Source: an uncultured Chloroflexia bacterium (GTDB lineage Bacteria; Chloroflexota; Anaerolineae; Anaerolineales; UBA4823). Taken from it: a stretch of 64,000 nt of DNA. The position numbers were made by a program, and so were the translations under genes. The notes beneath the pieces were generated by a model. It ran no database searches. It was not told the DNA's origin and worked only from the letters and a program-made list of their open reading frames with translations. This document shows, one piece after another, positions 1-64,000 of the stretch. The DNA lies in the NCBI GenBank assembly GCA_963726375.1, contig CAVSCE010000010.1, positions 30,351-94,350 of the forward strand, given 5' to 3'. Each line of letters starts with the position of its first letter. Positions within the stretch are counted from its first letter, which is position 1.

Positions 1-173
1 CCTTCGGTCGGTTTATAAAAACCAGTTACAACATTGAATACCGTCGTCTTACCAGATCCATTCGGACCAATTAATCCGGCAATTCTGCCTTGCTGCAATT
101 CCATGTTGAAGTCTGATACTGCTACCAGGCCGCCGAATCGCATGGTTAGATGATTAATTGTCAGGATAGTCAC
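1..173 (-). CDS. livG: Branched-chain amino acid ABC transporter ATP-binding protein (5' part, runs off the window)
   Basis: Manual translation MTILTINHLTMRFGGLVAVSDF...GLIGPNGSGKTTVFN, with Walker A and the LivG-type FGGLxAV start; follows livM. Confidence 0.85.
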   Translation of the reverse strand, partial: MTILTINHLTMRFGGLVAVSDFNMELQQGRIAGLIGPNGSGKTTVFNVVTGFYKPTE

Positions 174-182
174 TGGTCTCAC

Positions 183-1235
183 CTAATCTACAGGTTTTTT
201 CTTGAAGATTCGCCGGGGATCGAGCCAGCTCCAGGAAAATTCTCGACCTCCCAGCACACCATTGCGTGCAAAAAGGATTAAGAACAAAAGCATCGCTGCA
301 AAGAAAAGCTGGCGCAGCCCAGGTAGGCCGGGAAAATCATAAGAGAAAATCATGCGCGGCGCTTCCACCGATCGAAGCACCTCGGACATGATCGTATAAA
401 TCCCTGCAGCAATGATCCCACCCGAGAGGCTGCGAATCCCTCCGAGGATGGCTATCGTGATGACTGCATAAGTAAGCGCTGGACGGAAGGTATTTGGATC
501 AATCGTCCCAAGAATTTCGGCCATAAGACCGCCGGCAATCCCTCCAAAAAAGGCCGAGAGCACAAAAGCCATGGTTTTATGACGGTAGAGGTTTACGCCA
601 ACAGCTTCGGCGGCAATTTCGTCGTCTCGCACGCATTTCAAGGCGCGACCGTAACTGCTGTTAATCAATCGGTGGGTGACGAAAACAACGATTATCACAA
701 TCCCAACAGTCCAGCTGAGGCTGCTTAAGTATGGGATGCCTTTGAGCCCCATTGCACCGTTGGTAATTCTTGGGATATTGATCAGCACCATGCGGATGAT
801 TTCAGAGAAACCAAAGGTTACGATCAGCAGGTAATCTCCATGCAGCCGCAGTGCAGGCGCGCCGATAATAAAACCGACCAGTGCTGCCAGCAGACCGCCG
901 AGGATTAACGCGGGTAGAAACGGCCATTCTGCGTTGGCGATCACTGGCAGCGGAGGCGCGAGCAGGAAGCTGATCTCCTTTGCCTCGGGAGGGAGCGTCA
1001 GCAAAGCCACTGTATAGGCGCCGATTGCCGCAAAACCTGCCTGAGCGAGCGAGAATTGACCCGTGATCCCGTAGATCAAATCAAAGCCCACAACCATGAT
1101 GATATAGATCCCCCACATGTTAAATATCCGGATGACGAAGTCGTCGAATAGGCTCTCTGCAAAATAAGTGACAATCATCAATCCTGCCAGGACCAGGATC
1201 GATAGTATTCTTGGAATATTCTTTCGAATGGTCAT
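183..1235 (-). CDS. livM: Branched-chain amino acid ABC transporter permease
   Basis: Hydrophobic 350 aa ORF with GQFSLAQAGF, LRLHGDYL and GRALKCVRDDEIAAEAVGVN motifs. Confidence 0.92.
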   Translation of the reverse strand: MTIRKNIPRILSILVLAGLMIVTYFAESLFDDFVIRIFNMWGIYIIMVVGFDLIYGITGQFSLAQAGFAAIGAYTVALLTLPPEAKEISFLLAPPLPVIANAEWPFLPALILGGLLAALVGFIIGAPALRLHGDYLLIVTFGFSEIIRMVLINIPRITNGAMGLKGIPYLSSLSWTVGIVIIVVFVTHRLINSSYGRALKCVRDDEIAAEAVGVNLYRHKTMAFVLSAFFGGIAGGLMAEILGTIDPNTFRPALTYAVITIAILGGIRSLSGGIIAAGIYTIMSEVLRSVEAPRMIFSYDFPGLPGLRQLFFAAMLLFLILFARNGVLGGREFSWSWLDPRRIFKKKPVD

Positions 1236-1236
1236 T

Positions 1237-2130
1237 TCAGACTTTCTCCTCCCTGACGCGAACGTTGAAAATCCCGCCCGGTCTAAAAATCAGGAAGAGG
1301 ATGAGCAGCCCGTAGGCCATGATGTCTCGCCATTGGGTCAATTCAGGGAATGCTGCAACGATCATAATTTCCCCCATTCCAAGCAAGAAACCGCCAACCA
1401 TGGCGCCTGGGATGCTGCCGATCCCACCGATCACAGCACCGACGAATGCCTTCAGGCCTGGGATTACACCTGTGAAGGGATCCACGTATGGAAATTTAGA
1501 ACAGTACATGAATGCGCCTATAGCTGCAAATGTGGTGCTTAGAATAAAAGCATAAGCGATGATCCTGTTCGGATTGACACCCATGAGCTGCGATACTTCC
1601 GGGTCCTTCGAAATGGACCGCATCGCTCGGCCAACATTGGTGTGAACGATTAGAAAGTAAAGCAAGATAAACAGGACAATGGAAACGATCACAATCCCGA
1701 TATTTACAACCGGAACAGCAACCGTTCCGTAATTCAATACTTCATCGAAGAGTTTCGGGTGAGGAAATGGTTTGGCTCGAGCAGTGAAGAGGACGACAAA
1801 TAAGTTCTGCAGTAAAAACGAAACGCTTATTGCGCCGATAAATGATGATGTTTTTTGTTTTCGGAGAGGGCGGTAAGCGACCCTATCCACAAGCAGTCCT
1901 AAAAGGACGACCAGAATTGCCGCGATAAAAAAAGAGACATACCAGGTCTGGTTGTACCGCATCACCCCCCACATCGTTAAGAATGCTGCAACCATAAAGA
2001 ATTCGCCGTGCGCGGCATTGATTAATTGGACAACACCATAGATGATCGTGTAGCCGATCGCAATCAATGCATACAGGCTTCCGAGTGCGATCCCATTGAC
2101 AAGGAACTGTAAAAATAGTTCAAAGTTCAT
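1237..2130 (-). CDS. livH: Branched-chain amino acid ABC transporter permease
   Basis: NGIALGSLYALIAIGYTIIYG...INAAHGE, GLKAFVGAVIGGIGSIPGA and C-terminal RPGG. Confidence 0.93.
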   Translation of the reverse strand: MNFELFLQFLVNGIALGSLYALIAIGYTIIYGVVQLINAAHGEFFMVAAFLTMWGVMRYNQTWYVSFFIAAILVVLLGLLVDRVAYRPLRKQKTSSFIGAISVSFLLQNLFVVLFTARAKPFPHPKLFDEVLNYGTVAVPVVNIGIVIVSIVLFILLYFLIVHTNVGRAMRSISKDPEVSQLMGVNPNRIIAYAFILSTTFAAIGAFMYCSKFPYVDPFTGVIPGLKAFVGAVIGGIGSIPGAMVGGFLLGMGEIMIVAAFPELTQWRDIMAYGLLILFLIFRPGGIFNVRVREEKV

Positions 2131-2163
2131 TTGAACCTCGAATTTCTTTCCAAATAAAAATTT

Positions 2164-2198
2164 GGGGTTTTGCGAAAGTGCTCTTCACGCAAAACCCC
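2164..2198. terminator. Stem-loop between the solute-binding gene and the permeases (partial terminator or mRNA stabiliser)
   Basis: GGGGTTTTGCG...CGCAAAACCCC inverted repeat; the A-rich left flank reads as a U-tract on the minus strand. Confidence 0.6.
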
Positions 2199-2220
2199 AT
2201 CTTCGATGCTCTAAGGTTTC

Positions 2221-3442
2221 TTACTGCGGCGGTTGGACGATATAGCGGAAGGTTTTCTTCCCATCGTTAATTTCAATTACCGGAACCCCAAGGATTGCGT
2301 TGTGGTTCTCGTCAAACTTGGTCAAACCGCGCGGCGCCGGTGAATGCAGTCGCAACCAATGCTTCATACAGTTTTTCCGGGTCAAGCGATCCTGCTCGCT
2401 CGATCGCATCCAACAGCAGCATATAGCCGTCATACCCGGTTACAGAGAATGTCTCGGGATCGATCCCGTATTTTGTCCTGAATGCATCAACAAACTGCTT
2501 GGATTCGGGATTGGTGAAAGCTTCAGGGTGGAATTGGGCCGTATACATAAAGCCTTCGGCATTCTCGCCGGCAATTTCAACCAGCTCCGGGACGTCAGCA
2601 GAATCGCCAGCCAGGAACTTCGCCGTGATCCCGAGCTGCTTTGCCTGCTGTAAGATCGCGCCGAGTTCAGCATACTCGTTTGGGGCAAAGACGATATCAG
2701 GATTGAGCGATTTGATCTGCGTCAGTTGGGCTGTAAAATCGCGGTCCCCTGTTTGGAAGGACAGGTAGGCTAAAACAGCTTTTTCATTTTCGGTGTACTT
2801 GATGAAGTTCTGGCGGAAATAATTCGCCAGACCCACCGGGTAGTCGAGGGCGATATCGACCAAAAGTACCGCTGTCTTTGCTTTCAGCTCTTCAACCGCG
2901 AATTTGGCGCCGGCTTCTCCCTGGAAAGGATCGATGAAGGCAGCCCGGAAGGCATACCGTTTCCCTTGTGTAACCAGGGGGTTGGTTGCCGCAGTCGCCA
3001 TGGAGATGACTTTCGATTTTTCAAGGACTTCATTTTGAGCCATGGACATCGAGCTGGAATTGACCCCCAGGACAGCTGCTACGTTCTCCACTTCGACCAG
3101 GCGTTGGGCAGCAAGGGCAGCTTCGCTTTTTTCGCTCTTGTTATCAACAAGCACGAGCTCGACTTTCTTTCCCAGGACTTCTGGCTTCTGCTCATGGGCA
3201 AGTTGGGCGCCTTTCCAGGTCATGTCGCCGTAGGCTGCTCCCCAGCCGGTCATCGTTTCGTTGACCCCTATTTTGATGACATCCGGGAGTACTTCTTCGG
3301 CTGGTTTCTCTTCAACGGGTTGGGCAGGTTGTGCTTCGGTTGCGGCTGGTGCCTGCTCTGCAGGTGCCGCTGGGGCACAGGCAGAAAGCAGCATGGTTAG
3401 CGCCAGCATAAGACTGGCTATCTGGACGGCAAATTTCTTCAT
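2221..3442 (-). CDS. Branched-chain amino acid ABC transporter substrate-binding lipoprotein (LivJ/LivK family; frameshift near 2330)
   Basis: Lipobox LLSAC, Ala/Pro linker, IKIGV...ELVLVDNKS, DFTAQLTQIKS; the C-terminus continues in ORF 2221..2433 (KFDENHNA). Confidence 0.9.
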
Positions 3443-3619
3443 AGCTCTCCTCCTAACACTTTCTAGATTTTATCTTGCTACTTCTTGGATGTTTATAAAT
3501 GTGTGATTTATGAATGACTGATAAATCTTCACGAATTAAGTTTAATGGGTAGTGATTATTCTGTCAACCAGTATTGACTGAACTTTGGACAAGAGTTTGG
3601 ACAACATCAGGGATTACAT

Positions 3620-3763
3620 GTCTTTGCGAGCCGCAAGTGCTCTTCTTGCGGCGTGGCAATCTCCTGTTTGACGGGATTGCTCCACAAAGATCGTCTCGAA
3701 GAACTGCAGGTGGACAGGTTCGCAAAAACCGTCCACGAAAGACGTGGACAGGCTCGCAATGAC
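3620..3763. repeat. Palindromic GTCATTGCGA...GCAATC-type repeat element carrying two nested CCTGTCCAC...GTGGA inserts
   Basis: Ends GTCTTTGCGAGC and GCTCGCAATGAC are inverted; internal GCAATC/GATTGC stem; inserts at 3681-3718 and 3732-3752. Confidence 0.7.
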
Positions 3764-3908
3764 CCTTTAATGAAGGTATGTCCGAATTATTGTCTTAACC
3801 TCAGGTATTGAGGTCATAAATGTAGATAGGATCGTGGGATGCACCCGCCCAGACCGCAAAAAACTGATGAAATCCCTCTCTATTATTTATCGCATTGGTT
3901 CAACCAAT

Positions 3909-5183
3909 TCACCCGCCCAGCTCCACCGCCAGCACGTCGTAATAAGTCCCCGCCCCAAATCCGTCGATCAGGACGTGGTCGCCGGCACGCAGGTTCTGCA
4001 GCTGGCGCAGGAACGCGATCATGTTCGACGCCGCGCTCACGTTGCCGAACTCGTCCAGCAGCCACGGCATCGGGATCCGGATTCCCTCTTTCTGCAGGTG
4101 CTTCTCCTTGAGCTGGTTGATCTTAAAGTTGGCGTGGTGCACGATCGCGACCCGCAGCTCGTGGTTGGAAGTGTGCAGCGCCTCCATTCGCAGGCGGTAG
4201 GCGGCGTAAGCTTCTTGAACCGTCTGCACGCCGCTGCGCACGAACAGCTTGACCATCCCCATCGGTCCCGCCATCACCAGCGGGGCGTCGGTCTCAGGCT
4301 CGTGCATCAGCCCGGCAACCCGGTAGTGGTTGCGGCCGCTCTGCGATGCCTCCGCCAGCGGCAGGTCCTCCCGCCGTTCGCGCGAGTGCGGGTAGAACAT
4401 CCGCACCTGCAGCACCCCTTCTTCGTCGTAGGTCTCGTGCGTCGCCCCTGCCAGGAAGCGCAGCGACTCGCCGGGAACCACGCCGATCACACCGGCTCCG
4501 TTCCCAAACAGCTGGACCGCGTTGCTGTCCCTCGAGACGATCAGGAACCGGCTCAGCCCTTCGACTCCGCCGACCAGCACCTTCTTGCCCTGCAGCTCCT
4601 CGGCCAGGTTCAGCCCCATCCGCTCGTGGATGCTCAGCAGCGGGTTGAGCGCCATGTGCAGCCCGGCGACCGAGCTGTCGCAGGCCTTATGCACGCTCAT
4701 CTTCAGTGCGCCTTCTCGTATGCCTGCCTTCTTGGCAACCACCTCGGTGAAATCCTCGCTCGCCGGTCCGCTCACCCCCAGCACGACCGCATCCACATCC
4801 TTCGTCGTCCAGCCGTTCGCCTCGGCCGCCGCCTGCAGGAACCGGGCGCCGACCTCGACTTCTAATTGAAAATGCTGCTCAGGAGTAAGAAACGGTACGT
4901 GGTGCCGGCGGTTGAACCCCAGCTCGGAGAGGTTCAGCCTCATGCTCTGATCCAACGGGCTGCCCAGCCGCTCTTCGATCAGCCGCGGCAGCTCCTGGTT
5001 GTCAAAGCTCTGCCCCCAGGTCCCATAAGCGCCTCCGATCCCGACCTGCGGGTTCGAGACTCGCTCGATCCCGATCGGGACGCCCTCGCCGTACGGCAGC
5101 ACTTCGACTTTCACGTTCGGCTTATCAAAAAAGGAGGGTGTCCCCTCCCGGTTTTCGTCCTGTCCTTCTAACATGATCGCCAT
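3909..5183 (-). CDS. 3-oxoacyl-ACP synthase III (FabH)-like thiolase-fold enzyme
   Basis: Catalytic triad motifs KACDSS (Cys), HHAN (His), FGNVSAAS (Asn); LFGNGAG; C-terminal GFGAG. Confidence 0.8.
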   Translation of the reverse strand: MAIMLEGQDENREGTPSFFDKPNVKVEVLPYGEGVPIGIERVSNPQVGIGGAYGTWGQSFDNQELPRLIEERLGSPLDQSMRLNLSELGFNRRHHVPFLTPEQHFQLEVEVGARFLQAAAEANGWTTKDVDAVVLGVSGPASEDFTEVVAKKAGIREGALKMSVHKACDSSVAGLHMALNPLLSIHERMGLNLAEELQGKKVLVGGVEGLSRFLIVSRDSNAVQLFGNGAGVIGVVPGESLRFLAGATHETYDEEGVLQVRMFYPHSRERREDLPLAEASQSGRNHYRVAGLMHEPETDAPLVMAGPMGMVKLFVRSGVQTVQEAYAAYRLRMEALHTSNHELRVAIVHHANFKINQLKEKHLQKEGIRIPMPWLLDEFGNVSAASNMIAFLRQLQNLRAGDHVLIDGFGAGTYYDVLAVELGG

Positions 5184-5306
5184 CCTTGCACCAATAGGGT
5201 CTCAAAGCTAGTTTCTATCGATATTTGTAAAAAGAAAACACTTGATCTCCGGATTCGTTCCGTTTGAGTCCGCGCCTGAAACCCCCTCGGACGCGATCCA
5301 ACCGAA

Positions 5307-5344
5307 TTCCCCTCTGCCTCAGGGAGAGGGGTAGGGGTGAGGGC
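5307..5344. repeat. REP-like palindrome CCCCTCT...AGAGGGG-GGGGTGAGGG
   Basis: Near-identical copy at 58387-58425. Confidence 0.7.
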
Positions 5345-5346
5345 TC

Positions 5347-5646
5347 TCACTTGATATCGCTGAACACAACCTCCCCGTCGTGCCACTCCGGCTCGCCTTC
5401 CAGCAGCTTGACGAACTCCTTGTATCGCGCTTCCTGCTTGGGGTCGTCGGCATTGAGAAAATAGCTCTCGCGCAAATCAAACAGCACCGCCATGTACACC
5501 TCGGTCGGATCCTTATCCATCTGGAAGAAGGTTTGGCCGCAATACCCTGCGATCCCGGCCTCCAATTCAGCCTGTACCAGCTTCTTGAGCGCCTCAAGCT
5601 TACCTGGTTTTACTCGTATTCGTGCAACCGTCCCGTACATATCCAC
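5347..5646 (-). CDS. Small dimeric alpha+beta barrel protein (antibiotic biosynthesis monooxygenase-like)
   Basis: MYGTVARIRVKPGK start, 99 aa, GGAGG ribosome-binding site upstream. Confidence 0.65.
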   Translation of the reverse strand: MDMYGTVARIRVKPGKLEALKKLVQAELEAGIAGYCGQTFFQMDKDPTEVYMAVLFDLRESYFLNADDPKQEARYKEFVKLLEGEPEWHDGEVVFSDIK

Positions 5647-5817
5647 CTCCAGTTCTGCGTGCCTTGTTCCCGGCTCGAGCCTTGCCCCGAGCAGTCTCAG
5701 GGACTTGACCGGGCTTTTGACCTGATTATCCGCTGAATGGATAGTATCATTATAGGGTGATTATACCCCATAATAGGACAATAATTATCTTAATAAGATA
5801 AATTATAGGAGGCTTCA

Positions 5818-6267
5818 TTGCTGAGCGCTCGTTTCATCTCATTATTTTCGTTGGGGGTCCTCACCGGCGCCGCCCTGGCGGTGCAGAGCGTGCTCAATAC
5901 TGCGTTGGGTAAGCGAGTCGGCGTTTTCGGCACGCTGCTCGTCTTGACCGTGGTTGGTATCACGACCTCAGTCCTGCTGGCGTGGGCTTTCCCATCCGAA
6001 GCCAGGCTCCGGAACCTGCCGGGACGCGATGAGTGGTACCTGTACCTGGGGGCGTTCCTGGGGATTGCGATCATGATGGCGCCGGTGCTGCTGGTGCCGC
6101 GCATCGGTGCGACTGCGACCCTGACCGCGATGGTCTTCGGGCAGCTCGTGCTTGCGCTGGTGATGGACCATTTCGGCGTGCTGGGGATCCCGAAGATCGA
6201 GGTGAACGCGGCGCGCGCCGCAGGAGTGGCGTTCCTGGTGCTCGGCGCCTACCTGATCAGCCGCTGA
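5818..6267 (+). CDS. DMT-family small membrane transporter (YdcZ/DUF606-like)
   Basis: AVQSVLNTALG, PRIGATAT, GQLVLALVMDHFG motifs; about 5 TM helices. Confidence 0.85.
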   Translation: MLSARFISLFSLGVLTGAALAVQSVLNTALGKRVGVFGTLLVLTVVGITTSVLLAWAFPSEARLRNLPGRDEWYLYLGAFLGIAIMMAPVLLVPRIGATATLTAMVFGQLVLALVMDHFGVLGIPKIEVNAARAAGVAFLVLGAYLISR

Positions 6268-6784
6268 CCGGATGAAAGATCTTCTCGCCGGCCCGGATCG
6301 GGGCCTTCAGCCGGTTCTCGAACGGCGTCAGCGGGCAGGACCAGCGTTCGTTGTAAGCGCAGTAGGGATTGTAGGCCATGTTGAAGTCCACCAGCAGCCG
6401 GCTGCCGGGCTGCAGCTGCGGCTCCAGGTAGCGCCCGGCGGGGTACGTCTCGCTCCCGGCCAGGCTGTCGGCAAACGGTAAAAAGAAGCCGTCATCGCTG
6501 GAAAAAACCGTCAGCCTCAGAGTCTGCTCGTCGACTTCGAATTCCACCTGTCCAAGCCGCCGGTACGTCTGGACGTCGCCTGTGGAAGTCTGCATCTCGA
6601 CCTCCTGAAAATCGGGAAAGGTCCGCAGCTCGAGTGTGAAGCGCAGGGCCGGGTTGTATGGAAAATACTTCAACCCGTTGAATTCGGCCTGCTGCTCTCG
6701 GGTGAGCGGGCTCTGAGGGGGGTGAGCAAAAGCCTCGTCCTTTTTCCGGCGAAATTCGGCCAGATCGGCCTCGAAATGGTCCAT
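6257..6784 (-). CDS. DUF1684 family protein
   Basis: FLPFAD...ETYPAGRYL and DFNMAYNPYCAYN...SCP...N.L..I.AGEK. Confidence 0.85.
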   Translation of the reverse strand: MDHFEADLAEFRRKKDEAFAHPPQSPLTREQQAEFNGLKYFPYNPALRFTLELRTFPDFQEVEMQTSTGDVQTYRRLGQVEFEVDEQTLRLTVFSSDDGFFLPFADSLAGSETYPAGRYLEPQLQPGSRLLVDFNMAYNPYCAYNERWSCPLTPFENRLKAPIRAGEKIFHPVSG

Positions 6785-6880
6785 CGTGCTGCTCCTCAGA
6801 TAAATAAGACTGAACTACTCTGATATATTACTACAAATCCAGGGAAATTTGTTTTCGAAAATCAAAAAATCTTCAAGCTC

Positions 6881-7471
6881 GATGGCAAAGCCAGGTGAAA
6901 AGCCTGCCACGTCAGCCAGGGTCCGCTGCCGCTCTTCACCGACTACTCCTTCGACAACCTGGGCGTCCCAAAGAATCCTGAGAACCCGATATATGTTGAA
7001 CATCCCGACTTCGTCGACCCGGGTCTGGGCGGTTTTTTGGAGGCGGCAGGTTATTCCGAGGCGGAATACATGGCGGAGTGGGGCAAGCACAAGGTGCCCA
7101 CCCTCCGCAACGTCGACATGCGGCCGATGCCGGATGCCGTCAAAGCCTTCGGGCACAACGGCTACTTCAAATCGCTGGAAGGGATCGTACACTTTTACAA
7201 CACCCGCGATGTCCTCCCGGTCTGCCCTGGGCATTACACGGAGGCCGAAGCCCTGGCTGCAAACTGCTGGCCTGCGCCGGAAGTTGCGGTCAACGTCAAC
7301 ACCGCCGAGCTGGGAAACCTGGGGTTGAGCATGGACGAAGAAGCGGCTCTCGTCGCTTACATGAAGACGCTCAGCGACGGCTACGTCCCTGCGCCGGTCT
7401 CGATGGATCGCTTCTGGGGCGAAGTCAATCTGAGCCTTGAAATGCTCTATCTGCCTTCAGTGCAGCACTAG
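6881..7471 (+). pseudogene. 5'-truncated di-heme cytochrome c peroxidase/MauG-like fragment
   Basis: DGKAR*KACH...FTDYSFDNLGVP...KVPTLRNV...FGHNGYFKSLEGIVHFYN...LVAYMKTLSDG; in-frame TGA at 6896; N-terminal part absent; ends LYLPSVQH. Confidence 0.75.
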
Positions 7472-7507
7472 CTTTTCCCTCTTTCTCTATCTTCTGATAA
7501 ATTAACC

Positions 7508-7540
7508 AGACCTGGCAGGTTTCTGAAACCTGCCAGGTCT
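7508..7540. terminator. Palindrome between convergent genes (REP-like or bidirectional terminator)
   Basis: AGACCTGGCAGGTTT-CTG-AAACCTGCCAGGTCT; a related hairpin lies at about 12817-12848. Confidence 0.65.
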
Positions 7541-7591
7541 TTGATTAGTAAAGTTGTCACTTCTCAACGTCGGAATGCTCCGACCTTCCAG

Positions 7592-10500
7592 CTATCTTTG
7601 CACCACCGGTAAATAGAGGTACTGCTGAAGATACTCCTCAACCTTTACGCTCATGGTATAGGTCTGGTTCAAATCCAGCCCTTCAACCGGAAACAGCTCC
7701 AGGTAGTAGCGGATTCCGTCTGGCGGCAGCGTGAATTCGCCGGTCTCGGAGCGGCTCTGCATCCCCTGCAGGGACGAATTTGCGAAAGGCGCCGGCTTGA
7801 AGCTCAAATTCTGGCTCAGCAGCTCCCCTGCGCCGGACTTCGTCCGCTCGACCACCTTCCCGCTGCTGTCCACGATCTGGGCGTAGAAGCCCGCCTGCGA
7901 GATCAGGTCGATCTGCTGTCGGTAAGCCGGATCGATAGTTCCGCCCCCGCACATCGCGCAGCCCGGGAGCGGGAAGCGGATCGGGCTGTCCCGGTTGTAC
8001 TTCAGCGTGAGCATTTTCAACATCTCCGTCATGATATCGACGTCGTCCTGGTCGCAGGCCCAGCCCTTCCCATCTCCGTCGATATCTCGCTGGTCGGGGT
8101 TGTAGGCCTCCCGGCAGTTGTCTGCCGCGTCCAGGATCCCGTCGTTGTCGTCGTCGTCGTCGCAGGAGTTGCCCTTGCCGTCCTTGTCTGGATCGCTGTT
8201 ATCCGTTCCGGAGAAATTCGGGCATAAATCGCAGGCGTCCCCGAACGGATCGCCGTCGCTGTTCGCCTGATTGGAGTTTGAAACCAGCGAGCAGTTATCA
8301 TACCAGTCGCTGACCATATCGTTATCGTCGTCGTTGTCGCATGCGTCGCCATTCCCGTCAGCGTCGGTGTCCAGCTGGTCGTGGTTGGTGACCAGCGGGC
8401 AGTTGTCCTGGGCGTCTGGGATCAGGTCGTTGTCGTCGTTGTCGTCGCAGGCGTCGCCCTGTCCGTCCGTGTTGGTATCGCTCTGGAGCGGGTTGCTCAC
8501 CAGAGGGCAGTTGTCCGCCGCGTCCAGGTCGCCGTCGTTGTCGTCGTCCGTATCGCACTCGTCACCCTGGCCGTCCTTGTCGGTGTTCATCTGGTCCGGG
8601 TTGGATTTCAGCGGGCAGTTGTCCTGGTTGTTGGAGACCTTGTCGCCGTCCTGGTCGGGGTCGACGTTATTCTCTGTCCCGTCGCAGTCCAGGTCGCCGT
8701 TCCCCAGGTCGACTGCGAAGTAGCCGTTGCGCACGTAGCAGAGGTGGTTGTTCGTGAAGCCGTTCGTGCCCTGCTGGGCCATCTCAGTCGCCGCCGCGAC
8801 CGCCGCGTTGCGGGCGTCCAGCATGCTCGCGTTCGAAGTCAGCCGCTTGAGCGTCTTGTAGAAAAGCACCCGCGCCCGCCAGATGCTGATCCCGCCTGAC
8901 GGGATACGCACGCCATTGAAATCCCCGCCCTCTGTGATGAGGTAGGCAGCCTTGTTCTGGATCCCGCTGTTTATGTGTACGCCGCCGTTGTCCCAGGCGG
9001 TGCCCGGCTAGGACTCTGATTGGTGCTGTTGTACCGGTCAGGCTGAACTGGCCAGGATTTCGTTGGATCAGCCATATCGCGCCACTGGCCGCCCGGGGTG
9101 TCTTCCCCAATCATCCACTCACCTTCCACAAATGCGCCGTTGATATCCGCAAAGCTCTCGTCCAGCACGCCGGATTGGTCCTTGTATACCAGGTCAGCAG
9201 TATAGTCGTTGACCCCGTGGCTGAACTCATGCCCCACAACATCCTGCGTTGCCTGACCGTCCCCAAATTCGAAGAAGTCGCAGCCTCCCAGCCAATGTGC
9301 GTTCGTCCAGTTGGTGCCGACGTTCATGTAGAATTGGATATCGTCCCCGTCGTCGTCGTAGGAATCGCGCCCCAGGTAGTTCTGCCAGTAGTTGTAGACG
9401 TTCTTGATGTAGTTGTAAGCGTTGATCCCTTCCTGGGTCGCGTCGCTGTTGCAGCCGTCCTCGTCGCACCAGTGGTCGTCGTCGGTCGTCCACCAGTAGT
9501 GGTGGCAGTAGTTCCCGGCCCCGGAGTTGTGGTTGACGGTCTCGATGTCGAGGTCAAAGCCCATCTTGCTGCGAGGCTGCTGGAAGCGCAGCCTGCCTGT
9601 GCTCGCGTCGATGTACAGCTCCTCCCCCCGTTCTGGCTGAGGGCGACCATCCAGGTCAGGTAGGTGCGCGGGTTATCGCCGTGGAACAGGCTGCGGTTCA
9701 GCAGCCTGAGCTGGTCCTCGGAGATGACGGCAGCTCCCGGCTCGCCGAGCGCCAGCGCGATCTGCCTGGCCCGCTCGGCGGGGATCTGCGGGGTCGGGTC
9801 CAGCCTCAGATCGCTCAGGTAGCTCCCGCTCAGCCCGGTGATGTGATCGCCCAGGAAATGGATGTTAATCTCGGACCCAAGCACCGGGATGCCCGCGTAG
9901 CGCTGGCGGAAGAACAGGTCAGCCTCGTCCTCCGACAGGCGAACGAGCTGCAGCTCTGTCTCCGGATCGGAGATCCGCAGCACGTCGGAATAGGACTGCG
10001 TGAACCACAGCGCCCGCCCGAGTGAATCGGTGTATACGGACGGCGGGGTGATATCGAATGATCCAAACCGCACCGCGCCGCTCTCGCCGAGCTGGATCGT
10101 CGCCTCGCTGCTCGAATCCTCGTTCAGGCGTTCAATCCCAGTCATCTGGCGGTCGTTAAGTTCCTGGTAGGAGCGCGGCGGAGGCTCGACGACCGGCGAG
10201 CATCTCACCACCAGCCGCGGCGGGGTGGCGGACTCCCGGCTGAAGAAATTGAAGTCCAGCTGCTCGTCCCCGGGGATCAGCGCCAGGCTGGTCGGGTGGA
10301 AGACCTGGGTTGCCCACAGGTTGACCAGCGTCGAGACGTCCACCCGCAGGTAGACCGGCTCGGTCTCGCTCCAGATCGGGCTGTAAGATTTCGTGCCAGA
10401 CTCGTATCCGGTCGGCGGCTGGTTGTCCCAGGTGACCGTATATTCATCCCACTCCTGCGGCAGGCTGGCAGTCCCGAGCAGCAGCGACTGAGATGGGAGG

Positions 10501-12647
10501 GGCGGGTGGCTCAGCGTCAGCTCCAGCTCGGCCGAGTGGATCACCGCCTCCGCCGGGATCCGCCCGTCCAGGTCGAACTTAAGAAAGCTTCGCGACACCG
10601 GGCTGCCCGGAGGCGGGCTGTGCTCCACAAACAGCACCTCTCCGCTCCCGAAGTTCGTGGACGGGTCGTACAGTGCGACGCTCGCGTCTGCGCTCGGGTA
10701 GAATACTCCGCCGCAGCCTTCCAGCTCTCCTGGCTGGTCCCAGAAGCGGTTGCCGGTCAGGTCCTTGCTTTCCAAAGGGATCTCGAATTGGATCCAATCT
10801 GACGACTGAACGACACCGGTTGGAGATGAGGCCGCTTCGGAGATGTAGCCAGGCAGGTTGGTCTCGACGATGCTGTAATACTAATAACCCGCTGGCGCCT
10901 CCAAGTCCAAACCAGCCGTCCTCATTCGACAATGTCCTTCCAATCAGCGCCCCCTGCTGGCCTGCACTGTTCGAGCCGTACAGGCTGACAGCCACCCCAG
11001 CCAGCGGCGTCGAATTCGTCGCCCTCCAGCCCTTCGAAGACCATTCCCTCGATCTGGTTCGGCTGGGATTCCGGCAGGTCCCAGAACCGGTTGCCGGTCA
11101 GGTCTTTGCTTTCCAGCGGGATCTCGTACTGGATCCAGTCGTCGCTCAGCACGCTGCCCTCCGGTGAGAAAGCCGCCTCGGAGAGGTATCCCGCCGGGTT
11201 CGTCTCGACGATGCTGTAGTACTCATAACCCGCCGGCGCGATCAACCCGAACCATCCGCCGGGGACGGTCTGCGTGTTTTCCAGCAGCGCCCCCTGCTGG
11301 CCGGCGTTGTTCGAGCCGTACAGGCCGACCGTCACCCCCTCCAGCGGCGTCGTCTCGTCGCCTTCCATCCCTGCGAATACCTTACCCTGGATCCGGTTCA
11401 GCCGGACGATCTCGCCGTAGATGTTCTCACCCTGGCTCACATCCCGGCTGTCCTGCCAGGCGATCAGGTAGCTCAGGTCCCCGCCGGCGGCGATCGTCGG
11501 GTGCATCTCCATGCTTCCCAGTCCGGAGCTGAGAATCTCGGCTTCAGGCATTGAGCCATCCGTGCGGACACGCCTGCGGTAGACGTTGACATCCTCGCCC
11601 GGAACATTCATCTGCCAGGTGACCATGAAATCAACGGCGTGCGATTGAAACGCGACCTGCGGAGAGCCGCGGTAGTATGTCCCCAGCTCGGCGATCGCGA
11701 AATTCCCCTCGACCAGCGCCCCGGACGCGCCCACCCGCTGTCCGTAGATGTCTCTGTCCGTGCGCTCGTCCTGCCAGACGACCAGGAATTCGTCTTCGGC
11801 CTCGTTGTACGCCAGCTGCGGGAGCATCTGGTCGGCTGAGGCGCTGGAGATTGTAATTGGGCCGCCGGTCAGCTCGCCGACAGCGCTTGCCCGCTGCCCG
11901 TAGATGTCATAATTCCCGTATTCAGTCTGCTGGTGCCAGACCACCAGGTATTCGCCGGTATTTGGGTTGACGCTGACCGCCGCTCCAGATTCGTCGATAG
12001 AATCGTCGGCAATATAGAACCCGCCCCCGGTTATCGGCGCTCCATTTGCATCCAGCCTCTGGGCGTAGATCTCGGACTGGTCGGCCTGGTAGCGCTCCCA
12101 TACCGCCAGGTACTCCCCGGAAACCGGGTTGTAGACCAGGTCGGGGAGGCTGATCGTCAGCCGTGGAGGTGTCGACCGCGATCTCTGAGCCGATGGTGGC
12201 TCCGCCGTCGCTCACCCGCCGTGCGTAGATGTTGTGGTCTGTCTCGCTGAAATAAGCGTCCCAAATGACCAGGAATTCGTAGGATCCGGTCTTGTACGCT
12301 GCGGAAGGATTGTCCCGCGGGGGCGGGGTGGAGCCCGAAAGCGTAATCGGACCATAGACCGGATTCCCTTCGGAGTTGACGAATTGGGCTTCGATCGTAT
12401 GGTAAAAAACATCCCCCAAGTTTATGGTGCGACCATAGGTCAGCAGAAAAAAATCAAGGTCGGGGTCATAACCCAGGTCGGGGCTGTACTCATCTCCGCT
12501 GAAGCTTGTGAGCGGAACAGCGCCCTCGGGGATCAGGCTGGAGTTTTCGGCTGATCGAAATGCGCCCCCTGAAGCGGGGAGTGCCAGAGATACACAAGCA
12601 AGCAGAGCAAGTCCAAAAAGCTGCCTGAAAGCTCTTGCGGTCTTCAT
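7592..12647 (-). CDS. Giant secreted multidomain metalloprotease: propeller-like repeats, 2 Ig-like ~110 aa repeats, DNRLRE-like domain, M4 (thermolysin) peptidase, thrombospondin type 3 repeats, C-terminal YLP motif (several frameshifts)
   Basis: Signal peptide MKTARAFRQLFGLALLAC; joined from ORFs 11922..12818, 10922..11944, 9324..10775, 8971..9564, 7592..8911; HEFSH plus DESFAD zinc motifs; DNGGVHINSG; repeated DxDxD..DNCP; ends YLYLPVVQR. Confidence 0.8.
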
Positions 12648-12900
12648 TGTCTCTCCCTCTGAGGATCCTGATTTGAACGGCTTTTCGCTTTGATCTGGCT
12701 GTGGAGGTGAGATGCGGCGGGTGATGGGTGCCGGCTGAAGAAGGAGGAGCACAGGTTCCTCCCCCTTAGTATATAAAAAACTCGGATCATATGCAAGCGG
12801 TATCTTTAAAAACTTCACCCTGGCAGGTTTCTACTTCCCGCCAGGGTTGTCTGAGATCATTCGACCGTCTGGTTGAATCCCCCTTCACCTTCAATTACCT

Positions 12901-15900
12901 TTAACTCAACACAACCGGCAGGAAGATCCCATCGATCTGATCCGGCATGACCCAGAACCGGTTTCCGGTCAGGTCCTTGGCCTCGAGCGGAGCGGCGTAC
13001 TGGATCCAGCCGCCGCTCTGCACGTCCCCCGCCGGGGACGATGCCGCCACGGAATGGTACCCGGGTAGGTCCGTCTTGACGATTGCCGTAGTACTCGTAG
13101 CCCGCCGGGGCGATCAATCCGAACCAGCCGTCCGCGTTGGTCAGCGTGCTCCCCAGCAGCTCGCCCTGGACCCCTGCGCTGTTCGAGCCGTACAGGCTGA
13201 CGGTCACCCCTTCCATCGGCGTCGATTCGTCGCCCTGCAGCCCTTCAAAGACCGATCCCCTCGAACCGGTTCGGCTCGTCCCAGAAGCGGTTGCCGGTCA
13301 GGTCCTAATGCTTCAAGTGGGGCGGCGTACTGGATCCAATCGCCGCTCAACACCTCCCCTCATAGGGGACGATGCTGCCACAGAACGATACCCCGGCGGG
13401 TTGGTCTCGAGGATGCTGTAGTACTCGTAGCCCGCCGGCACATCAAGCGTGAACCGTCCGTCCGGCTGGGTCAGCGTGCTCCCCAGCAGCTCGCCCTGGA
13501 CTCCGGCGCTGTTGGAGCCGTACAGGCTGACGGTCACCCCTTCCATCGGCGTCAATTCGTCGCCCTGCAGCCCATCGAAGACCACCCCCTCGATCCGGTT
13601 CAGCCTGTCCCAGAACCGGTTGCCGGTCAGGTCCTTGTTCTCGAGCGGAGCGGCGTACTGGATCCAGTCCTCCGTCAGAACGGTCCCATCCAGCGAAACT
13701 GCAGCCTCAGAACGGTATCCCGGCGGGTTGGTCTCGACGATGCTGTAGTACTCGTAGCCCGCCGGCACATCAAGCGTGAACCGTCCGTCCAGTTGGGTCA
13801 GCGTGCTCCCCAGCAGCTCGCCCTGGACTCCAGCGCTGTTTGAGCCGTACAGGCTGACGGTCACTCCTTCCAGCGGCGCCGTCTCGTCGCCCTGCAGCCC
13901 TTCGAATACCGCCCCCTCGATCCGGTTCAGCCTGTCCCAGAACCGGTTGCCGGTCAGGTCCTTGGCCTCGAGCGGAGCCGCGTACTGGATCCAGTCTGCA
14001 GACTGAACGACGCCGCCTGTTGACGATGCTGCTTCCGAGAGATAGCCTGGCAGGTTGGTCTCGACGATGCTGTAGTACTCGTAGCCCGCCGGGGCGATCA
14101 ATCCGAACCAGCCGTCCGAATTGGTCAGCGTGCTCCCCAGAAGGTCGCCCTGGACCCCTGCGCTGTTTGAGCCGTACAGGCTGACGGTCGCCAATTCCAG
14201 CGGGATGGTCTCGTCGCCCTGCAGCCCCACGAATACGTTGCCCTGGATCCGATTCAATTCGACTTTCGGCGTGTCCCAGAACCGGTTTCCGGTCAGGTCC
14301 TTATTCTCGAGCGGGGCTGTGTATTGGATCCAGTCGTCGTTTCGCACTCCCCCTCCGGCGAGAAAGCGGCCTCGGAGCGGTATTCCGACGGAGTGGTCTC
14401 GACGATGCTGTAGTAATCGTAGCCTGCCGGGGCGATCAATCCAAACCACCCGTCCAGGTCGGTCTGCGTGCTCCCCAGCAGCTCCCCCGGTTGACCGTAG
14501 TTGTTTGAGCCGTACAGGCTGACGGTCACCCCTGCGAGCGGGATGCTTTCGTCGCCCTGCAGCCCTTCAAAGACTGCCCCTCGAACCGGTTCGGCAAATC
14601 CCAGAACCGGTTTCCGGTCAGGTCCTTATTCTCGAGCGGGGCTGCGTACTGGATCCAGTCGCCGTTCGGCACGCTTCCGCCGGCGAGAAGCGGCCTCGGA
14701 ACGGTACCCCGGCGGGTTGGTCTCGAGGATGCTGTAGTACTCGTAGCCCGCCGGCGCGCGACAAGCCAAACAAGCCGTCCAGGTTGGTCTGCGTGCTCCC
14801 AAGCAGCTCGCCCTGGACCCCTGCGCTGTTCGAGCCGTACAGGCTGACGGTCACTCCCGCGAGCGGGATGCTTTCGTCGCCCTGCAGCCCTTCAAAGACT
14901 GCCCTCGAACCGGTTCGGCGAGTCCCAGAAGCGGTTGCCGGTCAGGTCCTTATTCTCGAGCGGGGCGGCGTACTGGATCCAATCGCCGCTCAGCACGCTT
15001 CCAGCCGGCGAGCTGGCCGACCTCGGAACGGTACCCCGGCGGGTTGGTCTCGACGATGCTGTAGTACTCGTAGCCCGCCGGCGCGACGAGTTCAAACAAG
15101 CCGTCCAGAGTCGGTCTGCGTGCTCCCAGCAGCTCGCCCTGGCCTACTGCGCTGTTCGAGCCGTACAGGCTGACGGTCACCCCTGCGAGCGGGATGCTTT
15201 CGTCGCCCTGCAGCCCCTCAAAGACCGTCCCTCGAACCGGTTCGGCCTGTCCCAGAAGCGGTTGCCGGTCAGGTCTAACTCTTCGAGCGGGGCGGTGTAT
15301 GGATCCAGTCGCCGCTCAGCACGCTTCCAGCCGGCGAGATGGCCACCTCGGAACGGTACCCGGCGGGTTGGTCTCGACGATGCTGTAGTACTCGTAGCCC
15401 GCCGGTGCGACGAGCTCAAAAAAGCCACCTAAGTCGGTCTGCGTGCTCCCGAGCAGGTCGCCCTGGATTCCTGCGCTGTTTGAGCCGTACAGGCTGACGG
15501 TCACCCCTGCGAGCGGGAAGCTTTCGTCGCCCTGCAGCCCCTAAAAGACCGCCCCCTCGAACCGGTTCGGCCTGTCCCAGAACCGGTTGCCGGTCAGGTC
15601 CTTATCCTCGAGCGGGGCGGCGTACTGGATCCAGTCGCCGCTCAGCACGCTTCCAGCCGGCGAGATGCTGCCTCGGAGCGGTACCCCGGCGGGTTGGTCT
15701 CGACGATGCTGTAGTACTCGTAGCCCGCCGGCACAACGAGCTCAAACAATCCGCCTAGGTCGGTCTGCGTGCTCCCCAGCAGCTCGCCCTGGACTTGCTG
15801 CGCTGTTCGAGCCGTACAGGCTGACGGTCACCCCTTCCATTGGGATCAATTCGTCGCCCTGCAGCCCATCGAAGACCGCCCCCTCGATCCGGTTCGGCCT

Positions 15901-17482
15901 GTCCCAGAACCGGTTGCGGGTCAGGTCCTTGTCCTCGAGCGGGGCGACGTACTGGATCCAGTCGCCGCTCAGCACGCTTCCCAGCCGGCGACGATGCTGC
16001 AATAGAATAGTAATCCTCGCGGGTTGCTCTCGACGATGCTGTAAAATCGTAGCCTGCCTGACGCGATCAGGCCAAACCAGCCGTCTGTGGCGGTCTGCAT
16101 GGTCTCCAGCAGCGCCCCCTGTTGGCCGAGGATGTTCGAGCCGTACAGCCCGACCGTCACCCCTTCAAGCGGCATCGTCTCATCTCCCTGCAGCCCTTCG
16201 AACACCTTGCCCTCGATCCGGTTCAGCCGGACGATCTCGCCGTAGATGTTCATATCTGGATCGCTATCCCGGCCGTCCTGCCAGGCGATCAGGTAGCTCA
16301 GCTCGCCGCCGGCGCCGATTGCCGGGTATTCCTCGAGGCTCTCCAGCGTCGAGACCGGGATCTCGGCTTCTGGCAGCCCCCGTCAGCCTTCACCCGCCGC
16401 CGGAAAACGTTGAAGTCCTTATTTGAGACCTGCAGGCTCCAGGCGACCATGAAATCGTCAGCTGCTTCGAGGTAAGCGACCTGCGGGTTTGTGCGGATGT
16501 CAGTCCCCAGGTCGGCGACTGCGAAGTTCCCGCCGATCAAAGCGCCCGACCCCGCCAGCCGCTGGGCGTAGATGTCGCCGTCCAGCCGTTCGTCGCGCCA
16601 GACGACCAGGTACTGCTGGTTGGTCGGGTTAAACGCGATCTGCGGGTGGAGCTGGTCGTTCGGGGCGGTGGAGATCGGAAACTGAACATCGATCGGCGCG
16701 CCCCCCGACGAGACAAGCTGGCCGTAGATGTCGTAGTTGCCGGCTGCCGTCTGCTGGTGCCAGATCACCAGGTATTCGCCGGTGATCGTGTTGCAGGTGA
16801 CCCTCGGCTCGGACTCGTCGATCGAAACGTCTCCCAGGGTTGTCCCATTTAGATCGTAGGGGCTGCCGTACTCGTTTAAACGGTGGATGATGATCTCAGA
16901 TTGGTCGGTCGCATAGCGCTGGTAGACTGCCAGGTACTCTCCGGTGTTCGGGTTATAGGCCAGGTCCGGCAGCGAATCGTTCTTATTGGTGAAATTTACA
17001 AAGATTTCTGTTTCTCCAATCACCGCGCCAACCCCACTCACCCGCCTGCCGAAGATATCGCTGTCGTTGGGGTCGTACTTCGAATCCCAGAGCACCAGGA
17101 ACTCGTCCAAGATGCTGTTATACGCCGCAGCAGGGTTTCCGCGCGGTGATCCGTCCTCGCTGGATATGTCAAGCGGCAGGTTGACCGGGCTTCCGGATAA
17201 ATCCACCATCTGGGCTTTGACCGAATAGACAAAGGTCTCCCCCGGCGGGGTGGGATAGCTGTACGAATTGCTGTAAGCCAGCAGGAATCGCTCGTTGGTC
17301 GCTCCGTAGGCCAGGTCGGGGTTGAGCTCCGTTCCCAGCAGGCTGGACAGCGGCGCAGCGCTCTGGTTCATCCGCGGACCCTCGATCCTCGCCAGGCTTC
17401 CCCCGGCTGCTGGCGGCGCAAACGCCGCGGACCCCAGGAAAACGAATAATACAGCCAGTCCATAAGCTCTGTTGGTCTTCAA
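12901..17482 (-). CDS. Giant secreted repeat protein: N-terminal propeller-like YLVVWxD repeats plus 10 tandem ~110 aa Ig/SdrD-B-like repeats (many frameshifts)
   Basis: Signal peptide MKTNRAYGLAVLFVFLG; repeat unit GxVFEGLQGDE..PLEGVTVSLYGSNSAG...APAGYEYYSIVETNP...DWIQYAAPLE.KDLTGNRFWD; corrected end GIFLPVVLS with stop at 12901. Confidence 0.75.
12950..16230 (-). repeat. Ten intragenic tandem repeats with a period of about 327 bp
   Basis: Marker GAGCCGTACAG recurs near 13185, 13515, 13842, 14169, 14507, 14832, 15158, 15482, 15809 and 16138. Confidence 0.9.
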
Positions 17483-17847
17483 GGATCCTCCCGGATCATC
17501 TGCTCAAATCTGCATTTTGCGGGGTTTCGGCTGTGAAATAATTGGAGCGTCGGGCAGGGCTGACGATTATTTGGGGTTTCATAGGCCATAGTATATATAA
17601 ACTTTACTGCGATTGCAAGCGGTCCATCTCTCCCCCTGTTCTCAGGCGCAGAAATCCGGGGCCAGTCCGCTGCGCTCGCCCTTCGGATTTGGTTCTTGGT
17701 AGAAACGACTTCAGTCGTCCCGCTCTTCACTTCATCAGAAATCTTGTTGTCCGATCGGCCTTGCTTCTGCTGGGCGTAAGTTTTCCCAATTGAATTTCCT
17801 AAAAAATTTCTGATGATCCATGAATGGATTTAAGGTATTGAGCTTAA

Positions 17848-18375
17848 TCAATGCTGGTCCTCCCCGATTTCAGCTTCGATGAGGGCGTTCAGCTTGGCGT
17901 TCATTGTTTCCAGCAGCCCTTCATCGTAGCCGGGATTTTTCGGGTAGGCCAGGTTGTTCATTTCCTCCGGATCGATGGCAAGGTCGTAGAGACCCACATC
18001 GTTGCTGGACAGCAGTTCTGCCGCCGATTGCGGCAGGTTGTAATGGCCCTGCCCAAAGTAGCGGACCAGCTTGTAGCGGCCATCGAAGACGCCCCGGAAC
18101 AACTCGCGCTTCTCCGGATCAGGTGTGCCGATCTCGTCCAGCATAGCCTGGAATTCATCCAACCCGCGCAGGAATTCGTTGCCAGCCGCCTTGGCCGCTT
18201 GATCGAACACTCTGGGTGCATTGCGCATGAACCATTCGGCGTCAATTGTGGCGATCATATCGTATGTGAATAAACACCCTATCCCAGGGGTAATCGCGCT
18301 GCCCCGCGGACCGTCGGACATCGGATTCTCCACGATGCCAGATAAGTCGTGTCCTTTGAGAATATGATGCGGGTA
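17848..18375 (-). pseudogene. 5'-truncated paralog of the adjacent sulfatase (C-terminal part only)
   Basis: Shares TYDMIATIDAEW, VFDGRYKLVRYFG, DPEEM.NLA and KLNALIEAEIGED with 18557..20183; lacks the catalytic N-terminus. Confidence 0.8.
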
Positions 18376-18399
18376 TTATTTTCTATGGGGATGATTTAT

Positions 18400-18487
18400 T
18401 TAGGGGCGGGTCTGTTCCAGCGATATCCTATGCCGAATTGGGTCTAGTCAGGATCGTTGAAGCGACGACCGGTAGACAGACCCGCCC
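18400..18487. repeat. REP-like inverted repeat GGGCGGGTCTG...CAGACCCGCCC
   Basis: Inverted ends visible in sequence between the two sulfatase copies. Confidence 0.55.
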
Positions 18488-18556
18488 AATTCATCCGGAT
18501 ATACCTCATGCCGGATACGCAAGGGTTATTATTACTCGAATTCACATCTGTGTAGC

Positions 18557-20183
18557 TTATTCCGGTGGTGTGAATAGGGCTTTATCTTCCCCAATCTCCG
18601 CTTCAATCAGCGCATTGAGTTTTTGGTTCATGGTCGATAATAATTCTTCACTGTACTTGGGATTGGTCGGGTTGGCCAGATTATCCATCTCCTCAGGATC
18701 CAGCAACAGATCGTAGAGACCAGTATCATTATCGGCCTGCAGCCGCTCAACCGAGGGGGGCAGGTTGAAATGGCCCAGTCCAAAGTAACGGACCAGCTTG
18801 TATCGACCATCGAAAACACAACGGAATATCTCTCGTTTATCCGGGTTTGGCAAGCCGACCTCGTCCAGCATGCCGATAAACAACTCCAGACCGCGATGGA
18901 ACTCCTGGCCTGCCTGAGCGGCGGCCTGGTCGAACACCTTGGGAGCGTTGCGGTTAAGCCATTCCGCGTCGATGGTGGCGATCATATCGTAGGTCAGCAG
19001 GCAGCCCTTACCAGGTTCTGCGCTGCTGCCGCGCGGTCCGTCAGAGGTGGGCGTTTCCACCACGCCTGAAAGATCATATCCTTTCAGGGCTGGGTAGCGC
19101 TGCCGCAGCTCGGCCTCCGGCAGGCCAGCATAAGCCAGGATGGTGGGAACCAGGTCGAGATGAGAACCCACCGCATCCGTCCTGGCTCCGCCGGGGCGGC
19201 GCGGATCGACGATCACCAGAGGCACGTTGACGGTTTCCCGGAAAGCCACGCTGCCTTTTTGGCGCAGGTGATGGGCGCCTCCCATCTCGCCGTGATCGGC
19301 GGTAAAAATGATGACCGTGTTATCAGCCTGGCCGGACGCTTCCAGGGCATCCAGCACCGCCCCGATGTGCCGGTCGACATCCAGCATGCAGTTGAGGTAG
19401 TAGTTGACATGGTTGTGCCACATATCCCGGCGATCCATTGGAATCCGACCGTAGGCCACGTCACTCAGGCGTTTATAATTGCGGACGGCTGGCGGCTGTC
19501 CCTCGAGGTCGTCAAAGAAGGAGGCCGGTAAGGTTGTCGGCCATTTCTGGTTGTAAAGCGGCGTATCGGGCGCGTTAAAAATCGGGAACATGCCCTTGAC
19601 CTGCACCATCTCTTCAGCGTCGGTATCGAAATACATGATATCGTGAGGGTTGACGAAGTTCACGGTCATGTACCACGGTTGGGCGGCAGCGACTTCAGGG
19701 GCGCGCTTCGTCAGCCAATCGACGGCATCAGCCGCAATCAATGGATCTTTTTTAACGCCATCCATCGGCGCGCCTTGCGCATCGCCCCATTCCTGGTAGT
19801 CAGAGAAGCCGTAGGGTTCCATGGCTTCATGGGTGTCCCCAGCCGGAAACTCGGAGAGGTGCCATTTGCCTTTATAGGCGGTATAGTAGCCCAGATCACG
19901 CAGCATATGACCGATGGTGGGCAAGGCCTCCGGATCTGCCCGCATATCATCGATCCAGGCGAAATTGGTATTGTCAAACATGCGGGTGTGCGGCGTATGC
20001 CTGCCAGTGTAACATCACCGAGCGGGAAGGGGTGCATACGGTGGTGGTGGCATGGTGATTGTTAAAGGTGACCCCCCGGGCATAGATACGATCCCGGTTG
20101 GATAAAACAAAACCCGCCGGCAAAGACTGGTGGGCATATTCCTGATCGGTCACGATCATAAGGATATTGGGGCGATTAGGCAT
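18557..20183 (-). CDS. Formylglycine-dependent sulfatase (one frameshift near 20000)
   Basis: PNILMIVTDQ, CTPSR formylglycine motif, GYYTAYKGKWHL, NPHD, FTADHGE. Confidence 0.9.
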
Positions 20184-20425
20184 AATTCCAGGTTCCTCCT
20201 GATTTTTTTGGTTTATCGTAATAGTATATCCCACGTCGAGCATTTTCGATCATTATTTTCACCACAAAGGGTGATGATTTTGACAATCTTGGTTTAAGCA
20301 TAGCATATTTTCCTCCAGCCTGCAATAAATTTAGTGATTCACTTTCACAAATTGGGGCATCTGGTATGGTTTTTTCGGTTAGGTTTAAATCAAAACAACG
20401 GGTTGAGCCATGAAGGGTTATATTC

Positions 20426-20710
20426 CTAAGACAAACTTTTTTCATATATCTCTCGATAAGGATATTTTTCAGAGAGCTTCATCACCACACTTCTGGCCGT
20501 TCTGATGATCTTCCAGGCCAGAAAAATGAAGTTACCGCAGAGCATGGTTTTGATGTGGTTCATTTTGATTTTGTTGGTGGAGGCGTTCTCAAAAACCAGG
20601 TCGTGATCAATCAGGTCAAAAATCCCATTTTTATTGGCATGTTCCAACAATAGAAATAACCCGGCATTGGAGGTGAGATTTCTGGCTGAGAATTCGATTT
20701 TATTAATCAA
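20426..20710 (-). mobile_element. Internally deleted IS1380-family transposase remnant
   Basis: IS1380-like N-terminus (IEFSARNLTSNAGL) fused directly to an IS1380-like C-terminus (FIFLAWKIIRTARSVVMKLS); no DDE core; AT-rich; ends not resolved. Confidence 0.65.
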
Positions 20711-21366
20711 GGCAACATCCTATTCTGCAGAAATTCTTTTCCTAAAGATTTTAACAGGCTGTCTGGAGTGGCTGTCATTTCTTTTACCCAATGGGTGAAT
20801 GCATGAGTTTGATGACAAATTCCAAACAATCTCCCATGTGGGTTAATAGTAGCGATTTTTGCTGAAAATTGACGGAAAATCAGCTCAAATGGCCCATTTA
20901 TACATCGAAAGTGGGGCTTTTATAAAAATGCACTTCTTTGACCGATTCAGGGACGTAGAATCCGAGTGTAATAAATTTCAGGCGTTCGCCGATCGCACGG
21001 CCAGGCTCGCCGCATCGGCCAAACCAGTCGCTCTAAATCCCGGTGCTCCGCTCGACCTCCGGCTTTTGTTCTTCGTAATAACGTCTTCAGTCCTTCTCCC
21101 CGATCCATTCGCATTCTATCTGCATCCTTGCCTTCCACAACCTGATTGAGCCAGGCTGCAGCCTTATTCAGCGCATAACCATAATCACCCTTTCACGCTC
21201 TTGTAAGGTTGTTGTAATCTTTGCCGATTAAACTATCGATGTCCCCCAGAGTTGACTTAAGCTTGCCGAAGCAGCCGAAATCCAACCCCGGGAATTGAGC
21301 CGATTAATCAACGCAGTGGCCAAAAGATTACCGATACAATCTTTAGAGGTTATGACACGAAGGAGC

Positions 21367-22343
21367 ATGAAAATGATTAAGATCAAATCTTCCGAGATCA
21401 CGCCGGAACATCTTTATCTCAACCGGCGGGATTTTCTCAAAAGCCTGGGGATTCTTTCTGGAGCCGCGGCCCTGCTGGCCGCCTGCAAAGGGCAGCCCCC
21501 CGCCAGCCCGCTCGAAACCGGCGCCCCGGTCGGTGCCGTCTCGCAGACCGAAGCGCCTGCAGCCGCAGCCGCCGGCGACGAGCTCGGCGATCCCCTCACC
21601 AGCTTCGAAGACGTCACCAATTACAACAACTACTACGAGTTTTCAACCGACAAACGAGCGCGTCGCAAAGCTGGCCGAAGGCTATCCGACCTCTCCCTGG
21701 GAGGTCGCGGTCGCCGGCCTGGTCAGCAATCCGAAGGTCTACTCTGTCGACGACCTGCGCAAATTCGAGATCGAAGAGCGCATCTACCGCCTGCGCTGCG
21801 TGGAAGCCTGGTCGATGGTGATCCCCTGGCTGGGATTCCCCTTGCACCGGCTGCTCGAAGAAGTCGAGCCCAAACCCGAGGCAAAATATGTGCGCTTCGA
21901 GAACGATCTACGATCCGGACGGCATGCCCGGGATCAAGGCCAGCCCCTGGTATCAGTGGCCCTACATCGAAGGTCTGCGGGTGGACGAGGCCATGAACGA
22001 CCTGACGATCATGGCGACCGGTCTCTACGGAAAAGACCTGCTGCCGCAGAACGGCGCCCCCCTGCGGCTGGTGGTGCCGTGGAAGTACGGCTTCAAGAGC
22101 ATCAAATCGATCGTCAAAATCGAGCTGGTCGAAGAAATGCCCACTTCGCTGTGGATGGCTGCCGCCCCGAACGAGTACGGTTTCTATGCCAACGTCAACC
22201 CCGAGGTCGACCATCCCCGCTGGTCGCAGGCCAGCGAGCGCCGCATCGGCGAGGTCGGGCGCCGCGATACCTTGATGTTCAACGGCTATGAAGATGAAGT
22301 CGCCGGGCTCTACGCCGGGATGGATTTGAGCGTCAACTATTAG
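21367..22343 (+). CDS. msrP: Protein-methionine-sulfoxide reductase catalytic subunit (frameshifted)
   Basis: SEITPE...NRRDFLK Tat signal, [53 protein letters not shown]. Confidence 0.93.
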
Positions 22344-22390
22344 AAAAGCCGCCCAAAACAGCTTCAATCGCAGCTTCTCGGACCGCAGCG

Positions 22391-23080
22391 ATGGCTTCTC
22401 TGAACACGAACATGAAGAACTTCAAGACCACCCCCCTCCAGATTGCCGCCTACATCGCCGGCCTGATCCCGCTGTTGTCGCTTGGCTACGATTTCTGGCA
22501 GGGGAGCCTGGGCCCGGACCCGATCCGCGCTCGCCACCCTGCGCACCGGCAAAGCAGCCCTGATCATGCTGGTCGCCTCCCTGGCCTGCACGCCGGTCAG
22601 CAACTTTTCGGTTATAAGCCCGCCATCAGGCTCCGCCGCCCGCTCGGCCTGTTCAGCTTCATGTACGCCGCGATCCACTTTGCGATCTTCATCGCGCTGG
22701 ATTATGGCTTCGATTTCAGCCTGATCCCGGACGCGCTGCTCGAAAAGCGCTATGCGCTCGCGGGGTTGATCGCCGGCTCGATCCTGCTCCTGCTGGCGCT
22801 CACCTCCACCCAGGGCTCGCAGCGCCGCCTGAAACAGAATTGGAAGCGCCTGCACAGGCTGGTCTACCTCGCCTCCGTCCTGGCGGTCGTGCATTTTATC
22901 TGGCTGGTCAAACAGGGCGTGCTGGAGCCGTGGATCTGGGCGCTGGTGGTGCTCCTGCTGCTGGCGCTGCGCATCCCGCCGATCAAAAAAGCGGTCGGCA
23001 GCCTGCACGGGCTGGTCCAGAAATCGGCTGGTGGCAAAATTCGACCCGGCGCAAACCGGCCTCCCGGGGGTGCGCCTTAG
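22391..23080 (+). CDS. msrQ: Protein-methionine-sulfoxide reductase heme-binding membrane subunit (frameshifted)
   Basis: RRPLGLFSFMYAAIH, LALTS, WKRLHRLVY, HFIW; directly follows msrP. Confidence 0.9.
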   Translation: MASLNTNMKNFKTTPLQIAAYIAGLIPLLSLGYDFWQGSLGPDPIRARHPAHRQSSPDHAGRLPGLHAGQQLFGYKPAIRLRRPLGLFSFMYAAIHFAIFIALDYGFDFSLIPDALLEKRYALAGLIAGSILLLLALTSTQGSQRRLKQNWKRLHRLVYLASVLAVVHFIWLVKQGVLEPWIWALVVLLLLALRIPPIKKAVGSLHGLVQKSAGGKIRPGANRPPGGAP

Positions 23081-23090
23081 CCCGAGCGCT

Positions 23091-24549
23091 TCAGCCCTCA
23101 ATCCCGGCGATCCGCTCGGCCATCCGCTTCCTTTTCCTCCAGTCCGGCCATCCGCCCCAGCTGGATCCGCTGCGCCATCGGCGAGCCCGCCCCGTGCAGC
23201 GATTCCACCAGGTAGCCCGCCGCGCCCGCCCCGATCGTCAGGTTTTCGATCAGCCGCAGCATCCGCTGGCGGTATTCCGTCGGGACTTCCTGCCTGCCGG
23301 CCAGGTAGCGGGTCAGCAGCGCTCCCGTTTCAGGGCTTTCAAAGTCAAGCTCGCTCGGCATCGTCGCCAGCAGCCCGCCGGCGATGTCCTGCGCCAGCCG
23401 GGCGATCTCGTACGGGCAGCGGGTCACGTTCAGCTTGCAGACGTTCGCCAGCCGCAGGTCGACCAGGTACGTCCCTGAATCCGTTCGCTGCCCCTCGCTC
23501 GAAGCCGCGATCCCGCAGGCGTACATCGTCTCGTTCAGGTGCACCATCTCGATCAGCTTGTCCCTGACATGCGAAGCCTGGGCGGTCCCCTGGCACCTTG
23601 CGATCGCCGATGCCGCCCCGATCAGCACGTCCCCCACCCCCACCTTGCAGCCGCCGTAGCTCGAGCGGTGGTAGCCGGCGAAGGTCTCCACCAGCTCCCC
23701 GGCAAACGCCGTCTCGCCGTGCATGAAGACCCGCTCCCACGGCACGAATACGTCCTGGAAGATCACCGCCGCTTCGTGTCCGCCGTAGCTCCAGTTGCCG
23801 ACGTCGATCCGTCCCTCTTCCAGCTTCCGCGTGTCGCTCGGCTGGCGGCCGAGCACGTACAGCGATCCCCTCGGCGTCCGCCGGCACGGCGCAGCAACCG
23901 CGTATTCCTGCTCCGATTCCTTCAAGGACGCGGGTCGGCATGATCAGCAGCTCGTGCGAGCCGATCGCGCCCGTCTGGTGCAGCTTTGCCCCGCGGATCC
24001 GGATCCCGTCCCGCTCCTCGGCCGAGACGTGCAGGTACAGGTCCGGGTCCGTCTGCTCGGAGGGCGAGCCGCGCGGTCTCCCTTCGGGTCGGTCATCGCC
24101 CCGCCCACCATCAGGTCCTGCTCCTGGATCATTCTTAGATAGGCCCTGAACCTGGGGTGGTAGCCGGTGCCGAGCCTCGCATCCATCTTGTGGGTCAGGA
24201 TATCGACCGCGTTGAACGCGTCCATCCCGACGCAGCGCTGGAAGCAGCAGGCGGTCCGCTGGCCGAGCAGCCGCTGCATCTTGATCTTCTTCACCAGGTC
24301 GTCCGCTGCTCTGGTGCAGGTGGGTGAAGCGGTTGACCGGCTCGCCCGTCAGGCTGGATTGGGCGCAGGTCAGCTCCGCATAACGCGGGTCGCGGCCGAT
24401 CGCGTATGTCTCGGCGGCCGCGTTGAGCGACGGGCGCAGCATCGGGTGGTCGGCGTACGCCTCCATCCGCTCCCCAAACCAGATAGACCCGCTTCTCCAT
24501 GCCTCCGCAGGCTGTCCAGGTATTCATCCTTCGTCTTAAGCGCCATCAT
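23091..24549 (-). CDS. abfD: 4-hydroxybutyryl-CoA dehydratase (HpaB/AbfD family; several frameshifts)
   Basis: CFQRCVGMD and YHRSSYGGCKVG Fe-S/His motifs, GAMTDPKGDR, GAKLHQTG, ESLHGAGSPMAQ. Confidence 0.85.
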
Positions 24550-24807
24550 GACCGTCCTTTCCGCTGGGACCTTCCCCTGCGGATATTATCGAGCAAATTC
24601 GAATGGATTTCAAGCCTTAAAATCCCGCTCCGACCGTTCAATCCTGATGAATCCCCGCTGAGGTCCACCGCCGCCGCCCATTTCAATCCCGGTCGTGCTG
24701 TTTTCCAGCCGCCAGCTTAGAACTGCCATGTGTCGATGGAGTAAAATCGAGAGATCGGGAGGGAGCGGCGATCGCGCTCTCCCGCAGGAGAAGAGTGTGG
24801 AGACAAG

Positions 24808-25282
24808 ATGAAGAAGATTGCATTGGTTTCAATATGGATATTTGTCATGCTCTTTTCGGCTGTGCCTGTCTCGGCGCAGGAGCCAGAACCTTTACCAGAA
24901 ATGAAGACACTCTATTTGCCGACCGTGATACCGCCCATGTGAAACAATAACGGCCGGAGCAGCAAACTGTATGTCTCAGTATTGTCAGGGAAACTCTTAT
25001 GCTGGCATAACAGTTTCTCCGCCAGGAATAAGTTTTTCTGTAAGCGAGCAGGTCTATTATCTGGGGGAAGAAATGCCGTCGCGTAGCAGCGGTGCGTATT
25101 CGAGCGCTGAAGGATGGGGCGGGATTTATTTCGATGTCCCATGGCCGCCAATTGCAGGGAGCGAAGTACGGGTGGCGATAACCTTCGAGAATGGCTGCGC
25201 GGCCGAGTACACAACCCAATATGTGTGTCGAATTCCTCCCCCGCCATGGGAAGACCAAGGCTGTGATCCATTAGGGGAGTGA
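24808..25282 (+). CDS. Small secreted Cys-framework protein, paralog 1 of 4 (frameshift near 24935)
   Basis: MKKIALVSIWIFVMLFSAVPVSA-QEPEPLPEMKTLYLPTVI, continuing into ORF 24971..25282 (SQYCQG...GSEVRVAITFENGC). Confidence 0.7.
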
Positions 25283-25283
25283 C

Positions 25284-25767
25284 ATGAAGAATTTTGCAGT
25301 TGCAATTATATTGATTTTTACTTTGCTCGATGTCTTCTATACCTGTCTCGGCGCAGGAGCCAGAACCTTTGCCGTCCATGAAGACGCTCTATCTTCCGGC
25401 AATTAGCCATCAGTGCGAGATCATTACTCTCGTAAGTGCCGGCCCTCGAACTTCTCAGTACGGCCAGGGGAACTCGTTTGCGTACATGACTATGGAGCCC
25501 ACATAACAGGGAGGATGGACCAAGGGTCGTAAGCGATCAGGCTTTTTATCGCGGCGAAGCAGTGCCGCACATGTCTGCTCAACTGGTCAACTATTTGGCA
25601 ATGGCGAAAATACAATGTATATGGAGGTTCCTCGCCCGCGCCTCGAAGGGAGCGATGTCGAAATCATCCTCGAGTTCGACAATGGCTGCAGTGTTGACTT
25701 GCACAAAGGGTATCACTGCATCGATCTGCCCTATCCTTTTGATATCTTTGAGTGCGATCAGCCGTGA
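25284..25767 (+). CDS. Small secreted Cys-framework protein, paralog 2 of 4 (frameshifted, possibly a pseudogene)
   Basis: MKNFAVAIILIF...QEPEPLPSMKTLYLPAISHQC...FYRGE...GSDVEIILEFDNGC...ECDQP, assembled across frames. Confidence 0.6.
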
Positions 25768-25780
25768 TCGACCCGTAGAG

Positions 25781-25827
25781 AATTGAAAAGAGGCCGGAGA
25801 AATCCGGCCTTTTCTTTTTGTTATAAT
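25781..25827 (+). promoter_or_regulatory. Repeated spacer: intrinsic terminator fused to an extended -10 promoter
   Basis: AAAAGAGGCCGGA-GAAA-TCCGGCCTTTTCTTTT then TGTTATAAT; near-identical copy at about 26313-26359. Confidence 0.7.
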
Positions 25828-25851
25828 CAATCTAAGAATTTAGGCGGCGAC

Positions 25852-26295
25852 ATGAAGAATTCCGCAGTTGCAATCATCTTGATTTTTGCTTTGCTCGTGT
25901 CTGCTGTGCCAGCCCCGGCCCAGGAACCGTTCCCCCTGCCAGAGAACAACTTGCTTTTCTTTCCTGCCGTGATCCGCCCTTGCGAGACCTTCTGGATAGA
26001 AGTCGCCGGCAACTGCACGCACCAGTATTGTATGGGATCTAGTGATATCTTTTTTCATGTAGATCCTCCTGGAGCGGCCAGAATTATCGACACGCAGGTT
26101 TTCTACCTTGGCGAAGTTTTCCCTGCTGTACTGGATCCGTATTATTATTACTGGGGCACATATACTATATTTTTCTCGCCTATGACTGTCGTTGTCGGGA
26201 GCGAAATCCAGGTTGTGCTGTTCTTTGAGAACGGGTGCAAGGCTGATGCTACCACTGTATATACGCACAGTGACTTTTGCAAATGGTGCCCGTAA
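25852..26295 (+). CDS. Small secreted Cys-framework protein, paralog 3 of 4
   Basis: Intact ORF MKNSAVAIILIFALLVSAVPAPA-QEPFPLP...LFFPAVIRPC...NCTHQYC...GSEIQVVLFFENGC. Confidence 0.8.
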   Translation: MKNSAVAIILIFALLVSAVPAPAQEPFPLPENNLLFFPAVIRPCETFWIEVAGNCTHQYCMGSSDIFFHVDPPGAARIIDTQVFYLGEVFPAVLDPYYYYWGTYTIFFSPMTVVVGSEIQVVLFFENGCKADATTVYTHSDFCKWCP

Positions 26296-26312
26296 TGAAT
26301 TGGAAAAAAATG

Positions 26313-26359
26313 AATTGAAAAGAGGCCGGAGAAATCCGGCCTCTTCTTTTTGTTATAAT
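26313..26359 (+). promoter_or_regulatory. Second copy of the terminator plus extended -10 spacer
   Basis: AATTGAAAAGAGGCCGGAGAAATCCGGCCTCTTCTTTTTGTTATAAT. Confidence 0.7.
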
Positions 26360-26377
26360 AATTATTGCAGGAGTGAC

Positions 26378-26848
26378 ATGAAGAATTTCAGCTTTGTAAT
26401 CATCTTGATTTTTGCTTTGCTCGTGTCTGCTGTGCCTGCCCAGGCGCAGGAGCCAGCTCCGTTACCAGAGATCACTTCGCTTTATTTTCCGGTAGTAAAC
26501 CGTCCATGCAGCGAGACTTTCGATATTGGCTTTGCCGGGGACTGCCCGTACCGCCAATATTGCAAAGCGGCTTCTGTTGCTACCGGGGTGTTGCCGCTGC
26601 CAGACGGTGTTCATGTCGTAGCGGACAAGATCTATTACCGTGGAGAAGAAGTGCAGCTCCATAGACTCGAACTGGATCCTGGCCCTGACGACTATTATTG
26701 GGAGTGGTTCCAGCTTCCATTATCGGCATCGCCGGTCATCTACGGAAGCGAGGTGATAGTTGCGTTGAGCCTTGATAACGGATGCAATCTAAAGGCAACA
26801 TCAGAATATTTACCCAGCCCCAACCCTTGGAGCACTTGTACCTTATGA
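26378..26848 (+). CDS. Small secreted Cys-framework protein, paralog 4 of 4
   Basis: Intact ORF MKNFSFVIILIFALLVSAVPAQA-QEPAPLP...LYFPVVNRPC...DCPYRQYC...GSEVIVALSLDNGC. Confidence 0.8.
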   Translation: MKNFSFVIILIFALLVSAVPAQAQEPAPLPEITSLYFPVVNRPCSETFDIGFAGDCPYRQYCKAASVATGVLPLPDGVHVVADKIYYRGEEVQLHRLELDPGPDDYYWEWFQLPLSASPVIYGSEVIVALSLDNGCNLKATSEYLPSPNPWSTCTL

Positions 26849-27024
26849 GCGATGAGTACACCTGCGAAGAGACAGTCAGCCAGCCCTACAACAACTGCAA
26901 ATTCAGCGCAGGGTTCGTGCAGGGGCATCCGGTTGATACGCTGTTCCTTCGCCTGGATCGCCTGAAGCAGGAAATATCTTCATCCTCTTCGTGTTCTTCG
27001 CGCCCTTGGCGGTTCAATCTTTAA
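26845..27024 (+). CDS. Short hypothetical protein, possibly truncated
   Basis: ATGA overlap with the paralog 4 stop; MSDEYTCEETV...HPVDTLFLRL; 3' end runs into a 9-mer repeat. Confidence 0.3.
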   Translation: MSDEYTCEETVSQPYNNCKFSAGFVQGHPVDTLFLRLDRLKQEISSSSSCSSRPWRFNL

Positions 27025-27139
27025 ATCCAAGCCGTAATCCCAGGCCGTCGTCCCCACACCAGCTTCAATCATTCAATTCCCACCTCAAAAAGCATCACAT
27101 TGTGGTAAATTATCCCCAAACAAAATGGGAGGTGGAAAC

Positions 27140-28126
27140 ATGGCAAAGCCCTGCATTCTGGTCGGAGACGTCGGCGGCACCAAGACCGAGCTGGCGCTGT
27201 TCCCGGCCGGCGAAGCCCCCGGGAAGCCGCACCGAAAAATCTCATACCCGAGCCAGGATTACGGCTCGCTTGAAGCGGTCCTGGAAGAATACCTGGCCGG
27301 CCAGGACAGCCCGGTCGAGCGCGCCTGCTTCGACGTCGCCGGCCCGGTCGTGGAAGGGCGCTCCCACATCACCAACCTGCCCTGGAAGCTCGACTCCCGC
27401 CAGCTCGCAGCGAAGCTGGCCGCCCCGGTCGTCCTGATCAACGACATGGACGCCCTCGCCCAGGCCGTCGCCCACATCGGCCCGGGCGACCTGGAAGTCC
27501 TGCTGCCCGGTTCGCCCGTCGCCGGCGGAGCGCGCGCGGTGATCGCCCCCGGCACCGGCCTGGGCGAAGGCTTCCTGGTTTGGGCGGACGGCCGCTACCT
27601 TCCTTACGGCTCAGAAGGCGGTCACACCGATTTTGCCCCGCACGGCCAGCTCCAGATCGACCTGCTGCTCTACCTCCACGCCCGCTTCGGCCACGTCAGC
27701 TACGAGCGCGTCTGCGCCGGGATCGGCATCCCGAACCTGTACGACTTCCTGAAGGACACCGGGCGCTATCCCGAGCCGGAATGGCTGGCCGAAGCGCTGA
27801 GCCAGGCCCCCGACCGCACCCCGCTGATCGCCCATGCCGCGCTGGAAGGGCGGGCAGGGATCTGCGAGGCGACCCTCGACCTGTTCACCGCGATCCTCGG
27901 CTCGGAAGCCGGCAACCTGGCCCTCAAAGTCCTCGCGGTCGGCGGGGTCTACCTGGCGGGCGGCATCCCGCGCCGGATCCTGCCCTGGCTCCGCAACCCG
28001 CAGTTCCGCCAGTTCTTCACCGACAAAGGCCGCTTCACCGAGATCCTCGAGCGCATCCCGGTCAGCGTCGTGATGAACCCGGACGCAGCCCTGCTCGGCG
28101 CCGCCTGGAGGGCGCTTGAAAGCTGA
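27140..28126 (+). CDS. glk: Glucokinase
   Basis: GDVGGTKT, VAGPV, ITNLPW, LINDM, APGTGLGE, SEGGH, SYERV, GGVYLAGGI. Confidence 0.93.
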   Translation: MAKPCILVGDVGGTKTELALFPAGEAPGKPHRKISYPSQDYGSLEAVLEEYLAGQDSPVERACFDVAGPVVEGRSHITNLPWKLDSRQLAAKLAAPVVLINDMDALAQAVAHIGPGDLEVLLPGSPVAGGARAVIAPGTGLGEGFLVWADGRYLPYGSEGGHTDFAPHGQLQIDLLLYLHARFGHVSYERVCAGIGIPNLYDFLKDTGRYPEPEWLAEALSQAPDRTPLIAHAALEGRAGICEATLDLFTAILGSEAGNLALKVLAVGGVYLAGGIPRRILPWLRNPQFRQFFTDKGRFTEILERIPVSVVMNPDAALLGAAWRALES

Positions 28127-31100
28127 ACTCCCCACAGGCACCATCACCTTCCTTTTCACCGACATCGAGGGCAGCACCAGGCTTTGGCAGCAGCACCCCG
28201 ACGCGATGCCGAACGCGCTCGCGTGCCATCATGCGATCTTGAACGAATCGATTACCGCACACGGTGGCTATGTCTTTCAAATCATCGGCGACGCGTTCTG
28301 CGCGGCATTCTCGACGGCAACCGATGGGCTCGAAGCCGCGCTTGCCGCGCAACGCGCGCTTCGCGATGCAACCTGGGGCGAAACAGGCGCGATTCGTGTG
28401 CGGATGGCACTGCACACCGGGACGGCGGATGTGCGCCTCGGCGAACACACCTCCGGTGAATATGTTTCAGGTTTGACGTTGAGCCGGGTGGCGCGATTGC
28501 TCTCTGCCGGGCACGGCGGGCAAATCTTGCTTTCGCTTCCGACGGCCGAGCTCGTGCGCGATCAATTGCACCCTGAAACCGTTCTCCGCGATCTGGGCGC
28601 ACATCGGCTCAAAGATTTGGTCCGCCCGGAACATATTTTTCAAGCCGTCGTCCCCGATTTGCCCGCTGAATTCCTGCCGCTGAAAACCCTCGACACGCAT
28701 CCCAACAATCTGCCGATTCAACTCACAAGTTTCATCGGCCGCGAGCAGGAGATGGCGCGTGTCAAGGAAATTCTGAACGGGACCCGGCTCGTTACGCTCA
28801 CCGGTGCAGGCGGGGCGGGCAAGACGCGCCTCGCGATCCAGGTTGCGGCTGACCTTATCGATGAATTTCCCGATGGCGTGTGGTTCGTCGAATTTGCGCC
28901 GCTTTCCGACCCCACGCTTGTTCCGCATATCGTCGCCGCAGCGCTGGGTCTGCAGCTGCAATCCGGACGTACAATCCAGATTAGCATTGACCGAATACTT
29001 GGAGCGGAAAAATTGTCTGCTCCTGTTCGACAACTGCGAGCACTTGATTGACGCCTGTGCGAGACTCGCCGATGCGCTTTTGCGCGGCTGTCCCAATCTG
29101 AAAATATTGGCGACGAGCCGCGAAGTGTTCGGCATCGCGGGCGAAGATATCTACCATGTGCCGTCGCTGGCAATCCCATCCCTGGAGACGCCGAATGTCC
29201 AAGCGCTGACGCAGTACGAGGCAGTGCGCTTATTCATCGACCGAGCCGTGACGATCCAACCTGATTTTGCGGTCACGAATCAAAACGCGCCTGCGGTCGC
29301 GCAGATTTGTTATCATCTGGATGGAATTCCACTCGCGATCGAGCTTGCGGCGGCGCGGGTCAATGTCCTCTCCGTCGAACAAATCTCCGAGCGTCTGGTT
29401 GACTGTTTTCGCTTGCTGACAGGCGGAAGTCGCACCGCGCTGCCGCGCCACCAGACGCTGCGTGCCCTCATCGATTGGAGCTACAGCTTGCTTTCGCCAG
29501 CCGAACGGATCTTGCTCGAGCGCCTGTCAATATTTGCGGGAGGATGGACGTTGGAAGCCGCGGAAAGCATCTGCGCAGGAGATGGGATCGAAAGTTTTGA
29601 GGTGCTCGATCTGCTTCAAAATCTATTAGCCAAGTCGCTTGTCTTCGTGGGCGAAGGCGTCGATGGGCGGGTTCGCTATCGCTTGCTGGAGACGATTCGG
29701 CAGTATGCGCGTGAAAAACTTGTCAATTCAGGGCAGCTCACAAATTTTCGCAATCGCCATCTCGATTGGTTCTTGGATTTCGTTGAGCAGGCGGATCCGA
29801 AATTGTTTAGCGGTGAGCAGGTGGCCATGTTGAACCGCCTGGATGCAGAGCATGACAATTTTCGTGCCGCGTTGGCGTGGTCGATGGAAACCGAGATAGA
29901 GAAAGGACTGCGGTTAGCTGCAGGTCTGGACCGTTTTTGGACTTTTCGCGGCCATTGGTTCGAACAGCGCGACTGGCTCATGAAATTGCTCGCCCAACCA
30001 GGTGCGAATACCCCAACCAGGACTAGAGCGAAAGCATTGATATTACGTGGGAATATTGAAGCAAGACAGGGTGAATTAGTCGATGCGGAGAAGAGTTACG
30101 CAGAGAGTATGCAGATATACCGACAGCTTGGCGATGAAAATGGTATCGCTGAAGCTTTATGTGAATTAGCGTTTCTCGAAATCCGACAAAGGAAATTTAT
30201 CGCGGGCGGGTGAATTATGTCAGGAAAGTCTGGATATTGCTCGAAAAACGGAAAATAAGAACCAGATTTTTGAAACCTTATTAAACGTCTTGCATATGTT
30301 CTGCGCCGTCAAGGTGATCGGACAGGGGCGGATGAATTGCTGAAGGAGAGTCTCGCTCTTTTCCTGCAGATGGTTGATATGGGATCTATCCAGAATTTCT
30401 ATGCCGGTCCTGCATCCTAAAATCTTTATAGCCTCTCGCTGATAATGAGCTTGATCAAGGAAATTTTGAAAGGGCGCGCAAGTATTTTGAAGATGGACTG
30501 GCTTTTTGCCGTAAGACGGGAAGTTCTCATAACATTTCGTGGTTTTTGCGTTACCTGGCAAATCTTTCCAGGCGTGAAGGAGACCTGGATCGCGCCCAGG
30601 CTCTTTACCAGGAGAGCCTGCAAATTGTGCAGGATTTGAAAGACAAACATTGCACGGCGCATACTCTGGATGGCCTGGCGCAAGTTGAGTATGGAAAAGG
30701 CAGCTTCGAACAAGCCGCATCACTCGCCCGTCAAGCCTTGAATTTGGGTGAGCAGGTTGGGAGTAAGCTGCGATACGCCCAAGCACAATCGACTTTGGGG
30801 CTTGCCATGCTGCATGCTGACCCGAGCGGCGCGGAGCAGATCTTGAAATCGAGTCTCACGGTTCAAAACGAACTGCGAAACAAACAGGGCATCGCTGACT
30901 CGCTCGAGGCGCTCGCAAAATTGAATTCGTTCAGCGGAGCGTTCGAACGCGCAGCCAGGATGTTCGCCGCCGCGAGCGTCCTGCGCGAGACGATCTCTTT
31001 TGCACCGACGCCCGCTGAAAGCTCGGAATTTGATCGCGATCTGAGTACTCTGCGAGCGGAACTCGGAGATGAAGCGTTCACCGCTGCATGGGATGAGGGT

Positions 31101-31163
31101 CGCAAAATGCCGTTGGAGCAAGCGGTAAATTTCGCTCTGCGAGGAAACGCTCGTTTGAGATGA
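28116..31163 (+). CDS. Class III nucleotidyl cyclase + STAND/NB-ARC-like ATPase + TPR protein (frameshifted)
   Basis: TFLFTDIEGST, IGDAFCA, VRMALHTG; NLPIQLTSFIGRE, LTGAGGAGKTRL, DNCEHL, GIPLAIELAAAR; TPR-like helical C-terminus. Confidence 0.88.
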
Positions 31164-31361
31164 TCCTGTGCAGGGCTGAACCGCCGCATGCGCTGAACTT
31201 CCTTCGGCTGGAGATGCAATATGCATGCGTTGGAGAAGCGGATCGTGCAGCAGTTGACAGGTATTTACCCTTATAGAAAGCGTCGTCGTAATCGACTGCG
31301 GTCGCATGCCTAACGGATGATCTGGGCTATATAGTCTCCCGCATCACCGCCGCTTCTTACT

Positions 31362-31452
31362 GCCAACAGCTAACCACCAGCAACCAATCACCAGCAACCA
31401 ATCACTAACAACCAATCACCAATTGCCAATCACTAACAACCAACAACCAACT
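31362..31452 (+). repeat. Degenerate heptamer tract, 13 units of RCYAAYH (C/A-rich on +)
   Basis: gccaaca gctaacc accagca accaatc ...; followed by a TATAAT box at about 31467. Confidence 0.85.
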
Positions 31453-31637
31453 ACCCCAAACCGCGCTATAATCAAACATCCATCTTATTTTGAACGAACC
31501 AACCGAATAATTACTGGTTTCTCATTAGGGAAGAGACTTAGGGCAGGAGTTGCGTGTGCTTTGATCGATGCCCGCATGGGCGTCTGTTTTCGTTCATTAT
31601 TCTTCCAAATTTGCGTCTCGCTGCAAGGAGGGAAGCT

Positions 31638-34600
31638 GTGAAGACAAACCTGAATTTCCGCTCGAACGTCGTTTCCTTGATCCTGATCGTTGGCCTGCTG
31701 GCGCCGGTTTCTTTCGCCAGTGCAAACCCAGTCAATGCCCCCCAGGACTCGACCTGCACTGCGCCGCCGCAGGGCATCCTCTCCTGGTGGTCGGGCGACG
31801 GGCACCCCTTCGACCTGGTCGGCGAAAACGACGCGACCCTGACGAACGGCGCGACCTACGCCAGCGGGATGGTCGGGCGCGCCTTCAGCTTCGACGGGGT
31901 GGATGACTATCTCAGCGTCCCCAACAGCGCCAGCCTGCAGGCGATCGGAGACCATTTCTCGATCGAGGCCTGGGTCAGGCCGGAGAGCCTTCCGTCTGGC
32001 GATCCCTATTACGATAAAGGGATCGTCGTTCGTGAAGGCTACGTCCGAGGATTTGCCTTGGCGACCAGAGGCGCGGCGTTCGGGATGTGGATCGGCGGCG
32101 CCAGCGGCACGGGTCTGACCGCAGTCAGCAGCCCGGTGACGACCGACCGCTGGTACCACGTCGTCGGCACCTACGATGGTTCCGATGCCAGGATCTACGT
32201 GGACGGCGAGCTGGAAGGCACCCGGACCGCTCCCTTGATCCATTACGATACTCCGCTCATGATCGGCACGTCCCAAATCAACGAGCGCTTCTTCGACGGC
32301 CAGGTCGACGAAGTCACGATCTACACCCGCACGCTGACTCGCGGAAGAAATTTCGACCCTCTCCGGCGGCTGCACATCCTCCGCTCCAACAGACATGGTG
32401 CTCTACTGGCCCTTCGACGAGGGGACGGGCGCAACCCTCGACGACCTGATGGGCTCCAACGACGGCACGCTCACCAACGGGCCGGTCTGGACGGCGGGCA
32501 AGATCGGCAAGCGCGCTCAGCTTCGACGGTTCGGACGACTAAGTCGCCATCCCGGACGCAGCCTCGGCGCTGCTGAAGAACGACGCCGGCGCGATCTCGG
32601 TCTGGGTCAACCCGTCCTCGATGGGCGGGAATGACGTGATCGTCGGGTTTGGAGACACCGGCACGTCGCTATGGATCGACGATCGGCTTGGGCGATCTGG
32701 AACGTACGTGCGCCCGTGGCATTGTATTGGCGGCTGGGATTGGGATTCCACCACCCCCGTCAGCGCGAACGTCTGGACCCACCTGGCATACACCTGGGAC
32801 AGCACAACCGAATATATCTATAAAAACGGTCAGTTTACCGAAAGCCGCCCCAGGAATTTCAATTACATCCCCGGCCAGGCCCGCATCGGCAATGGCTGGT
32901 GGGGCGACCCCGCCAATGCCTACCCCGGCCTGATCGACGAGCTGAAGGTCTTCGACCGCACGCTGACCGCCGGGGAAGTTGAATCCCTGTTTGAGCTCAG
33001 CTGCCCGGGCAAGTGCAAGCCCTGCTTCCCGCCGCCGGATGAGATGGTCTCCTGGTGGCCTTTCAACGAAGACGAAGGAACTTCCGCTGAAGATATCATA
33101 GGTTCGAACGACGGCGCTCTCCATGGTGCGCTCTGGGCTGCTGGAAAAGCAGGCAACGCCCTCAGCTTTGACGGGACGGATGACTACGTCTCCACGCCCG
33201 ACAGCCCGCTCTGGGACCTGGGCGGCGCCGATTTCACGCTCGAGGCCTGGGTCAATCCTGCCGACACGGCAGGCGTCAACCGCCTGATCTCGGCGGGGGG
33301 TCAGAATGACGGCGCGAACAACCTCTGGTCCTTTGGCTATGGAACCCACGCGGATTGGGGCAGCGGGAACCGGCTTAGCCTGGATTATTACAATGGAAGC
33401 GGGTACACCCACCTCCATTCGGACGAGGTCAAATTGGGCCTCGGCCTCTGGAACCACCTCGCATTCGTGCGTTCCGGCGCATCGCTGAGCTTCTATCTCA
33501 ACGGCTTCCCCGCGGGCAGCCAGGATCTTGGTACCGTCGCCCTCGGCGGCGGCAGCACCGGCGCGATTATCGGAGCCCGCTACCTCGATGGACCTTCATC
33601 CGTGGTCGAATTCGCGAATGGCCTGATCGACGAAGTCGGGCTCTACCAGCGTGCCCTCTCTGCCGCAGAGATCGCCGCGATTTACGCCGCGGACTGCAGC
33701 GGGAAATGCATCCCAGATACCACCTCGCCTGAAGTGGTTTCGATCGTCCGGGCGGATCCAGATCCGACCAACGCCTCGAGCGTCGATTACTCGGTCGCGT
33801 TCACCGAGCCGGTGGCGGGTGTAGACGTGGATGATTTCAACCTGACGGCGACCGCCGGCCCGAACAGCAGCCCCATTTCCAGCGTGATCGATTCGGGCGA
33901 CCACACGGTCTTCACGGTTACGGTCGAGATCGAGCCGGAATTCGCCGCGGTCCGCCTGAATATCGTCGAGCCGGTGACCATTGCCGATCTTTCAGGCAAT
34001 CCGCTCGTAGGGCTGCCGTTTTTCGGGGAGACTTACACGATTGACCGGGTTGCCCCTGGCGTCGTCTCGCTCGTTCAGACTTCTCACAATCCGACAAACG
34101 GCGGCAGCGTCGGGTATACGCTCGAGTTCTCTGAGGTCGTCAAGGGGGTTGATGCGAGTGATTTCGAGCTCACGACAGCCGGGACGATCCTGGGCGCCTC
34201 GTTCGAATATATTGTCGAGCACCCGGACCAGAGCGGGTTCGATTTCATGGTGGACCCCGGGTCCGGCGAAGGGACGATCCGCCTGGACATCCCCCTCGAC
34301 GCCGAGATCACCGACCTTGCCGGCAACCAGCTGTCTGACCTGCCTTTCACTTCTGCCGAAGCGTATGTCGTCGACCGCACCGCCCCCTATGTCGTGTCCA
34401 TCACCCGCCTCGACCCCAGCCCGTCGTTCCAGAGCAGCGTCGATTACCAGGTCGTCTTCTCCGAGGCGGTTGAAAGCCTCACCGAACAGGACTTCTACCT
34501 GACGACGACCGGCACGCTCGGGGCCCTGCCTGTGTTCCCCATCCTCGCGCCGCTTGACCGCACCACCTGGACGGTCACGGTCAGCACCGGCACGGGCAGC

Positions 34601-34742
34601 GGAACGCTCCGCCTGAACGTCCACCAGGACGCCGCGATCCAGGATCTTGCCGGCCACCTGCTGACCGGCCTGCCCTACACCGGCGGTGAGAACGTACGAA
34701 ATCCGCATCGCCTACATCTATCTGCCGGTGATAAAAAAGTAG
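31638..34742 (+). CDS. Secreted protein with 3 LamG-like domains, 3 Ig-like repeats and a C-terminal YLP motif (frameshifted)
   Basis: Signal peptide; repeated FSFDG.DDY, WYHVVGTYDG, GLIDE; three P.VVS...FSE.V...DF.L...I.DLAGN repeats; corrected end YIYLPVIKK. Confidence 0.85.
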
Positions 34743-34790
34743 ATCAGCATATAGCAGTTAGCGTTTAGCTGTTAGCTGTTGGCAATTAGC
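34742..34790 (-). repeat. Heptamer tract, G/T-rich on + (7 units), starting at the stop codon
   Basis: gatcagc atatagc agttagc gtttagc tgttagc tgttggc aattagc. Confidence 0.8.
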
Positions 34791-34998
34791 TGTTCGTTGC
34801 AGGCCGATGTTTCGGATTTTAGCTTCTGGCAAGCATGATCCTGTATCTGGTTGTGTCTGGAGAAAAGTCAACTGCTGGCAAAGCCAATTTTAATTATCTG
34901 CCGCAATGAGCCAGTCTCGTGCTGGTAATGGGTTTCAGCTTTTTTACCAAAAACCAACCACCAAGAACCAACCAGGAACAGTCGACCGCAATCACACT

Positions 34999-35126
34999 GC
35001 TAATTGCTAACTGCTAATTGCCAATAGCTAATTGCTAATACAACCAATACCAACAACCAACAACCAACAACCAACCACCAATAACCAACAACCAATAACC
35101 AATAACCAACAACCAACAACCAACCA
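34999..35126 (+). repeat. Heptamer tract, C/A-rich on + (about 18 units)
   Basis: gctaatt gctaact gctaatt gccaata ... accaaca accaata. Confidence 0.85.
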
Positions 35127-35137
35127 CCGCCCTTCTG

Positions 35138-35315
35138 TGGTATACTCCAACCTTCGGCTTGAAACGGGACAGCACTTGTCCGGTTTCGGGACGAAAGGGC
35201 TGAGGTTCGCCTTGGCTCAATCGATAATCCATCGCGACCCTCAATGCCCGCAAGGTCTCGCAGACCTTGCCTGTTCGGCCGCACGACATGACTTAAAGTC
35301 AATTAAGGACCTTTT
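35138..35315 (+). promoter_or_regulatory. Extended -10 promoter and long structured 5' leader of the DEAD-box helicase
   Basis: TGGTATACT at 35138-35146; stems CCTTCG/CGAAAGG, GAAAC/GTTTC, GGACA/TGTCC and GCAAGGTCT/AGACCTTGC. Confidence 0.55.
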
Positions 35316-36428
35316 GTGAGTTTTAACAATTTTGATTTATCCCCGCAGATCCTGCGGAGCGTTGCTGACCTCGGTTACACAACCCCCACCCCAATCCAGG
35401 AACAAGCCATCCCCCCCGTCCTTTCCGGACGAGACCTGCTCGGCCTGGCCCAGACCGGCACCGGCAAGACCGCCGCGTTCGTACTGCCGATCCTCCAGCG
35501 CCTGAGCAAGGGCCGCCGCGGCATCCCGCGCGCCCTGATCCTCTCCCCGACCCGCGAGCTTGCGGAGCAGACCCATTCCGTGATCCAGAAGCTCGGCCGC
35601 GGCACCGGGCTGCGCAGCCTGACGATCTACGGCGGCGTGAGCATCAAGCCGCAGATCAAAGGACTGCAGGCGGGCGCAGAAATCCTGGTCGCCTGTCCCG
35701 GCCGCCTGCTCGACCTGATCGGCCAGCGCCGCCTCGACCTGAGCCGGATCGAGATCTTCGTCCTGGACGAAGCCGACCGCATGTTTGATATGGGCTTTCT
35801 GCCCGACATCCGCCGCATCCGCCTCACCCTCCCGGCTGAGCGCCAGACGCTGCTCTTTTCGGCTACCATGCCCTCGGAAATCCGCGGGCTGGCCGACGAT
35901 TTCCTTCACGACCCGGTCAGAGTGGAGATCGGCGGCTCGCGTCCCGTCGAGACCGTCAGCCACACCCTCTACCCGGTCGACCGCAACCAGAAATCCGAAG
36001 TCCTGCTCGAGCTGCTCCAGCAGACCGGGAAGGGCCAGGTGCTCGTCTTCACCCGCACGAAACACCGCGCCAGCAAGCTCGCCCAGACCCTGGTCAAAGC
36101 CGGCTACTCGGCCACATCGCTGCAGGGCAACCTGACCCAGGCCCACCGCCAGAAGGCGATGGACAGCTTCCGCAGCGGGCGCGCCCGCGTGATGGTCGCC
36201 ACAGACATCGCCGCCCGCGGCATCGACGTGCTCCAGATTTCCCACGTGATCAACTACGACATGCCCGACACCGCCGACGCCTACACCCACCGGATCGGCC
36301 GCACAGGCCGCATGGCAAAATCAGGCGTCGCCCTCTCGCTGGTCACCCCGGATGACCTGGGGATGGTCCGCCAGATCGAGCGCACGATCGGCAAACCGAT
36401 GAAGCGCCAGCGGCTGGAATTCAACTAA
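35316..36428 (+). CDS. DEAD-box RNA helicase (RhlE-like, core only)
   Basis: Q motif, AQTGTGKT, PTRELA, DEAD, SAT, ARGID, HRIGRTGR. Confidence 0.95.
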   Translation: MSFNNFDLSPQILRSVADLGYTTPTPIQEQAIPPVLSGRDLLGLAQTGTGKTAAFVLPILQRLSKGRRGIPRALILSPTRELAEQTHSVIQKLGRGTGLRSLTIYGGVSIKPQIKGLQAGAEILVACPGRLLDLIGQRRLDLSRIEIFVLDEADRMFDMGFLPDIRRIRLTLPAERQTLLFSATMPSEIRGLADDFLHDPVRVEIGGSRPVETVSHTLYPVDRNQKSEVLLELLQQTGKGQVLVFTRTKHRASKLAQTLVKAGYSATSLQGNLTQAHRQKAMDSFRSGRARVMVATDIAARGIDVLQISHVINYDMPDTADAYTHRIGRTGRMAKSGVALSLVTPDDLGMVRQIERTIGKPMKRQRLEFN

Positions 36429-36502
36429 TAGCATTTCGCGGTTAGCAGTTAGCTGCATAGCTATAGCTGTTGGCAATTAGCAGTAAGCCGTATGCTGTTG
36501 GC
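36426..36502 (-). repeat. Heptamer tract, G/T-rich on +, starting at the helicase stop codon
   Basis: taatagc atttcgc ggttagc agttagc ... tgttggc aattagc agtaagc. Confidence 0.8.
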
Positions 36503-36835
36503 TTTTGAAATAATTTCCCCGAGTTAACAGTTAAGAACAGGAAGCTTGTTTTGAGCATTCAGCAAATCAAAGCAAGCTTCTATTCTTATTTTCATCCCAC
36601 CCTGAACAGAACGGATGCACGAATAAAATTGAATCACATCTATCCAGGGATTTCCGCCTGAAACGATCGACCGATAAGCAGCAAGCCTTTCAGAGCAGGT
36701 TTGGATATAATAATTCGCGGAATAGATAAACGCCTTGCTAATAGGACTGCGAGAGCAAGGCTCTCACGCATTTTTTTCAGAAACATCTGGTGAAAAATGC
36801 CAACCGCATCAGTCATTTCAGAAGGAGGAATATCG

Positions 36836-37360
36836 ATGGCCGATCGAACACCGATTGAGACCAAGAATCTCGACATCTACGGCAATGCTCCGCTGCCGTG
36901 GAGCAGGCCGCACGATCTCTTGGCTGCCGGCATCTTCTTCGGCAGACCTGCCTTCCTCGGCACGACGCGGCCGGATGGCCGCCCCCACGCCGCCGGGATC
37001 GGTACCCTCTGGATCGAAGGCGACATCTATTTCACGAGCGGACCGGGGACGCGCAAGTCCCGCAATCTGGCCGCGAATCCGGTCTGCACGATCTCCGCCA
37101 GCCTGGCGACCATCGACATCGTCCTCGAAGGCGAGGCGGTCAGGGTGACCGATGCGCCGACCCTGGAGCGGGTGGCTGCGCGCTGTCGGGAGGGCGGCTG
37201 GCCGGTGCAGGTCGAGGGCGACGCCTTCACGGCCCCGTACAGCGCCCCGAGCGCCGGCCCGCCGCCCTGGCACCTCTATCGCTTCACTTTCCACACCGCC
37301 ATCGGGAACGCCACGGCCGAGCCGCACGGCGCGACGCGCTGGCGATTCGAGCACGAATAG
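36836..37360 (+). CDS. Pyridoxamine 5'-phosphate oxidase-like flavin/F420-binding protein
   Basis: LGTTRPDGRPH, YFTSGPGTRKSRNLAANP, VLEGEA; AAGGAGG ribosome-binding site. Confidence 0.85.
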   Translation: MADRTPIETKNLDIYGNAPLPWSRPHDLLAAGIFFGRPAFLGTTRPDGRPHAAGIGTLWIEGDIYFTSGPGTRKSRNLAANPVCTISASLATIDIVLEGEAVRVTDAPTLERVAARCREGGWPVQVEGDAFTAPYSAPSAGPPPWHLYRFTFHTAIGNATAEPHGATRWRFEHE

Positions 37361-37533
37361 GTCGTTTAGAAAGACGACCACTGAACTGGTAACATGCCTT
37401 CATATCAAGGTGAAAAACTCGCCTTGCGGTGATCCGGCATGAATGCTTGGTTAAATCTGATGATGTTCGCAAACACTCGTGTTCTGTCTGTCCCCTTTTC
37501 AGATCGTTTAATCTTATTGACGGGACACGAGTT

Positions 37534-37600
37534 GCTAACCGCTAACCGCTAACCCTAACGCTAATGCTAATCGCTAATCGCTAACTGCTAACCGCTAACC
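37534..37600 (+). repeat. Heptamer tract (GCTAACC)n overlapping the 3' end of the minus-strand gene
   Basis: Supplies the last codons GVSG and the TAG of 37588..38316. Confidence 0.85.
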
Positions 37601-38316
37601 CCCTGCACCCTCTCCCTCAATTCCATCAGATGCTCCCAGCCGTGCTCGAGCATCCTGCGCATCATCCGCCTGGCGCTCCAGACCACCTGGCCGTGCGGGA
37701 CGCATTTCGTCATCTCGTCCGCAGACAGCTCCCCGATCCGCCGTTCGCTGATCTGAAAAACCTCACTCAACCCGAGCTCCAGCTCTTCCGGTCCGGCCTC
37801 GATCTGCCTGAGCGCTTCCTTGTGCCCCGGGATATGTCCGAGCTGGTAGCGCAGGTAGGTGGCTTCGGCATGCGCCGTGTGCTGCAGGATCCGGTAGATC
37901 GAGCGACCGCGTTCGGGCTCGGCTTCCAGGATGAACGGAGGCAGGTCTCCGGCATACTCGGCCAGGTCGCGGTGCAGCCAGCCCAGCCAGCGGCGGTACT
38001 TCTCGAGGTCGCCCGGCTCGAGCGGGTCGAAATCCGGGCTGAAGCCGGGCGCCGGGTCGCCGTAGCCGATCCACGGGCCTTCCATCACGTGTGCTTCAAC
38101 CCGGGTGCTGAACGCCGCCTCGGGGTCCAGCGCCTCGCCGCACCCGGCCAGGTAGCCCAGGTAGCGCCGGATTGCCTCCGGAGCCGCTTCCAGCGCTGCC
38201 TCGGTCGTCGGTCCCCGGCTGAAACAGCCGAGCAGCGCGATCACGTGGACCATCGTCGTCTTGCGGCGCGGTCCGGATTCCAGGTAGAGCGGGTATTCGA
38301 TCATATCCATATCCAC
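37588..38316 (-). CDS. HicB-like N-terminus plus DinB-like C-terminus protein
   Basis: GCFSRGPTTEAAL; ILQHTAHAEATYL; RRMLEHGWEH metal-binding His residues. Confidence 0.65.
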   Translation of the reverse strand: MDMDMIEYPLYLESGPRRKTTMVHVIALLGCFSRGPTTEAALEAAPEAIRRYLGYLAGCGEALDPEAAFSTRVEAHVMEGPWIGYGDPAPGFSPDFDPLEPGDLEKYRRWLGWLHRDLAEYAGDLPPFILEAEPERGRSIYRILQHTAHAEATYLRYQLGHIPGHKEALRQIEAGPEELELGLSEVFQISERRIGELSADEMTKCVPHGQVVWSARRMMRRMLEHGWEHLMELRERVQGVSG

Positions 38317-38565
38317 AGTAAACCGGAATTAGCCGAAGGTTCCTCCTGCGTATCCCCCAATCAGCAGGTACCTAACTTCGTGTTCGTTCAGCAATTTTAA
38401 GAGCTCTTTGAAGTCGGGAGGTAGCTGCATAGGTGCCATAAACCATCCGTCGCATCAATTCCATCGCTTCCAGCTTCTGGCCGGCTCGCTGCGGGTCTGC
38501 CCTCAGCAAGCCAGCCCGGTTTAGCGAACTCATTCGAGACCTCCCTCCCGATCCGGGTCCTCGAT

Positions 38566-40368
38566 TTACAAGCTGCAGTAGCGCTCGATCTGCGCTCCGA
38601 TCACCGCAAGGCTGTCGTCCCAGAATTTCCTGCTGCGGATGTCGATCCCAAACCGCAAGGCCAGGTCGGCGGCGCTGGCCTCCCCGGTCGAAGCGAGCAG
38701 GCGTTGATAGTCGCTCGTGAAGGCCGCCCCGCGCTGCTGGTAAACCGCATAAAGACCGATCCCGAACAGCAGCCCGAAAGAATACGGGAAATTATAAAAC
38801 GAGCGCGTCGCCGAGTAGTAGTGCGGCTTCCAGGCCCAGATATAGCGGTTCAAATAACGCTCGTCCAGCCCGTCGCCGTAGGCTGCGATCTGAGCTCGCT
38901 CCATCGCCTCGCACAGCTCCTCCGCCGAAAGGTCCGCCTTCTCCCGCTGGACGAACACCTCGGTCTCGAACAGGTAGCGCGAGTAGATGTCGACGATCAC
39001 CTGGCTGTGCCCGATCAGCTGGTTCTCCAGCACGGCCAGCTCCTCCCCGGGCGTGCGTGTCTGGCTGAGCATCGCCTGCCCGATGATCGTCTCGCACAGG
39101 ATCGAAGCGGTCTCGGCCAGCGTCATCGGCGTGGATTGCTGCAGGCTGGTCTTCCCAAACCGGAACATGCAGTCGTTGTGGAAGGCGTGCCCCAGCTCGT
39201 GGGCGATCGTCGAGACCTGGTCCAGGCTGCCGTCGAAGTTGCACAGCACGCGCGATTCCTTGACCCCGGCGATGTCCATGCAGAACGCCCCGCCGCGCTT
39301 GCCGTCGCGCATCTCGGCGTCGATCCAGCGCTGGTCAAAAGCCCGCTCCGCCAGGCGCCTCAGGTCTTCCGAAAAACCCCCGAACCGCTCCAGGATAAAA
39401 TCGCGCGCCTCTTCAAAGCTGTATTCGGCGGTTTTGTCGCCCGTTGGCGCCCACAGGTCCCACCACGCCAGCTTCTCTTTGCCGAGCCTGCGGGCCTTGG
39501 CGTGGAAATAGACCCGGAAGGTCGGGAGCGAATCGCGGATCGCTTCCAGCATCGCTTCCAGCGTCGGCCGGTCCAGGCGGGAGTTGTCGATCGCGCTGTG
39601 GACCGCGTCCTGCCTGCCCCTGCGCCGGTTGAGCACGTTGACCGCGCCCTTGATCCCGTTCATGCAGGCCGTCAGCGGCTCGCGCATCGAATCGAGCAGC
39701 TCGAGCTCTTTCTCGTGCCCCAGCCGTCGGACCGCTTCGTCGGGGTGCGTTTGCAGGTTGATGATCGCCGGCAGCGGCATCCGGGTCTTCTTCCCGTCAA
39801 TTTCAAGCTCCGCGCTCAGCTGCGACGTGATCGTCCCCTGCAGGTTGCTCCAGGCGGTCGAGCTGCTCTGGCTGAGCTCCGCTGCCAGGTTTTCTTCCGC
39901 CTCGCTCATCAGGTACTTCGCCTGATCGGCGGCCTCGCGCAGCGCAAAATCGTGGTCGCGCGCCGTCGGGTTTGAGGCGATCACCTCTTCCAGCGCCGGC
40001 CCCAGCGATCCGATCCAGGCTTCGAAGCGGTGGTAGAGCTGTCCAACGTGCACGTTGATCTTCTCGAACTCCGAGAGCCGCTTCCGGGCCAGCGAATTGT
40101 GCGAATCCGTGCTGACGAACGCGTAGATGAACGGCCCGATCGTTTCCTTCAGCTCAAACAGCGCGTTGAAGCGCTCGATCACCTCCCCGACCAGCCCGGC
40201 CAATTCCTTGATCGGTTTGTGAGCCTCGCTCCCCCGCACCCGCCGGTCAAACAGCGCCTCCAGCTGTTCGATCTGGCCAGAAAAATCCTCGACCGCGGCC
40301 TGGTATTCCTTAGATTCCAACCCGGGGTAAACGTTCGACAGGTCCCAACGTGCCGTAGTATTCGACAT
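38566..40368 (-). CDS. pepF: M3B oligoendopeptidase F
   Basis: WDLS.VYP, GKRGGAFC, TIAHELGHAFH, PMTLAETAS, FYNFPYSFG. Confidence 0.92.
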   Translation of the reverse strand: MSNTTARWDLSNVYPGLESKEYQAAVEDFSGQIEQLEALFDRRVRGSEAHKPIKELAGLVGEVIERFNALFELKETIGPFIYAFVSTDSHNSLARKRLSEFEKINVHVGQLYHRFEAWIGSLGPALEEVIASNPTARDHDFALREAADQAKYLMSEAEENLAAELSQSSSTAWSNLQGTITSQLSAELEIDGKKTRMPLPAIINLQTHPDEAVRRLGHEKELELLDSMREPLTACMNGIKGAVNVLNRRRGRQDAVHSAIDNSRLDRPTLEAMLEAIRDSLPTFRVYFHAKARRLGKEKLAWWDLWAPTGDKTAEYSFEEARDFILERFGGFSEDLRRLAERAFDQRWIDAEMRDGKRGGAFCMDIAGVKESRVLCNFDGSLDQVSTIAHELGHAFHNDCMFRFGKTSLQQSTPMTLAETASILCETIIGQAMLSQTRTPGEELAVLENQLIGHSQVIVDIYSRYLFETEVFVQREKADLSAEELCEAMERAQIAAYGDGLDERYLNRYIWAWKPHYYSATRSFYNFPYSFGLLFGIGLYAVYQQRGAAFTSDYQRLLASTGEASAADLALRFGIDIRSRKFWDDSLAVIGAQIERYCSL

Positions 40369-40483
40369 ATTCTCACTCCTGATGCGTATCAAAACCAAAA
40401 TCCCAGCCGATCATACAAGTATACCGAGATTCAATCCACCTGGAAACAGCCAACATCTATTTTCATAATGAGAATTTCCAGCC

Positions 40484-40630
40484 ACCAATCACCAACCGCC
40501 AGGCGCTGCTCGCTAATTGCCAATCGCTGCCCTTAAACACCTGCCCACGAATTACCAACAACTAACAAACTACCAACAACCAACTAACGCTAACTAACCA
40601 ACTAGCCAAGCTAACCGCTAACCGCCAACT
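40484..40630 (+). repeat. Heptamer-like C/A-rich tract overlapping the MFS stop codon
   Basis: accaaca actaaca ... gctaacc gctaacc gccaact; encodes LAVSG and the stop on the minus strand. Confidence 0.8.
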
Positions 40631-41807
40631 GCTGCTTTCTCTCCGGCAGCCTCCAGATCGCGAACACCGCCAGCAGCGAGAACCATGCCGCCCAGAACAT
40701 CGCCCGCTCCAACCCGATCGTGTCGCCCATAAAGCCGATTGCGACCGTCGCCAGCGGTCTCAAAGTAAAGCTTATCAGCATCCAGATCCCGTTTGCAGTC
40801 GCCCGGTTTTTTGGAAAATGCTCCTGGACGATCGCCAGGATCACCGGGTTGGTCGAGAGCGTCGTGAGCCCCAGCAGCACCAGCAGGACCAGCGTTGCGG
40901 CCCCGCTCGAGTTCAAGAACAAGATCGCCAGGCCGGCAGGGATCAGCGTCACCAGCGTCAGCACCTGTTTTCGTCCAAACCGGTCGCTCAGCGGACCGAT
41001 CGCCAGCACGCCGACGACGCCCGAAGCCATGTAGATCGAGAACGAAGCGCCTGCCACCCACAGGCTCGAGCCTTTCTGGCTCATGAACGTCGGCAGGTAG
41101 GTGCTCAGGCTCTCCATCAGCGGGTAGCGCAGCAGCGTGAAAGCCGCGATCGGCAGGAAGACCCTCGGCAGCTCCGGCAGTATCGCTCGGAAGCTCCCCG
41201 GTTTTTCCGGGCGGGCTGATAAGCCGCGCAGCTTGAAGAAAAGCATGATCGATGCCGCCCAGCCGAAGACCGAGATCCGCCAGAACCCTTCCAGCGTGTA
41301 GGTCGTCACCATGTAGACCGCCAGCAGCGGGCCGATCGCATAAGCCAGCTCGCCTGCCGCCATGAACAGGCTCATCCCCAGCCCGACCTGCCTCCCTGAA
41401 GCGCGCCCGACCAGCGCCGGCGCCGGCGCGTGGAACGCCGCCGTGCTCACCCCGGCGCAGAAAAGCAGGATCGCCAGGCTGGCGTAGGTTGGGGCCAGGC
41501 CGATCAGGCCGATGCAGGTCGCCGTGACTGCCGGCGCCAGGATCACAAAATAGCGGAAGCTGATCTTGTCCGCCATGTAGCCGATGAACGGGTTGAGCAC
41601 GCCCGGGATCTGCATGAAGGTCGTCAGCAGCCCGGCCTGGGTCAGGCTGAGCGAGAGCTTCTCGATCAGCACCGGAAGCAGCGGAGCGACGCTCGCGGTG
41701 TAGATGTCGTGTGTGACGTGCCCGACCAGCACAGGCACGACCTGCCCGGTCTGGAACCTGTCGAATTCTACCGGGCTCGCTGAAGTTGTCTCGGTGTTAA
41801 TAGTCAT
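40611..41807 (-). CDS. MFS transporter (Fsr-like)
   Basis: HVTHDIY...PLLP, AAFHAP, LSDRFGRK; about 12 TM helices. Confidence 0.88.
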   Translation of the reverse strand: MTINTETTSASPVEFDRFQTGQVVPVLVGHVTHDIYTASVAPLLPVLIEKLSLSLTQAGLLTTFMQIPGVLNPFIGYMADKISFRYFVILAPAVTATCIGLIGLAPTYASLAILLFCAGVSTAAFHAPAPALVGRASGRQVGLGMSLFMAAGELAYAIGPLLAVYMVTTYTLEGFWRISVFGWAASIMLFFKLRGLSARPEKPGSFRAILPELPRVFLPIAAFTLLRYPLMESLSTYLPTFMSQKGSSLWVAGASFSIYMASGVVGVLAIGPLSDRFGRKQVLTLVTLIPAGLAILFLNSSGAATLVLLVLLGLTTLSTNPVILAIVQEHFPKNRATANGIWMLISFTLRPLATVAIGFMGDTIGLERAMFWAAWFSLLAVFAIWRLPERKQQLAVSG

Positions 41808-41850
41808 GACCCCCTATTCTATCCCAAAACCTCATAGAAATTAAAAAGTA

Positions 41851-41884
41851 AGGACGTCTAAACATTCTCACGCTTAAACGTCCT
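41851..41884 (-). terminator. Intrinsic terminator after the rhodanese gene
   Basis: AGGACGT...ACGTCCT stem with an A-run on the left (U-tract on the minus strand). Confidence 0.55.
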
Positions 41885-41915
41885 GACCCTGGTTTGTGAA
41901 CAGTTGTTTTCAAAC

Positions 41916-41975
41916 AGCCAGCTGCATACCGCTAACCGCTAACAACTAACAACTATCAATCACAACCAACAACTA
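41916..41975 (+). repeat. Heptamer tract abutting the rhodanese stop codon
   Basis: gctaacc gctaaca actaaca actatca ... accaaca. Confidence 0.8.
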
Positions 41976-43731
41976 CTTCACCAGAGGTAGCTCAGCCGCT
42001 GCCCAGGCGCCAATTCCACCAGCCAGGTTGCGGACTTCCGTCCAGCCCAGCATGCGCAGGACCAGCAGGCCGATCCCGCCGCGGTGCCCGGACTGGCAGG
42101 TGAGCACGACCGGGGCCGCCTTCTCGGGCAGCAGGGTCATGTCGGCGAGCAGAGTGTTGATCGGCATATGTACGGAGCCTTCGATGTAGCCAGTGGCCCA
42201 TTCTTCGTCGGTGCGCAGGTCGACCACCAGCGGCTTGGTCTCGGAGGCCAGCTCGGTGTTCAGGTCGGCGGCTTTGACCGGTGAAGTATCCTTCCGGCAG
42301 GGCTGAGAAGAAAGCGTCCAGGTCGCGCAGGCGGGTCGGGTCCACCTCGGGTGCTGTACCGGCCGCAGGCGCCTCAGGAGCGCCAGTCTCGACGGGCAGC
42401 TCGGCCTTCTTCCAGGCGCCAATCCCGCCGGCCAGGTCCTTGACATCGGTATACCCCAGCACCTGCAGCGCTGCCATCGCCATTCCGCCGCGGTGGCCGG
42501 AAGCGCAGTAGACCACGATCGGTTGGTCGAGCGCGGGCAGCTTGTCCAGGTTCTTGAACAGTTCTTTGACCGGGATATGGACTGCGCCGGCGATGTAGCC
42601 GTCTGCTTCAAGCTCGGCAGCATCGCGGACGTCCAGCAGGAATGGCGCAGCTTCGACCATCTGTGTGTTCAGGTCAGCGGCCTTCACCGTGTAAAAGCCT
42701 TCAGGCAGCGCGGCCAGGTATTCGGACCACACCGTTTGCCAGTCCACCCAGCCGGCGACCGGCAGCTTGGCGGCTTTCCAGGCGCCCATGCCTCCGTTCA
42801 GGTTCGAGACGTTCTCCCAGCCCATCATTCTCAAGGCTGGCATCGCAAGCCCGCCCCGGTAGCCGGGAGCGCAGACCAGTCCGATCGGTTGGTCCTTGGC
42901 GGGGAGCTTGTCCAGGTTGGCCATCAGCTCGGCGAACGGGATGTTGACGCGCCTTTGATGTAGCCGTCTTTGTTCCATTCTTCAACCGTGCGCAGGTCGA
43001 TGATCGTCGGAGGAGTGCTCGAAGCGAGCGCTTCGTTGAACGCATCGGCCTTCATACCGTAGTAGCCTTCCGGCATCGCGGTCAGGCAACTTGTCGAAGG
43101 CGGTGAAGAGCGCCTGGTCCTCGACGATCGGGGTGCTGATCGCTTCGCCGGCCGGGGGCATCTCGCCGGTGACGGCTGGCTGGCTGGCCTTAAGCCATTC
43201 GCCCATCCCGCCGCTCAGGTTGCGTACATTCGTATAGCCGAGCGATGTCAGAATCGGTTCGCGATCCGCCGCGGTAGCCGGAAGCGCAGTAAACGACGAT
43301 CGGGTCGTCGAGCCCGGGCAGCTTGTCCAGGTTCTTCAGCAGCTCTTTGATCGGGACGTTCACCGCGCCGGCGATGAAACCGTCTTTCTCGATCTCGGCC
43401 GCGTCGCGTACGTCCAGCAGGAAGGGCGGCTTGTCGGCGAGCTCTTCACTGAGCGCCGGAGCGGTGACGGTCGCAAGCTTCTTGTCGGCGATCGTTGGGA
43501 AGGTCTCGGTGAAGACCGCTTCGAGGTCAAGTGGGACTTCGGTCGGAGCTGGCGGCTCGGTCGGAACCGCAGTGGGGATCGGGGCTTCGGTGGCTGCCGG
43601 AGCGGGCGCCTGCGGTCGCGACGACTGCGACGGTCGCCTGCACCTCTGCGGGGGCTGCCGGCACGCACGCGCCCAGCAGCATCGTAAGCGGCGATCATGA
43701 GTGCAAATAACGGGTACAGTTTCTTAATCAT
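41973..43731 (-). CDS. Lipoprotein with four tandem rhodanese (sulfurtransferase) domains (frameshifted)
   Basis: MIKKLYPLF...LLGAC lipobox, Pro/Ala/Thr linker, repeated LLDVR/DLRT...G.I.G, active-site loops YCASGYRG, VCAPGYRGG, YCASGHRGG, TCQSGHRGG, and NL.GG..AW. Confidence 0.85.
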
Positions 43732-43840
43732 CTTTCCTCCAATTTTTGTCTCTCTATATTTTGTTTCTCATAGTACCGGATTGAATGTTCGTTCTTTTTC
43801 CCTGGTAAATCATTGCGTCCTTCGCGTTCTTCGCGTTTCA

Positions 43841-45303
43841 TCACTGCTCTTCAGGGATCGCTTCCGGGATGGTCGGGACGACCACCGGCAGGTTCGCTTC
43901 CAGGAGCTCCGGGTTGACTTTATCCGCGGTCAGAAAAACATCCGGATTGCCGTGGCAGGCGTTGCAGCTCTCGGTTTGCGGCGTCTTCAGCTGGATGTTG
44001 TGCGGCGTGGCGTATTTCCAGGTCGGCAGCGAGTTGAAGTTCGGCTGCAGGTTCTCGCCGTAGTAGCTGAACCCGTCCGGCGTTGCCGGCACATGCCGCA
44101 CCGGGACGTATTTGTAAGGGCGGGTGTAGCTGCGGTCTGTGTTCAGCCCGATCAGGAACGTGAAATAGGTGGCTTCCGTCTCGAAATCGGGATTCCCGGT
44201 CTTGTCGCTGATCGCTACGTGGCAGCCGTCGCAGCTCGTGTAGGTGATCGAATGGCACACCTGGCAGGAGAGGTCGGCGCCGTGGACGGTGTGCATCTCG
44301 ATGTTGTCCTTGGCGAGCACGGCGCTCTGGTGGCAGGATTCGCAGGTCGGTGACTGCAGGCCCGCATAGCGGTGGTCGGCGGGTGCGAGCGCCATCTCTT
44401 CGGGCCCGGTGTGGCACTGCTGGCAGTCCGCCGGCTGCCCGTGCAGCTCGTGGTTGTCGTGGCAGTCCACGCAGTTCATCCGCCCCTCCCGGAAATGGAC
44501 ATCGCCTGGGAAGCCCTCGTTCTTGCCGAGGTATTCGTTGCCCACCCGGCTGCCATGGCAGGCGGCGAAGGAGCGTGGTCATCGGAGGCGTGCGGGTGAC
44601 GTTGTGACCGTCGAAAAGCCCCCCGCCCACGCTGACCGGCTGGCCGATGTGGCAGTCTCCGCACGATGCGTGACGAGCGCGCAGTGATTCCCGAACATCT
44701 CCTCCAGCTGCGGGTGATTTTCCGGGACGCTGCGCTGGTCCAGCACGGTCCAGTGGCCCTCCTGCGTGCTGTGCAGGCTGTGGGCGTAGACGGACGAAAC
44801 GTCATCGTGGCATTCGCTGCAGGCGTTCGGGTTCCTTCGCTCGGCTGTGCCGACGAGCCCTTCGTGGGCAGCTTCTTTGTCGGGGGACTGCTCACCCTTG
44901 TGGCAGTCCGTACAGGCGATATGGCCGTGTACGGTCTGGGGGAAGGTCTCGGCGTTCACCAGCACTTTTTCCCATGGCTCCGACGGAGCCACGCGCTCGC
45001 CGCCAACCCCTTTGGATTCAGATTTCGGTGGCTCCCTCGACCGGGTCAGCGGTCTCGATCAGCTGGTCCTTATCGGAATGGCATTTCAGGCATTCATCCG
45101 CAGGGGGGCCGGCTTCTTCGGCCGCGGCCGGAGCTTCCACCTGGGCAAGTACGGTTGCGATCACTGGCGCCAGCGGTTGCTCCAGGGAGACCGCAGCCTC
45201 GTGCCTCTGGCAGCCTGCCAGGACCAGCACTGCCGTCAGCAGCAGGCCTGATAATCGGATAATGCGCATTCGATTGGACTTTAAGTGCGGTTTGTTCGTC
45301 ATT
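43841..45303 (-). CDS. Multiheme cytochrome c lipoprotein, 10 clear plus about 2 disrupted CxxCH motifs (frameshifted)
   Basis: LAGC lipobox; CLKCH, CTDCH, CSECH, CGDCH, CVDCH, CQQCH, CESCH, CQVCH, CDGCH, CNACH; C-terminal WKYATPHNIQ. Confidence 0.85.
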
Positions 45304-45349
45304 TCACGAAGATTATATAAATAAAATGGTAGAGTAGCAAGTATCATTC

Positions 45350-45400
45350 ATAACCATTTCTTATAGGTTTTTCCTATCCGTTGCCATAAGTATAAACTAT
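45350..45400. promoter_or_regulatory. Three LysR-type boxes (ATA-N9-TAT) in the divergent promoter
   Basis: ATAACCATTTCTTAT 45350-45364, ATAGGTTTTTCCTAT 45363-45377, ATAAGTATAAACTAT 45386-45400. Confidence 0.7.
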
Positions 45401-45470
45401 GCTAAAATCTGTTTTGACAAATGGATTACCTATAGGTTCTGTGCTAAACTTCACAGAAAGGTTTTATGCC

Positions 45471-46441
45471 GTGTTAGATGTTCACCAGCTCAATGTCTTT
45501 CTTGCTTCGGCGGAAACGCTGAATTTCACCCGCGCTGCAAAACAGCTCCATATGACCCAGCCGAGCGTCAGCCAGCACATCCAGGGGCTCGAGCGCCATT
45601 TTGACCTGCCGCTCTTCATCCGCAGCGGGCGCAACCTCGAGCTTACCGATGCAGGGTTGGCGCTGCTTCCCTTTGCCCGGGAAGCCGTCTCGCTCTCGGT
45701 CCGGATCGACGAGACCATGGAATCCCTTTAGCGGGAACATTTACGGCCACCTGATCGTCGGCTGCAGCACCACGCCCGGTAAATATATCCTGCCTCATCT
45801 TCTGGTGCTTTTTCACCGCATTTTTCCTCGGGTCCGCGTCACCTGCCAGGTCTCTCCCCAGGTGGATGCGCTGCGCGGCCTGTCTGAAGGCGTAGTCCAT
45901 TTCGCCTTGTATAGCATGGAGCCTGAAGGCTTTCGGATATCGAATCGATCGCTTTTGTGCGTGATCCGATCGTCTTGATCGCGCCGCTTGACCATCCCTG
46001 GGCGTGGGAGGGCGAAATCGAGCGAGGTGAGCTTCTGAAAGCAGATTTCATCATGCGTGAGTCGGATTCCGGGACGTTCAGCGCCCTGCGCGAAGCGCTT
46101 GCCGAGCACAACATCTCCACCGGCGAGCTGAACACGCTGATCACGCTTGGAAACGCCGAAGCGATCGCCCTGGCCGTTCAGGAAGGGATCGGGGTCGGCT
46201 TTATCTCGCAGATGGTCATCGACCGGCTGTGCAGCGGGCGGGTCGCCAAAGTGCCAGCGTCCGCGGCTCTGAATATCAGCCGGAAAATCTACATCGGCCA
46301 GAACCGCCGCCGCCCGGCGACCGGCGCCCAGGCCGCCTTCTGGAGCTTCCTGACCGAATTCAACGCCGAGCAGCTCGAATTAAGCAGCTGGCGATTGAAC
46401 CGTGGATGTTCGAACCGCACTCAGTGGAAACGACCGTTTGA
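45471..46441 (+). CDS. LysR-family regulator (CysL/YeiE-like; frameshifted)
   Basis: NFTRAAKQLHMTQPSVSQHI HTH; GCSTTPGKYILP; RESDSGT; LGNAEAI..AV..GIGVGFIS. Confidence 0.9.
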
Positions 46442-46449
46442 GGCAGTAA

Positions 46450-47573
46450 ATGAAAAAACTTCCAAAGCCAAATCTGCGCACATTCAACGCCCTGCTCGCC
46501 GGAGCCCTGGTTTGGGTGCTCTGCATGGCCTTTTCGGCTCACGACCCGGCAGTGGCTGTCTGCGCCAGGCTCGCAGCCGCTCCTTCAGGACGGAGGGGAC
46601 CGCGACCCCCGCGACCCCGCTGCCCCTGCAGACGCCCCTGTTCAAACTGAGCCGCCGAAAGCTTGCGCCGAATGCCACCCCGACATCCAGGCTTCCTGGG
46701 TGGACAGCCCGCACGCCCAGGCTTACGCCGACCCGCTCTTCGTCGAGAGCTGGGATTCGCTGGGCGAGCCCGGTGAGTGCCTGGTCTGCACACTACAGGC
46801 TACGATGTCACAACCGGTGAGTTCACTGCAGATGGGTGTGGCTTGCGAAGACTGTACGTGACCGTTGAAGGTCATCCCCCCGCGGTGGTCCCGGTCCTGG
46901 CGGACACCGAATACTGCGGCACCTGCCACTCCACCACGCTGGGCGAATGGCGGCTTTCCGGTCATGCCGCTGAGGATGTCGGTTGTTCCGACTGCCACAA
47001 TCCGCACAGCCAGCAAGCTCTTTTTGAAAATCCAGACGAGCTGTGCATCAACTGCCATAAAGATGATCTTGGCGAGCACAAGGACGACGTCCACATCCAG
47101 AAGGGCATCACCTGCATCGAATGCCACGCCCTGGTCATGCCTCCGGCAGACCCACCCCAGGACGGGTTGGTCCCGACCGGTCACACCTTCACGATCACCC
47201 CGGATACCTGCGTGGCGTGCCGTCAGATGCCCTCCACAGTGGGACGCCGCTCCCGGGCTATGAAGCCGGCGCAAGCGGAGTTGCCGAGATTCTCCGGGTC
47301 ACCTCCACCCTCCCGACGCTTGTCGCCGAATACACCGGTGGGACCGTTGAGTCGGGCGTCTCGGCCGCACAGACCATCCAGGCGCTCGAAGCAGCCCTTG
47401 CCAGTGCCCGCCTTTCCACGCTCTTCCAGGGCGGAATGATCGGGCTGGTGCTTGGTGGTTCGACCGCCTTCTTTATCGGCCGCAATCAGCGCCGGGCTTT
47501 TGAAGAAGTCGCCGAAGCCGAAGATGAAGACGAGCCGGATTGGGAAAAGGAAGAAGGGTCCGAAGATGAGTGA
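46450..47573 (+). CDS. Membrane-anchored multiheme cytochrome c, about 8 hemes (frameshifted)
   Basis: Signal peptide; CAECH, CGTCH, CSDCH, CINCH, CIECH plus disrupted CLVC, CEDC, CVAC; C-terminal TM helix GGMIGLVLGGSTAFFIG. Confidence 0.8.
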
Positions 47574-48432
47574 GCCAGGTCCTTCCCGCGAACCCGAACA
47601 GCCTGCTGAGCAAAAACCGGACTCAAAAAAGAAACCGATCCTCTCCCGGAGTGATATCCTGAAGATCGGCGGGCTGACTGCCGGTGCTGCCCTGGTCGCC
47701 CAGGTTGTGATCACCGGCCGCTCTCCGCCGATGCCGTCCAGGGTATCGGCTGGGATACGCATAACGTCGAAGGTCACAGCGCTGGTGTACCCTCTCGAAA
47801 CCAGTGGCACATGGCCATCGACCTGTCGTGCTGGATCGGCTGCAACTACTGTGTGAATACCTGCCAGGCGGTCAACGATGTCCCGGAAGATGCCATGCGC
47901 TGGAATATCGTGATCCCCGAACAGACTGAGCTGGGGCTGGAGTTCTATATGAACCGGCCTTGCCAGCACTGCCAGGAAGCCCCTTGCACCCGGGTTTGCC
48001 CGGTGGGCGCAACCTGGGTCCGCTCCGACGGGGTCGTCGTGATGGACTACGAGCGCTGCATCGGCTGCCGCTACTGCCAGGTAGCCTGCCCCTATGATGC
48101 CGCCGCTTCAACTGGAAGGTCCAGAGGAGGCGATAATCCGTACGTCCCGGAGTGGGGTTCGCCCGAGATCGAGCGCCGGCCACGCGGCGTTGTTGAAAAA
48201 TGTACATTCTGCGTCCAGCGCATCGACCGACGGCCTCTCCGAGGGCTTGATCCCCGGTGTCGACCCGGCTGCCACCCCGGCCTGCGTGGACGCCTGTCCG
48301 ATCGGGGCACGCATCTTCGGCGATATAAACGACCCGGAAAGCCCGGTCTCGAAATTTCTGGCCGAAACAGCGACCTTCCGGCTGCGCGAAGAGCTGGGGC
48401 ACCCAGCCCAAAGTCCATTACGTGAGCCCTGA
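47566..48432 (+). CDS. NrfC/PsrB/DsrO-like 4x[4Fe-4S] electron-transfer subunit (frameshifted)
   Basis: Tat-like SRSDILK leader; IGCNYCVNTC, CQHCQEAPCTRVCP, CIGCRYCQVACP, KCTFC, PACVDACP, FGDINDPES. Confidence 0.88.
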
Positions 48433-49669
48433 TGAAGGGAGCAGCTGATTTGACCGCCGTTACGCTTGAAAAATCGCCTTCTCGGCCCTCCTCCAGCCGG
48501 GCATTCCGGATCTGGGTGTCAGTTCTGGTAGCATTGCTTGTCCTCGGCCTTGCCGCCGCCTCGCAGGTCTGCTGGCGGTTTGCAAGTCACCGACCTGAGC
48601 GACCGGGTCCCGTGGGGGCTCTGGATCACGCTCGACCTCTCGATGATCGCCCTCGGAGCTGGCGCCTTCACGTTCTCCGCCGCCGTCTACATTTTCCGGA
48701 TCAAAGCTTCCGCTGCGCGTAGCCCGGCTGTGTTCATCGGCTTTCTGGGCTATTCCGGGGCGATGCTCGCCCTCGCGATGGATATCGGCCGCCCGGACCG
48801 CTTCTGGCATCCGATCGTCTACTGGAACGTACATTCCGTGCTTTGGGAGATGACCTGGTGCGTGATCCTTTATTCCATCGTCCTGGTGATGGAAGCGCTG
48901 GCGGTCACCGGCGATTTGGACATTGGCGAGCGCTGGCCGTGGTTCGAAGCTGGGCGATCTCCTGCAGACCCTGACGCCGATCCTGGCTGTGATCGGGATG
49001 GGGCTCTCGCTGCTCCACGAGTCCTCGCTTGGCGCGACGTACAGCGTGCTCAGCGGGCGGGCGATCTGGTTCAAGCTCTTCTCTCCCGGTGATGTTCATC
49101 ATCTCCGCCGTCGCTGGCGGGATGGCGCTCACTGTGCTCGCCTCGCTGATCGTCGGGCAAATTTGCCACCACAGTACCTGCCCTCGAAGGTCTGCGCGGG
49201 GCTCACCCGCACGATCGGCTTCATCACGCTGGGATACCACTATATCTAGGTCTGGGACTGGGCGGCGACATCCTATTATAGCAACTCCCCCGCCACCGCC
49301 GGCATCCTCTCCCGCCTCAACGCGACTACGCCGTACACCACAACCTTCTGGGGTGTCGAGATCCTGCTCAGCGGGCTCGTCCCGGCGGTGATCCTGCTGC
49401 TGCCAAACCTGTGCAGGCGCCGCGGCCTGGTCATGCTCGCACTGGGATTGATTGTTGCCGGGGTTGTCATCAACCGCTGGAACATCACCCTCTCCGGATT
49501 GGTCGCCCCGCCGGAGTGGTCGCCAGGTGTGCTCGGGAACGTGATCACGGTCTCCTACTTCCCCTCGCCGACCGAGATCGCGGTAGCCCTTGGCATCTGG
49601 GCTTACGCCTTGCTCGGCTTCACCCTCGGCGTGAAGTACCTGGAGATTTACCCGAAAGCGAAGGGATAA
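48432..49669 (+). CDS. NrfD/PsrC/HybB-like quinone-interacting membrane subunit (frameshifted)
   Basis: VPWGLWI, DIGRPDRFWH, SVLWE, LHESSLG, GVVINRWNI, YFPSPTEI. Confidence 0.88.
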
Positions 49670-49886
49670 CCCCTTCCAGAAGCAAGCTTCGGACGTTTGC
49701 GTCTGCCGGCGGTGAAAATCGCGGCTGCAGAAGCTGTGTCCGCACTCCGGCGGGCTCTGGGATTGCCGTGCGCTGGTCTGGGACTTTGAAAGGGCAGCTC
49801 TTTCACCCGCTCCAGGCCCACTGCCATTCGAAAACTTCCAAGAAGCTCTCTGTAAACCGCCGGTAGCTGACAACGAACCGCGAATT

Positions 49887-49962
49887 GCTAACAGCCAACA
49901 GCTAAATGCTAAATGCTAAAACAGCTAAATGCTAACCACCATCAATCAACAACCAATAACTA
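49887..49962 (+). repeat. Heptamer tract abutting the VOC gene stop codon
   Basis: gctaaca gccaaca gctaaat gctaaat ... gctaacc. Confidence 0.8.
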
Positions 49963-50342
49963 TACTTGATAAATCTGGATCCAATTCCCGCAGGTGTCGG
50001 CAAACATCGCCAGCGTCGTCTCGCCCATTTTCGTCGGCTCGCTCCTGAACTCGACGCCCAGCCCCTTCAACCGCTCGTACTCAGCCTGGATATCCTCGAC
50101 CTCGAACGCCGTCAGCGGGATGCCCTGCTCGAAGAGCGCCTTTTTAAACGCCTGCGCGCCGGGTTTTCGCTCGGCTCCAGCACAAGCTGCGTCCCTTCCG
50201 GCTCCTCAGGCGAAACCACGGTCAGCCAGCGGAACTGGCCTAAAGGGATATCGATCTTCTTCACAAAGCCCAGCACCCCGGTATAAAACTCGAGCGCCTG
50301 CTCCTGGTCTTCCACGAAAACGCTGTTCAGCTTAATCTTCAT
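49960..50342 (-). CDS. VOC/glyoxalase family protein (one frameshift)
   Basis: SVFVEDQEQALEFYTGVLGF, RWLTVVSPE, corrected end DTCGNWIQIYQV. Confidence 0.85.
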
Positions 50343-50649
50343 CCAAATTTCTCCATATTCCATGCGGCTCAATAAAAACTCAAACTCCTTGAGTTCGTCT
50401 CTCAAGTTCATCGTCGGTATTATCAGCGCAATAAATAGGATTTGTCAAGTAGTTTATCAGAATAATCGTGCTGACTCCGTGCCAGAATTCTCGCCGCCAA
50501 TCCTTCGGCAGGGATAAAGGAGTAACCATCTCAATCCGTCTTAATGAGATCCAGATCGAAAACCATTTAACCTAAGCGTGGACTGTTGATTAAAAGTGGA
50601 TTAAAATAATCAAAACCAAAACGACTATTCATTCATAACAGGAGGGATC

Positions 50650-53112
50650 ATGGTTCGCAAATTCACAGCTGTACTTTCGCTTTTCTCGGCATTGCCCTGG
50701 TCATCGGTTTCATCTTAGCCTTTTCCAACTCAGCCGCTTCTGCAAAGGAAACTGAGCCGCCGGCTGCTCCCAGCTGACATTTCAGGTGAGTCCGGGCGCT
50801 CAGACCGACTTCGGTCAGCAGCGATCCCCGGAAAACGTCTTGATTCACGCGGTCGGAGGCGAATCCGCAGGTTCTTGATCCTGCTATTGCTTATGACACA
50901 GCCAGCGGGGAAGTGATCATGCAGATTTACGAGCCTCTCGTCGAGATGAACCGGGAGAAAACGGATGAATTTATCCCGCTCCTCGCCACCGGCTGGACGA
51001 TTTCCGGGGACGCGAAAACCTACACATTCACCATTCGCACTGGGGCGAAATTCCACGATGGGGGCCCTCTGACCGCTTCTGACGTCGCCTATTCCTTCCA
51101 GCGCGGCATCCTCCAGGGCGGACAAATTCACCCCAATGGTTTTTCACTGAACCGCTCCTCGGGATGGGAATAATGGATGTATGCAATCTGCTCGATCCGA
51201 GCGTTTGCAATAACCGAGATTCATTGCAGACTTATCAAACAAGCGCATACTTCCCAGGTGGCTGGTGTCTGCTCGACGGTGAAAAACGCAGTCGTCGCGA
51301 ACGATAACGCCGGCACGGTCACATTCAATCTGGCCAACGCCTGGGCGCCTTTCATGAACGACATGGCGGGCACCTCGTGGGTCGGTCATCGATCGCGAAT
51401 GGGCGATTTAGCAGGGCGCCTGGGATGGGGATTGCAGCACATGGCATAACTATTATGCCGTTTCGAATTCCACCTCGCCTCTCCGCAATATCACGAACGG
51501 CACGGGGCCATTCAAGCTCGACCATTGGACTTCGGGGGTCGAGCTGGTGCTGGCTCGGCACGACTCCTATTGGAACACCGTCCCGCTCTGGCTTGGCGGA
51601 CCATTCGGCCTAGCCAGGTTTGAAACGGTCAGGCGAACGGTAGTAGCCAACAGCGCAACACACGCTCAGATGCTTCTGAATGGTGACGTTGATCTCATCC
51701 ACAGCGTGCCAACCTACGCGGGTGATTTTGACGATGCGACGCTGTTTCATTACACGCAGCCGGATGGGATCACCCCGACCCTGGTGAACCCGAGGTGGCG
51801 TTTTAAAAAAGTACACAGGCGGCCTGTCGACTTCGGCGACAGATGCGTTCTTCACCTACAATATCGTGACCGGTGGGCCCCGGAACTATGTAGGCAGCGG
51901 TACCTGGGATGGTCACGGCATCCCGACGGATTTCTTTACCGATATCAACGTCCGAAAGGGGTTCAATTACGCTTTTGATTGGGCTTCATACAAAAACGCC
52001 ATCTACGGCGGCTCTGGTGTCCAGCGCACAGGCCCGATCATCAAGCCTCTCCCGGGCTACGATGAAAACCAACCGGTCTATACCTATAACCCGACCCTCG
52101 CAAAGCATGATCTTGACCAGGCCTGGGGCGGATTGGTCGCGACGAACGGTTTTTCACTCACTGTGGCTTATAACAATCGGATAATTTGGCTCGCCAGAAG
52201 ATCGCCGAGATCCTGAAAGAGAATATCGAAGCCATGGATCCAAAGTACCATGTCAAGATTATGGGTTTATCCTATACGGATTTCAGCGCCGACATGGAAA
52301 TAACAGCCGCATTCCAATCTCGATAAACGGATGGATACAGGATTTCCCTCACCCGCACAACTGGGTTGTCCCATATCTGGACGGGACCTACGCTTCCCGT
52401 CAAAACATGCCGTCGACGATGCGGAGCATGTACCATACGATGATCTATAATTGCGTCGCGATGATCGGCGACGCCGCCAATGACTGCTATGAAGGTATTC
52501 AGGACCCAGACCTACTTGGAAACCCCCGATATATTTCTTGTTCAGGCGAACGCAGCGGAGTTATGTGTCCGCCAATATTCAGAGTTTTTACCTAAACCCG
52601 GGCCGGTTCGGGGGTGCGCTACTACGATCTGTACAAAAACCCGCTCCCGAAACTGTGACCGTCCAGCCCGAGGTCGAGCAGACGATGGAATGCACCCCGT
52701 CCGTTGGCGTCGCCGCGACCGCATCAATCCCGGCGGGCTCTGTTCCCGAAGAGATCCAGATCGTGGCGATCCCCGAAGCGAAGGCTTATTCTGAGCCAGC
52801 TGAATTCTTGTTAGGCGGGATGTCAACTTCGACCTGCAGGCCTTCCTCCCGGATGGAACACTGATCCCTGACATGACCTTCTCAAGCCCCATCACGATCA
52901 CGATCGCCTATGGGACGGGTGCGTTCACACCCGGGCAGGAAACCGAGCTGGTTTTGCTCTATAGGGACGGCGCTAATTGGGTCGACGCGGCTTGCGGAGC
53001 ATATGACCGCGACCTGGTGAACCACACACTCCAGGTGCCCATCATTCACCTGAGCACCTTCGGCCTGGCCGAGCCGAGCGGCCTGATCTACCTGCCCGCC
53101 ATCCGGCACTGA
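50650..53112 (+). CDS. Family 5 (peptide) ABC solute-binding protein fused to a C-terminal beta domain with HLSTF and YLP motifs (many frameshifts)
   Basis: LDPAIAYDTASGEVIMQIYEPLV, YTFTIR.G.KFHDG..LTASDV.YSF.R, NGTGPFKL, VRKGFNYAFDW; ends HLSTFGLAEPSGLIYLPAIRH. Confidence 0.75.
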
Positions 53113-53307
53113 TCATAGAAAAAACCTGGCTGGCAGCCCAATTTGGACTGCTAGACTTTCGATTATTTAAGGTACTCACCGATTAAAATGGTTCTGGAAT
53201 TACCTTTGCTGATCTGCGTCCATCTGAAGGAAAAAGCTCTTTTTGGACACAGATAAAATGAAATTTGTCGGGAGGAACGATAAGTCCTCACAAATTGATT
53301 CTTCATA

Positions 53308-54245
53308 ATGTCTGCATTATTAATCCTCGCCTCCTGCACCCCCGGCCCGACCCCCACCCCCCGGGTCGTCGTCGTCACCCAGGAGGTCGTCGTCACCCAT
53401 CAGGTCAGACACCGACTCCCGCAGTTCTGGTCGTCACCCCCACCTCGCCGCCCACCGATCTCCCTGCACTCCCGACCTCGACCCCCTCAGCCCGCTCCCA
53501 CGATTGGACCGACTACGGCGGGATCTGCCTCCGCCCGGATAACCTCCCGCCCGGCACGGCGGTCAACCCGGACGTAGCCGCCCTAGAGTCGGCCGCCTCC
53601 AGCTCCTCCAGGCCCTCTGGCGGGTGATTGAGCTGAGCGGATCGGCCGCCGAATTGACGCCCAAATTTTCCACCGCCGAACGCCTCGTCCAGGGCGTCCT
53701 CTCGGATGTCGCGCTGCGCGGGCCTTTTCTCCCGGTCGGCAAAACCCCTCCGCGCAGCGATCCCTGGAGCTTCTACCTGGGCGATGCGGCGGAGCTCTGG
53801 CGAGAGGCGCATCCAGGCAAAAATTCAATGGGATTGCGCTGGATGTGATCTGTTTCGAGCTGTATGACCCGTTTGAATTTGAAGACCAGAAGAAGCTGCC
53901 GGGCAACCCGGATTACATCCACATGGTCGGCGGCGTGACGCATGCGATCTTTGCGATGGAGCAGATTTTCGACGCTCCCCGGCTGGTGGTCAGGCTCTAC
54001 AAGGATCCCTACGGGAAGAAGAAAGGGTACCCGGACCTGCTGGGTTTTACCCCGGAGAACACACCGCGCAGAACGCCCTGGCTGCGAACCAGCACCTGGG
54101 CGCGGTCGTCGCCTCGCTGAACTACGTGATGTGGGGCAATTTTGACGGCGACGGCGTCTTCGAGTTCGGCTACGGCCCGAAGAACTCCGCCCCGCTGCCT
54201 GTTTCCGAATTTGAAACGCTAAAGATTTTCCTGCCTCCTCCCTGA
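53308..54245 (+). CDS. Hypothetical lipoprotein with a Pro/Thr-rich linker (frameshifted)
   Basis: LILASC lipobox, PTPTP..VVVTQEVVVT linker, continued in ORFs 53624.. and 53845.. Confidence 0.55.
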
Positions 54246-54339
54246 TCCTAAAACCTTCAGCCGGTCTTTGACAGGTCTTAGCTTTCTGCTAAAAATCGGA
54301 TGGTATATCGTGTTTTAGGAAATATTAACTGCAAGCCAA

Positions 54340-54478
54340 GAATTACTGATTGCTATTTGCCAAATGCCAAATGCTAACAGCAACCACAACAGCCAAACAA
54401 CAACCAACAGCCAACAAACAACAAAACGCTAACTGCCAAATGCTAACCACCAACAACCAACACTAAGCTAACTACCGC
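54340..54478 (+). repeat. Heptamer-like C/A-rich tract abutting the squalene synthase stop codon
   Basis: gccaaat gccaaat gctaaca ... gctaact gccaaat gctaacc accaaca. Confidence 0.8.
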
Positions 54479-54480
54479 CC

Positions 54481-55329
54481 TCATTCCCCCAATCCCAACA
54501 GCCGGATCACTTCGCCCCGCTCCAGCTTCTCCCTGCCCTGCTCGATCGCATCCAGCGTCGCGTGCGCCAGCAGCAGCGGGATCCGGCAGAAATCAAAAGC
54601 CGGCCCGGGAGGCAGCGAGCTCAGGTACTCGTCCGCCTGAGAAAGGTTGCGCCGGGCGTAAGCCTGCATCTCCTTCGCCTCCCAGCCCGTCGGGAAAAAA
54701 TCGACCCCTCTACGGAAGTCTTCCATCCGGTTGCGCAGGATATTGACCGCCTGCAGCCCACGCCCAAACCCCACCGCCAGCGTCCGGTCGGACTGCGTCC
54801 CGTCGAACCAGGCCCACAGGTCGGATAGCACAAGCCCGACCGCGCCGGCGACCCCCATCGTATAACGGTCGAGGTCGGCCTCGCTCGTCAGCCGGAAGTT
54901 TTCGCTTGCCCAGTCGGCCATCCGGTCGGCCATCGTCGCGGTCGCGTCCCAGATCCGGCTTGCAATCGAGCGCGGCGCGATCGCCAGCCAGTCCGGCAGC
55001 CTCAGGGTGACTTCCGCCAATACCGGCCGGAATTCTGCCGTGCTGAGAAGCAGGTCCTCGACCCGCAGCCGTTCGCTCGACGACTGGATGACCCGGCTGA
55101 TATTCCGCAGCAGCCGCGCCTTGATCTCACCGGACAGGTCGGCATGGTCCTCGATCTCGTCGATCGCCCGCAGGCAGAGATACGCCGAGCCCACCGCCTG
55201 CTGCAGGCCGCCGGGCAGCCGGCTGATTGGGATATAAAACGTCCGGCTGGTTTCCTCCAGCATTTGCAGCGCTTCTCGCTGCAGTCCAGGGTCTTCTGTT
55301 CCGGAACCGATAGTAGCGTATGCAGTCAT
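54481..55329 (-). CDS. Squalene synthase (single-enzyme, cyanobacterial Sqs/YisP-like)
   Basis: LEETSRTFYIPISRLP, AYLCLRAIDEIED, DLDRYTMGVAGAVG, GLQAVNILRN. Confidence 0.8.
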   Translation of the reverse strand: MTAYATIGSGTEDPGLQREALQMLEETSRTFYIPISRLPGGLQQAVGSAYLCLRAIDEIEDHADLSGEIKARLLRNISRVIQSSSERLRVEDLLLSTAEFRPVLAEVTLRLPDWLAIAPRSIASRIWDATATMADRMADWASENFRLTSEADLDRYTMGVAGAVGLVLSDLWAWFDGTQSDRTLAVGFGRGLQAVNILRNRMEDFRRGVDFFPTGWEAKEMQAYARRNLSQADEYLSSLPPGPAFDFCRIPLLLAHATLDAIEQGREKLERGEVIRLLGLGE

Positions 55330-55358
55330 ATTTTCTTTGCCAGAGATGAACGCAGAAA

Positions 55359-57288
55359 CTATTGATTACTTATAAACCTCGCCAGCGCGAGCAGCGGGAA
55401 ATAAATCCGGTAAAGATCGTAGCGCAGGTAAAAAACGCGCGGGAAACCCGTCCCGGTGTATTCCGGCTCGATCCAGTTCCCGTCCGCGGTCTGTGTGTCC
55501 AGCAGGTAGCGCACCCCGGCCTGGACCCTCGGATCAGCCGCCTCACCCGCCGCGATCAGCCCCTGCAGCACCCAGGCAGTCTGCGAGGCGGTGCTATTCC
55601 CCTGCCCGCGCAGGCCAGGATCGATATACGTCATGCAGCTCTCGCCCCAGCCGCCGTCCGGATTTTGGCGGCCGAGCAGCCACTCCACCGCCCTGCGGAT
55701 ATACGCCTGGCCCATATCCTCCCCGGCTGCCCTCAGACCGCTCAGCGCCAGACCGGTGCCGTACAGATAGTTGACCCCCCAGCGTCCGTACCATGCCCCG
55801 TCGGCTTCCTGGGTCTGCTTCAAATAAGCCACCCCTCGCCGGCGGCTCTCCTCGCCCTGGTTGATCTCCGCCAGGAACTCCAGCGCGTGGGCGCTCACGT
55901 CGGCGCAGGTCGGGTCCAGCGGGGACATGAAATCCGCGAACGGTGTGTGGCTCAGAGCCTTGTGATCGTTGTCCCTGTCGAACGCGCCCCAGCCGCCGTC
56001 TTTGGACTGCATCCGCACCACCCAGCTGAGCGCCCGTTTCACCGCCGCCGACCGCTTCAGCACCTCCTCTCCGCTCAGATCGACCCGCAGCAAGGCGCGC
56101 GGCACCAGCGCGCTGTCGTCCAGGTCAGGGTACCAGTCGTTGACGAACTCGAACGACCACCCGCCCGGCTCGCCTCCCGGATCCTTCACCTTCCAATCGC
56201 CTTTCAGCCGGATTTCCTTCTCGAGCAGCCAGCCAGCCGCCCGGACCAGCTGCTTCTGCCCGGCAGGGATCCCCGATTCGCGCAGCGCCAGCGCTGCCCA
56301 GGCGGTATCCCAGACCGGCGATGTGGCCGGCATGAACCGCAGCGTCTGCTCGTCCTCGATCAGGAAATCTTCGAAACCCTCGATCCCTCTTGCAAGTACC
56401 GGGTGCTCGAGCGGGTAATCCAGGCTCCTGAGCGCAATCAGCGAATAGATCCATGGCAGCAGGATCCCTCCCCAGCTTCCGTCGGATCTCCTGGTGCTGG
56501 ACGATCCAGGCCTCCACCATCCGCAGCGCCTTTTCACGCCTTGGAGCCGTCTCGAGCCTGTCCCAACGCTTAAAACCGGTCCACGATCTGAAAGACGCCC
56601 CGCCAGGAGAACGGATTGCGGACCGCAGGAAGTTTGTAGCGCTTCGGACCGGACGGCTCCAGGTACAGCTCCTCCACCCGCGCCCTTCCGGTACCTTGCA
56701 GACCGGCTTCCGCGTCAGCACCACCGTAAGCGCCATCAGCGTCTCGCGTGACCAGCTCGCAAATTCGTAGATGTTGAAGTAGAAGTCGATCGGCAGGAAG
56801 ATGATCTCCGGTGGGGCGGATGGCGCCCCGCGGTAATCATACTGGCCGAAAACCGCCAGCCAGATCTTCGTGAACACCTTGGACTTCGTGATCCCGCCCT
56901 GGGAGCGGATGAACTCGCACGCCCGCTCCATGCGCCTCTCGTCCCTCGGGAGCCCGCCCAGCTTCAGGCCGAAATAGCACTGGATGCTTACATCCAGGTC
57001 GCCCGGACCGCCGAAATAAGTCGGCCACGAGCCGTCCGGATTTTGCTTGCTCAGCACATAGGCGATCGCCTTGCGCTGCCGCTCGGGCTCTACCCAGCCA
57101 AACAGGTAGTACATCAGCGGGATGTACCCCGCCGTGACGCTCGCGTCTGCCTCCAGCTCGCCCAGCCAGAAGCCCTCCGGGTTCTGGCGCTCCAGCAGGG
57201 CCGCCTGCGCCCGGCGGATCGCCTGTGCAACTCGTTCGTATTGGCTCATGTCGTCCGCTTCGAGCTGTGCCAAATTCATGGGGAGCAT
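55359..57288 (-). CDS. shc: Squalene-hopene cyclase (frameshifted near 56480-56670)
   Basis: QW repeats (QNPEGFW, QNPDGSW, QSKDGGW, QEADGAW, QTADGNW), SPVWDTA, YPDLDDSA (DxDD), GRWGVNYLYGT, TGTGFP..FYLRY. Confidence 0.93.
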
Positions 57289-57398
57289 CCTTTTCGTAAA
57301 GCGGCGGGGGTAATTCAGCTATTATAATTTATGGATAAGATTTGTAAAGAATTCTCGCTGAGGTTAAGAGGATAGTTCGGCCATACTTTCAATAAGGG

Positions 57399-58160
57399 GT
57401 CATTGCGAGCAGCTCCACAGCGCTGCAAGCATTTCAATCACCTGCGCCATCGCGGCCTGACCCAGCGCACCGCGCACCTCACCCACGAAGAACCTTGTCA
57501 TTGCGAAGCGGCGTTCCTTGCCGCTGAAGCAATCTAAGCCCAGGCCGGTCGGGATTTGCGCCGCCACATGCGCCATCGCGAGTTTGACAGTCCACCGGAC
57601 CTATCCACAAGATCCTTGTCATTGCGAAGCGGCGTTCCTTGCCGCTGAACCTGTCCACAGGACGTATCTCTGTGGAGCAATGAAAGCCCAAGCCGGTCGA
57701 GGTTTGCTTCGTGCACATGCACATAGCGAGCCTGACCACAGCGCACCGCGCACCTCATCCACGAAGATCCTTGTCATTGCGAAGCGGCGTACCTTGCCGC
57801 TGAAGCAATCTAAGCCCAAGCCGGTCGAGGTTTGCTTCGTGCACATGCGCCATCGCGAGCCTGACCGCAGCCCACCGCGCACCTCACCCACGAAGAACCT
57901 TGTCATTGCGAAGCGGCGTTCCTTGCCGCTGATAGCAATCTAAGCCCAAGCCGGTCGGGATTTGCTTCGTGCACCTGCGCCATCGTGAGTCTGACCACAG
58001 CGCACCACGCACCTCACCCACGAAGAACCTTGTCATTGCGAAGCGGCGTTCCTTGCCGCTGAACCTGTCCACCTGTCATCGTTCTTCGAGGACCTATCTG
58101 CCTGTCCACGTTCTCTGTGGAGCAATCTCAGCCCAGGCCGGTCAGGGGTTTGCTTCGTTT
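57399..58160 (+). repeat. Tandem array of about six ~129 bp palindrome-containing units
   Basis: GTCATTGCGA starts at 57399, 57497, 57618, 57773, 57902 and 58032; core GTCATTGCGAAGCGGCGTTCCTTGCCGCTGAAGCAATCT. Confidence 0.9.
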
Positions 58161-58204
58161 TCGTGCGCTGTGCAAAAATAGCCTGATGTATAATCAAATC
58201 AAGT

Positions 58205-58690
58205 ATGCCGGCCCCACTTCTCCTCACCAAGCTCTATATCCCCCCGCCTCGTCCAGAGCTTGTCCCCCGCCCGCGCCTGATCGAGCGCCTGAACGCGGGC
58301 CTGGACCGCAGAGCTTTCGATCATCTCAGCCCCCGCCGGCTACGGCAAGACCACCCTGCTCAGCGAATGGATTTCCTCCCTAACTCTTCCCCTCTCCCAC
58401 CGGGAGAGGGGTCAGGGGTGAGGGCAGGGAGGCCCTGGCTTTCGCTGGACGAATCGGACAGCGACCTGGTGCGTTTCACCACATATCTGATCGCGGCGTT
58501 ACAGACAATAGAGGCGACACTTGGCGCAGGAGTGATGGCCGCCCTCCAGATCCCCTTCGGCCCGGCCCTCCGCCAAATCGATCCTGACCGCGCTGCTCAA
58601 CGAGATTTCTGCCGTCCCAGAGCGCCTTATCCTGGTCCTGGATGACTACCACTCGCTCAATTCCCAACCGGTGGATCAGGCCCGCGCTAG
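58205..58690 (+). pseudogene. Truncated MalT-like (LAL) regulator, N-terminal ATPase part only
   Basis: LLLTKLYIPPPR..LVPRPRL, ISAPAGYGKTTLLSEW, WLSLDESD, LVLDDYH, then a stop against a convergent gene; in-frame REP-like insert at 58387-58425. Confidence 0.8.
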
Positions 58691-58704
58691 ACCATCCAGG
58701 GATG

Positions 58705-61700
58705 CTATTTCCTCACCAGCGGTAGATAAAGAAAAGTCTGCGGCAGACCGCCCAGCACGGCGAAGCGACTGAGGTGGTACAGGCTGATGGTGAGCGTGTG
58801 ACCGACAGTGTCCAGCGTGGCGCCTTGAGCCTGCCAGCGGCTCATCGGCCTCGTTCCAGACGTACAGGTCCAGCGTCGCTTCGTCCAAACCGTTCAGGTC
58901 GTCGCTGGAGTAGTGGATCACCAGCGTAAAGGGGTGGGCGAAACTCGTCACCAGGTTGCCGGAGCCATCCCGGGCGACCAATGAAAACGGCACGCCCGCC
59001 AGGCCTAGGCCACCCGTCAAGTTGTCCGGTGCGTCGGGCGTCCAGTACAGTGTAAGCGGCGCACTGACCGCCCAGCGGGGAAGGTGGTGGTGGTGGTTAA
59101 CGCGTGCTGGCGATCACTGACAACACGCCGCCCGCCGCGGGGGTGAGCGGAGCGCTCAGCCAGGTGTTGACCAGGCGAATACGCTGATTATTCATATCAG
59201 CCACGAACAGGCGACGCGGCCGGTCGATTGCGACCCCCACGGGATAGCTAAATTGGGCTTGCAGCCCATCCTGAAAGCCTGCTACATTGCCGGTTACGGT
59301 AGTGACCAGCCCCTGGGGAGTGATGCGCCGCAGACGATGGTTGCTCTGGTCGGCCACCCACAGCACCCCCTGGGTGTTCGCGGCCAGCCCCCGGACGGCA
59401 TCACGAAAGAGGCTGCGTTACCCCAACCATCCTGGCTGCCCGCCTGCCCTGAACCGGCCAGAAGGCTAGAGGACCCCGGCGGCGGTCATCTGGCGGATTT
59501 TCTGCGAGGCTTCGGCGATATACAGGGTGGTCCCGTCAGGCCCAACGCCAGGGCGCGCGGTTCCTGGAAATAGGTGGAATTGTTGGGCCAGGTGCTGACC
59601 ACCCCGTCGGGGGTGATCTTGCGGATGCGACCGTTCATCGTATCGGCCACGTAAACGTTCCCCCCGGCGTCTACCACCAGCCCCAGCGGGTACATGAATT
59701 TCGCCGTCGCGCCGGCGCCGTCCACCCACCCGGGCGTTCCGCTTGCCCGCCAGGGTCGTGACCGCCCCGGCGGGGGTGATCTTGCGGATGGCGTTGTTGT
59801 CGGTATCGGCGACATAGACGTTGCCCGATGTATCCGTGGCGATGCCATGCGGGTTAGCGAAACGGGCTGCTGTACCGTTGCCATTCTGGAAACCCCAGAC
59901 AGAGCCGGCTAAAGTGGTCACCGCGCCGGCGCCATCGATCTTGCGGATGCGCTGGTTGACGCTATCCACGACGAACAGGTTGCCGGAGCTATCCAGCGCC
60001 ACGCCGGACGGGTTATTGAAAACTCCATCCAGCGCCGGCCCGTTGTCGGCGCCCGGCACGCCCGTCCCGGCGTAGGTAGTCACCGGCAGCGCTCCCGGCG
60101 TCGGGATCGGCTCGAAGTGCGGGGTGAGACAAATGTTGCTGTTCAGCACCAAGACCAGCGGGTTCTGGCTGCCGCTGATATATCTCCGCTCCAGCTGACG
60201 AAGCGGTAACCGGGGTCGGGGGACAGGGGTTAGGCGTAGCTGCGTGCCCATCGGGTAGGGCGGGCTGAAAAGGCCGCCGGCGTACACATCCACGTAACCG
60301 CCGGTGACGGGCGAGATCTGCGGGATATAGAGCGTATCGGAGCGGCGGGCGGCTAGCTGCACCACGGACGAGGCGGCGCTCTCGTGCCCGGCGGCGTCCA
60401 GGGCGGTGACCTGCCAGGCGTACAGGTGGTCCAACGTGACGGTATCGGTATAGACGTACCCGGTGACTGTTCCGGGGCTGCGGAGCGTGAAGGCCAGTCC
60501 GGGCTCGGCACGCCGGCGCGGTAACCCGTCACATCGGCTTCGGCGGGCGGGTCCCATTCCAAAGTCACGGTTTCTTGCTCCATCCAGGCGGTCAGCCCGG
60601 CAGGAGCGGTGGGGGCTGCATCAGGTGGGGGTAACCGGACCCGCTGTAGCGGGCGTTCCATCCGCCAGGTTGCTGCCCACCGGAACCAGGCGGTACCGGT
60701 AGGCGCTGCTGTTGGTGACGCTCCGGTCCACGAAACCGGAGCGGTTGATCCATGCCAGCGTGGCAAACTCACCTGCAGACCCGGGAGCACGCTCCAGCCG
60801 CCAGGCCCAGCGCAGACGGGTCTTCATCCACGAAGCTGATCACGACCTTTCCATCGCCGGGGGCGGCGGCAAACGAGACCGGCGCCGCAGCCGTTCCGGG
60901 CAGCAGCGGCGGGGCAGCCAGCACTGCGGCGGTCTGGGAGCTGGCATTCCCGGCGGCATCACCAGCTCTACCCGGTACCAGTGGGGGACGGCGCCGGGGT
61001 GCGTATCCAGGAAGACCGGCTGGGTGAGCAAGGTGGTGGGTGATCAGCTGCGAGGGGCTGGTCTCAGTCGTGCTGGTGTAGACGCGATAGCCAGCCAGGT
61101 CACCTTCCTGGTTAGGCTGCCAGCCGAGCAAGACTTTGCCCGTGGCTGCGATGGCGCGCAGCCCGAAAGGCGTTTCGGGGGCAGCACTGGCAGAAAAAGT
61201 GAGGTCGAGCGTGCGCCGATCGCCCGTATTGATCTGGACAGCGGCGCGCAGCCGGTTGCTGCCCTGATTCAGCAGGTTTTGCGGCGCAACGGCGTAGGTG
61301 GTCTGGCTTACGCCGGGGAGCAGCCCGTTGGTGAACAACCGCCCGTTCAGCCGCCCTTGCAGGCTGCCGGGCAGGATCGTATTGGTGGAGGTGTAGTACA
61401 GGCTCACCGTGGGGGTCTGGGTGGTCAGGACGGTGCCCTGGCTCAGGTTAGTGGTCAGCTCGAAGGGCAACCCCAGGCCAGCGGGACAGGCTGGCGGGGG
61501 TGGGATAGCCGGTGGAGTCGGCGGAGATATCGCCCTGCGTACCGCCGGGGAGCAACATGCTCTGCCCGGCGTCGTCGGTGATGCGGGCAGCCGCCTGCCC
61601 CAGGTTTCGACGTGCAGGACACTGGCGCTGTCGACGGTGAATACCAGCTGGCTGTTGGTCAGGGCGCTATCGCCCGTCGCCAACGGCGAATTCGCCTGGC

Positions 61701-63063
61701 GCAGCATGCCCCCGGGTGACAAGAAATGATCGATGATCGGATCAACGAACAGCTTGCGCACGCCGCCGCCGACCCGCACGTAGCCCAAGACCCAGGCCCA
61801 CGGACCCCACGCATAAGCAGATGGCGGCACTTTCCACCACCAGGCGTCCGGTACGAGCACTTTATTCACCATCCAGATCACCCCCCGACAGGGCGCCTCG
61901 CCTCCCTCGAACTCGGTAATGTGCTCGCTGCCTTGCAGTCCCTGTTCGGCGGTAATATTCACGCCGTCCGAAAAGGCAACCCGGATGAAGGGTTTATAAC
62001 CGCTGGTCCAATCGGAGGGCGTTGAGGCGGATAAAAAGCTGCCCACGGGCAGAATATCCCCCACGGTGACATCACTGGTGGTGGTGCCAATTCGTTTGAC
62101 CACCTTACCCGACACACCGATCACCTTGGCAAAATAAGCCTGTTTCAAGACCGGCGGCGTATCAATCATCCACCGAGCTGGCCTTGAGCATGCCCTGGAT
62201 GGAGGCTCTGCCCGTCGCCCAATGGGCTCGCGCTTGCTTAGGCACTACCATGAAGTTGGCGCTGCCCGGACTCGTCCGTATAGGCGCTGGAAGGAGTAGA
62301 CGTCGAAGGTATCCAATTCCAGCGGTGCCCGGCTTGTTGCCAGCGGAGTCGCCAGGACGGCGGATGAGGTTCGCTTGCAGCAGGCCGCCGTCGATATCGC
62401 CTATCTCTTATGAAGGCGCTCTGGTGCAAATACAGGAACAGGTTCATGCTATCAGAATGAGTAACCGACTGTTGTCCCAAATAGGGATCGAGAATAGGTA
62501 TCCTCGACGCTGGGGCTGAGGTACACGTCCAACAGGCCATAGTCGATCCCGCGGCTCATATCGTAATTGGGCACTACATCCAGGTCCACCGTGGCTTCAG
62601 CGTATGCGTTCTCATCCGAATTCGAGATGGTAAATGGGACGCTGGGCAGGTCGCTGTGGCCCGTGCCGCTGACGCTGGAAAAGGTGGTATCACGGCTAAT
62701 GAAATTATCCGGATATCCGCCGATGTAAGAGGCGCTGATGCTGATCGCGATCACACCCCGGCCGCGCCAATCGATGTACTTCGTGCAAGGCCCGTAACAC
62801 GTCCCTTGACCCAGGAACGTGCCATCCTTACCCTGCAAGCTGACCTGGTAGATCCAACTGTTGTGGGAGATGGTGATGAGCGGGGAATCGTCCACGGCGG
62901 CGGGGGTGGATGGATCCGAAGCTGTGGGTGAGGATGAGGGCGAAGAGCGAGAGGCGCCAGAATCCAGTGTCGGCGTTTACCGGCTGGACGGTACCTATAA
63001 TGAGGCGCTGATGACGATAAGGAGCGAGCTGAGGAAGTGGAGACGTGCGTCCGAGGTGTCCAT
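58705..63063 (-). CDS. Large secreted protein with FN3-like domains, NHL repeats and a C-terminal beta domain with HLSRFAVL and YLP motifs (many frameshifts)
   Basis: Signal-like start MDTSDARLHFLSSLLIVISA; APETPFGLRA..W.PN.E.DLAGYRVY; F.NP.G.A.D..GN.YVAD..N..IRKI repeats; corrected end HLSRFAVLGGLPQTFLYLPLVRK. Confidence 0.7.
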
Positions 63064-63224
63064 AGAGTGTCCCATGTGTCTTGCCCACAATCCGGATATT
63101 GATTTGTAACGGGATGGAAGCTGCGATGGATATTAATTGCTAATCTAAATGTCTAGGAAAGCACCAGAAGGCTCATTTGGCCAATGTGTGTGTTTGTCCT
63201 AGAATTGATGGGAAAATTTCTCAA

Positions 63225-63570
63225 ATGAGTAGGACTGAACACAACTTCTGGCTCGATGTGGCTATCTTTGTGGCCCTTCTGATAACAACCATAACAGGCA
63301 TTGTTTTATGGCTCGTAATCCCCCACAAATTGGATATTGTCTTTCTAGGGTTCTCCCGCAGTGTGTGGGTAGCTGCTCATATCTATTCGGGGGTGGTGGG
63401 TCATGCCGGTATTGTTATGCACATTGTCAGGAACTGGGGTTGGCTCGAGGCTTTACGTGGACGCTTTCTCAAAGGGATGCCGGGAAAGCTGCGCTTCCAA
63501 CTCGCGTTGTAGATAAAATCATGTGGATTTCCTTTATCACGACCAACGTATTCGGTGAGATAGTATAGTC
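63225..63570 (+). CDS. DUF4405-like membrane protein (degraded or frameshifted)
   Basis: NFWLD...ITGIVLW, WVAAHIYSG, MHIVRNWGW. Confidence 0.55.
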
Positions 63571-63872
63571 GTTCCACTTTGGTGATGACGCCTATCTTGA
63601 TGTTGCTGACCAGGATACCAGGTGATAAAAAAAGTACTGCGCCAATGTAAAGGCCTTCCCCTCTGGAAGATTGAAAAAGCTCATCGAGCACGTAGATTAG
63701 CACACACCATAATCGGTTCACTATAGCTTCACAGCTCAATCTATTGGTTCTGGCGGTATGGCTAATCGCTAAAGGATTCCGTCAAACCGAATTATTTGAG
63801 CAGCTTTCCCATTAATGGATAGACCAAAGCATCCAAACGCGATATTTGGGTGTGTGCCGTCTGAATTACCGT

Positions 63873-64000
63873 ATGCCAGGCCCCACTACCTCCTCACCAA
63901 GCTCTATATCCCCCCGCCTCGTCCAGAGCTTGTCCCCCGCCCGCGCCTGATCGAGCGCCTGAACGTGGGCCTGCACCGCAAGCTTTCCATCATCTCGGCC
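63873..64000 (+). CDS. Second MalT-like regulator 5' end (runs off the window)
   Basis: LLTKLYIPPPRPELVPRPRLIERLNVGLHRKLSIISA; 76 nt identical to 58220-58295. Confidence 0.8.

Follow-up and report, generated by a model that had tools for sequence, protein, structure and literature searches.

An eight-residue peptide, the YLP-box, recurs at the ends of unrelated Sec-exported proteins in an Anaerolineales genome, and on balance we consider it probable that this tag is a surface-retention (anchoring) signal, acting together with a MAIN-domain stub where one is present and with a C25 peptidase as its best candidate reader. The tag itself is already known. A sequence-only reading of the same DNA had noticed it, and it is not undescribed: NCBIfam curates it as NF053834 (ultrashort_CTERM) and NF050076 (sort_motif_YLP), under the name “YLP-box putative sorting motif”. 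These models are database entries that name neither a mechanism nor a reader, and our literature search on the YLP-box and on Chloroflexi sorting signals found no paper, in line with the earlier remark that the tag has no characterised partner.

The window analysed here is a stretch of 64,000 nucleotides. Its six-frame translation contains exactly ten matches to [LI][YF][LF]P[VLAST][VI], all of them where the sequence-only reading had placed them, six at the C-terminus and four behind a signal peptide, so that the tag can indeed stand at either end. In the six C-terminal copies exactly two residues separate the motif from a stop codon, leaving the tag devoid of a transmembrane helix, as had been claimed; in-frame translation past these stops gave more stops and no readthrough helix. 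The four N-terminal copies (8-mers at 24910, 25387, 25954 and 26480, all on the plus strand) lie 9-11 residues past an AxA-type signal-peptide end and are preceded by a short acidic leader, while no acidic enrichment was found upstream of the C-terminal tags. The complete tag comprises eight residues, hydrophobic-[YFW]-L-P-hydrophobic-[VI]-x-[RKH], which extends the six-residue pattern noted earlier and whose eighth residue (R/K/H) is retained in the N-terminal copies. As controls, the reversed peptide pattern gave no match in the window, and 60 shuffles of the window gave 0.27 matches on average and 2 at most, never at a distance of two residues from a stop; the binomial probability of at least six of ten copies in that position is 3e-8. 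The predicted terminal enrichment over background also holds in the whole genome, where 33 of 68 matches to the six-residue pattern stand exactly two residues from a stop, versus 1 of 19 matches to the reversed pattern (P = 1e-35). Codons differ among the copies, indicating that selection acts on the repeated peptide and not on a repeat of the DNA.

The carriers in the window bear out the view of a common terminal tag on unrelated exported proteins. LYLPSVQH (with its stop 7445-7471, 8-mer 7445-7468, plus strand) ends a MauG/di-haem peroxidase-like fragment, ORF 7037-7471, which has a weak match to the MbnH family TIGR04039 (E 0.0013). LYLPVVQR (7592-7618, 8-mer 7595-7618, minus strand) ends a frame-broken thermolysin-like (M4) protease with an FTP propeptide, CBM96 and TSP3 repeats (about 7592-10880, minus), and IFLPVVLS (12901-12927, 8-mer 12904-12927, minus) ends a CarboxypepD_reg/SdrD_B-like repeat protein whose frame is broken several times (about 12901-14566, minus). 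IYLPVIKK (34716-34742, 8-mer 34716-34739, plus) terminates a Laminin_G_3/Big_12/Big_5 protein (about 31542-34742, plus) 17 codons past a frame break. IYLPAIRH (53086-53112, 8-mer 53086-53109, plus) ends an SBP_bac_5 solute-binding-protein gene (about 51174-53112, plus), and LYLPLVRK (58705-58731, 8-mer 58708-58731, minus) a frame-broken NHL-repeat propeller protein (about 58705-60620, minus). Some tags appear only after frame correction, as had been reported: those at 34742, 58705, 12901 and 53112 sit 17-94 codons downstream of a frame break. The assembly is error-prone generally, and a LysR regulator and a squalene-hopene cyclase are split too. The N-terminal copies belong to four tandem orphan paralogues of about 150-170 residues (24808-26848, plus strand), two intact (25852-26292 and 26378-26845) and two frame-broken, with the layout signal peptide, Q-E-P-x-P-L-P-x4, box and Cys-containing domain. 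Among proteins of near length in a set of 5.8 billion they have no homologue besides themselves, and no Pfam family matched them.

The six C-terminal copies share with the NCBIfam families a place at the very C-terminal end of proteins exported by Chloroflexota, whereas the four copies behind signal peptides occupy a position that the name “CTERM” does not imply. Two of the ten copies were reported by hmmscan: the tail at 7592 scored 15.2 bits with NF050076 (cut-off 15) and 14.5 bits with NF053834 (cut-off 10), and the tail at 58705 scored 16.4 bits with NF053834, and 14.3 bits, under the cut-off, with NF050076. The other four C-terminal and the four N-terminal copies went unreported by hmmscan, whose filters discard weak short matches; their peptides fit the same 8-mer pattern.

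In the whole 4.1 Mb genome we count about 56 C-terminal copies. Six-frame matches to the 8-mer number 70, of which 50 lie at most four residues from a stop and 11 lie 9-24 residues past a signal peptide, with few internal. The last residue is exactly the R/K in 47 of the 56 tags; across the phylum, the R/K at position eight has 0-8 residues without conservation behind it. Carriers are exoproteins, with a Sec signal in every case where the N-terminus is intact, and include S8, M4 and C25 proteases (many carriers are proteases), propellers, and proteins with Ig, PKD or cohesin domains. The box is common in some lineages of Chloroflexota, as the sequence-only reading had stated for such tails, and homologues carry the name Anaerolineales bacterium. 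In 41 homologues of a protein made of a signal peptide, a cohesin domain and the box (44-79% identity), the box keeps its place at the very end, with an invariant Pro. Cohesin itself was rejected as a receptor of the box, the family occurring in 4 of 45 genomes and dockerin matches lying below threshold. In clean genomes, tag clusters have housekeeping genes as their neighbours. The propeller protein at C8:1017742 has homologues in family f1 only (3 of 44 genomes), and is therefore of no use for comparing anchors.

An argument for anchoring comes from what precedes the box. Two window genes, those that end at 53112 and 58705, carry ahead of the box a GAIN-like “MAIN” domain with the conserved motif His-Leu-Ser (HLS). 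In them, and in hundreds of proteins elsewhere, the box begins 11-18 residues past this turn. In the solute-binding-protein gene this domain occupies 52619-53085 (plus strand, two frame pieces), with the HLS turn at 53047-53055 and a predicted 19-residue C-terminal fragment at 53053-53109; in the propeller gene it occupies 58732-59083 (minus strand, frame-broken pieces upstream of the box), with the turn at 58768-58776 and a predicted 21-residue fragment at 58708-58770. In the AlphaFold model of P0047, a close homologue 88% identical to the window copy, the pre-box domain has a pLDDT of 91.3, and HLS (residues 131-133) lies in the turn between the last two strands (124-131 and 134-140). The top Foldseek matches of the model are ZU5 and GAIN domains, with VIA Z-scores of 11.6 for ZU5 (rmsd 2.5 A over 125 residues) and 9.5, 8.0 and 6.4 for the GAIN domains of CD97, BAI3 and latrophilin. 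At the sequence level, Pfam GPS, GAIN and ZU5 gave no match among 43 members of the domain with E up to 1, and no PDB chain matched. A phmmer search with the domain returned 545 matches; in the best 150 of these, the H-hydrophobic-[ST] motif is kept in 136, and 112 have a C-terminal fragment of at most 45 residues (median 21) with the box 11-18 residues past the Ser, while 4 carry a transmembrane helix and a basic tail at the position of the box. The matches include three proteins that combine a YfkN-like 5'-nucleotidase, the MAIN-like domain and the box, and nine solute-binding proteins of the SBP_bac_5 type, a class that a monoderm cell has to keep tethered.

As described in the main text of a recent preprint, MAIN domains self-cleave at HX(S/T), and virtually all MAIN proteins are ordered signal peptide, ectodomains, MAIN, surface anchor (Brogan & Rudner, bioRxiv 10.64898/2026.05.12.724683). 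The window genes share with its prototype YfkN the GAIN_B/ZU5-like beta-sandwich, the H-hydrophobic-S/T at the turn that leads into the last strand, and the order of signal peptide, ectodomain, MAIN and terminal signal; they differ in having the YLP-box as terminal signal in place of a sortase signal, of SLH or of a wall-binding domain, and Chloroflexota do not figure in the preprint's main text. Since other bacteria place a sortase signal or a membrane anchor in this slot, the presence of the box there argues that the box is an anchor. The MAIN-like domain was found in 14 of 45 genomes. Of the 22 searched genomes that are rich in tags, 11 have it, and the genome studied here has it in three genes; it was not found in G253 (35 tags), G261, G031, G076 and G112. 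We therefore rejected it as an obligatory universal receptor of the box, and with half of the tag-rich genomes covered, the anchor-slot argument reaches the other carriers by analogy. A further line of evidence concerns the N-terminal box, which in close relatives takes the place of lipoprotein anchors. Among FGE-sulfatase orthologues the N-terminal box is confined to family f1 (G005 and G008), and in at least 12 of 30 homologous loci examined a lipobox with a Pro/Thr linker stands in its place. As Lgt was present in five of five genomes tested, tag and lipoproteins show no inverse relation.

We envisage that the protein would cross the membrane by its ordinary signal peptide, and that the exposed, unstructured tail, either the last eight residues or the copy 9-24 residues past the signal-peptide cleavage site, would then be recognised at the envelope and hold the protein on the cell. 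If the MAIN domains of the genes ending at 53112 and 58705 cut themselves like the characterised ones, the ectodomain would be held, with no covalent bond, by a stub of 19-21 residues that comprises the last beta-strand, a spacer and the box; this stub would remain anchored and the ectodomain could be shed. Counting against an anchor, we know of no way in which an eight-residue tail without a membrane helix holds a protein.

A conserved cysteine peptidase of the PorU/gingipain family (C25) is the best candidate for the reader of the box, possibly with a sortase-like action. It occurs in 23 of 26 tag-rich genomes versus 17 of 225 others, a comparison between related genomes in which Fisher tests overstate significance, in 18 of 22 tag-rich versus 4 of 23 tag-poor genomes of the 45-genome set, and in none of 14 control genomes. 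Its His and Cys catalytic dyad is nearly invariant, and the box ends 12 of 13 complete C25 orthologues. The correlation has exceptions: C25 was not found in the tag-rich G248 (97% complete, 10 tag matches versus 0 for the control), G002 and G016, and is present in the tag-poor G019 and in genus g76, where a pattern with two extra codons after the box gave no higher counts. The distribution of the tag is not matched by that of the DUF11, FGE or CPBP families. CPBP/Rce1-like proteases, with seven copies in this genome, four of them on tag-rich contigs, were rejected: tag-poor f10 genomes have homologues of C12:42884-43687, and the tag-rich G089, G248, G208, G192 and G002 lack them. A complex prediction for the C25 domain with a 43-residue box-bearing tail (score 0.03, mark 0.32) gave no answer, neither for nor against binding. 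C25 may also be merely conserved cargo. Against a sortase role, a sortase-like cut at the N-terminal copies would transfer just the short leader; and with 47 of 56 tags ending at the R/K, a transpeptidase cutting after this residue would have no leaving group.

One of the closest parallels is T9SS (type IX secretion) of Bacteroidota. There too, a C-terminal signal, the CTD, marks many unrelated exoproteins and co-occurs with a C25 cysteine peptidase that is itself signal-tagged. The CTD, however, is a folded beta-sandwich of roughly 80 residues recognised by an outer-membrane translocon, whereas the box is a linear, unstructured tail of eight residues, and we know of no acceptor such as A-LPS in Chloroflexota. 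PorU has been described as a gingipain-like sortase and, at the same time, as a cargo of the system to which it belongs (PMC5445135). We tentatively entertain, as a possibility short of even odds, that the box is the substrate signal of an undescribed sorting system of monoderm-type Chloroflexota, in which a surface C25 peptidase, itself box-tagged, would recognise the tail and fix exoproteins to the envelope as a PorU counterpart without the outer-membrane translocon; combined with MAIN domains, this would give a shear-releasable display on a stub of about 20 residues.

The sequence-only reading had proposed that the tag is a sorting or assembly signal that docks as a beta-strand on a surface scaffold or receptor. 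Its sorting part stands as the best reading, while docking of the unprocessed tail, in either orientation, into the groove of a scaffold abundant on the surface (S-layer, sheath or receptor protein) seems to us rather unlikely. It would accommodate a tag found at either end and mostly ending at its last residue with no leaving group, and no transpeptidase is known to act on the tag. The tail is free in AlphaFold models, as docking would have it, but is unstructured there (pLDDT below 50 in one model, 65-73 in another), which lends no support to a beta-strand, and the central Pro would be unusual in an added strand. No scaffold emerged either, cohesin and the MAIN-like domain being too sparsely distributed and SLH domains not being found in this genome, and, in series with the MAIN strand, an 8-mer held without a covalent bond would make a weak link. 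We find it doubtful that the box is no anchor at all but a maturation or protection element, cut after R/K to take off N-terminal leaders and C-terminal extensions or acting as a Pro-centred exopeptidase stop, with C25 as frequent cargo or maturing protease. The conserved R/K with its variable extension, the acidic leader of the N-terminal copies and the many proteases among the carriers would suit such a role. It would leave unexplained, however, why the box fills the MAIN anchor slot, why a transmembrane anchor takes its place in four homologues, why it replaces a lipobox and why solute-binding proteins carry it, and a mere cap needs neither six conserved positions nor restriction to a lineage.

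In our judgement it is improbable that the box represents a sortase signal in degenerate form, with L-P-x-[VI] for L-P-x-T, and that one of the genome's three sortases processes it. Like LPXTG signals, it has a C-terminal L-P-x-(beta-branched) core followed by a basic residue, is borne by the same kinds of exoproteins, and occupies the site that LPXTG holds in MAIN proteins of other phyla, such as B. subtilis YfkN, according to the preprint's main text (10.64898/2026.05.12.724683). The three sortase genes face about two canonical signals in the genome, a sortase gene lies directly downstream of the C25 gene in two f42 genomes, and in G000 (the genome studied here) and G001 about 5 kb separate a C25 gene from a giant gene that bears a sortase. 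By contrast, all 56 tags have V, I or M after L-P-x, never T, and no Gly next; the whole signal is eight residues without a membrane helix, and it also occurs near the N-terminus. Canonical signals with helix and basic tail exist in the same genome, one beside its own sortase. Sortase presence does not track the box, as sortases occur in 21 of 21 relatives, tag-poor ones included, which also makes their presence or absence uninformative. The PEP-CTERM/exosortase and PGF-CTERM/archaeosortase systems resemble the box in a Pro-containing C-terminal motif with a basic end on unrelated exported proteins of one lineage but differ in having a transmembrane helix, and a search for exosortase or archaeosortase family genes (PF09721) gave no match in this genome (91% complete). 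Finally, chance, or a DNA-level repeat such as a terminator or recombination site that happens to translate to the peptide, can practically be dismissed: the gene-end position is all that favours it, and the shuffle and reversed-pattern controls, the synonymous codon differences, the conservation of the motif at 44-79% protein identity and the further stops past the box all speak against it.

We thus prefer the reading of the YLP-box as an anchoring signal, which adds two testable claims to a bare database entry: that the box takes up the slot of an anchor behind self-cleaving MAIN domains, and that a conserved C25 peptidase is the prime candidate for its reader. Dozens of secreted proteins per genome, namely enzymes, adhesins and solute-binding proteins, bear the box, and the Chloroflexota concerned are widespread, mostly uncultured bacteria of wastewater, soil and sediment. 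If the tag is an anchor, the prediction of protein localisation would improve for the whole phylum, and knowledge of the reader might provide a very short display tag.

A six-frame scan of the window with the pattern [LI][YF][LF]P[VLAST][VI] returned exactly ten matches, at the places where the sequence-only reading had seen them. In six of the ten, the C-terminal copies, the motif is followed by exactly two residues and then a stop (7471+, 7592-, 12901-, 34742+, 53112+ and 58705-). The N-terminal copies, at 24910, 25387, 25954 and 26480 (all +), lie 9-11 residues past the AxA-type end of a signal peptide and belong to four tandem paralogues. As a control, the reversed peptide pattern gave no match in the window, and 60 shuffles of the window gave a mean of 0.27 matches, none of them two residues from a stop. 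For at least six of ten random matches to fall exactly two residues from a stop, P = 3e-8. In the whole assembly (4.10 Mb in 14 contigs, the window being C10:30351-94350), 33 of 68 matches were exactly two residues from a stop, compared to one of 19 for the reversed pattern. The functional unit is the 8-mer [LIVM][YFW][LFIM]P[x][VI]x[RKH(NS)]. When the fifth position was limited to V/L/I/A/S/T/M and the last to R/K/H/N, 50 of 70 genome matches were at most four residues from a stop, 11 lay 9-24 residues past a signal peptide, and very few were internal. A slightly looser pattern gave 56 C-terminal tags in the genome, and in 47 of them the eighth residue is the last one of the protein. Codon usage varies among the copies, indicating that selection acts on the peptide.

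Two short NCBIfam models, NF053834 (ultrashort_CTERM) and NF050076 (sort_motif_YLP), share the description "YLP-box putative sorting motif-containing protein". With NF050076 the tail at 7592 scored 15.2 bits (cut-off 15) and with NF053834 14.5 bits (cut-off 10), and the tail at 58705 scored 16.4 bits with NF053834 (cut-off 10). The remaining eight window copies were unreported against the NCBIfam models; HMMER filters drop such weak short matches. Our literature search found no paper naming or printing the motif. The observation of a shared terminal tag is confirmed, and the tag is the already catalogued YLP-box.

Some of the tags had been recognized only after frame correction. These corrections were justified, since four of the six C-terminal tags lie 17-94 codons past a frame break. 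Unrelated genes in the window are also split, including a LysR regulator and a squalene-hopene cyclase, and the breaks look like the product of an error-prone assembly rather than pseudogenes. In clean assemblies the tagged genes are intact, with an ordinary Sec signal peptide at the start and the box at the end. Frame breaks are frequent across the window, housekeeping genes included (for example at 45556-46817, 55362-57288 and 12901-14566), and the gene ending at 12901 has about six frame changes within 300 codons. The contigs of the source genome (G000) fall into two composition classes, with GC of 0.57-0.59 (C1, C3, C4, C10, C11, C12) versus 0.50 (C6, C7, C9, C13) and a tetranucleotide correlation of ~0.6-0.8; despite this, contamination is estimated at no more than 3.6%. 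Of the 56 C-terminal tags, 37 lie on the GC-rich small contigs.

The carriers in the window are a thermolysin-like M4 protease with CBM96 and TSP3 repeats, a CarboxypepD_reg/SdrD_B repeat protein, a LamG/Ig protein, an SBP_bac_5 solute-binding protein, an NHL propeller, a MauG-like fragment and four orphan paralogues. The paralogues (24808-26848; two intact, two frame-broken) have no Pfam family, and the sole match in a 5.8-billion-protein set was the query itself; their layout is signal peptide, Q-E-P-x-P-L-P, box and a small Cys-containing domain. Elsewhere in the genome the box is carried by three S8 subtilases, a second M4 protease, a C25 peptidase with DUF11, two cohesin proteins, a Kelch propeller, and PKD and Ig proteins. 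In the family composed of signal peptide, cohesin and box, the box stands at the very end in all 41 aligned members (44-79% identity), its Pro is invariant across them, and the tail is unstructured in the AlphaFold model (pLDDT <50). Distribution was assessed by counting the DNA pattern of box plus stop against a reversed-pattern control. The counts differ widely even inside the order: 10-60 in the same genus, 8-14 in sister family f11, and background levels in family f10 (16 genomes). Families f26 and f42 of the phylum are also rich, with up to 46 matches, and the majority of the other Chloroflexota families sampled had none. Both f26 and f42 include genomes of 99-100% completeness, in which 11-46 tags were counted.

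The N-terminal form, in which the 8-mer lies 9-24 residues past the signal-peptide cleavage site, was found in eleven genome proteins, after a short Gln/Glu/Pro-rich leader and immediately ahead of the folded domain. For one of the eleven, an FGE-sulfatase-type protein, this box is kept in the orthologues of two other genomes of the same family (G005, G008). In FGE homologues from other families, a lipobox with a Pro/Thr linker occupies the same place in at least 12 of the 30 loci examined, which indicates that the box module stands where relatives have a lipid anchor.

The tags at 53112 and 58705 are preceded by a domain of ~150 residues that no Pfam or NCBIfam model matches. With the window copy as phmmer query against 1.84 billion representatives, there were 545 matches. 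Among the best 150 of these, a His-hydrophobic-Ser/Thr tripeptide is kept in 136 (His-Leu-Ser, HLS, in 103), a Cys precedes the His in 129, and a box-like 8-mer ends 127. In 112 of the same 150, the Ser is at most 45 residues from the end (median 21), with [YF]LP 11-18 residues past it; four have, in place of the box, a tail of 55-68 residues that contains a membrane helix and has a basic end. The homologues P0106, P0131, P0141 and P0143 end in a membrane helix and Arg-rich tail, the helix being preceded by motifs such as T-L-P-P-K-S. Among 78 homologues scanned, three YfkN-like 5'-nucleotidases combine the domain with the box, and nine belong, as does the window gene ending at 53112, to SBP_bac_5. 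The model of a homologue with 88% identity is a beta-sandwich (pLDDT 91.3) with HLS between the last two strands and the tail free. By Foldseek and VIA-align, it resembles ankyrin ZU5 (Z 11.6, rmsd 2.5 A over 125 residues) and the GAIN domains of CD97, BAI3, GPR56 and latrophilin (Z 9.5 to 6.4). In GAIN domains the GPS site reads His-Leu/Ile-Thr/Ser, with cleavage before the Thr or Ser (PMC9539791). Bacterial "MAIN" domains of GAIN-like fold self-cleave at HX(S/T), and the fragments remain associated (Brogan & Rudner, bioRxiv 10.64898/2026.05.12.724683). According to the same report, virtually all MAIN proteins are arranged as signal peptide, ectodomains, MAIN and cell-surface anchor, the latter a sortase signal, wall-binding domain or SLH; "Chloroflex" is absent from its main text. 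The MAIN-like domains of the genes ending at 53112 and 58705 are probably self-cleaving; should the HLS domain cleave, a stub of 19 or 21 residues, respectively, would stay anchored. Whereas other bacteria place such anchors after MAIN, in Chloroflexota the YLP-box fills this slot, and this is the strongest argument for the box as an anchoring device.

In rival readings, each less likely, the tag would dock to a scaffold, have a pure maturation or protection role, or be processed by a sortase. No exosortase or SLH domain was found in the genome. Sortases occur in 21 of 21 relatives whatever the tag count, and have their own canonical substrates with helix and basic tail. One canonical sortase-substrate pair lies in the source genome itself (C13:114556-116243), where a sortase gene directly follows a small protein whose C-terminus consists of P-N-T-G, a membrane helix and RRK. 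A 1124-residue ORF with DUF11 repeats (C9:648577-651948) has a sortase domain at its end. Neither the cohesin family nor the MAIN-like domain qualifies as a universal partner of the tag, and the same holds for one CPBP protease subfamily, whose distribution does not track it. Adjacent pairs of CPBP (Rce1-like) intramembrane proteases occur on tag-rich contigs, at C10:99461-100863, 5 kb past the window end, and at C12:42845-44582. Lgt occurs in all five genomes tested, which gives no inverse relation to lipoproteins.

Co-occurrence profiling yielded one candidate reader, the C25 peptidase (Peptidase_C25, the gingipain/PorU family). At E 1e-20 or better, C25 was detected in 18 of 22 tag-rich versus 4 of 23 tag-poor genomes among 45 chosen (0/8 in f10), whereas the control family DUF11 was present in 39 of the 45, including 8/8 in f10; FGE proteins were found in 34 of 43. 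In a 251-genome sample, 40 genomes have C25: 23 of the 26 with at least seven pattern matches versus 17 of the 225 others, these 17 being mostly low-count members of tag-positive families. It was detected in none of the 14 control genomes. Fisher tests on this association overstate it because the genomes are related. Tag-rich G248, G002 and G016 have no detectable C25, and G019 and genus g76 have C25 and few tags. Across 18 aligned domains the catalytic His and Cys hardly vary, and 12 of 13 complete orthologues have the box at their C-terminus, often 16-21 residues past the catalytic domain. PorU cleaves the C-terminal signal off its cargo and, in the manner of a sortase, attaches the cargo to A-LPS; it is also a cargo in its own right, one that retains its signal (PMC5445135). 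The Chloroflexota enzymes, of the same C25 family, likewise carry the tag themselves. Alternatively, C25 may be no more than a conserved cargo protein. In two f42 loci, L092 (G112:C7:102000-106400) and L097 (G139:C241:18800-22323), a sortase gene (Pfam E 5e-26 and 9e-25) lies directly 3' of the box-tagged C25 gene, and in G000 and G001 a giant gene that encodes a sortase domain is ~5 kb from a C25 gene. In f26 (L093 in G121, L103 in G165), C25 adjoins a lipoprotein N-acetylmuramoyl-L-alanine amidase (Amidase_3, in G121 together with SH3) and a gene resembling amino-acid kinases; the tag cluster in G253 (L007) is flanked by a similar kinase-like gene.

As to the machinery reading the box, the best lead is the PorU-like C25 peptidase that is itself box-tagged, and we propose it tentatively, as a candidate that could well prove wrong. 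For the YLP-box itself, the best-supported reading, to which we give slightly better than even credence, is that it serves as a cell-surface anchoring signal.

Follow-up and report, generated by a model that had tools for sequence, protein, structure and literature searches.

A very rare tandem array of putatively exported Ig-like proteins with an N-proximal YLP-like box in an uncultured Chloroflexota bacterium

Within the window, i.e., the whole stretch of 64,000 nucleotides that was analyzed, positions 24808-26848 (C10:55158-57195) carry four homologous units arranged head to tail on the plus strand. Copy 3 (25852-26295, 147 aa, P0001) and copy 4 (26378-26848, 156 aa, P0002) are intact and are the only uninterrupted frames of the array in this assembly. 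Copy 1 (24808-25282) has its leader, QEPEPLP linker and LYLPTV box in window frame 1, where one additional base near 24930 leads to an in-frame TGA at 24940, and the domain body resumes in frame 2 (24929-25279, 117 aa open). The ATG of copy 2 (25284-25767) lies one base past the stop of copy 1. In this copy the frame breaks at three places, near 25329, near 25500 and at 25574-25600, and a TAA stop lies at 25504-25506. An earlier note on this DNA had described four head-to-tail paralogs of about 150 aa each. The paralogy is borne out by similarity far above chance, as a search of the genome with copy 4 returned copy 3 at E 1.8e-28, the body of copy 1 at E 1.9e-9 and its N-terminus at E 7.6e-8, and the copies share 38-47% pairwise protein identity. 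Copies 3 and 4 are open as described, and copy 1 with its single break and copy 2 with its three breaks and stop are not. Neither further copies nor silent cassettes were found elsewhere in the genome in a genome-wide search.

Frame breaks are frequent in this assembly, which is rich in indels: HpaB lies in three frames, MsrP, a cyclase/STAND gene and a rhodanese gene lie in two each, and even rpoC is split over two frames. In a related metagenome contig, indels of +1, +1, -1 and -1 track the homologous frame path of copy 2, while the break of copy 1 and the first break of copy 2 lie outside the stretches covered by metagenome contigs. We infer that assembly errors account at least in part for the broken frames of copies 1 and 2, yet the two copies may be true pseudogenes. 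Pseudogene calls in this assembly need read support.

The predicted proteins have a common architecture. By inspection, each leader starts with MKN or MKK and continues with about 17 hydrophobic residues and an AxA site, followed by a QEPxPLP linker in 4/4 copies. The proteins thus look exported via a Sec-type leader, which agrees with the secretion proposed in the earlier note. The Cys framework proposed there is also recovered: the RPC motif is present in copies 1, 3 and 4, and the anchors C..QYC, [YF]YxGE and GS[ED][VI]x[VI]..NGC are found in the array copies. Copy 2 deviates, having HQC in place of RPC and R..QYG in place of C..QYC, so that two framework cysteines are substituted. The four framework cysteines (RPC, C..QYC and NGC) probably form two disulfides. 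Later Cys are kept in 4/4 window copies; copy 4 has five cysteines, and an outside homologue, P0006, has only four. The conserved residues are Cys, Gly, Pro, aromatics and Glu/Asn, with no conserved catalytic or metal-binding residues among them. The aromatic-rich loops of the earlier note are only partly supported. The quoted runs are confined to copies 3 and 4, where the segment from YxGE to GSE, which is of variable length, is rich in aromatics. Tyr and Trp together make up 7-11 of the 104-117 mature residues.

A beta fold, which had been suggested from the sequence, is predicted by AlphaFold for copy 3 (pLDDT 78.6). The model shows an all-beta Ig-like sandwich of eight strands spanning residues 46-136, with pLDDT 80-95 over residues 45-140, preceded by a helix at 3-17 and a low-confidence linker. 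The model of copy 4 is likewise all-beta, although at pLDDT 59 its fold list is of little weight. VIA-align with the copy 3 model gave 374 chains at Z >= 5 with a best Z of 8.6. Ig-like sandwiches such as those of S-layer, FlaF/G, Fc and FnIII proteins dominate the best 50 of the 374 at Z 6.2-8.6, where values under about 8 are in the range that the tool rates as common. Foldseek gave no match at E <= 0.001 for the copy 3 model. Copper chaperones (PCuAC, CopC) appeared in the fold list and were rejected since the array proteins have no conserved His/Met motif. C-glycoside deglycosidase beta subunits (7dnm_B and similar) were rejected as well, since they are cytoplasmic and pair with an enzyme not present here.

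At the profile level there is a weak likeness to the repeats of long, multi-repeat proteins. A profile search of 1.84 billion representatives found 13 proteins at E <= 1e-3, eight of which are multi-repeat proteins of 915-7,068 aa. Pfam was run on six of these eight (P0007 and P0009 were left out) and assigned Ig_7/PKD domains in three (P0010, P0012 and P0013), Big_2 in P0008, bacterial cadherin-like/Big_9 domains in P0011 and a repeat-driven mix of unrelated families in P0005. Aligned by hhalign, the array family and Ig_7/PKD-type repeats matched with a probability of 89% and E 2.4e-6 over 76 columns within 60-139, an E-value that is inflated because the template repeats were cut from proteins picked by the family's own profile. 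Single repeats scored 2-7 bits only against the family profile. The Ig_7 (PF19081, CHU_C-associated) and PKD repeats of giant T9SS adhesins are beta-sandwiches of about 80 residues that, like the array domain, run from a Cys to a G..Y.V.V.D.NGC hairpin, and the copy 3 model is a beta-sandwich as expected for such domains, which places it in a generic fold class only. However, these adhesins contain tens of repeats whereas each array protein is a secreted, 12-kDa single domain, and the array domain has additional N-terminal strands and a second Cys pair, has no Pfam match and is not followed by a T9SS C-terminal domain. The likeness to Ig_7/PKD is too weak for a claim of homology.

The array encodes a very rare, probably lineage-restricted family of small, putatively exported proteins. 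The earlier note had not recognized the family, and no known family matches it: Pfam reported no family for copies 1, 3 and 4 at E <= 1, Ig_7 included, a profile search of PDB sequences had no match at E <= 1, and NCBIfam, PHROGs and PADLOC had no match to the array proteins. The sole relative outside the contig among the 1.84 billion representatives is P0006, a 155-aa metagenome protein with the same leader and linker as the array and an LFLPFI box. Word-indexed searches for P0002, P0006 and alignment A3 among 5.8 billion proteins gave no hits beyond P0006 and the proteins of the window itself. No relatives were found in 460 other Chloroflexota genomes (60 related and 400 of the phylum), and weak matches in the related genomes (E 0.04-0.8) were dismissed as leader-like or chance. 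Among 98 pattern matches to P0001 in genome contigs there was no relative, and viral contigs queried with P0002 and P0006 gave nothing. A metagenome locus found with P0006 (L021) has the leader alone in common and encodes, by ORF reading, an unrelated CHRD/PEP-CTERM-like protein. In the ESM Atlas, the best scores of 0.79 (a Chloroflexota cluster) and 0.78 (DUF4879) are below the level that counts as more than a lead.

The array stands out from its surroundings in base composition. Its GC content of 0.49 compares with 0.63-0.71 in the flanks, confirming the impression of an AT-richer region, and the array lies in the lowest 2.3% of the 2-kb windows of the window. Likewise, GC3 is 0.47-0.60 in the array and 0.67-0.88 in eight neighboring genes. 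The borders of a possible island are not drawable because glucokinase is the only gene common to the locus and two same-genus genomes. About 4 kb upstream of the array lies what we take, by its motif, to be a remnant of an IS-type transposase. No partner, immunity or toxin gene was found beside the array.

Divergence between the copies differs greatly along the gene. In the mature part, all six pairs have a synonymous divergence (pS) of 0.66-0.83, compared with 0.16 between the leaders of copies 3 and 4. The signal-peptide DNA had been called near-identical and the 5' ends conserved. The former overstates the case, as this DNA is 65-88% identical between copies, but the latter is correct given the 33-53% identity in variable stretches. 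The block of copy 4 (26378-26446) is identical to that of copy 3 (25852-25920) at 60/68 positions and is less like those of copy 2 (25284-25352) and copy 1 (24808-24876). Since synonymous sites are saturated everywhere except in the leader DNA, the 5' ends look homogenized. The same saturation means that dN/dS between copies is not estimable and that the divergence is as expected of old paralogs. A 48-nt element follows copy 2 (25780-25827) and again copy 3 (26312-26359), both on the plus strand, and consists of a GC-rich hairpin, a T-run and, last, TTGTTATAAT. This arrangement resembles an intrinsic terminator with a -10-like box behind it, and a terminator-like site lies at 25788-25813 in the first element. 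The two elements are 47/48 (98%) identical and occur at only these two places in the genome. Rfam matches at the terminators were far below gathering scores, and, as to RNA structure as a cause of the 5' conservation, RNAalifold on four sequences returned an uninformative -13.4 kcal/mol (covariation term -0.38). The 135-nt 5' block and the 48-nt terminator element are the only repeats within 20000-32000.

Metagenome contigs allow a limited comparison between strains: they come from mixed strains at a depth of about 2, none of them spans the whole array, and stretches of copies 1 and 2 lack cover. Versus the window, 63/701 positions differ in copy 4 (four contigs) and 13/752 in copy 3 (five contigs), and one sequencing run (X3) shows 0/151 differences on copy 3 and 22/250 on copy 4. 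Among the changes listed, nonsynonymous and synonymous codons number 7:7, 7:5 and 5:4, with 39 further differences outside these. Ratios near 1:1 imply that dN/dS is well below 1. Near-identical and 88-93% identical versions occur in four separate metagenome runs. The five sequencing runs listed contained small shares only, 0.05-0.09 of the sampled words, and RNA runs were not found.

Each array protein carries a short box between linker and domain, with the pattern [LF][YF][LF]Px[VI]xR, encoded on the plus strand at 24910-24927 (LYLPTV, copy 1), 25387-25404 (LYLPAI, copy 2, where the closing Arg is absent), 25954-25971 (LFFPAV, copy 3) and 26480-26497 (LYFPVV, copy 4). Located at residues 35-42 of 147-160, the boxes are N-proximal and not at the extreme C-terminus. 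They have the pattern hydrophobic-[YF]-[LF]-P-hydrophobic-hydrophobic-x-[RK] in common with the YLP-box, a putative sorting motif of Chloroflexota (NF050076 sort_motif_YLP, NF053834 ultrashort_CTERM). Like YLP-box tags, the array box is found on a putatively exported protein beside a flexible linker; unlike the C-terminal tags, it closely follows the signal peptide, and three residues separate it from the folded domain. The regular expression hydrophobic-[YF]-[LF]-P-x-[LIV]-x-[RKNQH] matches copies 2, 3 and 4, and copy 1 after reading through its break. Genome-wide, it finds 38 C-terminal boxes and 9 N-proximal matches after leaders, where the reversed pattern gives 3 and 1, respectively. Of the 38 C-terminal boxes, 10 are carried by the array's own contig, which also encodes MtsC-like, TafC-like, CBM96 and Laminin_G_3 proteins and is rich in exported surface proteins.

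The two NCBIfam models are very short. NF050076 (11 positions, cut-off 15 bits) gave 22 matches at E <= 10 in a six-frame search of the genome, none in the array, and hmmscan with this model on the array proteins gave none at E <= 10, its filters discarding such short matches. NF053834 (10 positions, cut-off 10 bits) gave 29 genome matches at E <= 10, which include four N-proximal boxes of other proteins and none in the array. This model is unspecific in six-frame use because it exceeds its cut-off in 10/14 control genomes. Because neither model reports the array boxes at E <= 10, they are named YLP-boxes by regular expression and position only, and we refer to the array box as YLP-like, a candidate N-proximal version of the known Chloroflexota motif. 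None of the papers listed by a literature search used the term 'YLP-box'. Another protein with an N-proximal box, a 514-aa enzyme, has homologues at 24 loci. The regular expression finds a YLP box in 2/24 of these, with two more variants by eye, and 10/24 have a lipobox-like Cys and a Pro/Thr linker at the position of the box.

The reading we favor, with moderate confidence, is that the locus encodes surface-retained Ig-like modules, i.e., old and diverged tandem paralogs that are not subject to programmed diversification. Each protein would consist of a Sec-type signal peptide, the QEPxPLP linker, the YLP-like box and one Ig-like beta-sandwich of about 100 residues, braced by the four framework cysteines in probably two disulfides. 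After export, the N-proximal box might hold the domain at the cell surface, acting in the manner of the YLP-box tags that many other exported proteins of this genome have at the C-terminus. Retention by the box is suggested because a lipoprotein anchor holds that position in homologues of the 514-aa enzyme. The domains may then serve as surface-structure or adhesion modules, a role proposed because of the weak likeness to Ig_7/PKD adhesin repeats. The four copies would be old tandem duplicates in which gene conversion, or selection on signals for expression and export, has maintained the similarity of the 5' ends (terminator/-10 element and leader).

The earlier note had proposed a diversified binder repertoire with a putative role in adhesion, phage decoy or immunity, in which variable-loop domains are swapped between copies or strains with the conserved 5' blocks as recombination anchors. 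The homogenized 5' DNA next to a saturated remainder fits this, as do the excess of strain differences in copy 4 over copy 3 in the contigs and in run X3, the about equal numbers of nonsynonymous and synonymous codons, and the length-variable, aromatic-rich segment of copies 3 and 4. However, the same codon ratio implies dN/dS well below 1, and the conserved columns of the mature domain show no significant clustering (window-variance permutation p = 0.20; lag-1 autocorrelation p = 0.06), so that with synonymous sites saturated the proposed hypervariable loops on a fixed scaffold are not upheld. Cassette shuffling finds no machinery either: there is no TR/VR pair and no repeat in 20000-32000 beyond the 5' block and terminator element, no recombinase or reverse transcriptase in a Pfam scan of 9327-42981, and no silent cassettes or extra copies. 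The recombinants expected at the 5' blocks were also not seen, as the contigs contain no recombination joints, though cover is thin. We therefore regard the repertoire as improbable. Equally small is the probability we assign to a strain-variable surface repertoire in which the homogenized blocks are recombination anchors for the exchange of whole Ig-like domains and every variant is docked, via its N-proximal box, to one common envelope receptor. If true, it would make the YLP-box a terminal docking peptide at either protein end and not a sortase-type C-terminal signal. Secreted effector families typically have a conserved leader and a diverged mature part, and small effectors released without surface retention, for instance inhibitors of enzymes or antagonistic proteins, would also agree with the small size, Sec leader, disulfide bracing and strain polymorphism of the array proteins. 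Such a role is improbable too, considering that no partner, immunity or toxin gene adjoins the array, that PADLOC and PHROGs have no match, that conserved catalytic or metal-binding residues are missing and that the conserved YLP-like box would be left without a role.

A foreign island, horizontally acquired and now being lost, with copies 1 and 2 as true pseudogenes and little present function, would account for the low GC3, the four frame breaks and the stop, the two framework cysteines lost from copy 2, the presumed transposase remnant and the lack of relatives in the 60 related and 400 phylum genomes. It is nevertheless unlikely, as copies 3 and 4 are intact, with every anchor residue kept and a well-preserved terminator/-10 element for each, four separate metagenome runs still have near-identical and 88-93% identical versions, and frame breaks extend even to rpoC in this assembly. 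Pilins commonly occur as tandem paralogs sharing conserved N-termini, and the array could be read as type IV pilin- or archaellin-like subunits, where the hydrophobic N-terminus is a class III leader and helix and the variable beta domain is exposed on a fiber. Archaeal type IV pilins and archaellins (e.g., PDB 8q30, 6w8x, 8qx4 and 9i5h) do combine a hydrophobic N-terminal helix with a small Ig-like beta domain, as in the array. Archaeal type IV pilins are the best Foldseek rows (E 1.4e-3 to 5.4e-3, 18-20% identity, about 150 columns, TM 0.39-0.43), and archaellins, including 9i5h from Chloroflexota, top the VIA list for the pLDDT-59 model of copy 4 (Z 8.3-8.6). Archaella are reported for Chloroflexota (PMC12488501). 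In pilins, however, the helix continues, whereas the hydrophobic stretch of the array leader ends after about 17 residues in AxA and the Pro-rich linker, with no long helix packed on the sheet, and, by inspection, the MKN/MKK start is not followed by a prepilin site of the Gly/Ala type. Alignments spanning the helix have a high rmsd (5.3-5.4 over 139-140 residues in VIA with the copy 4 model, 10.8-24.6 in Foldseek), and assembly machinery is absent near the array, where Pfam detects neither pilus nor archaellum genes in 9327-42981. This makes a pilin very improbable.

As an orphan, the array family itself is of local interest only, and its use lies in the question of the YLP-box. With the box on the N-terminal side of a 12-kDa single domain, the array is the smallest natural YLP-box cargo found here. 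Together with seven other N-proximal boxes of this genome and the relatives with a lipoprotein anchor at that place, it suggests putative surface retention from either end of a protein, and a YLP-like box working from either end would constrain the possible mechanisms.

Directly downstream, a 59-codon ORF (26845-27024, plus strand) has an ATG that overlaps the stop of copy 4 (ATGA). It is doubtful as a real gene, and a 37-nt element at its end (26985-27021) recurs in unrelated metagenome contigs.

The array consists of four homologous units arranged head to tail on the + strand: copy 1 runs from an ATG at 24808 to a stop at 25282, copy 2 from an ATG at 25284 to 25767, copy 3 spans 25852-26295 and copy 4 spans 26378-26848. 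Uninterrupted frames are present in copies 3 and 4 alone, which encode P0001 (147 aa) and P0002 (156 aa). Used as query against the complete genome bin, copy 4 retrieved copy 3 (E 1.8e-28), the body and N-terminus of copy 1 (E 1.9e-9 and 7.6e-8) and the N-terminus of copy 2 (E 1.3e-4), and no further copies, as the one extra match (E 0.08) is at chance level. Pairwise protein identity is 38-47% with X placed at the frame breaks. By inspection, all four copies start with a putative Sec-type leader (MK[NK] and a hydrophobic stretch of about 17 residues, with VSA, APA or AQA after it), followed by QEPxPLP, a YLP-like box (LYLPTV, LYLPAI, LFFPAV or LYFPVV), RPC, C..QYC, [YF]YxGE, GS[ED][VI]x[VI]..[FL][ED]NGC and one or two more Cys. 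Copy 2 reads R..QYG in place of C..QYC. The anatomy described in the earlier note, i.e., four paralogs with leader, linker, box and Cys anchors, is real, and its motifs are found in the read-through alignment.

In copy 1, a single additional base near 24930 puts a TGA in frame at 24940, and the domain resumes in the next frame. Copy 2 requires three frame changes and contains a TAA at 25504. These breaks are not to be taken at face value, since nearby genes and rpoC are likewise broken and indels in a contig from metagenome run X2 follow the frame path expected for copy 2. The HpaB-family gene near the array is spread over three frames, and the MsrP-like, cyclase/STAND and rhodanese genes over two each (split genes in the window at 21377-24523, 28077-30210 and 41976-42981); rpoC of the same bin (C14:324773-328940) lies in two frames, and rpoB is whole. 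Such splits seem to be indel errors that stem from how the assembly was made. The X2 contig (25464-25670, 23 other letters differing) has one base more after 25505 and after 25513, and one base less at 25574 and at 25579. By arithmetic, these four indels would shift the reading from window frame 1 to frame 2 and back, which is the exact path demanded by paralog homology, and the first disrupts the TAA. Metagenome contig cover leaves out the copy 1 break and the first copy 2 break. The same kind of frame breaks is seen in the same-genus genomes G005 and G001.

The proteins are rare. No family was found in Pfam at E <= 1 or in NCBIfam at E <= 10, and there were no matches in PHROGs, in PADLOC or, by sequence profile, in PDB. 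A profile of the copies against 1.84 billion representative proteins matched 13 proteins at E <= 1e-3: three are the window's own, nine carry repeats (one has 210 aa, and the eight long ones have 915-7,068 aa), and P0006 (155 aa, E 1.6e-9), encoded on a metagenome contig of 1,697 bp, is the one true full-length relative. Like the array proteins, it has the leader and linker, a box (LFLPFI) and the four framework Cys. Word-indexed searches of 5.8 billion proteins added no relatives, 60 related genomes held no match better than E 0.04, 400 genomes spread across the phylum none at E <= 0.01, and a phage contig collection no family members. Array fragments at 88-100% identity do occur in contigs from four metagenome runs.

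The predicted model of copy 4 is poor (pLDDT 59), and that of copy 3, built from an alignment with P0006, is usable (pLDDT 78.6, pTM 0.62). In the latter, the leader forms a helix, the linker over 18-45 is of low confidence, and eight strands at pLDDT 80-95 lie within 46-136. Foldseek against PDB found no chain at E <= 0.001, and archaeal type IV pilins head its list at 1.4e-3. VIA-align over 48,161 chains gave a top Z of 8.6 (7dnm_B) and beneath it many Ig-like sandwiches such as S-layer domains, FlaF/G, Fc and FnIII at Z 6-7.8, a range which VIA-align rates as common. As modelled, the array domain is a generic Ig-like beta-sandwich. Among six of the eight long profile-matched proteins (P0007 and P0009 left out), Pfam assigns three to Ig_7/PKD, one to Big_2 and one to cadherin-like/Big_9, and for P0005 gives no more than a repeat-driven mix. 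Single repeats of the long proteins align to the family from Cys to the G..Y.V.V.D.NGC hairpin, at 2-7 bits each. hhalign of the family against 69 repeats gives a probability of 89% (E 2.4e-6, columns 60-139), a score which is inflated because the repeats were drawn from the family's own profile matches. Distant kinship with Ig_7/PKD adhesin repeats is a lead and not a finding. The array proteins form a new family, of a kind already familiar.

The more useful by-product of the array is the N-proximal form of the YLP-box, a short putative sorting motif of Chloroflexota. NF050076 and NF053834 give 22 and 29 matches in the genome at E <= 10, mostly C-terminal, and none inside the array; by these NCBIfam models, the array boxes are not YLP-box members. 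In pattern and context they resemble it closely. A regular expression found 38 boxes within 6 residues of a stop, compared to 3 with the reversed pattern, and 9 after a leader-like start, compared to 1 in the control. Over two such runs, seven other exported proteins of the genome share the layout of leader, Gln/Glu/Pro linker, box and domain (C8:16651-18192, C8:331274-332302, C9:109699-110544, C9:870929-872431, C9:578853-579791, C9:221432-222184 and C12:97253-98185). They include enzymes that read as glycoside-hydrolase-like and FGE-sulfatase-like, and four of their boxes pass NF053834. Among the 24 best loci homologous to one of these proteins (514 aa) in relatives, the box is matched at that site in two, two further variants are recognizable by eye, and in 10 a Pro/Thr linker comes after a lipobox-like Cys. 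That relatives carry a lipoprotein-type membrane anchor at this site is the main reason to think that the box may retain the protein at the cell surface. A full-text literature search did not return the term 'YLP-box' among the matches listed.

Synonymous differences, counted by Nei-Gojobori, have reached saturation in all six pairs over the mature part (pS 0.66-0.83) and in most pairs over the QEP-to-RPC stretch (0.52-0.87). Leader pS, over only about 16 synonymous sites, is 0.16 between copies 3 and 4, 0.27-0.36 between copy 2 and the others, and 0.51-0.57 between copy 1 and copies 3 and 4. Copies 2 and 3 are each followed by a putative 48-nt terminator/-10 element; the two instances agree at 47 of 48 positions, and the genome has no others. 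Therefore, the copies are old, and the likeness of their 5' ends has been maintained, which gene conversion, or selection on expression and export signals, would explain; RNA structure as the cause found no support. Across strains, copy 3 differs from five metagenome contigs at 13 of 752 positions and copy 4 from four contigs at 63 of 701; in run X3 alone the counts are 0 of 151 and 22 of 250. Nonsynonymous to synonymous codons are 7:7, 7:5 and 5:4 among the changes listed (39 differences lie outside the list). Such differences would fit a surface protein under relaxed constraint, on thin data of depth about 2 from mixed strains.

The best reading, with about an even chance, is a very small family of exported proteins, each a single Ig-like domain braced by disulfides, which the N-proximal YLP-like box would hold at the cell surface as surface-structure or adhesion modules, and whose genes would be old tandem paralogs with homogenised 5' ends. 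Freely secreted effectors would share the leader but not the retention suggested by the box, and we regard them as improbable. Pilin-like subunits, to which the best Foldseek rows point, are more improbable still.

The earlier note also proposed fixed anchors with hypervariable loops between them, and a recombining binder repertoire would build on this. In the mature domain, clustering of the conserved columns falls short of significance (p = 0.20 and 0.06), and the proposed pattern is not established. The stretch between YxGE and GSE is the most variable, also in length. No joints were seen in the metagenome contigs (depth about 2, mixed strains), and we give such a repertoire a low probability. 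A decaying foreign island is somewhat less improbable, though still unlikely. Array GC is 0.49 and GC3 0.47-0.60, compared to a GC3 of 0.67-0.88 in eight neighbouring genes, and the flanks are unrelated housekeeping genes (HpaB-family, MsrPQ-like, glucokinase, cyclase/STAND). Many exported surface proteins are encoded farther out on the contig.

The same-genus genomes compared do not share the gene order seen here near the glucokinase. Copies 1 and 2 look co-transcribed, as copy 2 starts one base past the copy 1 stop, and copies 3 and 4 are each preceded by a predicted terminator. A 59-codon ORF (26845-27024), whose start overlaps the copy 4 stop (ATGA), has no match in Pfam or PADLOC. Its 3' part is a 37-nt GC-rich element (26985-27021) just past the array, which recurs in contigs of runs X1, X3 and X4 with unrelated sequence on both sides, once in tandem; C3 and C8 have looser versions, with 4 mismatches over 25 nt. 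This element may represent a dispersed intergenic repeat of small size. Upstream, a patch of 40-43% GC at 20000-21000 contains short ORFs (20176-20710, - strand) which, as we read them, look like the N-terminal part of an IS-type DDE transposase, and suggests a mobile-element remnant about 4 kb from the array.

Across the bin (contigs C1-C14), contig GC falls into two groups, about 0.50 (C6, C7, C9, C13) and 0.58-0.59 (C1, C3, C4, C12 and C10, the window's contig). These five high-GC contigs, about 0.40 of 4.1 Mb, carry 26 of the 38 C-terminal YLP-box hits. An M3 peptidase on C10 is as far from same-genus genomes (57-58%) as from other orders (56-58%); by contrast, a C8 gene is 90-91% identical to G005. 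The bin may mix two organisms. Elsewhere in the window, a 14-nt sequence (CCAGCAACCAATCA-like) is repeated in tandem at 31363-31453, in five overlapping copies of 28 nt, directly upstream of Laminin_G_3/TafC-like genes.

Follow-up and report, generated by a model that had tools for sequence, protein, structure and literature searches.

We found that a 64,000-nucleotide stretch of DNA from an uncultured Anaerolineales bacterium (contig CAVSCE010000010.1; hereafter the window) carries what we cautiously favor as a poorly assembled copy of a cluster, conserved in Anaerolineae, for an outer-face, molybdenum-independent chalcogen reductase. At its core lies a widespread and hitherto unannotated Anaerolineae family, recognized by sequence comparison, that pairs a 12-heme cytochrome containing selenocysteine (Sec) with a four-domain rhodanese. 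By analogy with characterized enzymes, the best reading is a quinol-fed, molybdenum-free reductase of polysulfide or elemental sulfur (or of selenite or thiosulfate); both the substrate and the direction of electron flow are taken from such analogy. The cluster probably enables supposed fermenters to respire sulfur or selenium compounds, and if this is true, Anaerolineae that have been regarded as fermentative would do so without molybdenum.

The gene order, strands, coordinates and domain content given in the initial annotation were borne out by Pfam searches of in-frame pieces, which recovered rhodanese, multiheme cytochrome, LysR helix-turn-helix and substrate, 4Fe-4S dicluster and NrfD domains. 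On the minus strand lie a tetra-rhodanese lipoprotein gene (41973..43731; PF00581; at least six frame switches are needed for read-through) and cytL, a lipoprotein multiheme cytochrome gene (43841..45269) frameshifted at about four places. All four claimed Cys-containing rhodanese domains are present, with C-x2-G-x-R active-site loops readable at 43288, 42873, 42507 and 42098 (minus strand). By sequence comparison cytL is an ortholog of the Sec cytochrome family (81% identity to locus L013 across the C-terminal 243 residues), and alignment to orthologs places the equivalent of the Sec site and its hairpin at 44974..45004 on the same strand, with a 3-nt gap at 45002. Divergent from cytL, on the plus strand, is a LysR-family regulator (45399..46400; HTH_1 and LysR_substrate; two frameshifts; likely start near 45474), whose 3' boundary is approximate because the reading frame is lost. 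It is followed on that strand by cytR, an octaheme cytochrome with a C-terminal membrane helix (46450..47573), an NrfC-like periplasmic 4x[4Fe-4S] protein (47524..48432; Fer4 families; about five frameshifts) and an NrfD-family integral membrane quinone-interacting subunit (48432..49669; PF03916; about five frameshifts and one nonsense codon). The Tat-like N-terminus of the NrfC-like protein reads SRSDILK in the window and SRRDALK in the ORF of the L061 ortholog. The neighboring pepF (38566-40398) and MFS (40611-41807) genes are both intact ORFs.

What the initial annotation had missed is that all six genes are broken as assembled here, by some 30 indels that shift the frame and by a single nonsense codon. 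Its heme counts were correct for the orthologs, with 12 and 8 CxxCH motifs, but only 10 of 12 in cytL and 5 of 8 in cytR can be read in one frame of the window. Compared with the intact ortholog L013 (70% nucleotide identity), we counted 47 gap events over 7.85 kb, of which 34 were not multiples of three; most were 1 nt long and some fell in intergenic spacers. The indels are concentrated in 41.9-54 kb of the window and do not lie in long homopolymers, and the only true in-frame nonsense codon is a TAG at 49247 within nrfD. We compared the window with low-depth contigs from three public wetland metagenome runs at 97-100% identity. These contigs showed a 1-nt indel difference at the predicted frameshift sites 42280, 44577, 46788 and 47223, as well as at 45462, and carried A where the window has T at 49247, so that the nonsense codon disappears. 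Of the three cytR heme motifs cut by 1-nt indels, two (46788 and 47223) are corrected in this way. Because every frame-break site spanned by these near-identical contigs carries the frame-restoring letter, the breaks are most likely consensus or assembly errors for the most part, or at least intact alleles appear to exist.

Judged from sequence, the 12-heme cytochrome of the orthologs is a selenoprotein, because it combines an in-frame TGA, a paired hairpin, Sec machinery in the genomes and Cys in distant relatives. The TGA occurs in the context G-x-G-U-G-G (orthologs read G-V-G-TGA-G-G-x-V-A-P-L-E-P-W) in 78 of 80 related genome loci, and at the equivalent place in six of seven relatives' loci; a single internal TGA is recorded for nearly every class-level match, and the family occurs in about a quarter of the sampled genera. 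In the orthologs, Sec sits in a glycine-rich loop between heme motifs 1 and 2; the TGA comes after the signal peptide, the lipobox and heme motif 1, and the part downstream has no signal peptide. A hairpin, GGCUCC-GUU-GGAGCC, begins 11 nt past the UGA; pairing is 100% across 75 distinct sequences, and the synonymous sites of the region are invariant. One pair varies (GC in 70, CG in 3 and GU in 2), a compensatory pattern that costs amino-acid changes, and the TGG variant L097 has a weakened stem, L015 none at all. SelB scored above cut-off in all seven ortholog-holding relatives, which also have tRNA-Sec. The window genome (G000) has tRNA-Sec, selA and a selD with its own in-frame TGA, and its SelB is split into four pieces. 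Among the distant representatives, 37 cover the site, and in 7 of these Cys takes the place of Sec in the same C-G-G context. None of the NCBIfam cytochrome selenoprotein models matches the 12-heme family.

The window copy lacks the TGA, a point that had likewise escaped the initial annotation, and reads GVGGERVAPSEPW at the Sec site; its hairpin keeps the stem GUGGCUCC/GGAGCCAU, with the loop GUC in place of the GUU that is invariant elsewhere, and this variant was not found among the JGI metagenome records scanned. The initial annotation had reported that both a CxxCK motif and a catalytic gene are absent. The absence of CxxCK holds for the window, as does that of a catalytic molybdenum gene, but in the orthologs, and visible in them only, Sec in the 12-heme cytochrome is a conserved candidate for the catalytic residue. 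Beyond the CxxCH motifs and the lipobox, the ortholog alignment has no invariant Cys able to ligate heme. Outside the motifs it does have ten fully conserved His, an eleventh that is nearly so, and two invariant Met. These residues could occupy every distal heme position, so no open or unusual catalytic heme is evident.

Conservation across genomes, the test proposed in the initial annotation, supports its idea. The rhodanese is encoded downstream of the cytochrome in 78 of 80 loci and is missing from just the two TGG loci, and three further Sec-less forms (L015, L100 and L101) also lack it; the window is the only case seen of a TGA-less cytochrome that still has the rhodanese. The lipobox Cys and all four active-site Cys of the rhodanese are invariant in 25 orthologs, and the ortholog P0002 shows four rhodanese stretches. 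An arginine just ahead of heme motif 7 (Arg269) is found in 78/78 Sec-type loci and in 0/8 aligned Sec-less forms, and window cytL keeps it (DVHFREGRMNCVDCH). Locus L057, 91% identical to the Sec-type L035, has lost the TGA, rhodanese, LysR and arginine together. On the tree we counted three to four independent losses of Sec, each accompanied by loss of the rhodanese; the independent-loss test gave p 0.25, with too few pairs for significance.

The LysR-octaheme-NrfC-NrfD arm adjoins the pair in 33 (and in divergent form in 3 more) of the 57 loci with enough flank, and 19 of the 57 lack a neighboring quinol module. Where the arm is not adjacent, five of five genomes have a paralogous MHC-NrfD module elsewhere, and Sec-less cytochrome forms still stand beside an NrfC/NrfD/MHC module. 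Only 1 of the 80 loci has a molybdopterin gene within 10 kb, in agreement with the proposed lack of a dedicated molybdenum partner, and no Sox or Dsr genes are conserved across these loci. In NCBIfam searches the best matches of the NrfC-like ortholog were DsrO (201 bits, cut-off 200) and QrcC, and those of the NrfD-like ortholog were QrcD and HmcC; all Qrc and Hmc scores were below cut-off, with DsrO alone at threshold. The LysR ortholog best matched NF040786, 'selenium metabolism-associated LysR' (214 bits, cut-off 250).

The closest known system is MccSep of Geobacter sulfurreducens (ExtKL, GSU2937-2936) with the rhodanese lipoprotein ExtH, encoded in the extHIJKLMNOPQS cluster (PMC13510729; PMC6148476, PMC5877670). 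MccSep, a Sec multiheme cytochrome that a 2026 study established as a polysulfide reductase, is described as essential for S0 respiration and as also reducing selenite; it prefers polysulfide (five-fold lower K0.5, seven-fold higher Vmax/K0.5), and an arginine near its Sec binds the anion (PMC13510729). Deletion of extI impairs selenite and tellurite reduction (PMC6148476). Like MccSep, the present cytochrome is of c-type with a single UGA-coded Sec, a downstream stem-loop, a glycine-containing Sec loop and an implicated arginine. As in the Ext cluster, a rhodanese lipoprotein is encoded alongside, further multiheme cytochromes (ExtM of Geobacter has 12 hemes) and a membrane quinol-oxidizing module accompany it, and the whole system would lie outside the cytoplasm. 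The two cytochromes are, however, without recognizable sequence homology: the MccSep model NF040886 gave no match to the ortholog at E <= 0.01, and a PDB search of the cytochrome returned nothing beyond weak NrfA-type matches. MccSep has 5 hemes instead of 12 and carries Sec in a D-G-U-P loop of a C-terminal Ig domain, whereas here Sec is near the N-terminus in G-x-G-U-G-G and, unlike in MccSep, no heme-ligating Cys is conserved. As MccSep hosts, the main text of that report mentions mainly Desulfobacterota and Nitrospirota, with 'Chloroflex' nowhere in it (PMC13510729), whereas the hosts here are Chloroflexota. The rhodanese here comprises four PspE/GlpE-like domains and is no ortholog of ExtH (22 bits to a model with a cut-off of 200); the quinol module is of NrfC/NrfD type in place of Rieske/cytochrome b, and the porin of the Ext cluster is absent.

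In Wolinella, PsrABC and Sud together comprise an NrfD-type membrane anchor, an Fe-S subunit with four clusters and a rhodanese-like carrier in the periplasm, which delivers sulfur to the catalytic subunit. The present cluster has counterparts of all three, with a heme/Sec protein as the putative catalytic subunit instead of a Mo-bisPGD enzyme. It also resembles Qrc, Nhc/Hmc, MccACD and NrfABCD, listed with PsrABC in PMC8076601, in joining NrfD-like and NrfC-like 4x[4Fe-4S] subunits to an outer-face multiheme cytochrome. Unlike these and the Dsr complex, it has no QrcB-like subunit, DsrMKJ, NrfA (no CxxCK) or MccA, and in the orthologs its terminal cytochrome is a selenoprotein. Two other families of c-type cytochromes with Sec have been reviewed, the GSU2204 family (NF041027) and an Otr-family octaheme cytochrome (TIGR04315) (PMC13188914, 2026); neither model matched the ortholog P0001 at E <= 0.01. 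One cytochrome fragment is weakly similar to PDB 1sp3 (E 0.0018).

In the favored reading, the LysR protein would switch on the operons and the NrfD-like subunit would oxidize menaquinol. The electrons would reach the 12-heme lipoprotein by way of the four-cluster NrfC-like protein and then the octaheme cytochrome anchored in the membrane. The rhodanese lipoprotein would take up sulfane sulfur from polysulfide or S0 as cysteine persulfide (thiosulfate or selenium being other possible cargo); the selenolate would attack the persulfide, and the hemes would reduce the Se-S intermediate to sulfide. This would be the logic of Geobacter's ExtH rhodanese, Sec pentaheme MccSep and quinol oxidase, carried out by different proteins. 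The claim of molybdenum-independent sulfur or selenium respiration thus gains from the conservation, the Sec/rhodanese co-variation and the MccSep precedent (PMC13510729), but is only partly supported because function, substrate and direction of electron flow are read by analogy and the window copy is frameshifted and TGA-less.

Two alternatives concern the genes themselves. It is unlikely, though worth serious consideration, that the window genome holds a decaying remnant, with the frameshifts, nonsense codon and TGA loss all real and SelB being lost as well. The concentration of the indels while neighboring genes are intact, their position outside long homopolymers and the four-piece SelB would agree with decay, as would the TGA loss, which is more complex than a 1-nt error and comes with an altered hairpin loop base, the hairpin variant being absent from the scanned JGI records. 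However, near-identical contigs mend the frame at all spanned sites and erase the nonsense codon, and a ratio of one such codon to about 30 indels is more readily explained by long-read consensus error than by neutral decay. Moreover, the HpaB, squalene-hopene cyclase and cyclase/TPR protein genes of the window are likewise split, selD still requires Sec decoding, and the CxxCH motifs, rhodanese Cys and Arg269 are all kept. It is very improbable that the TGA is an ordinary stop separating a small monoheme lipoprotein from an 11-heme protein, the two being coupled via a GAGG-like sequence and a GTG. TGAGG(N)GG does resemble a ribosome-binding site 8-9 nt ahead of the GTG, and gene callers begin the ORF there, so that most database entries have about 385 aa. 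The 11-heme part would nevertheless lack the export signal that heme attachment needs; TGA-less homologs are single polypeptides, and the Cys in distant homologs, compensatory hairpin pair, invariant synonymous sites and Sec machinery all argue for Sec.

The remaining alternatives concern function. Extracellular reduction of selenite or tellurite, for respiration, detoxification or selenium acquisition and with the rhodanese carrying perselenide, seems doubtful to us: most habitats of a family so common among the sampled genera are poor in selenium, and the LysR and ExtH scores fall short of their cut-offs. It would fit the activity of MccSep on selenite and the extI phenotype (PMC13510729; PMC6148476), the top LysR match, the NCBIfam name of ExtH ('selenite/tellurite reduction operon rhodanese-like protein') and the Se-substituted rhodanese cited in PMC5877670, although MccSep itself favors polysulfide (PMC13510729). 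Somewhat less probable still is an oxidative direction, in which rhodanese-held sulfur from sulfide, polysulfide or thiosulfate would be oxidized at the Sec cytochrome and electrons would reach the quinone pool through NrfC/NrfD. QrcD/QrcC and HmcC pass electrons from periplasmic cytochromes to quinone, and Qrc reduces quinone; reverse flow is plausible because QrcD/QrcC and DsrO are among the best matches of the membrane module, although these, DsrO excepted, are below cut-off. The MccSep mechanism has been discussed as a possible reversal of TsdA/SoxAX thiosulfate oxidation (PMC13510729), yet the only characterized Sec multiheme enzyme operates reductively, and the lack of conserved Sox or Dsr genes also speaks against oxidation. 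We consider it improbable that the module is a generic wire for extracellular electron transfer to metals, humics or electrodes, with Sec and rhodanese as accessories. Anaerolineae multiheme cytochromes are usually read in this way (bioRxiv 10.1101/2021.08.23.457424), and homologs lacking Sec and rhodanese keep NrfC/NrfD and another multiheme cytochrome alongside; the cytochrome scaffold can therefore, it seems, serve as a plain wire. Such a wire would not, however, predict the strict co-variation of Sec, Arg269 and the four-Cys rhodanese.

Three-frame translation of the 41.9-50 kb region and ORF listing recovered six genes, arranged and oriented as the initial annotation had described, and Pfam searches with the in-frame pieces confirmed all of the domains it had named. 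Leftward lie the multiheme cytochrome (43841-45269) and, after it, the four-domain rhodanese (41973-43731). Rightward lie the LysR regulator (~45399-46400), the octaheme cytochrome with its C-terminal membrane helix (46450-47573), the NrfC-like Fe-S protein (~47524-48432) and the NrfD-like membrane protein (48432-49669). None of the six genes (0/6) has an open frame in the window, and the translation required several frame switches per gene. A MAFFT alignment with L013, the intact reference ortholog locus (70% nucleotide identity), contained 47 gap events over 7.85 kb; 34 of these, mostly single bases, were not multiples of three, and insertions and deletions were about equal in number and fell outside long homopolymers. 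When the window was read in the ortholog's frame, the sole real nonsense codon was a TAG at 49247, in nrfD. Still readable were 10/12 heme motifs of the left cytochrome, 5/8 of the right cytochrome and 4/4 active-site loops of the rhodanese.

These breaks could mean either that the window cluster is a real copy in decay or that the assembly consensus is wrong. Long ORFs are normal in the source genome, which has ~130 stop-free frames of at least 700 aa, and long frames are almost missing from 44-56 kb of the window. Small shares of the stretch are present in three public wetland-metagenome runs (the habitat of these runs was left out of the evidence because the word shares are small), whose contigs are short, low in depth and 97-100% identical to the window. 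Compared with the window, the wetland contigs have a single-base indel at each of 42280, 44577, 46788 and 47223, four of the sites where comparison with the ortholog predicts a frameshift, and another at 45462; at 49247 they have A for T, and the nonsense codon is gone. Wherever a listed wetland piece spans a predicted site, it has the version that restores the frame, position 45002 not being visibly covered. Because these contigs restore the frame at the predicted sites they span, most or all of the breaks are probably consensus errors, and a real decaying copy is unlikely.

Three genes outside the cluster, HpaB (23098-24466), a cyclase/TPR protein (28116-30213) and squalene-hopene cyclase (55359-57288), each appear as two overlapping ORFs, and sporadic frameshifts therefore occur outside the cluster too. 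The dense-frameshift zone extends to the right of nrfD: positions 49900-54400 hold short ORFs only, the fragments of which, judged by eye, resemble a family-5 ABC substrate-binding protein. Across the contigs of the source genome, GC content lies between 0.498 and 0.593 (0.583 for the contig carrying the window), and within the window it moves between 0.49 and 0.66; the bin, with an estimated contamination of 3.6%, may be heterogeneous. In L016, a locus from a genome of the same genus (G003), an MFS gene, the rhodanese-cytochrome pair, and squalene synthase and squalene-hopene cyclase genes follow one another as they do in the window (40611-41807 and 54481-57288), without the LysR-octaheme-NrfCD arm. 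The window cytochrome matches that of G023, from another genus, at 81% compared with 68% for the same-genus copy, and a replacement of the locus may lie behind this closer match.

Strong orthologs of the left cytochrome turned up in eight genomes, the source genome included, when 61 related genomes were searched; in 6/7 of the relatives' loci an in-frame TGA occurs at one place (...E-S-K-G-V-G-TGA-G-G-x-V-A-P-L-E-P-W-E-K). Encoded 5' of this TGA are a signal peptide, a lipobox and one CxxCH, the first; 11 more CxxCH motifs follow 3' of it, and since this second part has no export signal, both must belong to a single polypeptide. Read through the TGA, the L013 ortholog (9300-10757 of that locus) is 486 aa long with 12 CxxCH motifs and a selenocysteine, U95, between heme motifs 1 and 2 (G-V-G-U-G-G). 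A scan of the genome collection gave at least 550 stretches with relatives, the best 80 loci of which were analyzed. All 80 are from Chloroflexota MAGs, mostly Anaerolineae, and 78 of them have the TGA, the remaining two having TGG. Downstream lies a hairpin, GGCUCC-GUU-GGAGCC, 11 nt after the TGA; across the family its stem is 6-8 bp long and starts 9-11 nt downstream, and the SECIS of E. coli fdhF follows an 11-nt spacing rule. Pairing of the hairpin is complete (100%) across 75 distinct sequences, with one base pair that varies (GC 70, CG 3, GU 2); every change alters the encoded amino acids, and the synonymous positions are invariant, despite proteins that are only 55-100% identical. Its stem is weaker in the TGG variant L097 and missing from the TGA-less locus L015, and Rfam held no family for the hairpin region.

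The decoding machinery is common among the relatives: SelB scored over cut-off in 46/61, including 7/7 ortholog holders, and tRNA-Sec in 53/61, with the same seven again included. Of the distant cluster representatives, 37 cover the selenocysteine site, and seven of these have Cys there (C-G-G or C-S-G); in close forms lacking selenocysteine the residue is Trp, Leu, Ser, Ala or Ile, and a phylum-level search for Cys-type homologs returned selenocysteine-type loci only. At the level of the family, all four of the usual criteria, namely a conserved in-frame UGA, a stem-loop, the selenocysteine machinery and Cys homologs, identify the left cytochrome as a predicted selenoprotein. One selenocysteine-type subclade (L086, L087, L089) is without heme motif 8 and would carry 11 hemes.

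In 78 of the best 80 loci the cytochrome gene is followed by the rhodanese gene, which has four active-site loops in 69 of them, and the two loci without rhodanese are exactly the two with TGG. No rhodanese was found in the 2.4-5.4 kb available downstream in the TGA-less loci L015, L100 and L101. Locus L057, although 91% identical to the selenocysteine-type L035, no longer has the TGA, the rhodanese or LysR. In a tree of the region C-terminal to the site, at least 3-4 changes of the selenocysteine state were counted, each matched by a like change of the rhodanese, the pairs being too few for significance (p 0.25). More distant selenocysteine-type loci have an adjacent rhodanese in 8/10 cases, upstream in two of these. 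In a column contrast, Arg269, just N-terminal of heme motif 7, was the one residue tracking selenocysteine perfectly (78/78 selenocysteine-type loci, 0/8 aligned forms without it). The rhodanese ortholog matches PF00581 in four stretches (244 bits in total), and C143, C282, C404, C541 and the lipobox Cys are invariant in 25 orthologs. Comparison of the loci shows that the predicted selenocysteine, Arg269 and the rhodanese behave as one evolutionary unit. In L014 (G017; 7804-10860) the cytochrome ORF continues stop-free and in frame into the rhodanese, for 1018 aa; a true fusion was rejected, and a lost stop codon is probable instead of a designed fusion, because the rhodanese retains its own Met and lipobox.

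At the selenocysteine site the window copy reads GVGGERVAPSEPWEK; the TGA is absent, through a change other than a single-base error. The hairpin stem, Arg269 and the rhodanese are retained, and the hairpin loop is GUC compared with GUU in all 78 others. This hairpin variant was not found in two scans of metagenome contigs, and a protein search with the N-terminal fragment of the window copy found no relative closer than 75%. Either the TGA was lost very recently or its absence is a local artefact of the assembly. The source genome has tRNA-Sec, an intact selA and a selD with its own in-frame TGA; on another contig, its SelB was seen only in four neighboring pieces whose frames differ (C9:637459-639375; 31.5, 185.7, 39 and 33.9 bits), and this reflects either a further assembly error or an incipient loss of selenocysteine decoding.

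Conservation of the six-gene set, which the initial annotation proposed as a test, held for the cytochrome-rhodanese pair and only in part for the adjacent arm: among 57 loci with enough flank, the trio of octaheme cytochrome, NrfC-like and NrfD-like genes lies beside LysR in 33, is divergent in 3 and partial in 2, and is absent from 19. A paralogous MHC-NrfD module occurs elsewhere in 5/5 genomes without the adjacent arm, and homologs without selenocysteine still adjoin an NrfC/NrfD/multiheme module. The cytochrome scaffold is thus shown by comparison to be coupled to a putative NrfC/NrfD-type module. The NrfD-like protein matches PF03916 (103.7 bits in the ortholog, with matching pieces in the window); the NrfC-like protein matches Fer4 families, and its four Cys cluster motifs were read directly in the L013 protein. 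The nearest NCBIfam models are QrcD/HmcC for the former and DsrO/QrcC for the latter. LysR was best matched by NF040786, 'selenium metabolism-associated LysR', at 214 bits, below the cut-off of 250. The reported lack of a catalytic molybdenum gene was borne out, as none is present in the window and a molybdopterin-domain gene occurs within ±10 kb in 1 of the 80 best loci; the source genome has ~10 PF00384 loci, all on other contigs.

Other neighborhoods were also seen. Loci L100 (G187) and L101 (G142), with Leu or Trp at the site and no rhodanese, directly follow NrfC-like, NrfD-like and 13-heme cytochrome genes and are a plain-wire version of the module. In 13-17 loci without the NrfCD arm (L045, L065-L069, L072, L076-L078, L084-L091 and similar) the pair adjoins CcmA, CcmB and CcmC genes, and in 12 such loci it adjoins a membrane 4Fe-4S/CCG protein or a 627-aa monoheme cytochrome.

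The closest parallel is Geobacter MccSep (ExtKL). MccSep, for which 637 homologs are listed, is reported to be a pentaheme selenoprotein polysulfide reductase that is essential for S0 respiration and also reduces selenite, with an active site of selenocysteine, a His/Cys-ligated heme and an anion-binding arginine (Mihara et al., Sci Adv 2026, PMC13510729). According to two further reports, the genes clustered with MccSep include those for a rhodanese lipoprotein (ExtH), for cytochromes with 12 and 10 hemes and for a Rieske/cytochrome b module (PMC6148476, PMC5877670). The logic is common to both systems, whereas the proteins differ. The MccSep/ExtKL model NF040886 did not match P0001, an ortholog of the left cytochrome, at E <= 0.01, nor did the GSU2204 and Otr selenoprotein models. 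MccSep has five CxxCH motifs compared with 12 in the P0001 family, and its selenocysteine lies in a C-terminal Ig-like domain loop, D-G-U-P, whereas U95 lies in G-V-G-U-G-G. MccSep also has a strictly conserved heme-ligating Cys; in the Anaerolineae family the invariant Cys of alignment A3 (34 sequences) are, at the level of sequence, those of the lipobox and CxxCH only. Given the unmatched models, the differing heme number, selenocysteine position and motif, and the lack of an extra conserved Cys, the Anaerolineae cytochrome is, as judged from its sequence, not a member of the MccSep family. The ExtH model NF040901 scored 22 bits against the rhodanese (cut-off 200). In the available text of a 2026 review of prokaryotic selenoproteins, only ExtKL, GSU2204 and Otr appear as cytochrome families (PMC13188914), and a literature search for selenoproteins or rhodaneses with Anaerolineae and cytochromes returned nothing relevant by title and abstract.

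Other known systems also differ. The Mo-bisPGD reductases Psr, Phs and Ttr have a molybdopterin subunit with the NrfC/NrfD pair, whereas the window has none. Qrc matches fell below equivalog thresholds (QrcD 260 against a cut-off of 570, QrcC 166 against 400); for DsrMKJOP, DsrO reached 201 against 200, but DsrP only 57 against 350, and QrcB, DsrM, DsrK and DsrJ were absent among the conserved neighbors of the cytochrome loci. An NrfA-type nitrite reductase was rejected, there being no CxxCK motif and only weak NrfA-type matches among PDB similarities.

All parts carry export or lipoprotein signals. In the mechanism we envisage, quinol electrons would pass through NrfD/NrfC to the octaheme cytochrome and on to the 12-heme selenoprotein, which would reduce rhodanese-bound sulfane sulfur; the Qrc-like matches allow the reverse flow as well. 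Candidate substrates are polysulfide/S0, thiosulfate or selenite. We tentatively propose, as a possibility to which we give rather less than even credence, a very widespread and so far unannotated family of dodecaheme lipoprotein selenoproteins in which selenocysteine acts in trans with a persulfide Cys of an obligatory four-domain rhodanese. An intermolecular Se-S intermediate, not one with the enzyme's own Cys, would then be reduced by the heme chain, making this a new type of Mo-free polysulfide, S0 or thiosulfate reductase. The 2026 finding of heme-selenocysteine polysulfide reduction would thereby extend to a second family, in another phylum and with no detectable sequence similarity, and U95, R269 and the four rhodanese Cys offer targets for mutation.

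Anaerolineae are among the commonest bacteria of sediments, wetlands, digesters and activated sludge and are modelled mostly as fermenters; the usual interpretation of their multiheme cytochromes is that they are wires for metal reduction. Recognition of this cytochrome as a selenoenzyme linked to a rhodanese and a quinol module would give a concrete, testable route to cryptic sulfur/selenium respiration in this class. At E <= 1e-60 we found orthologs in 68/301 class-level genomes at least 80% complete, in 52/221 high-quality genomes and in 44/175 genera; almost all of the class-level orthologs are listed with one internal TGA. If the proposal is true, about a quarter of sampled Anaerolineae genera can respire sulfur, with selenium as the controlling micronutrient, and these respirers would include abundant filaments of wetlands, sediments and activated sludge now read as fermenters. 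Orthologs are present in at least 550 species genomes, and a profile search returned 194 clusters (50% identity) at E <= 1e-30; with the Cys-type profile A4 as query, a set drawn evenly from the phylum gave 10/401.

Database entries for the truncated ORF are ~385 aa long, because gene callers split the gene at the TGA, and are named 'hypothetical protein' or, oddly, 'sulfurtransferase'. This systematic annotation error is now exposed and correctable. Many entries from one source (P0019, P0023, P0029 and others) are named 'thiosulfate/3-mercaptopyruvate sulfurtransferase' with no rhodanese domain present, a name probably borrowed from the neighboring gene.
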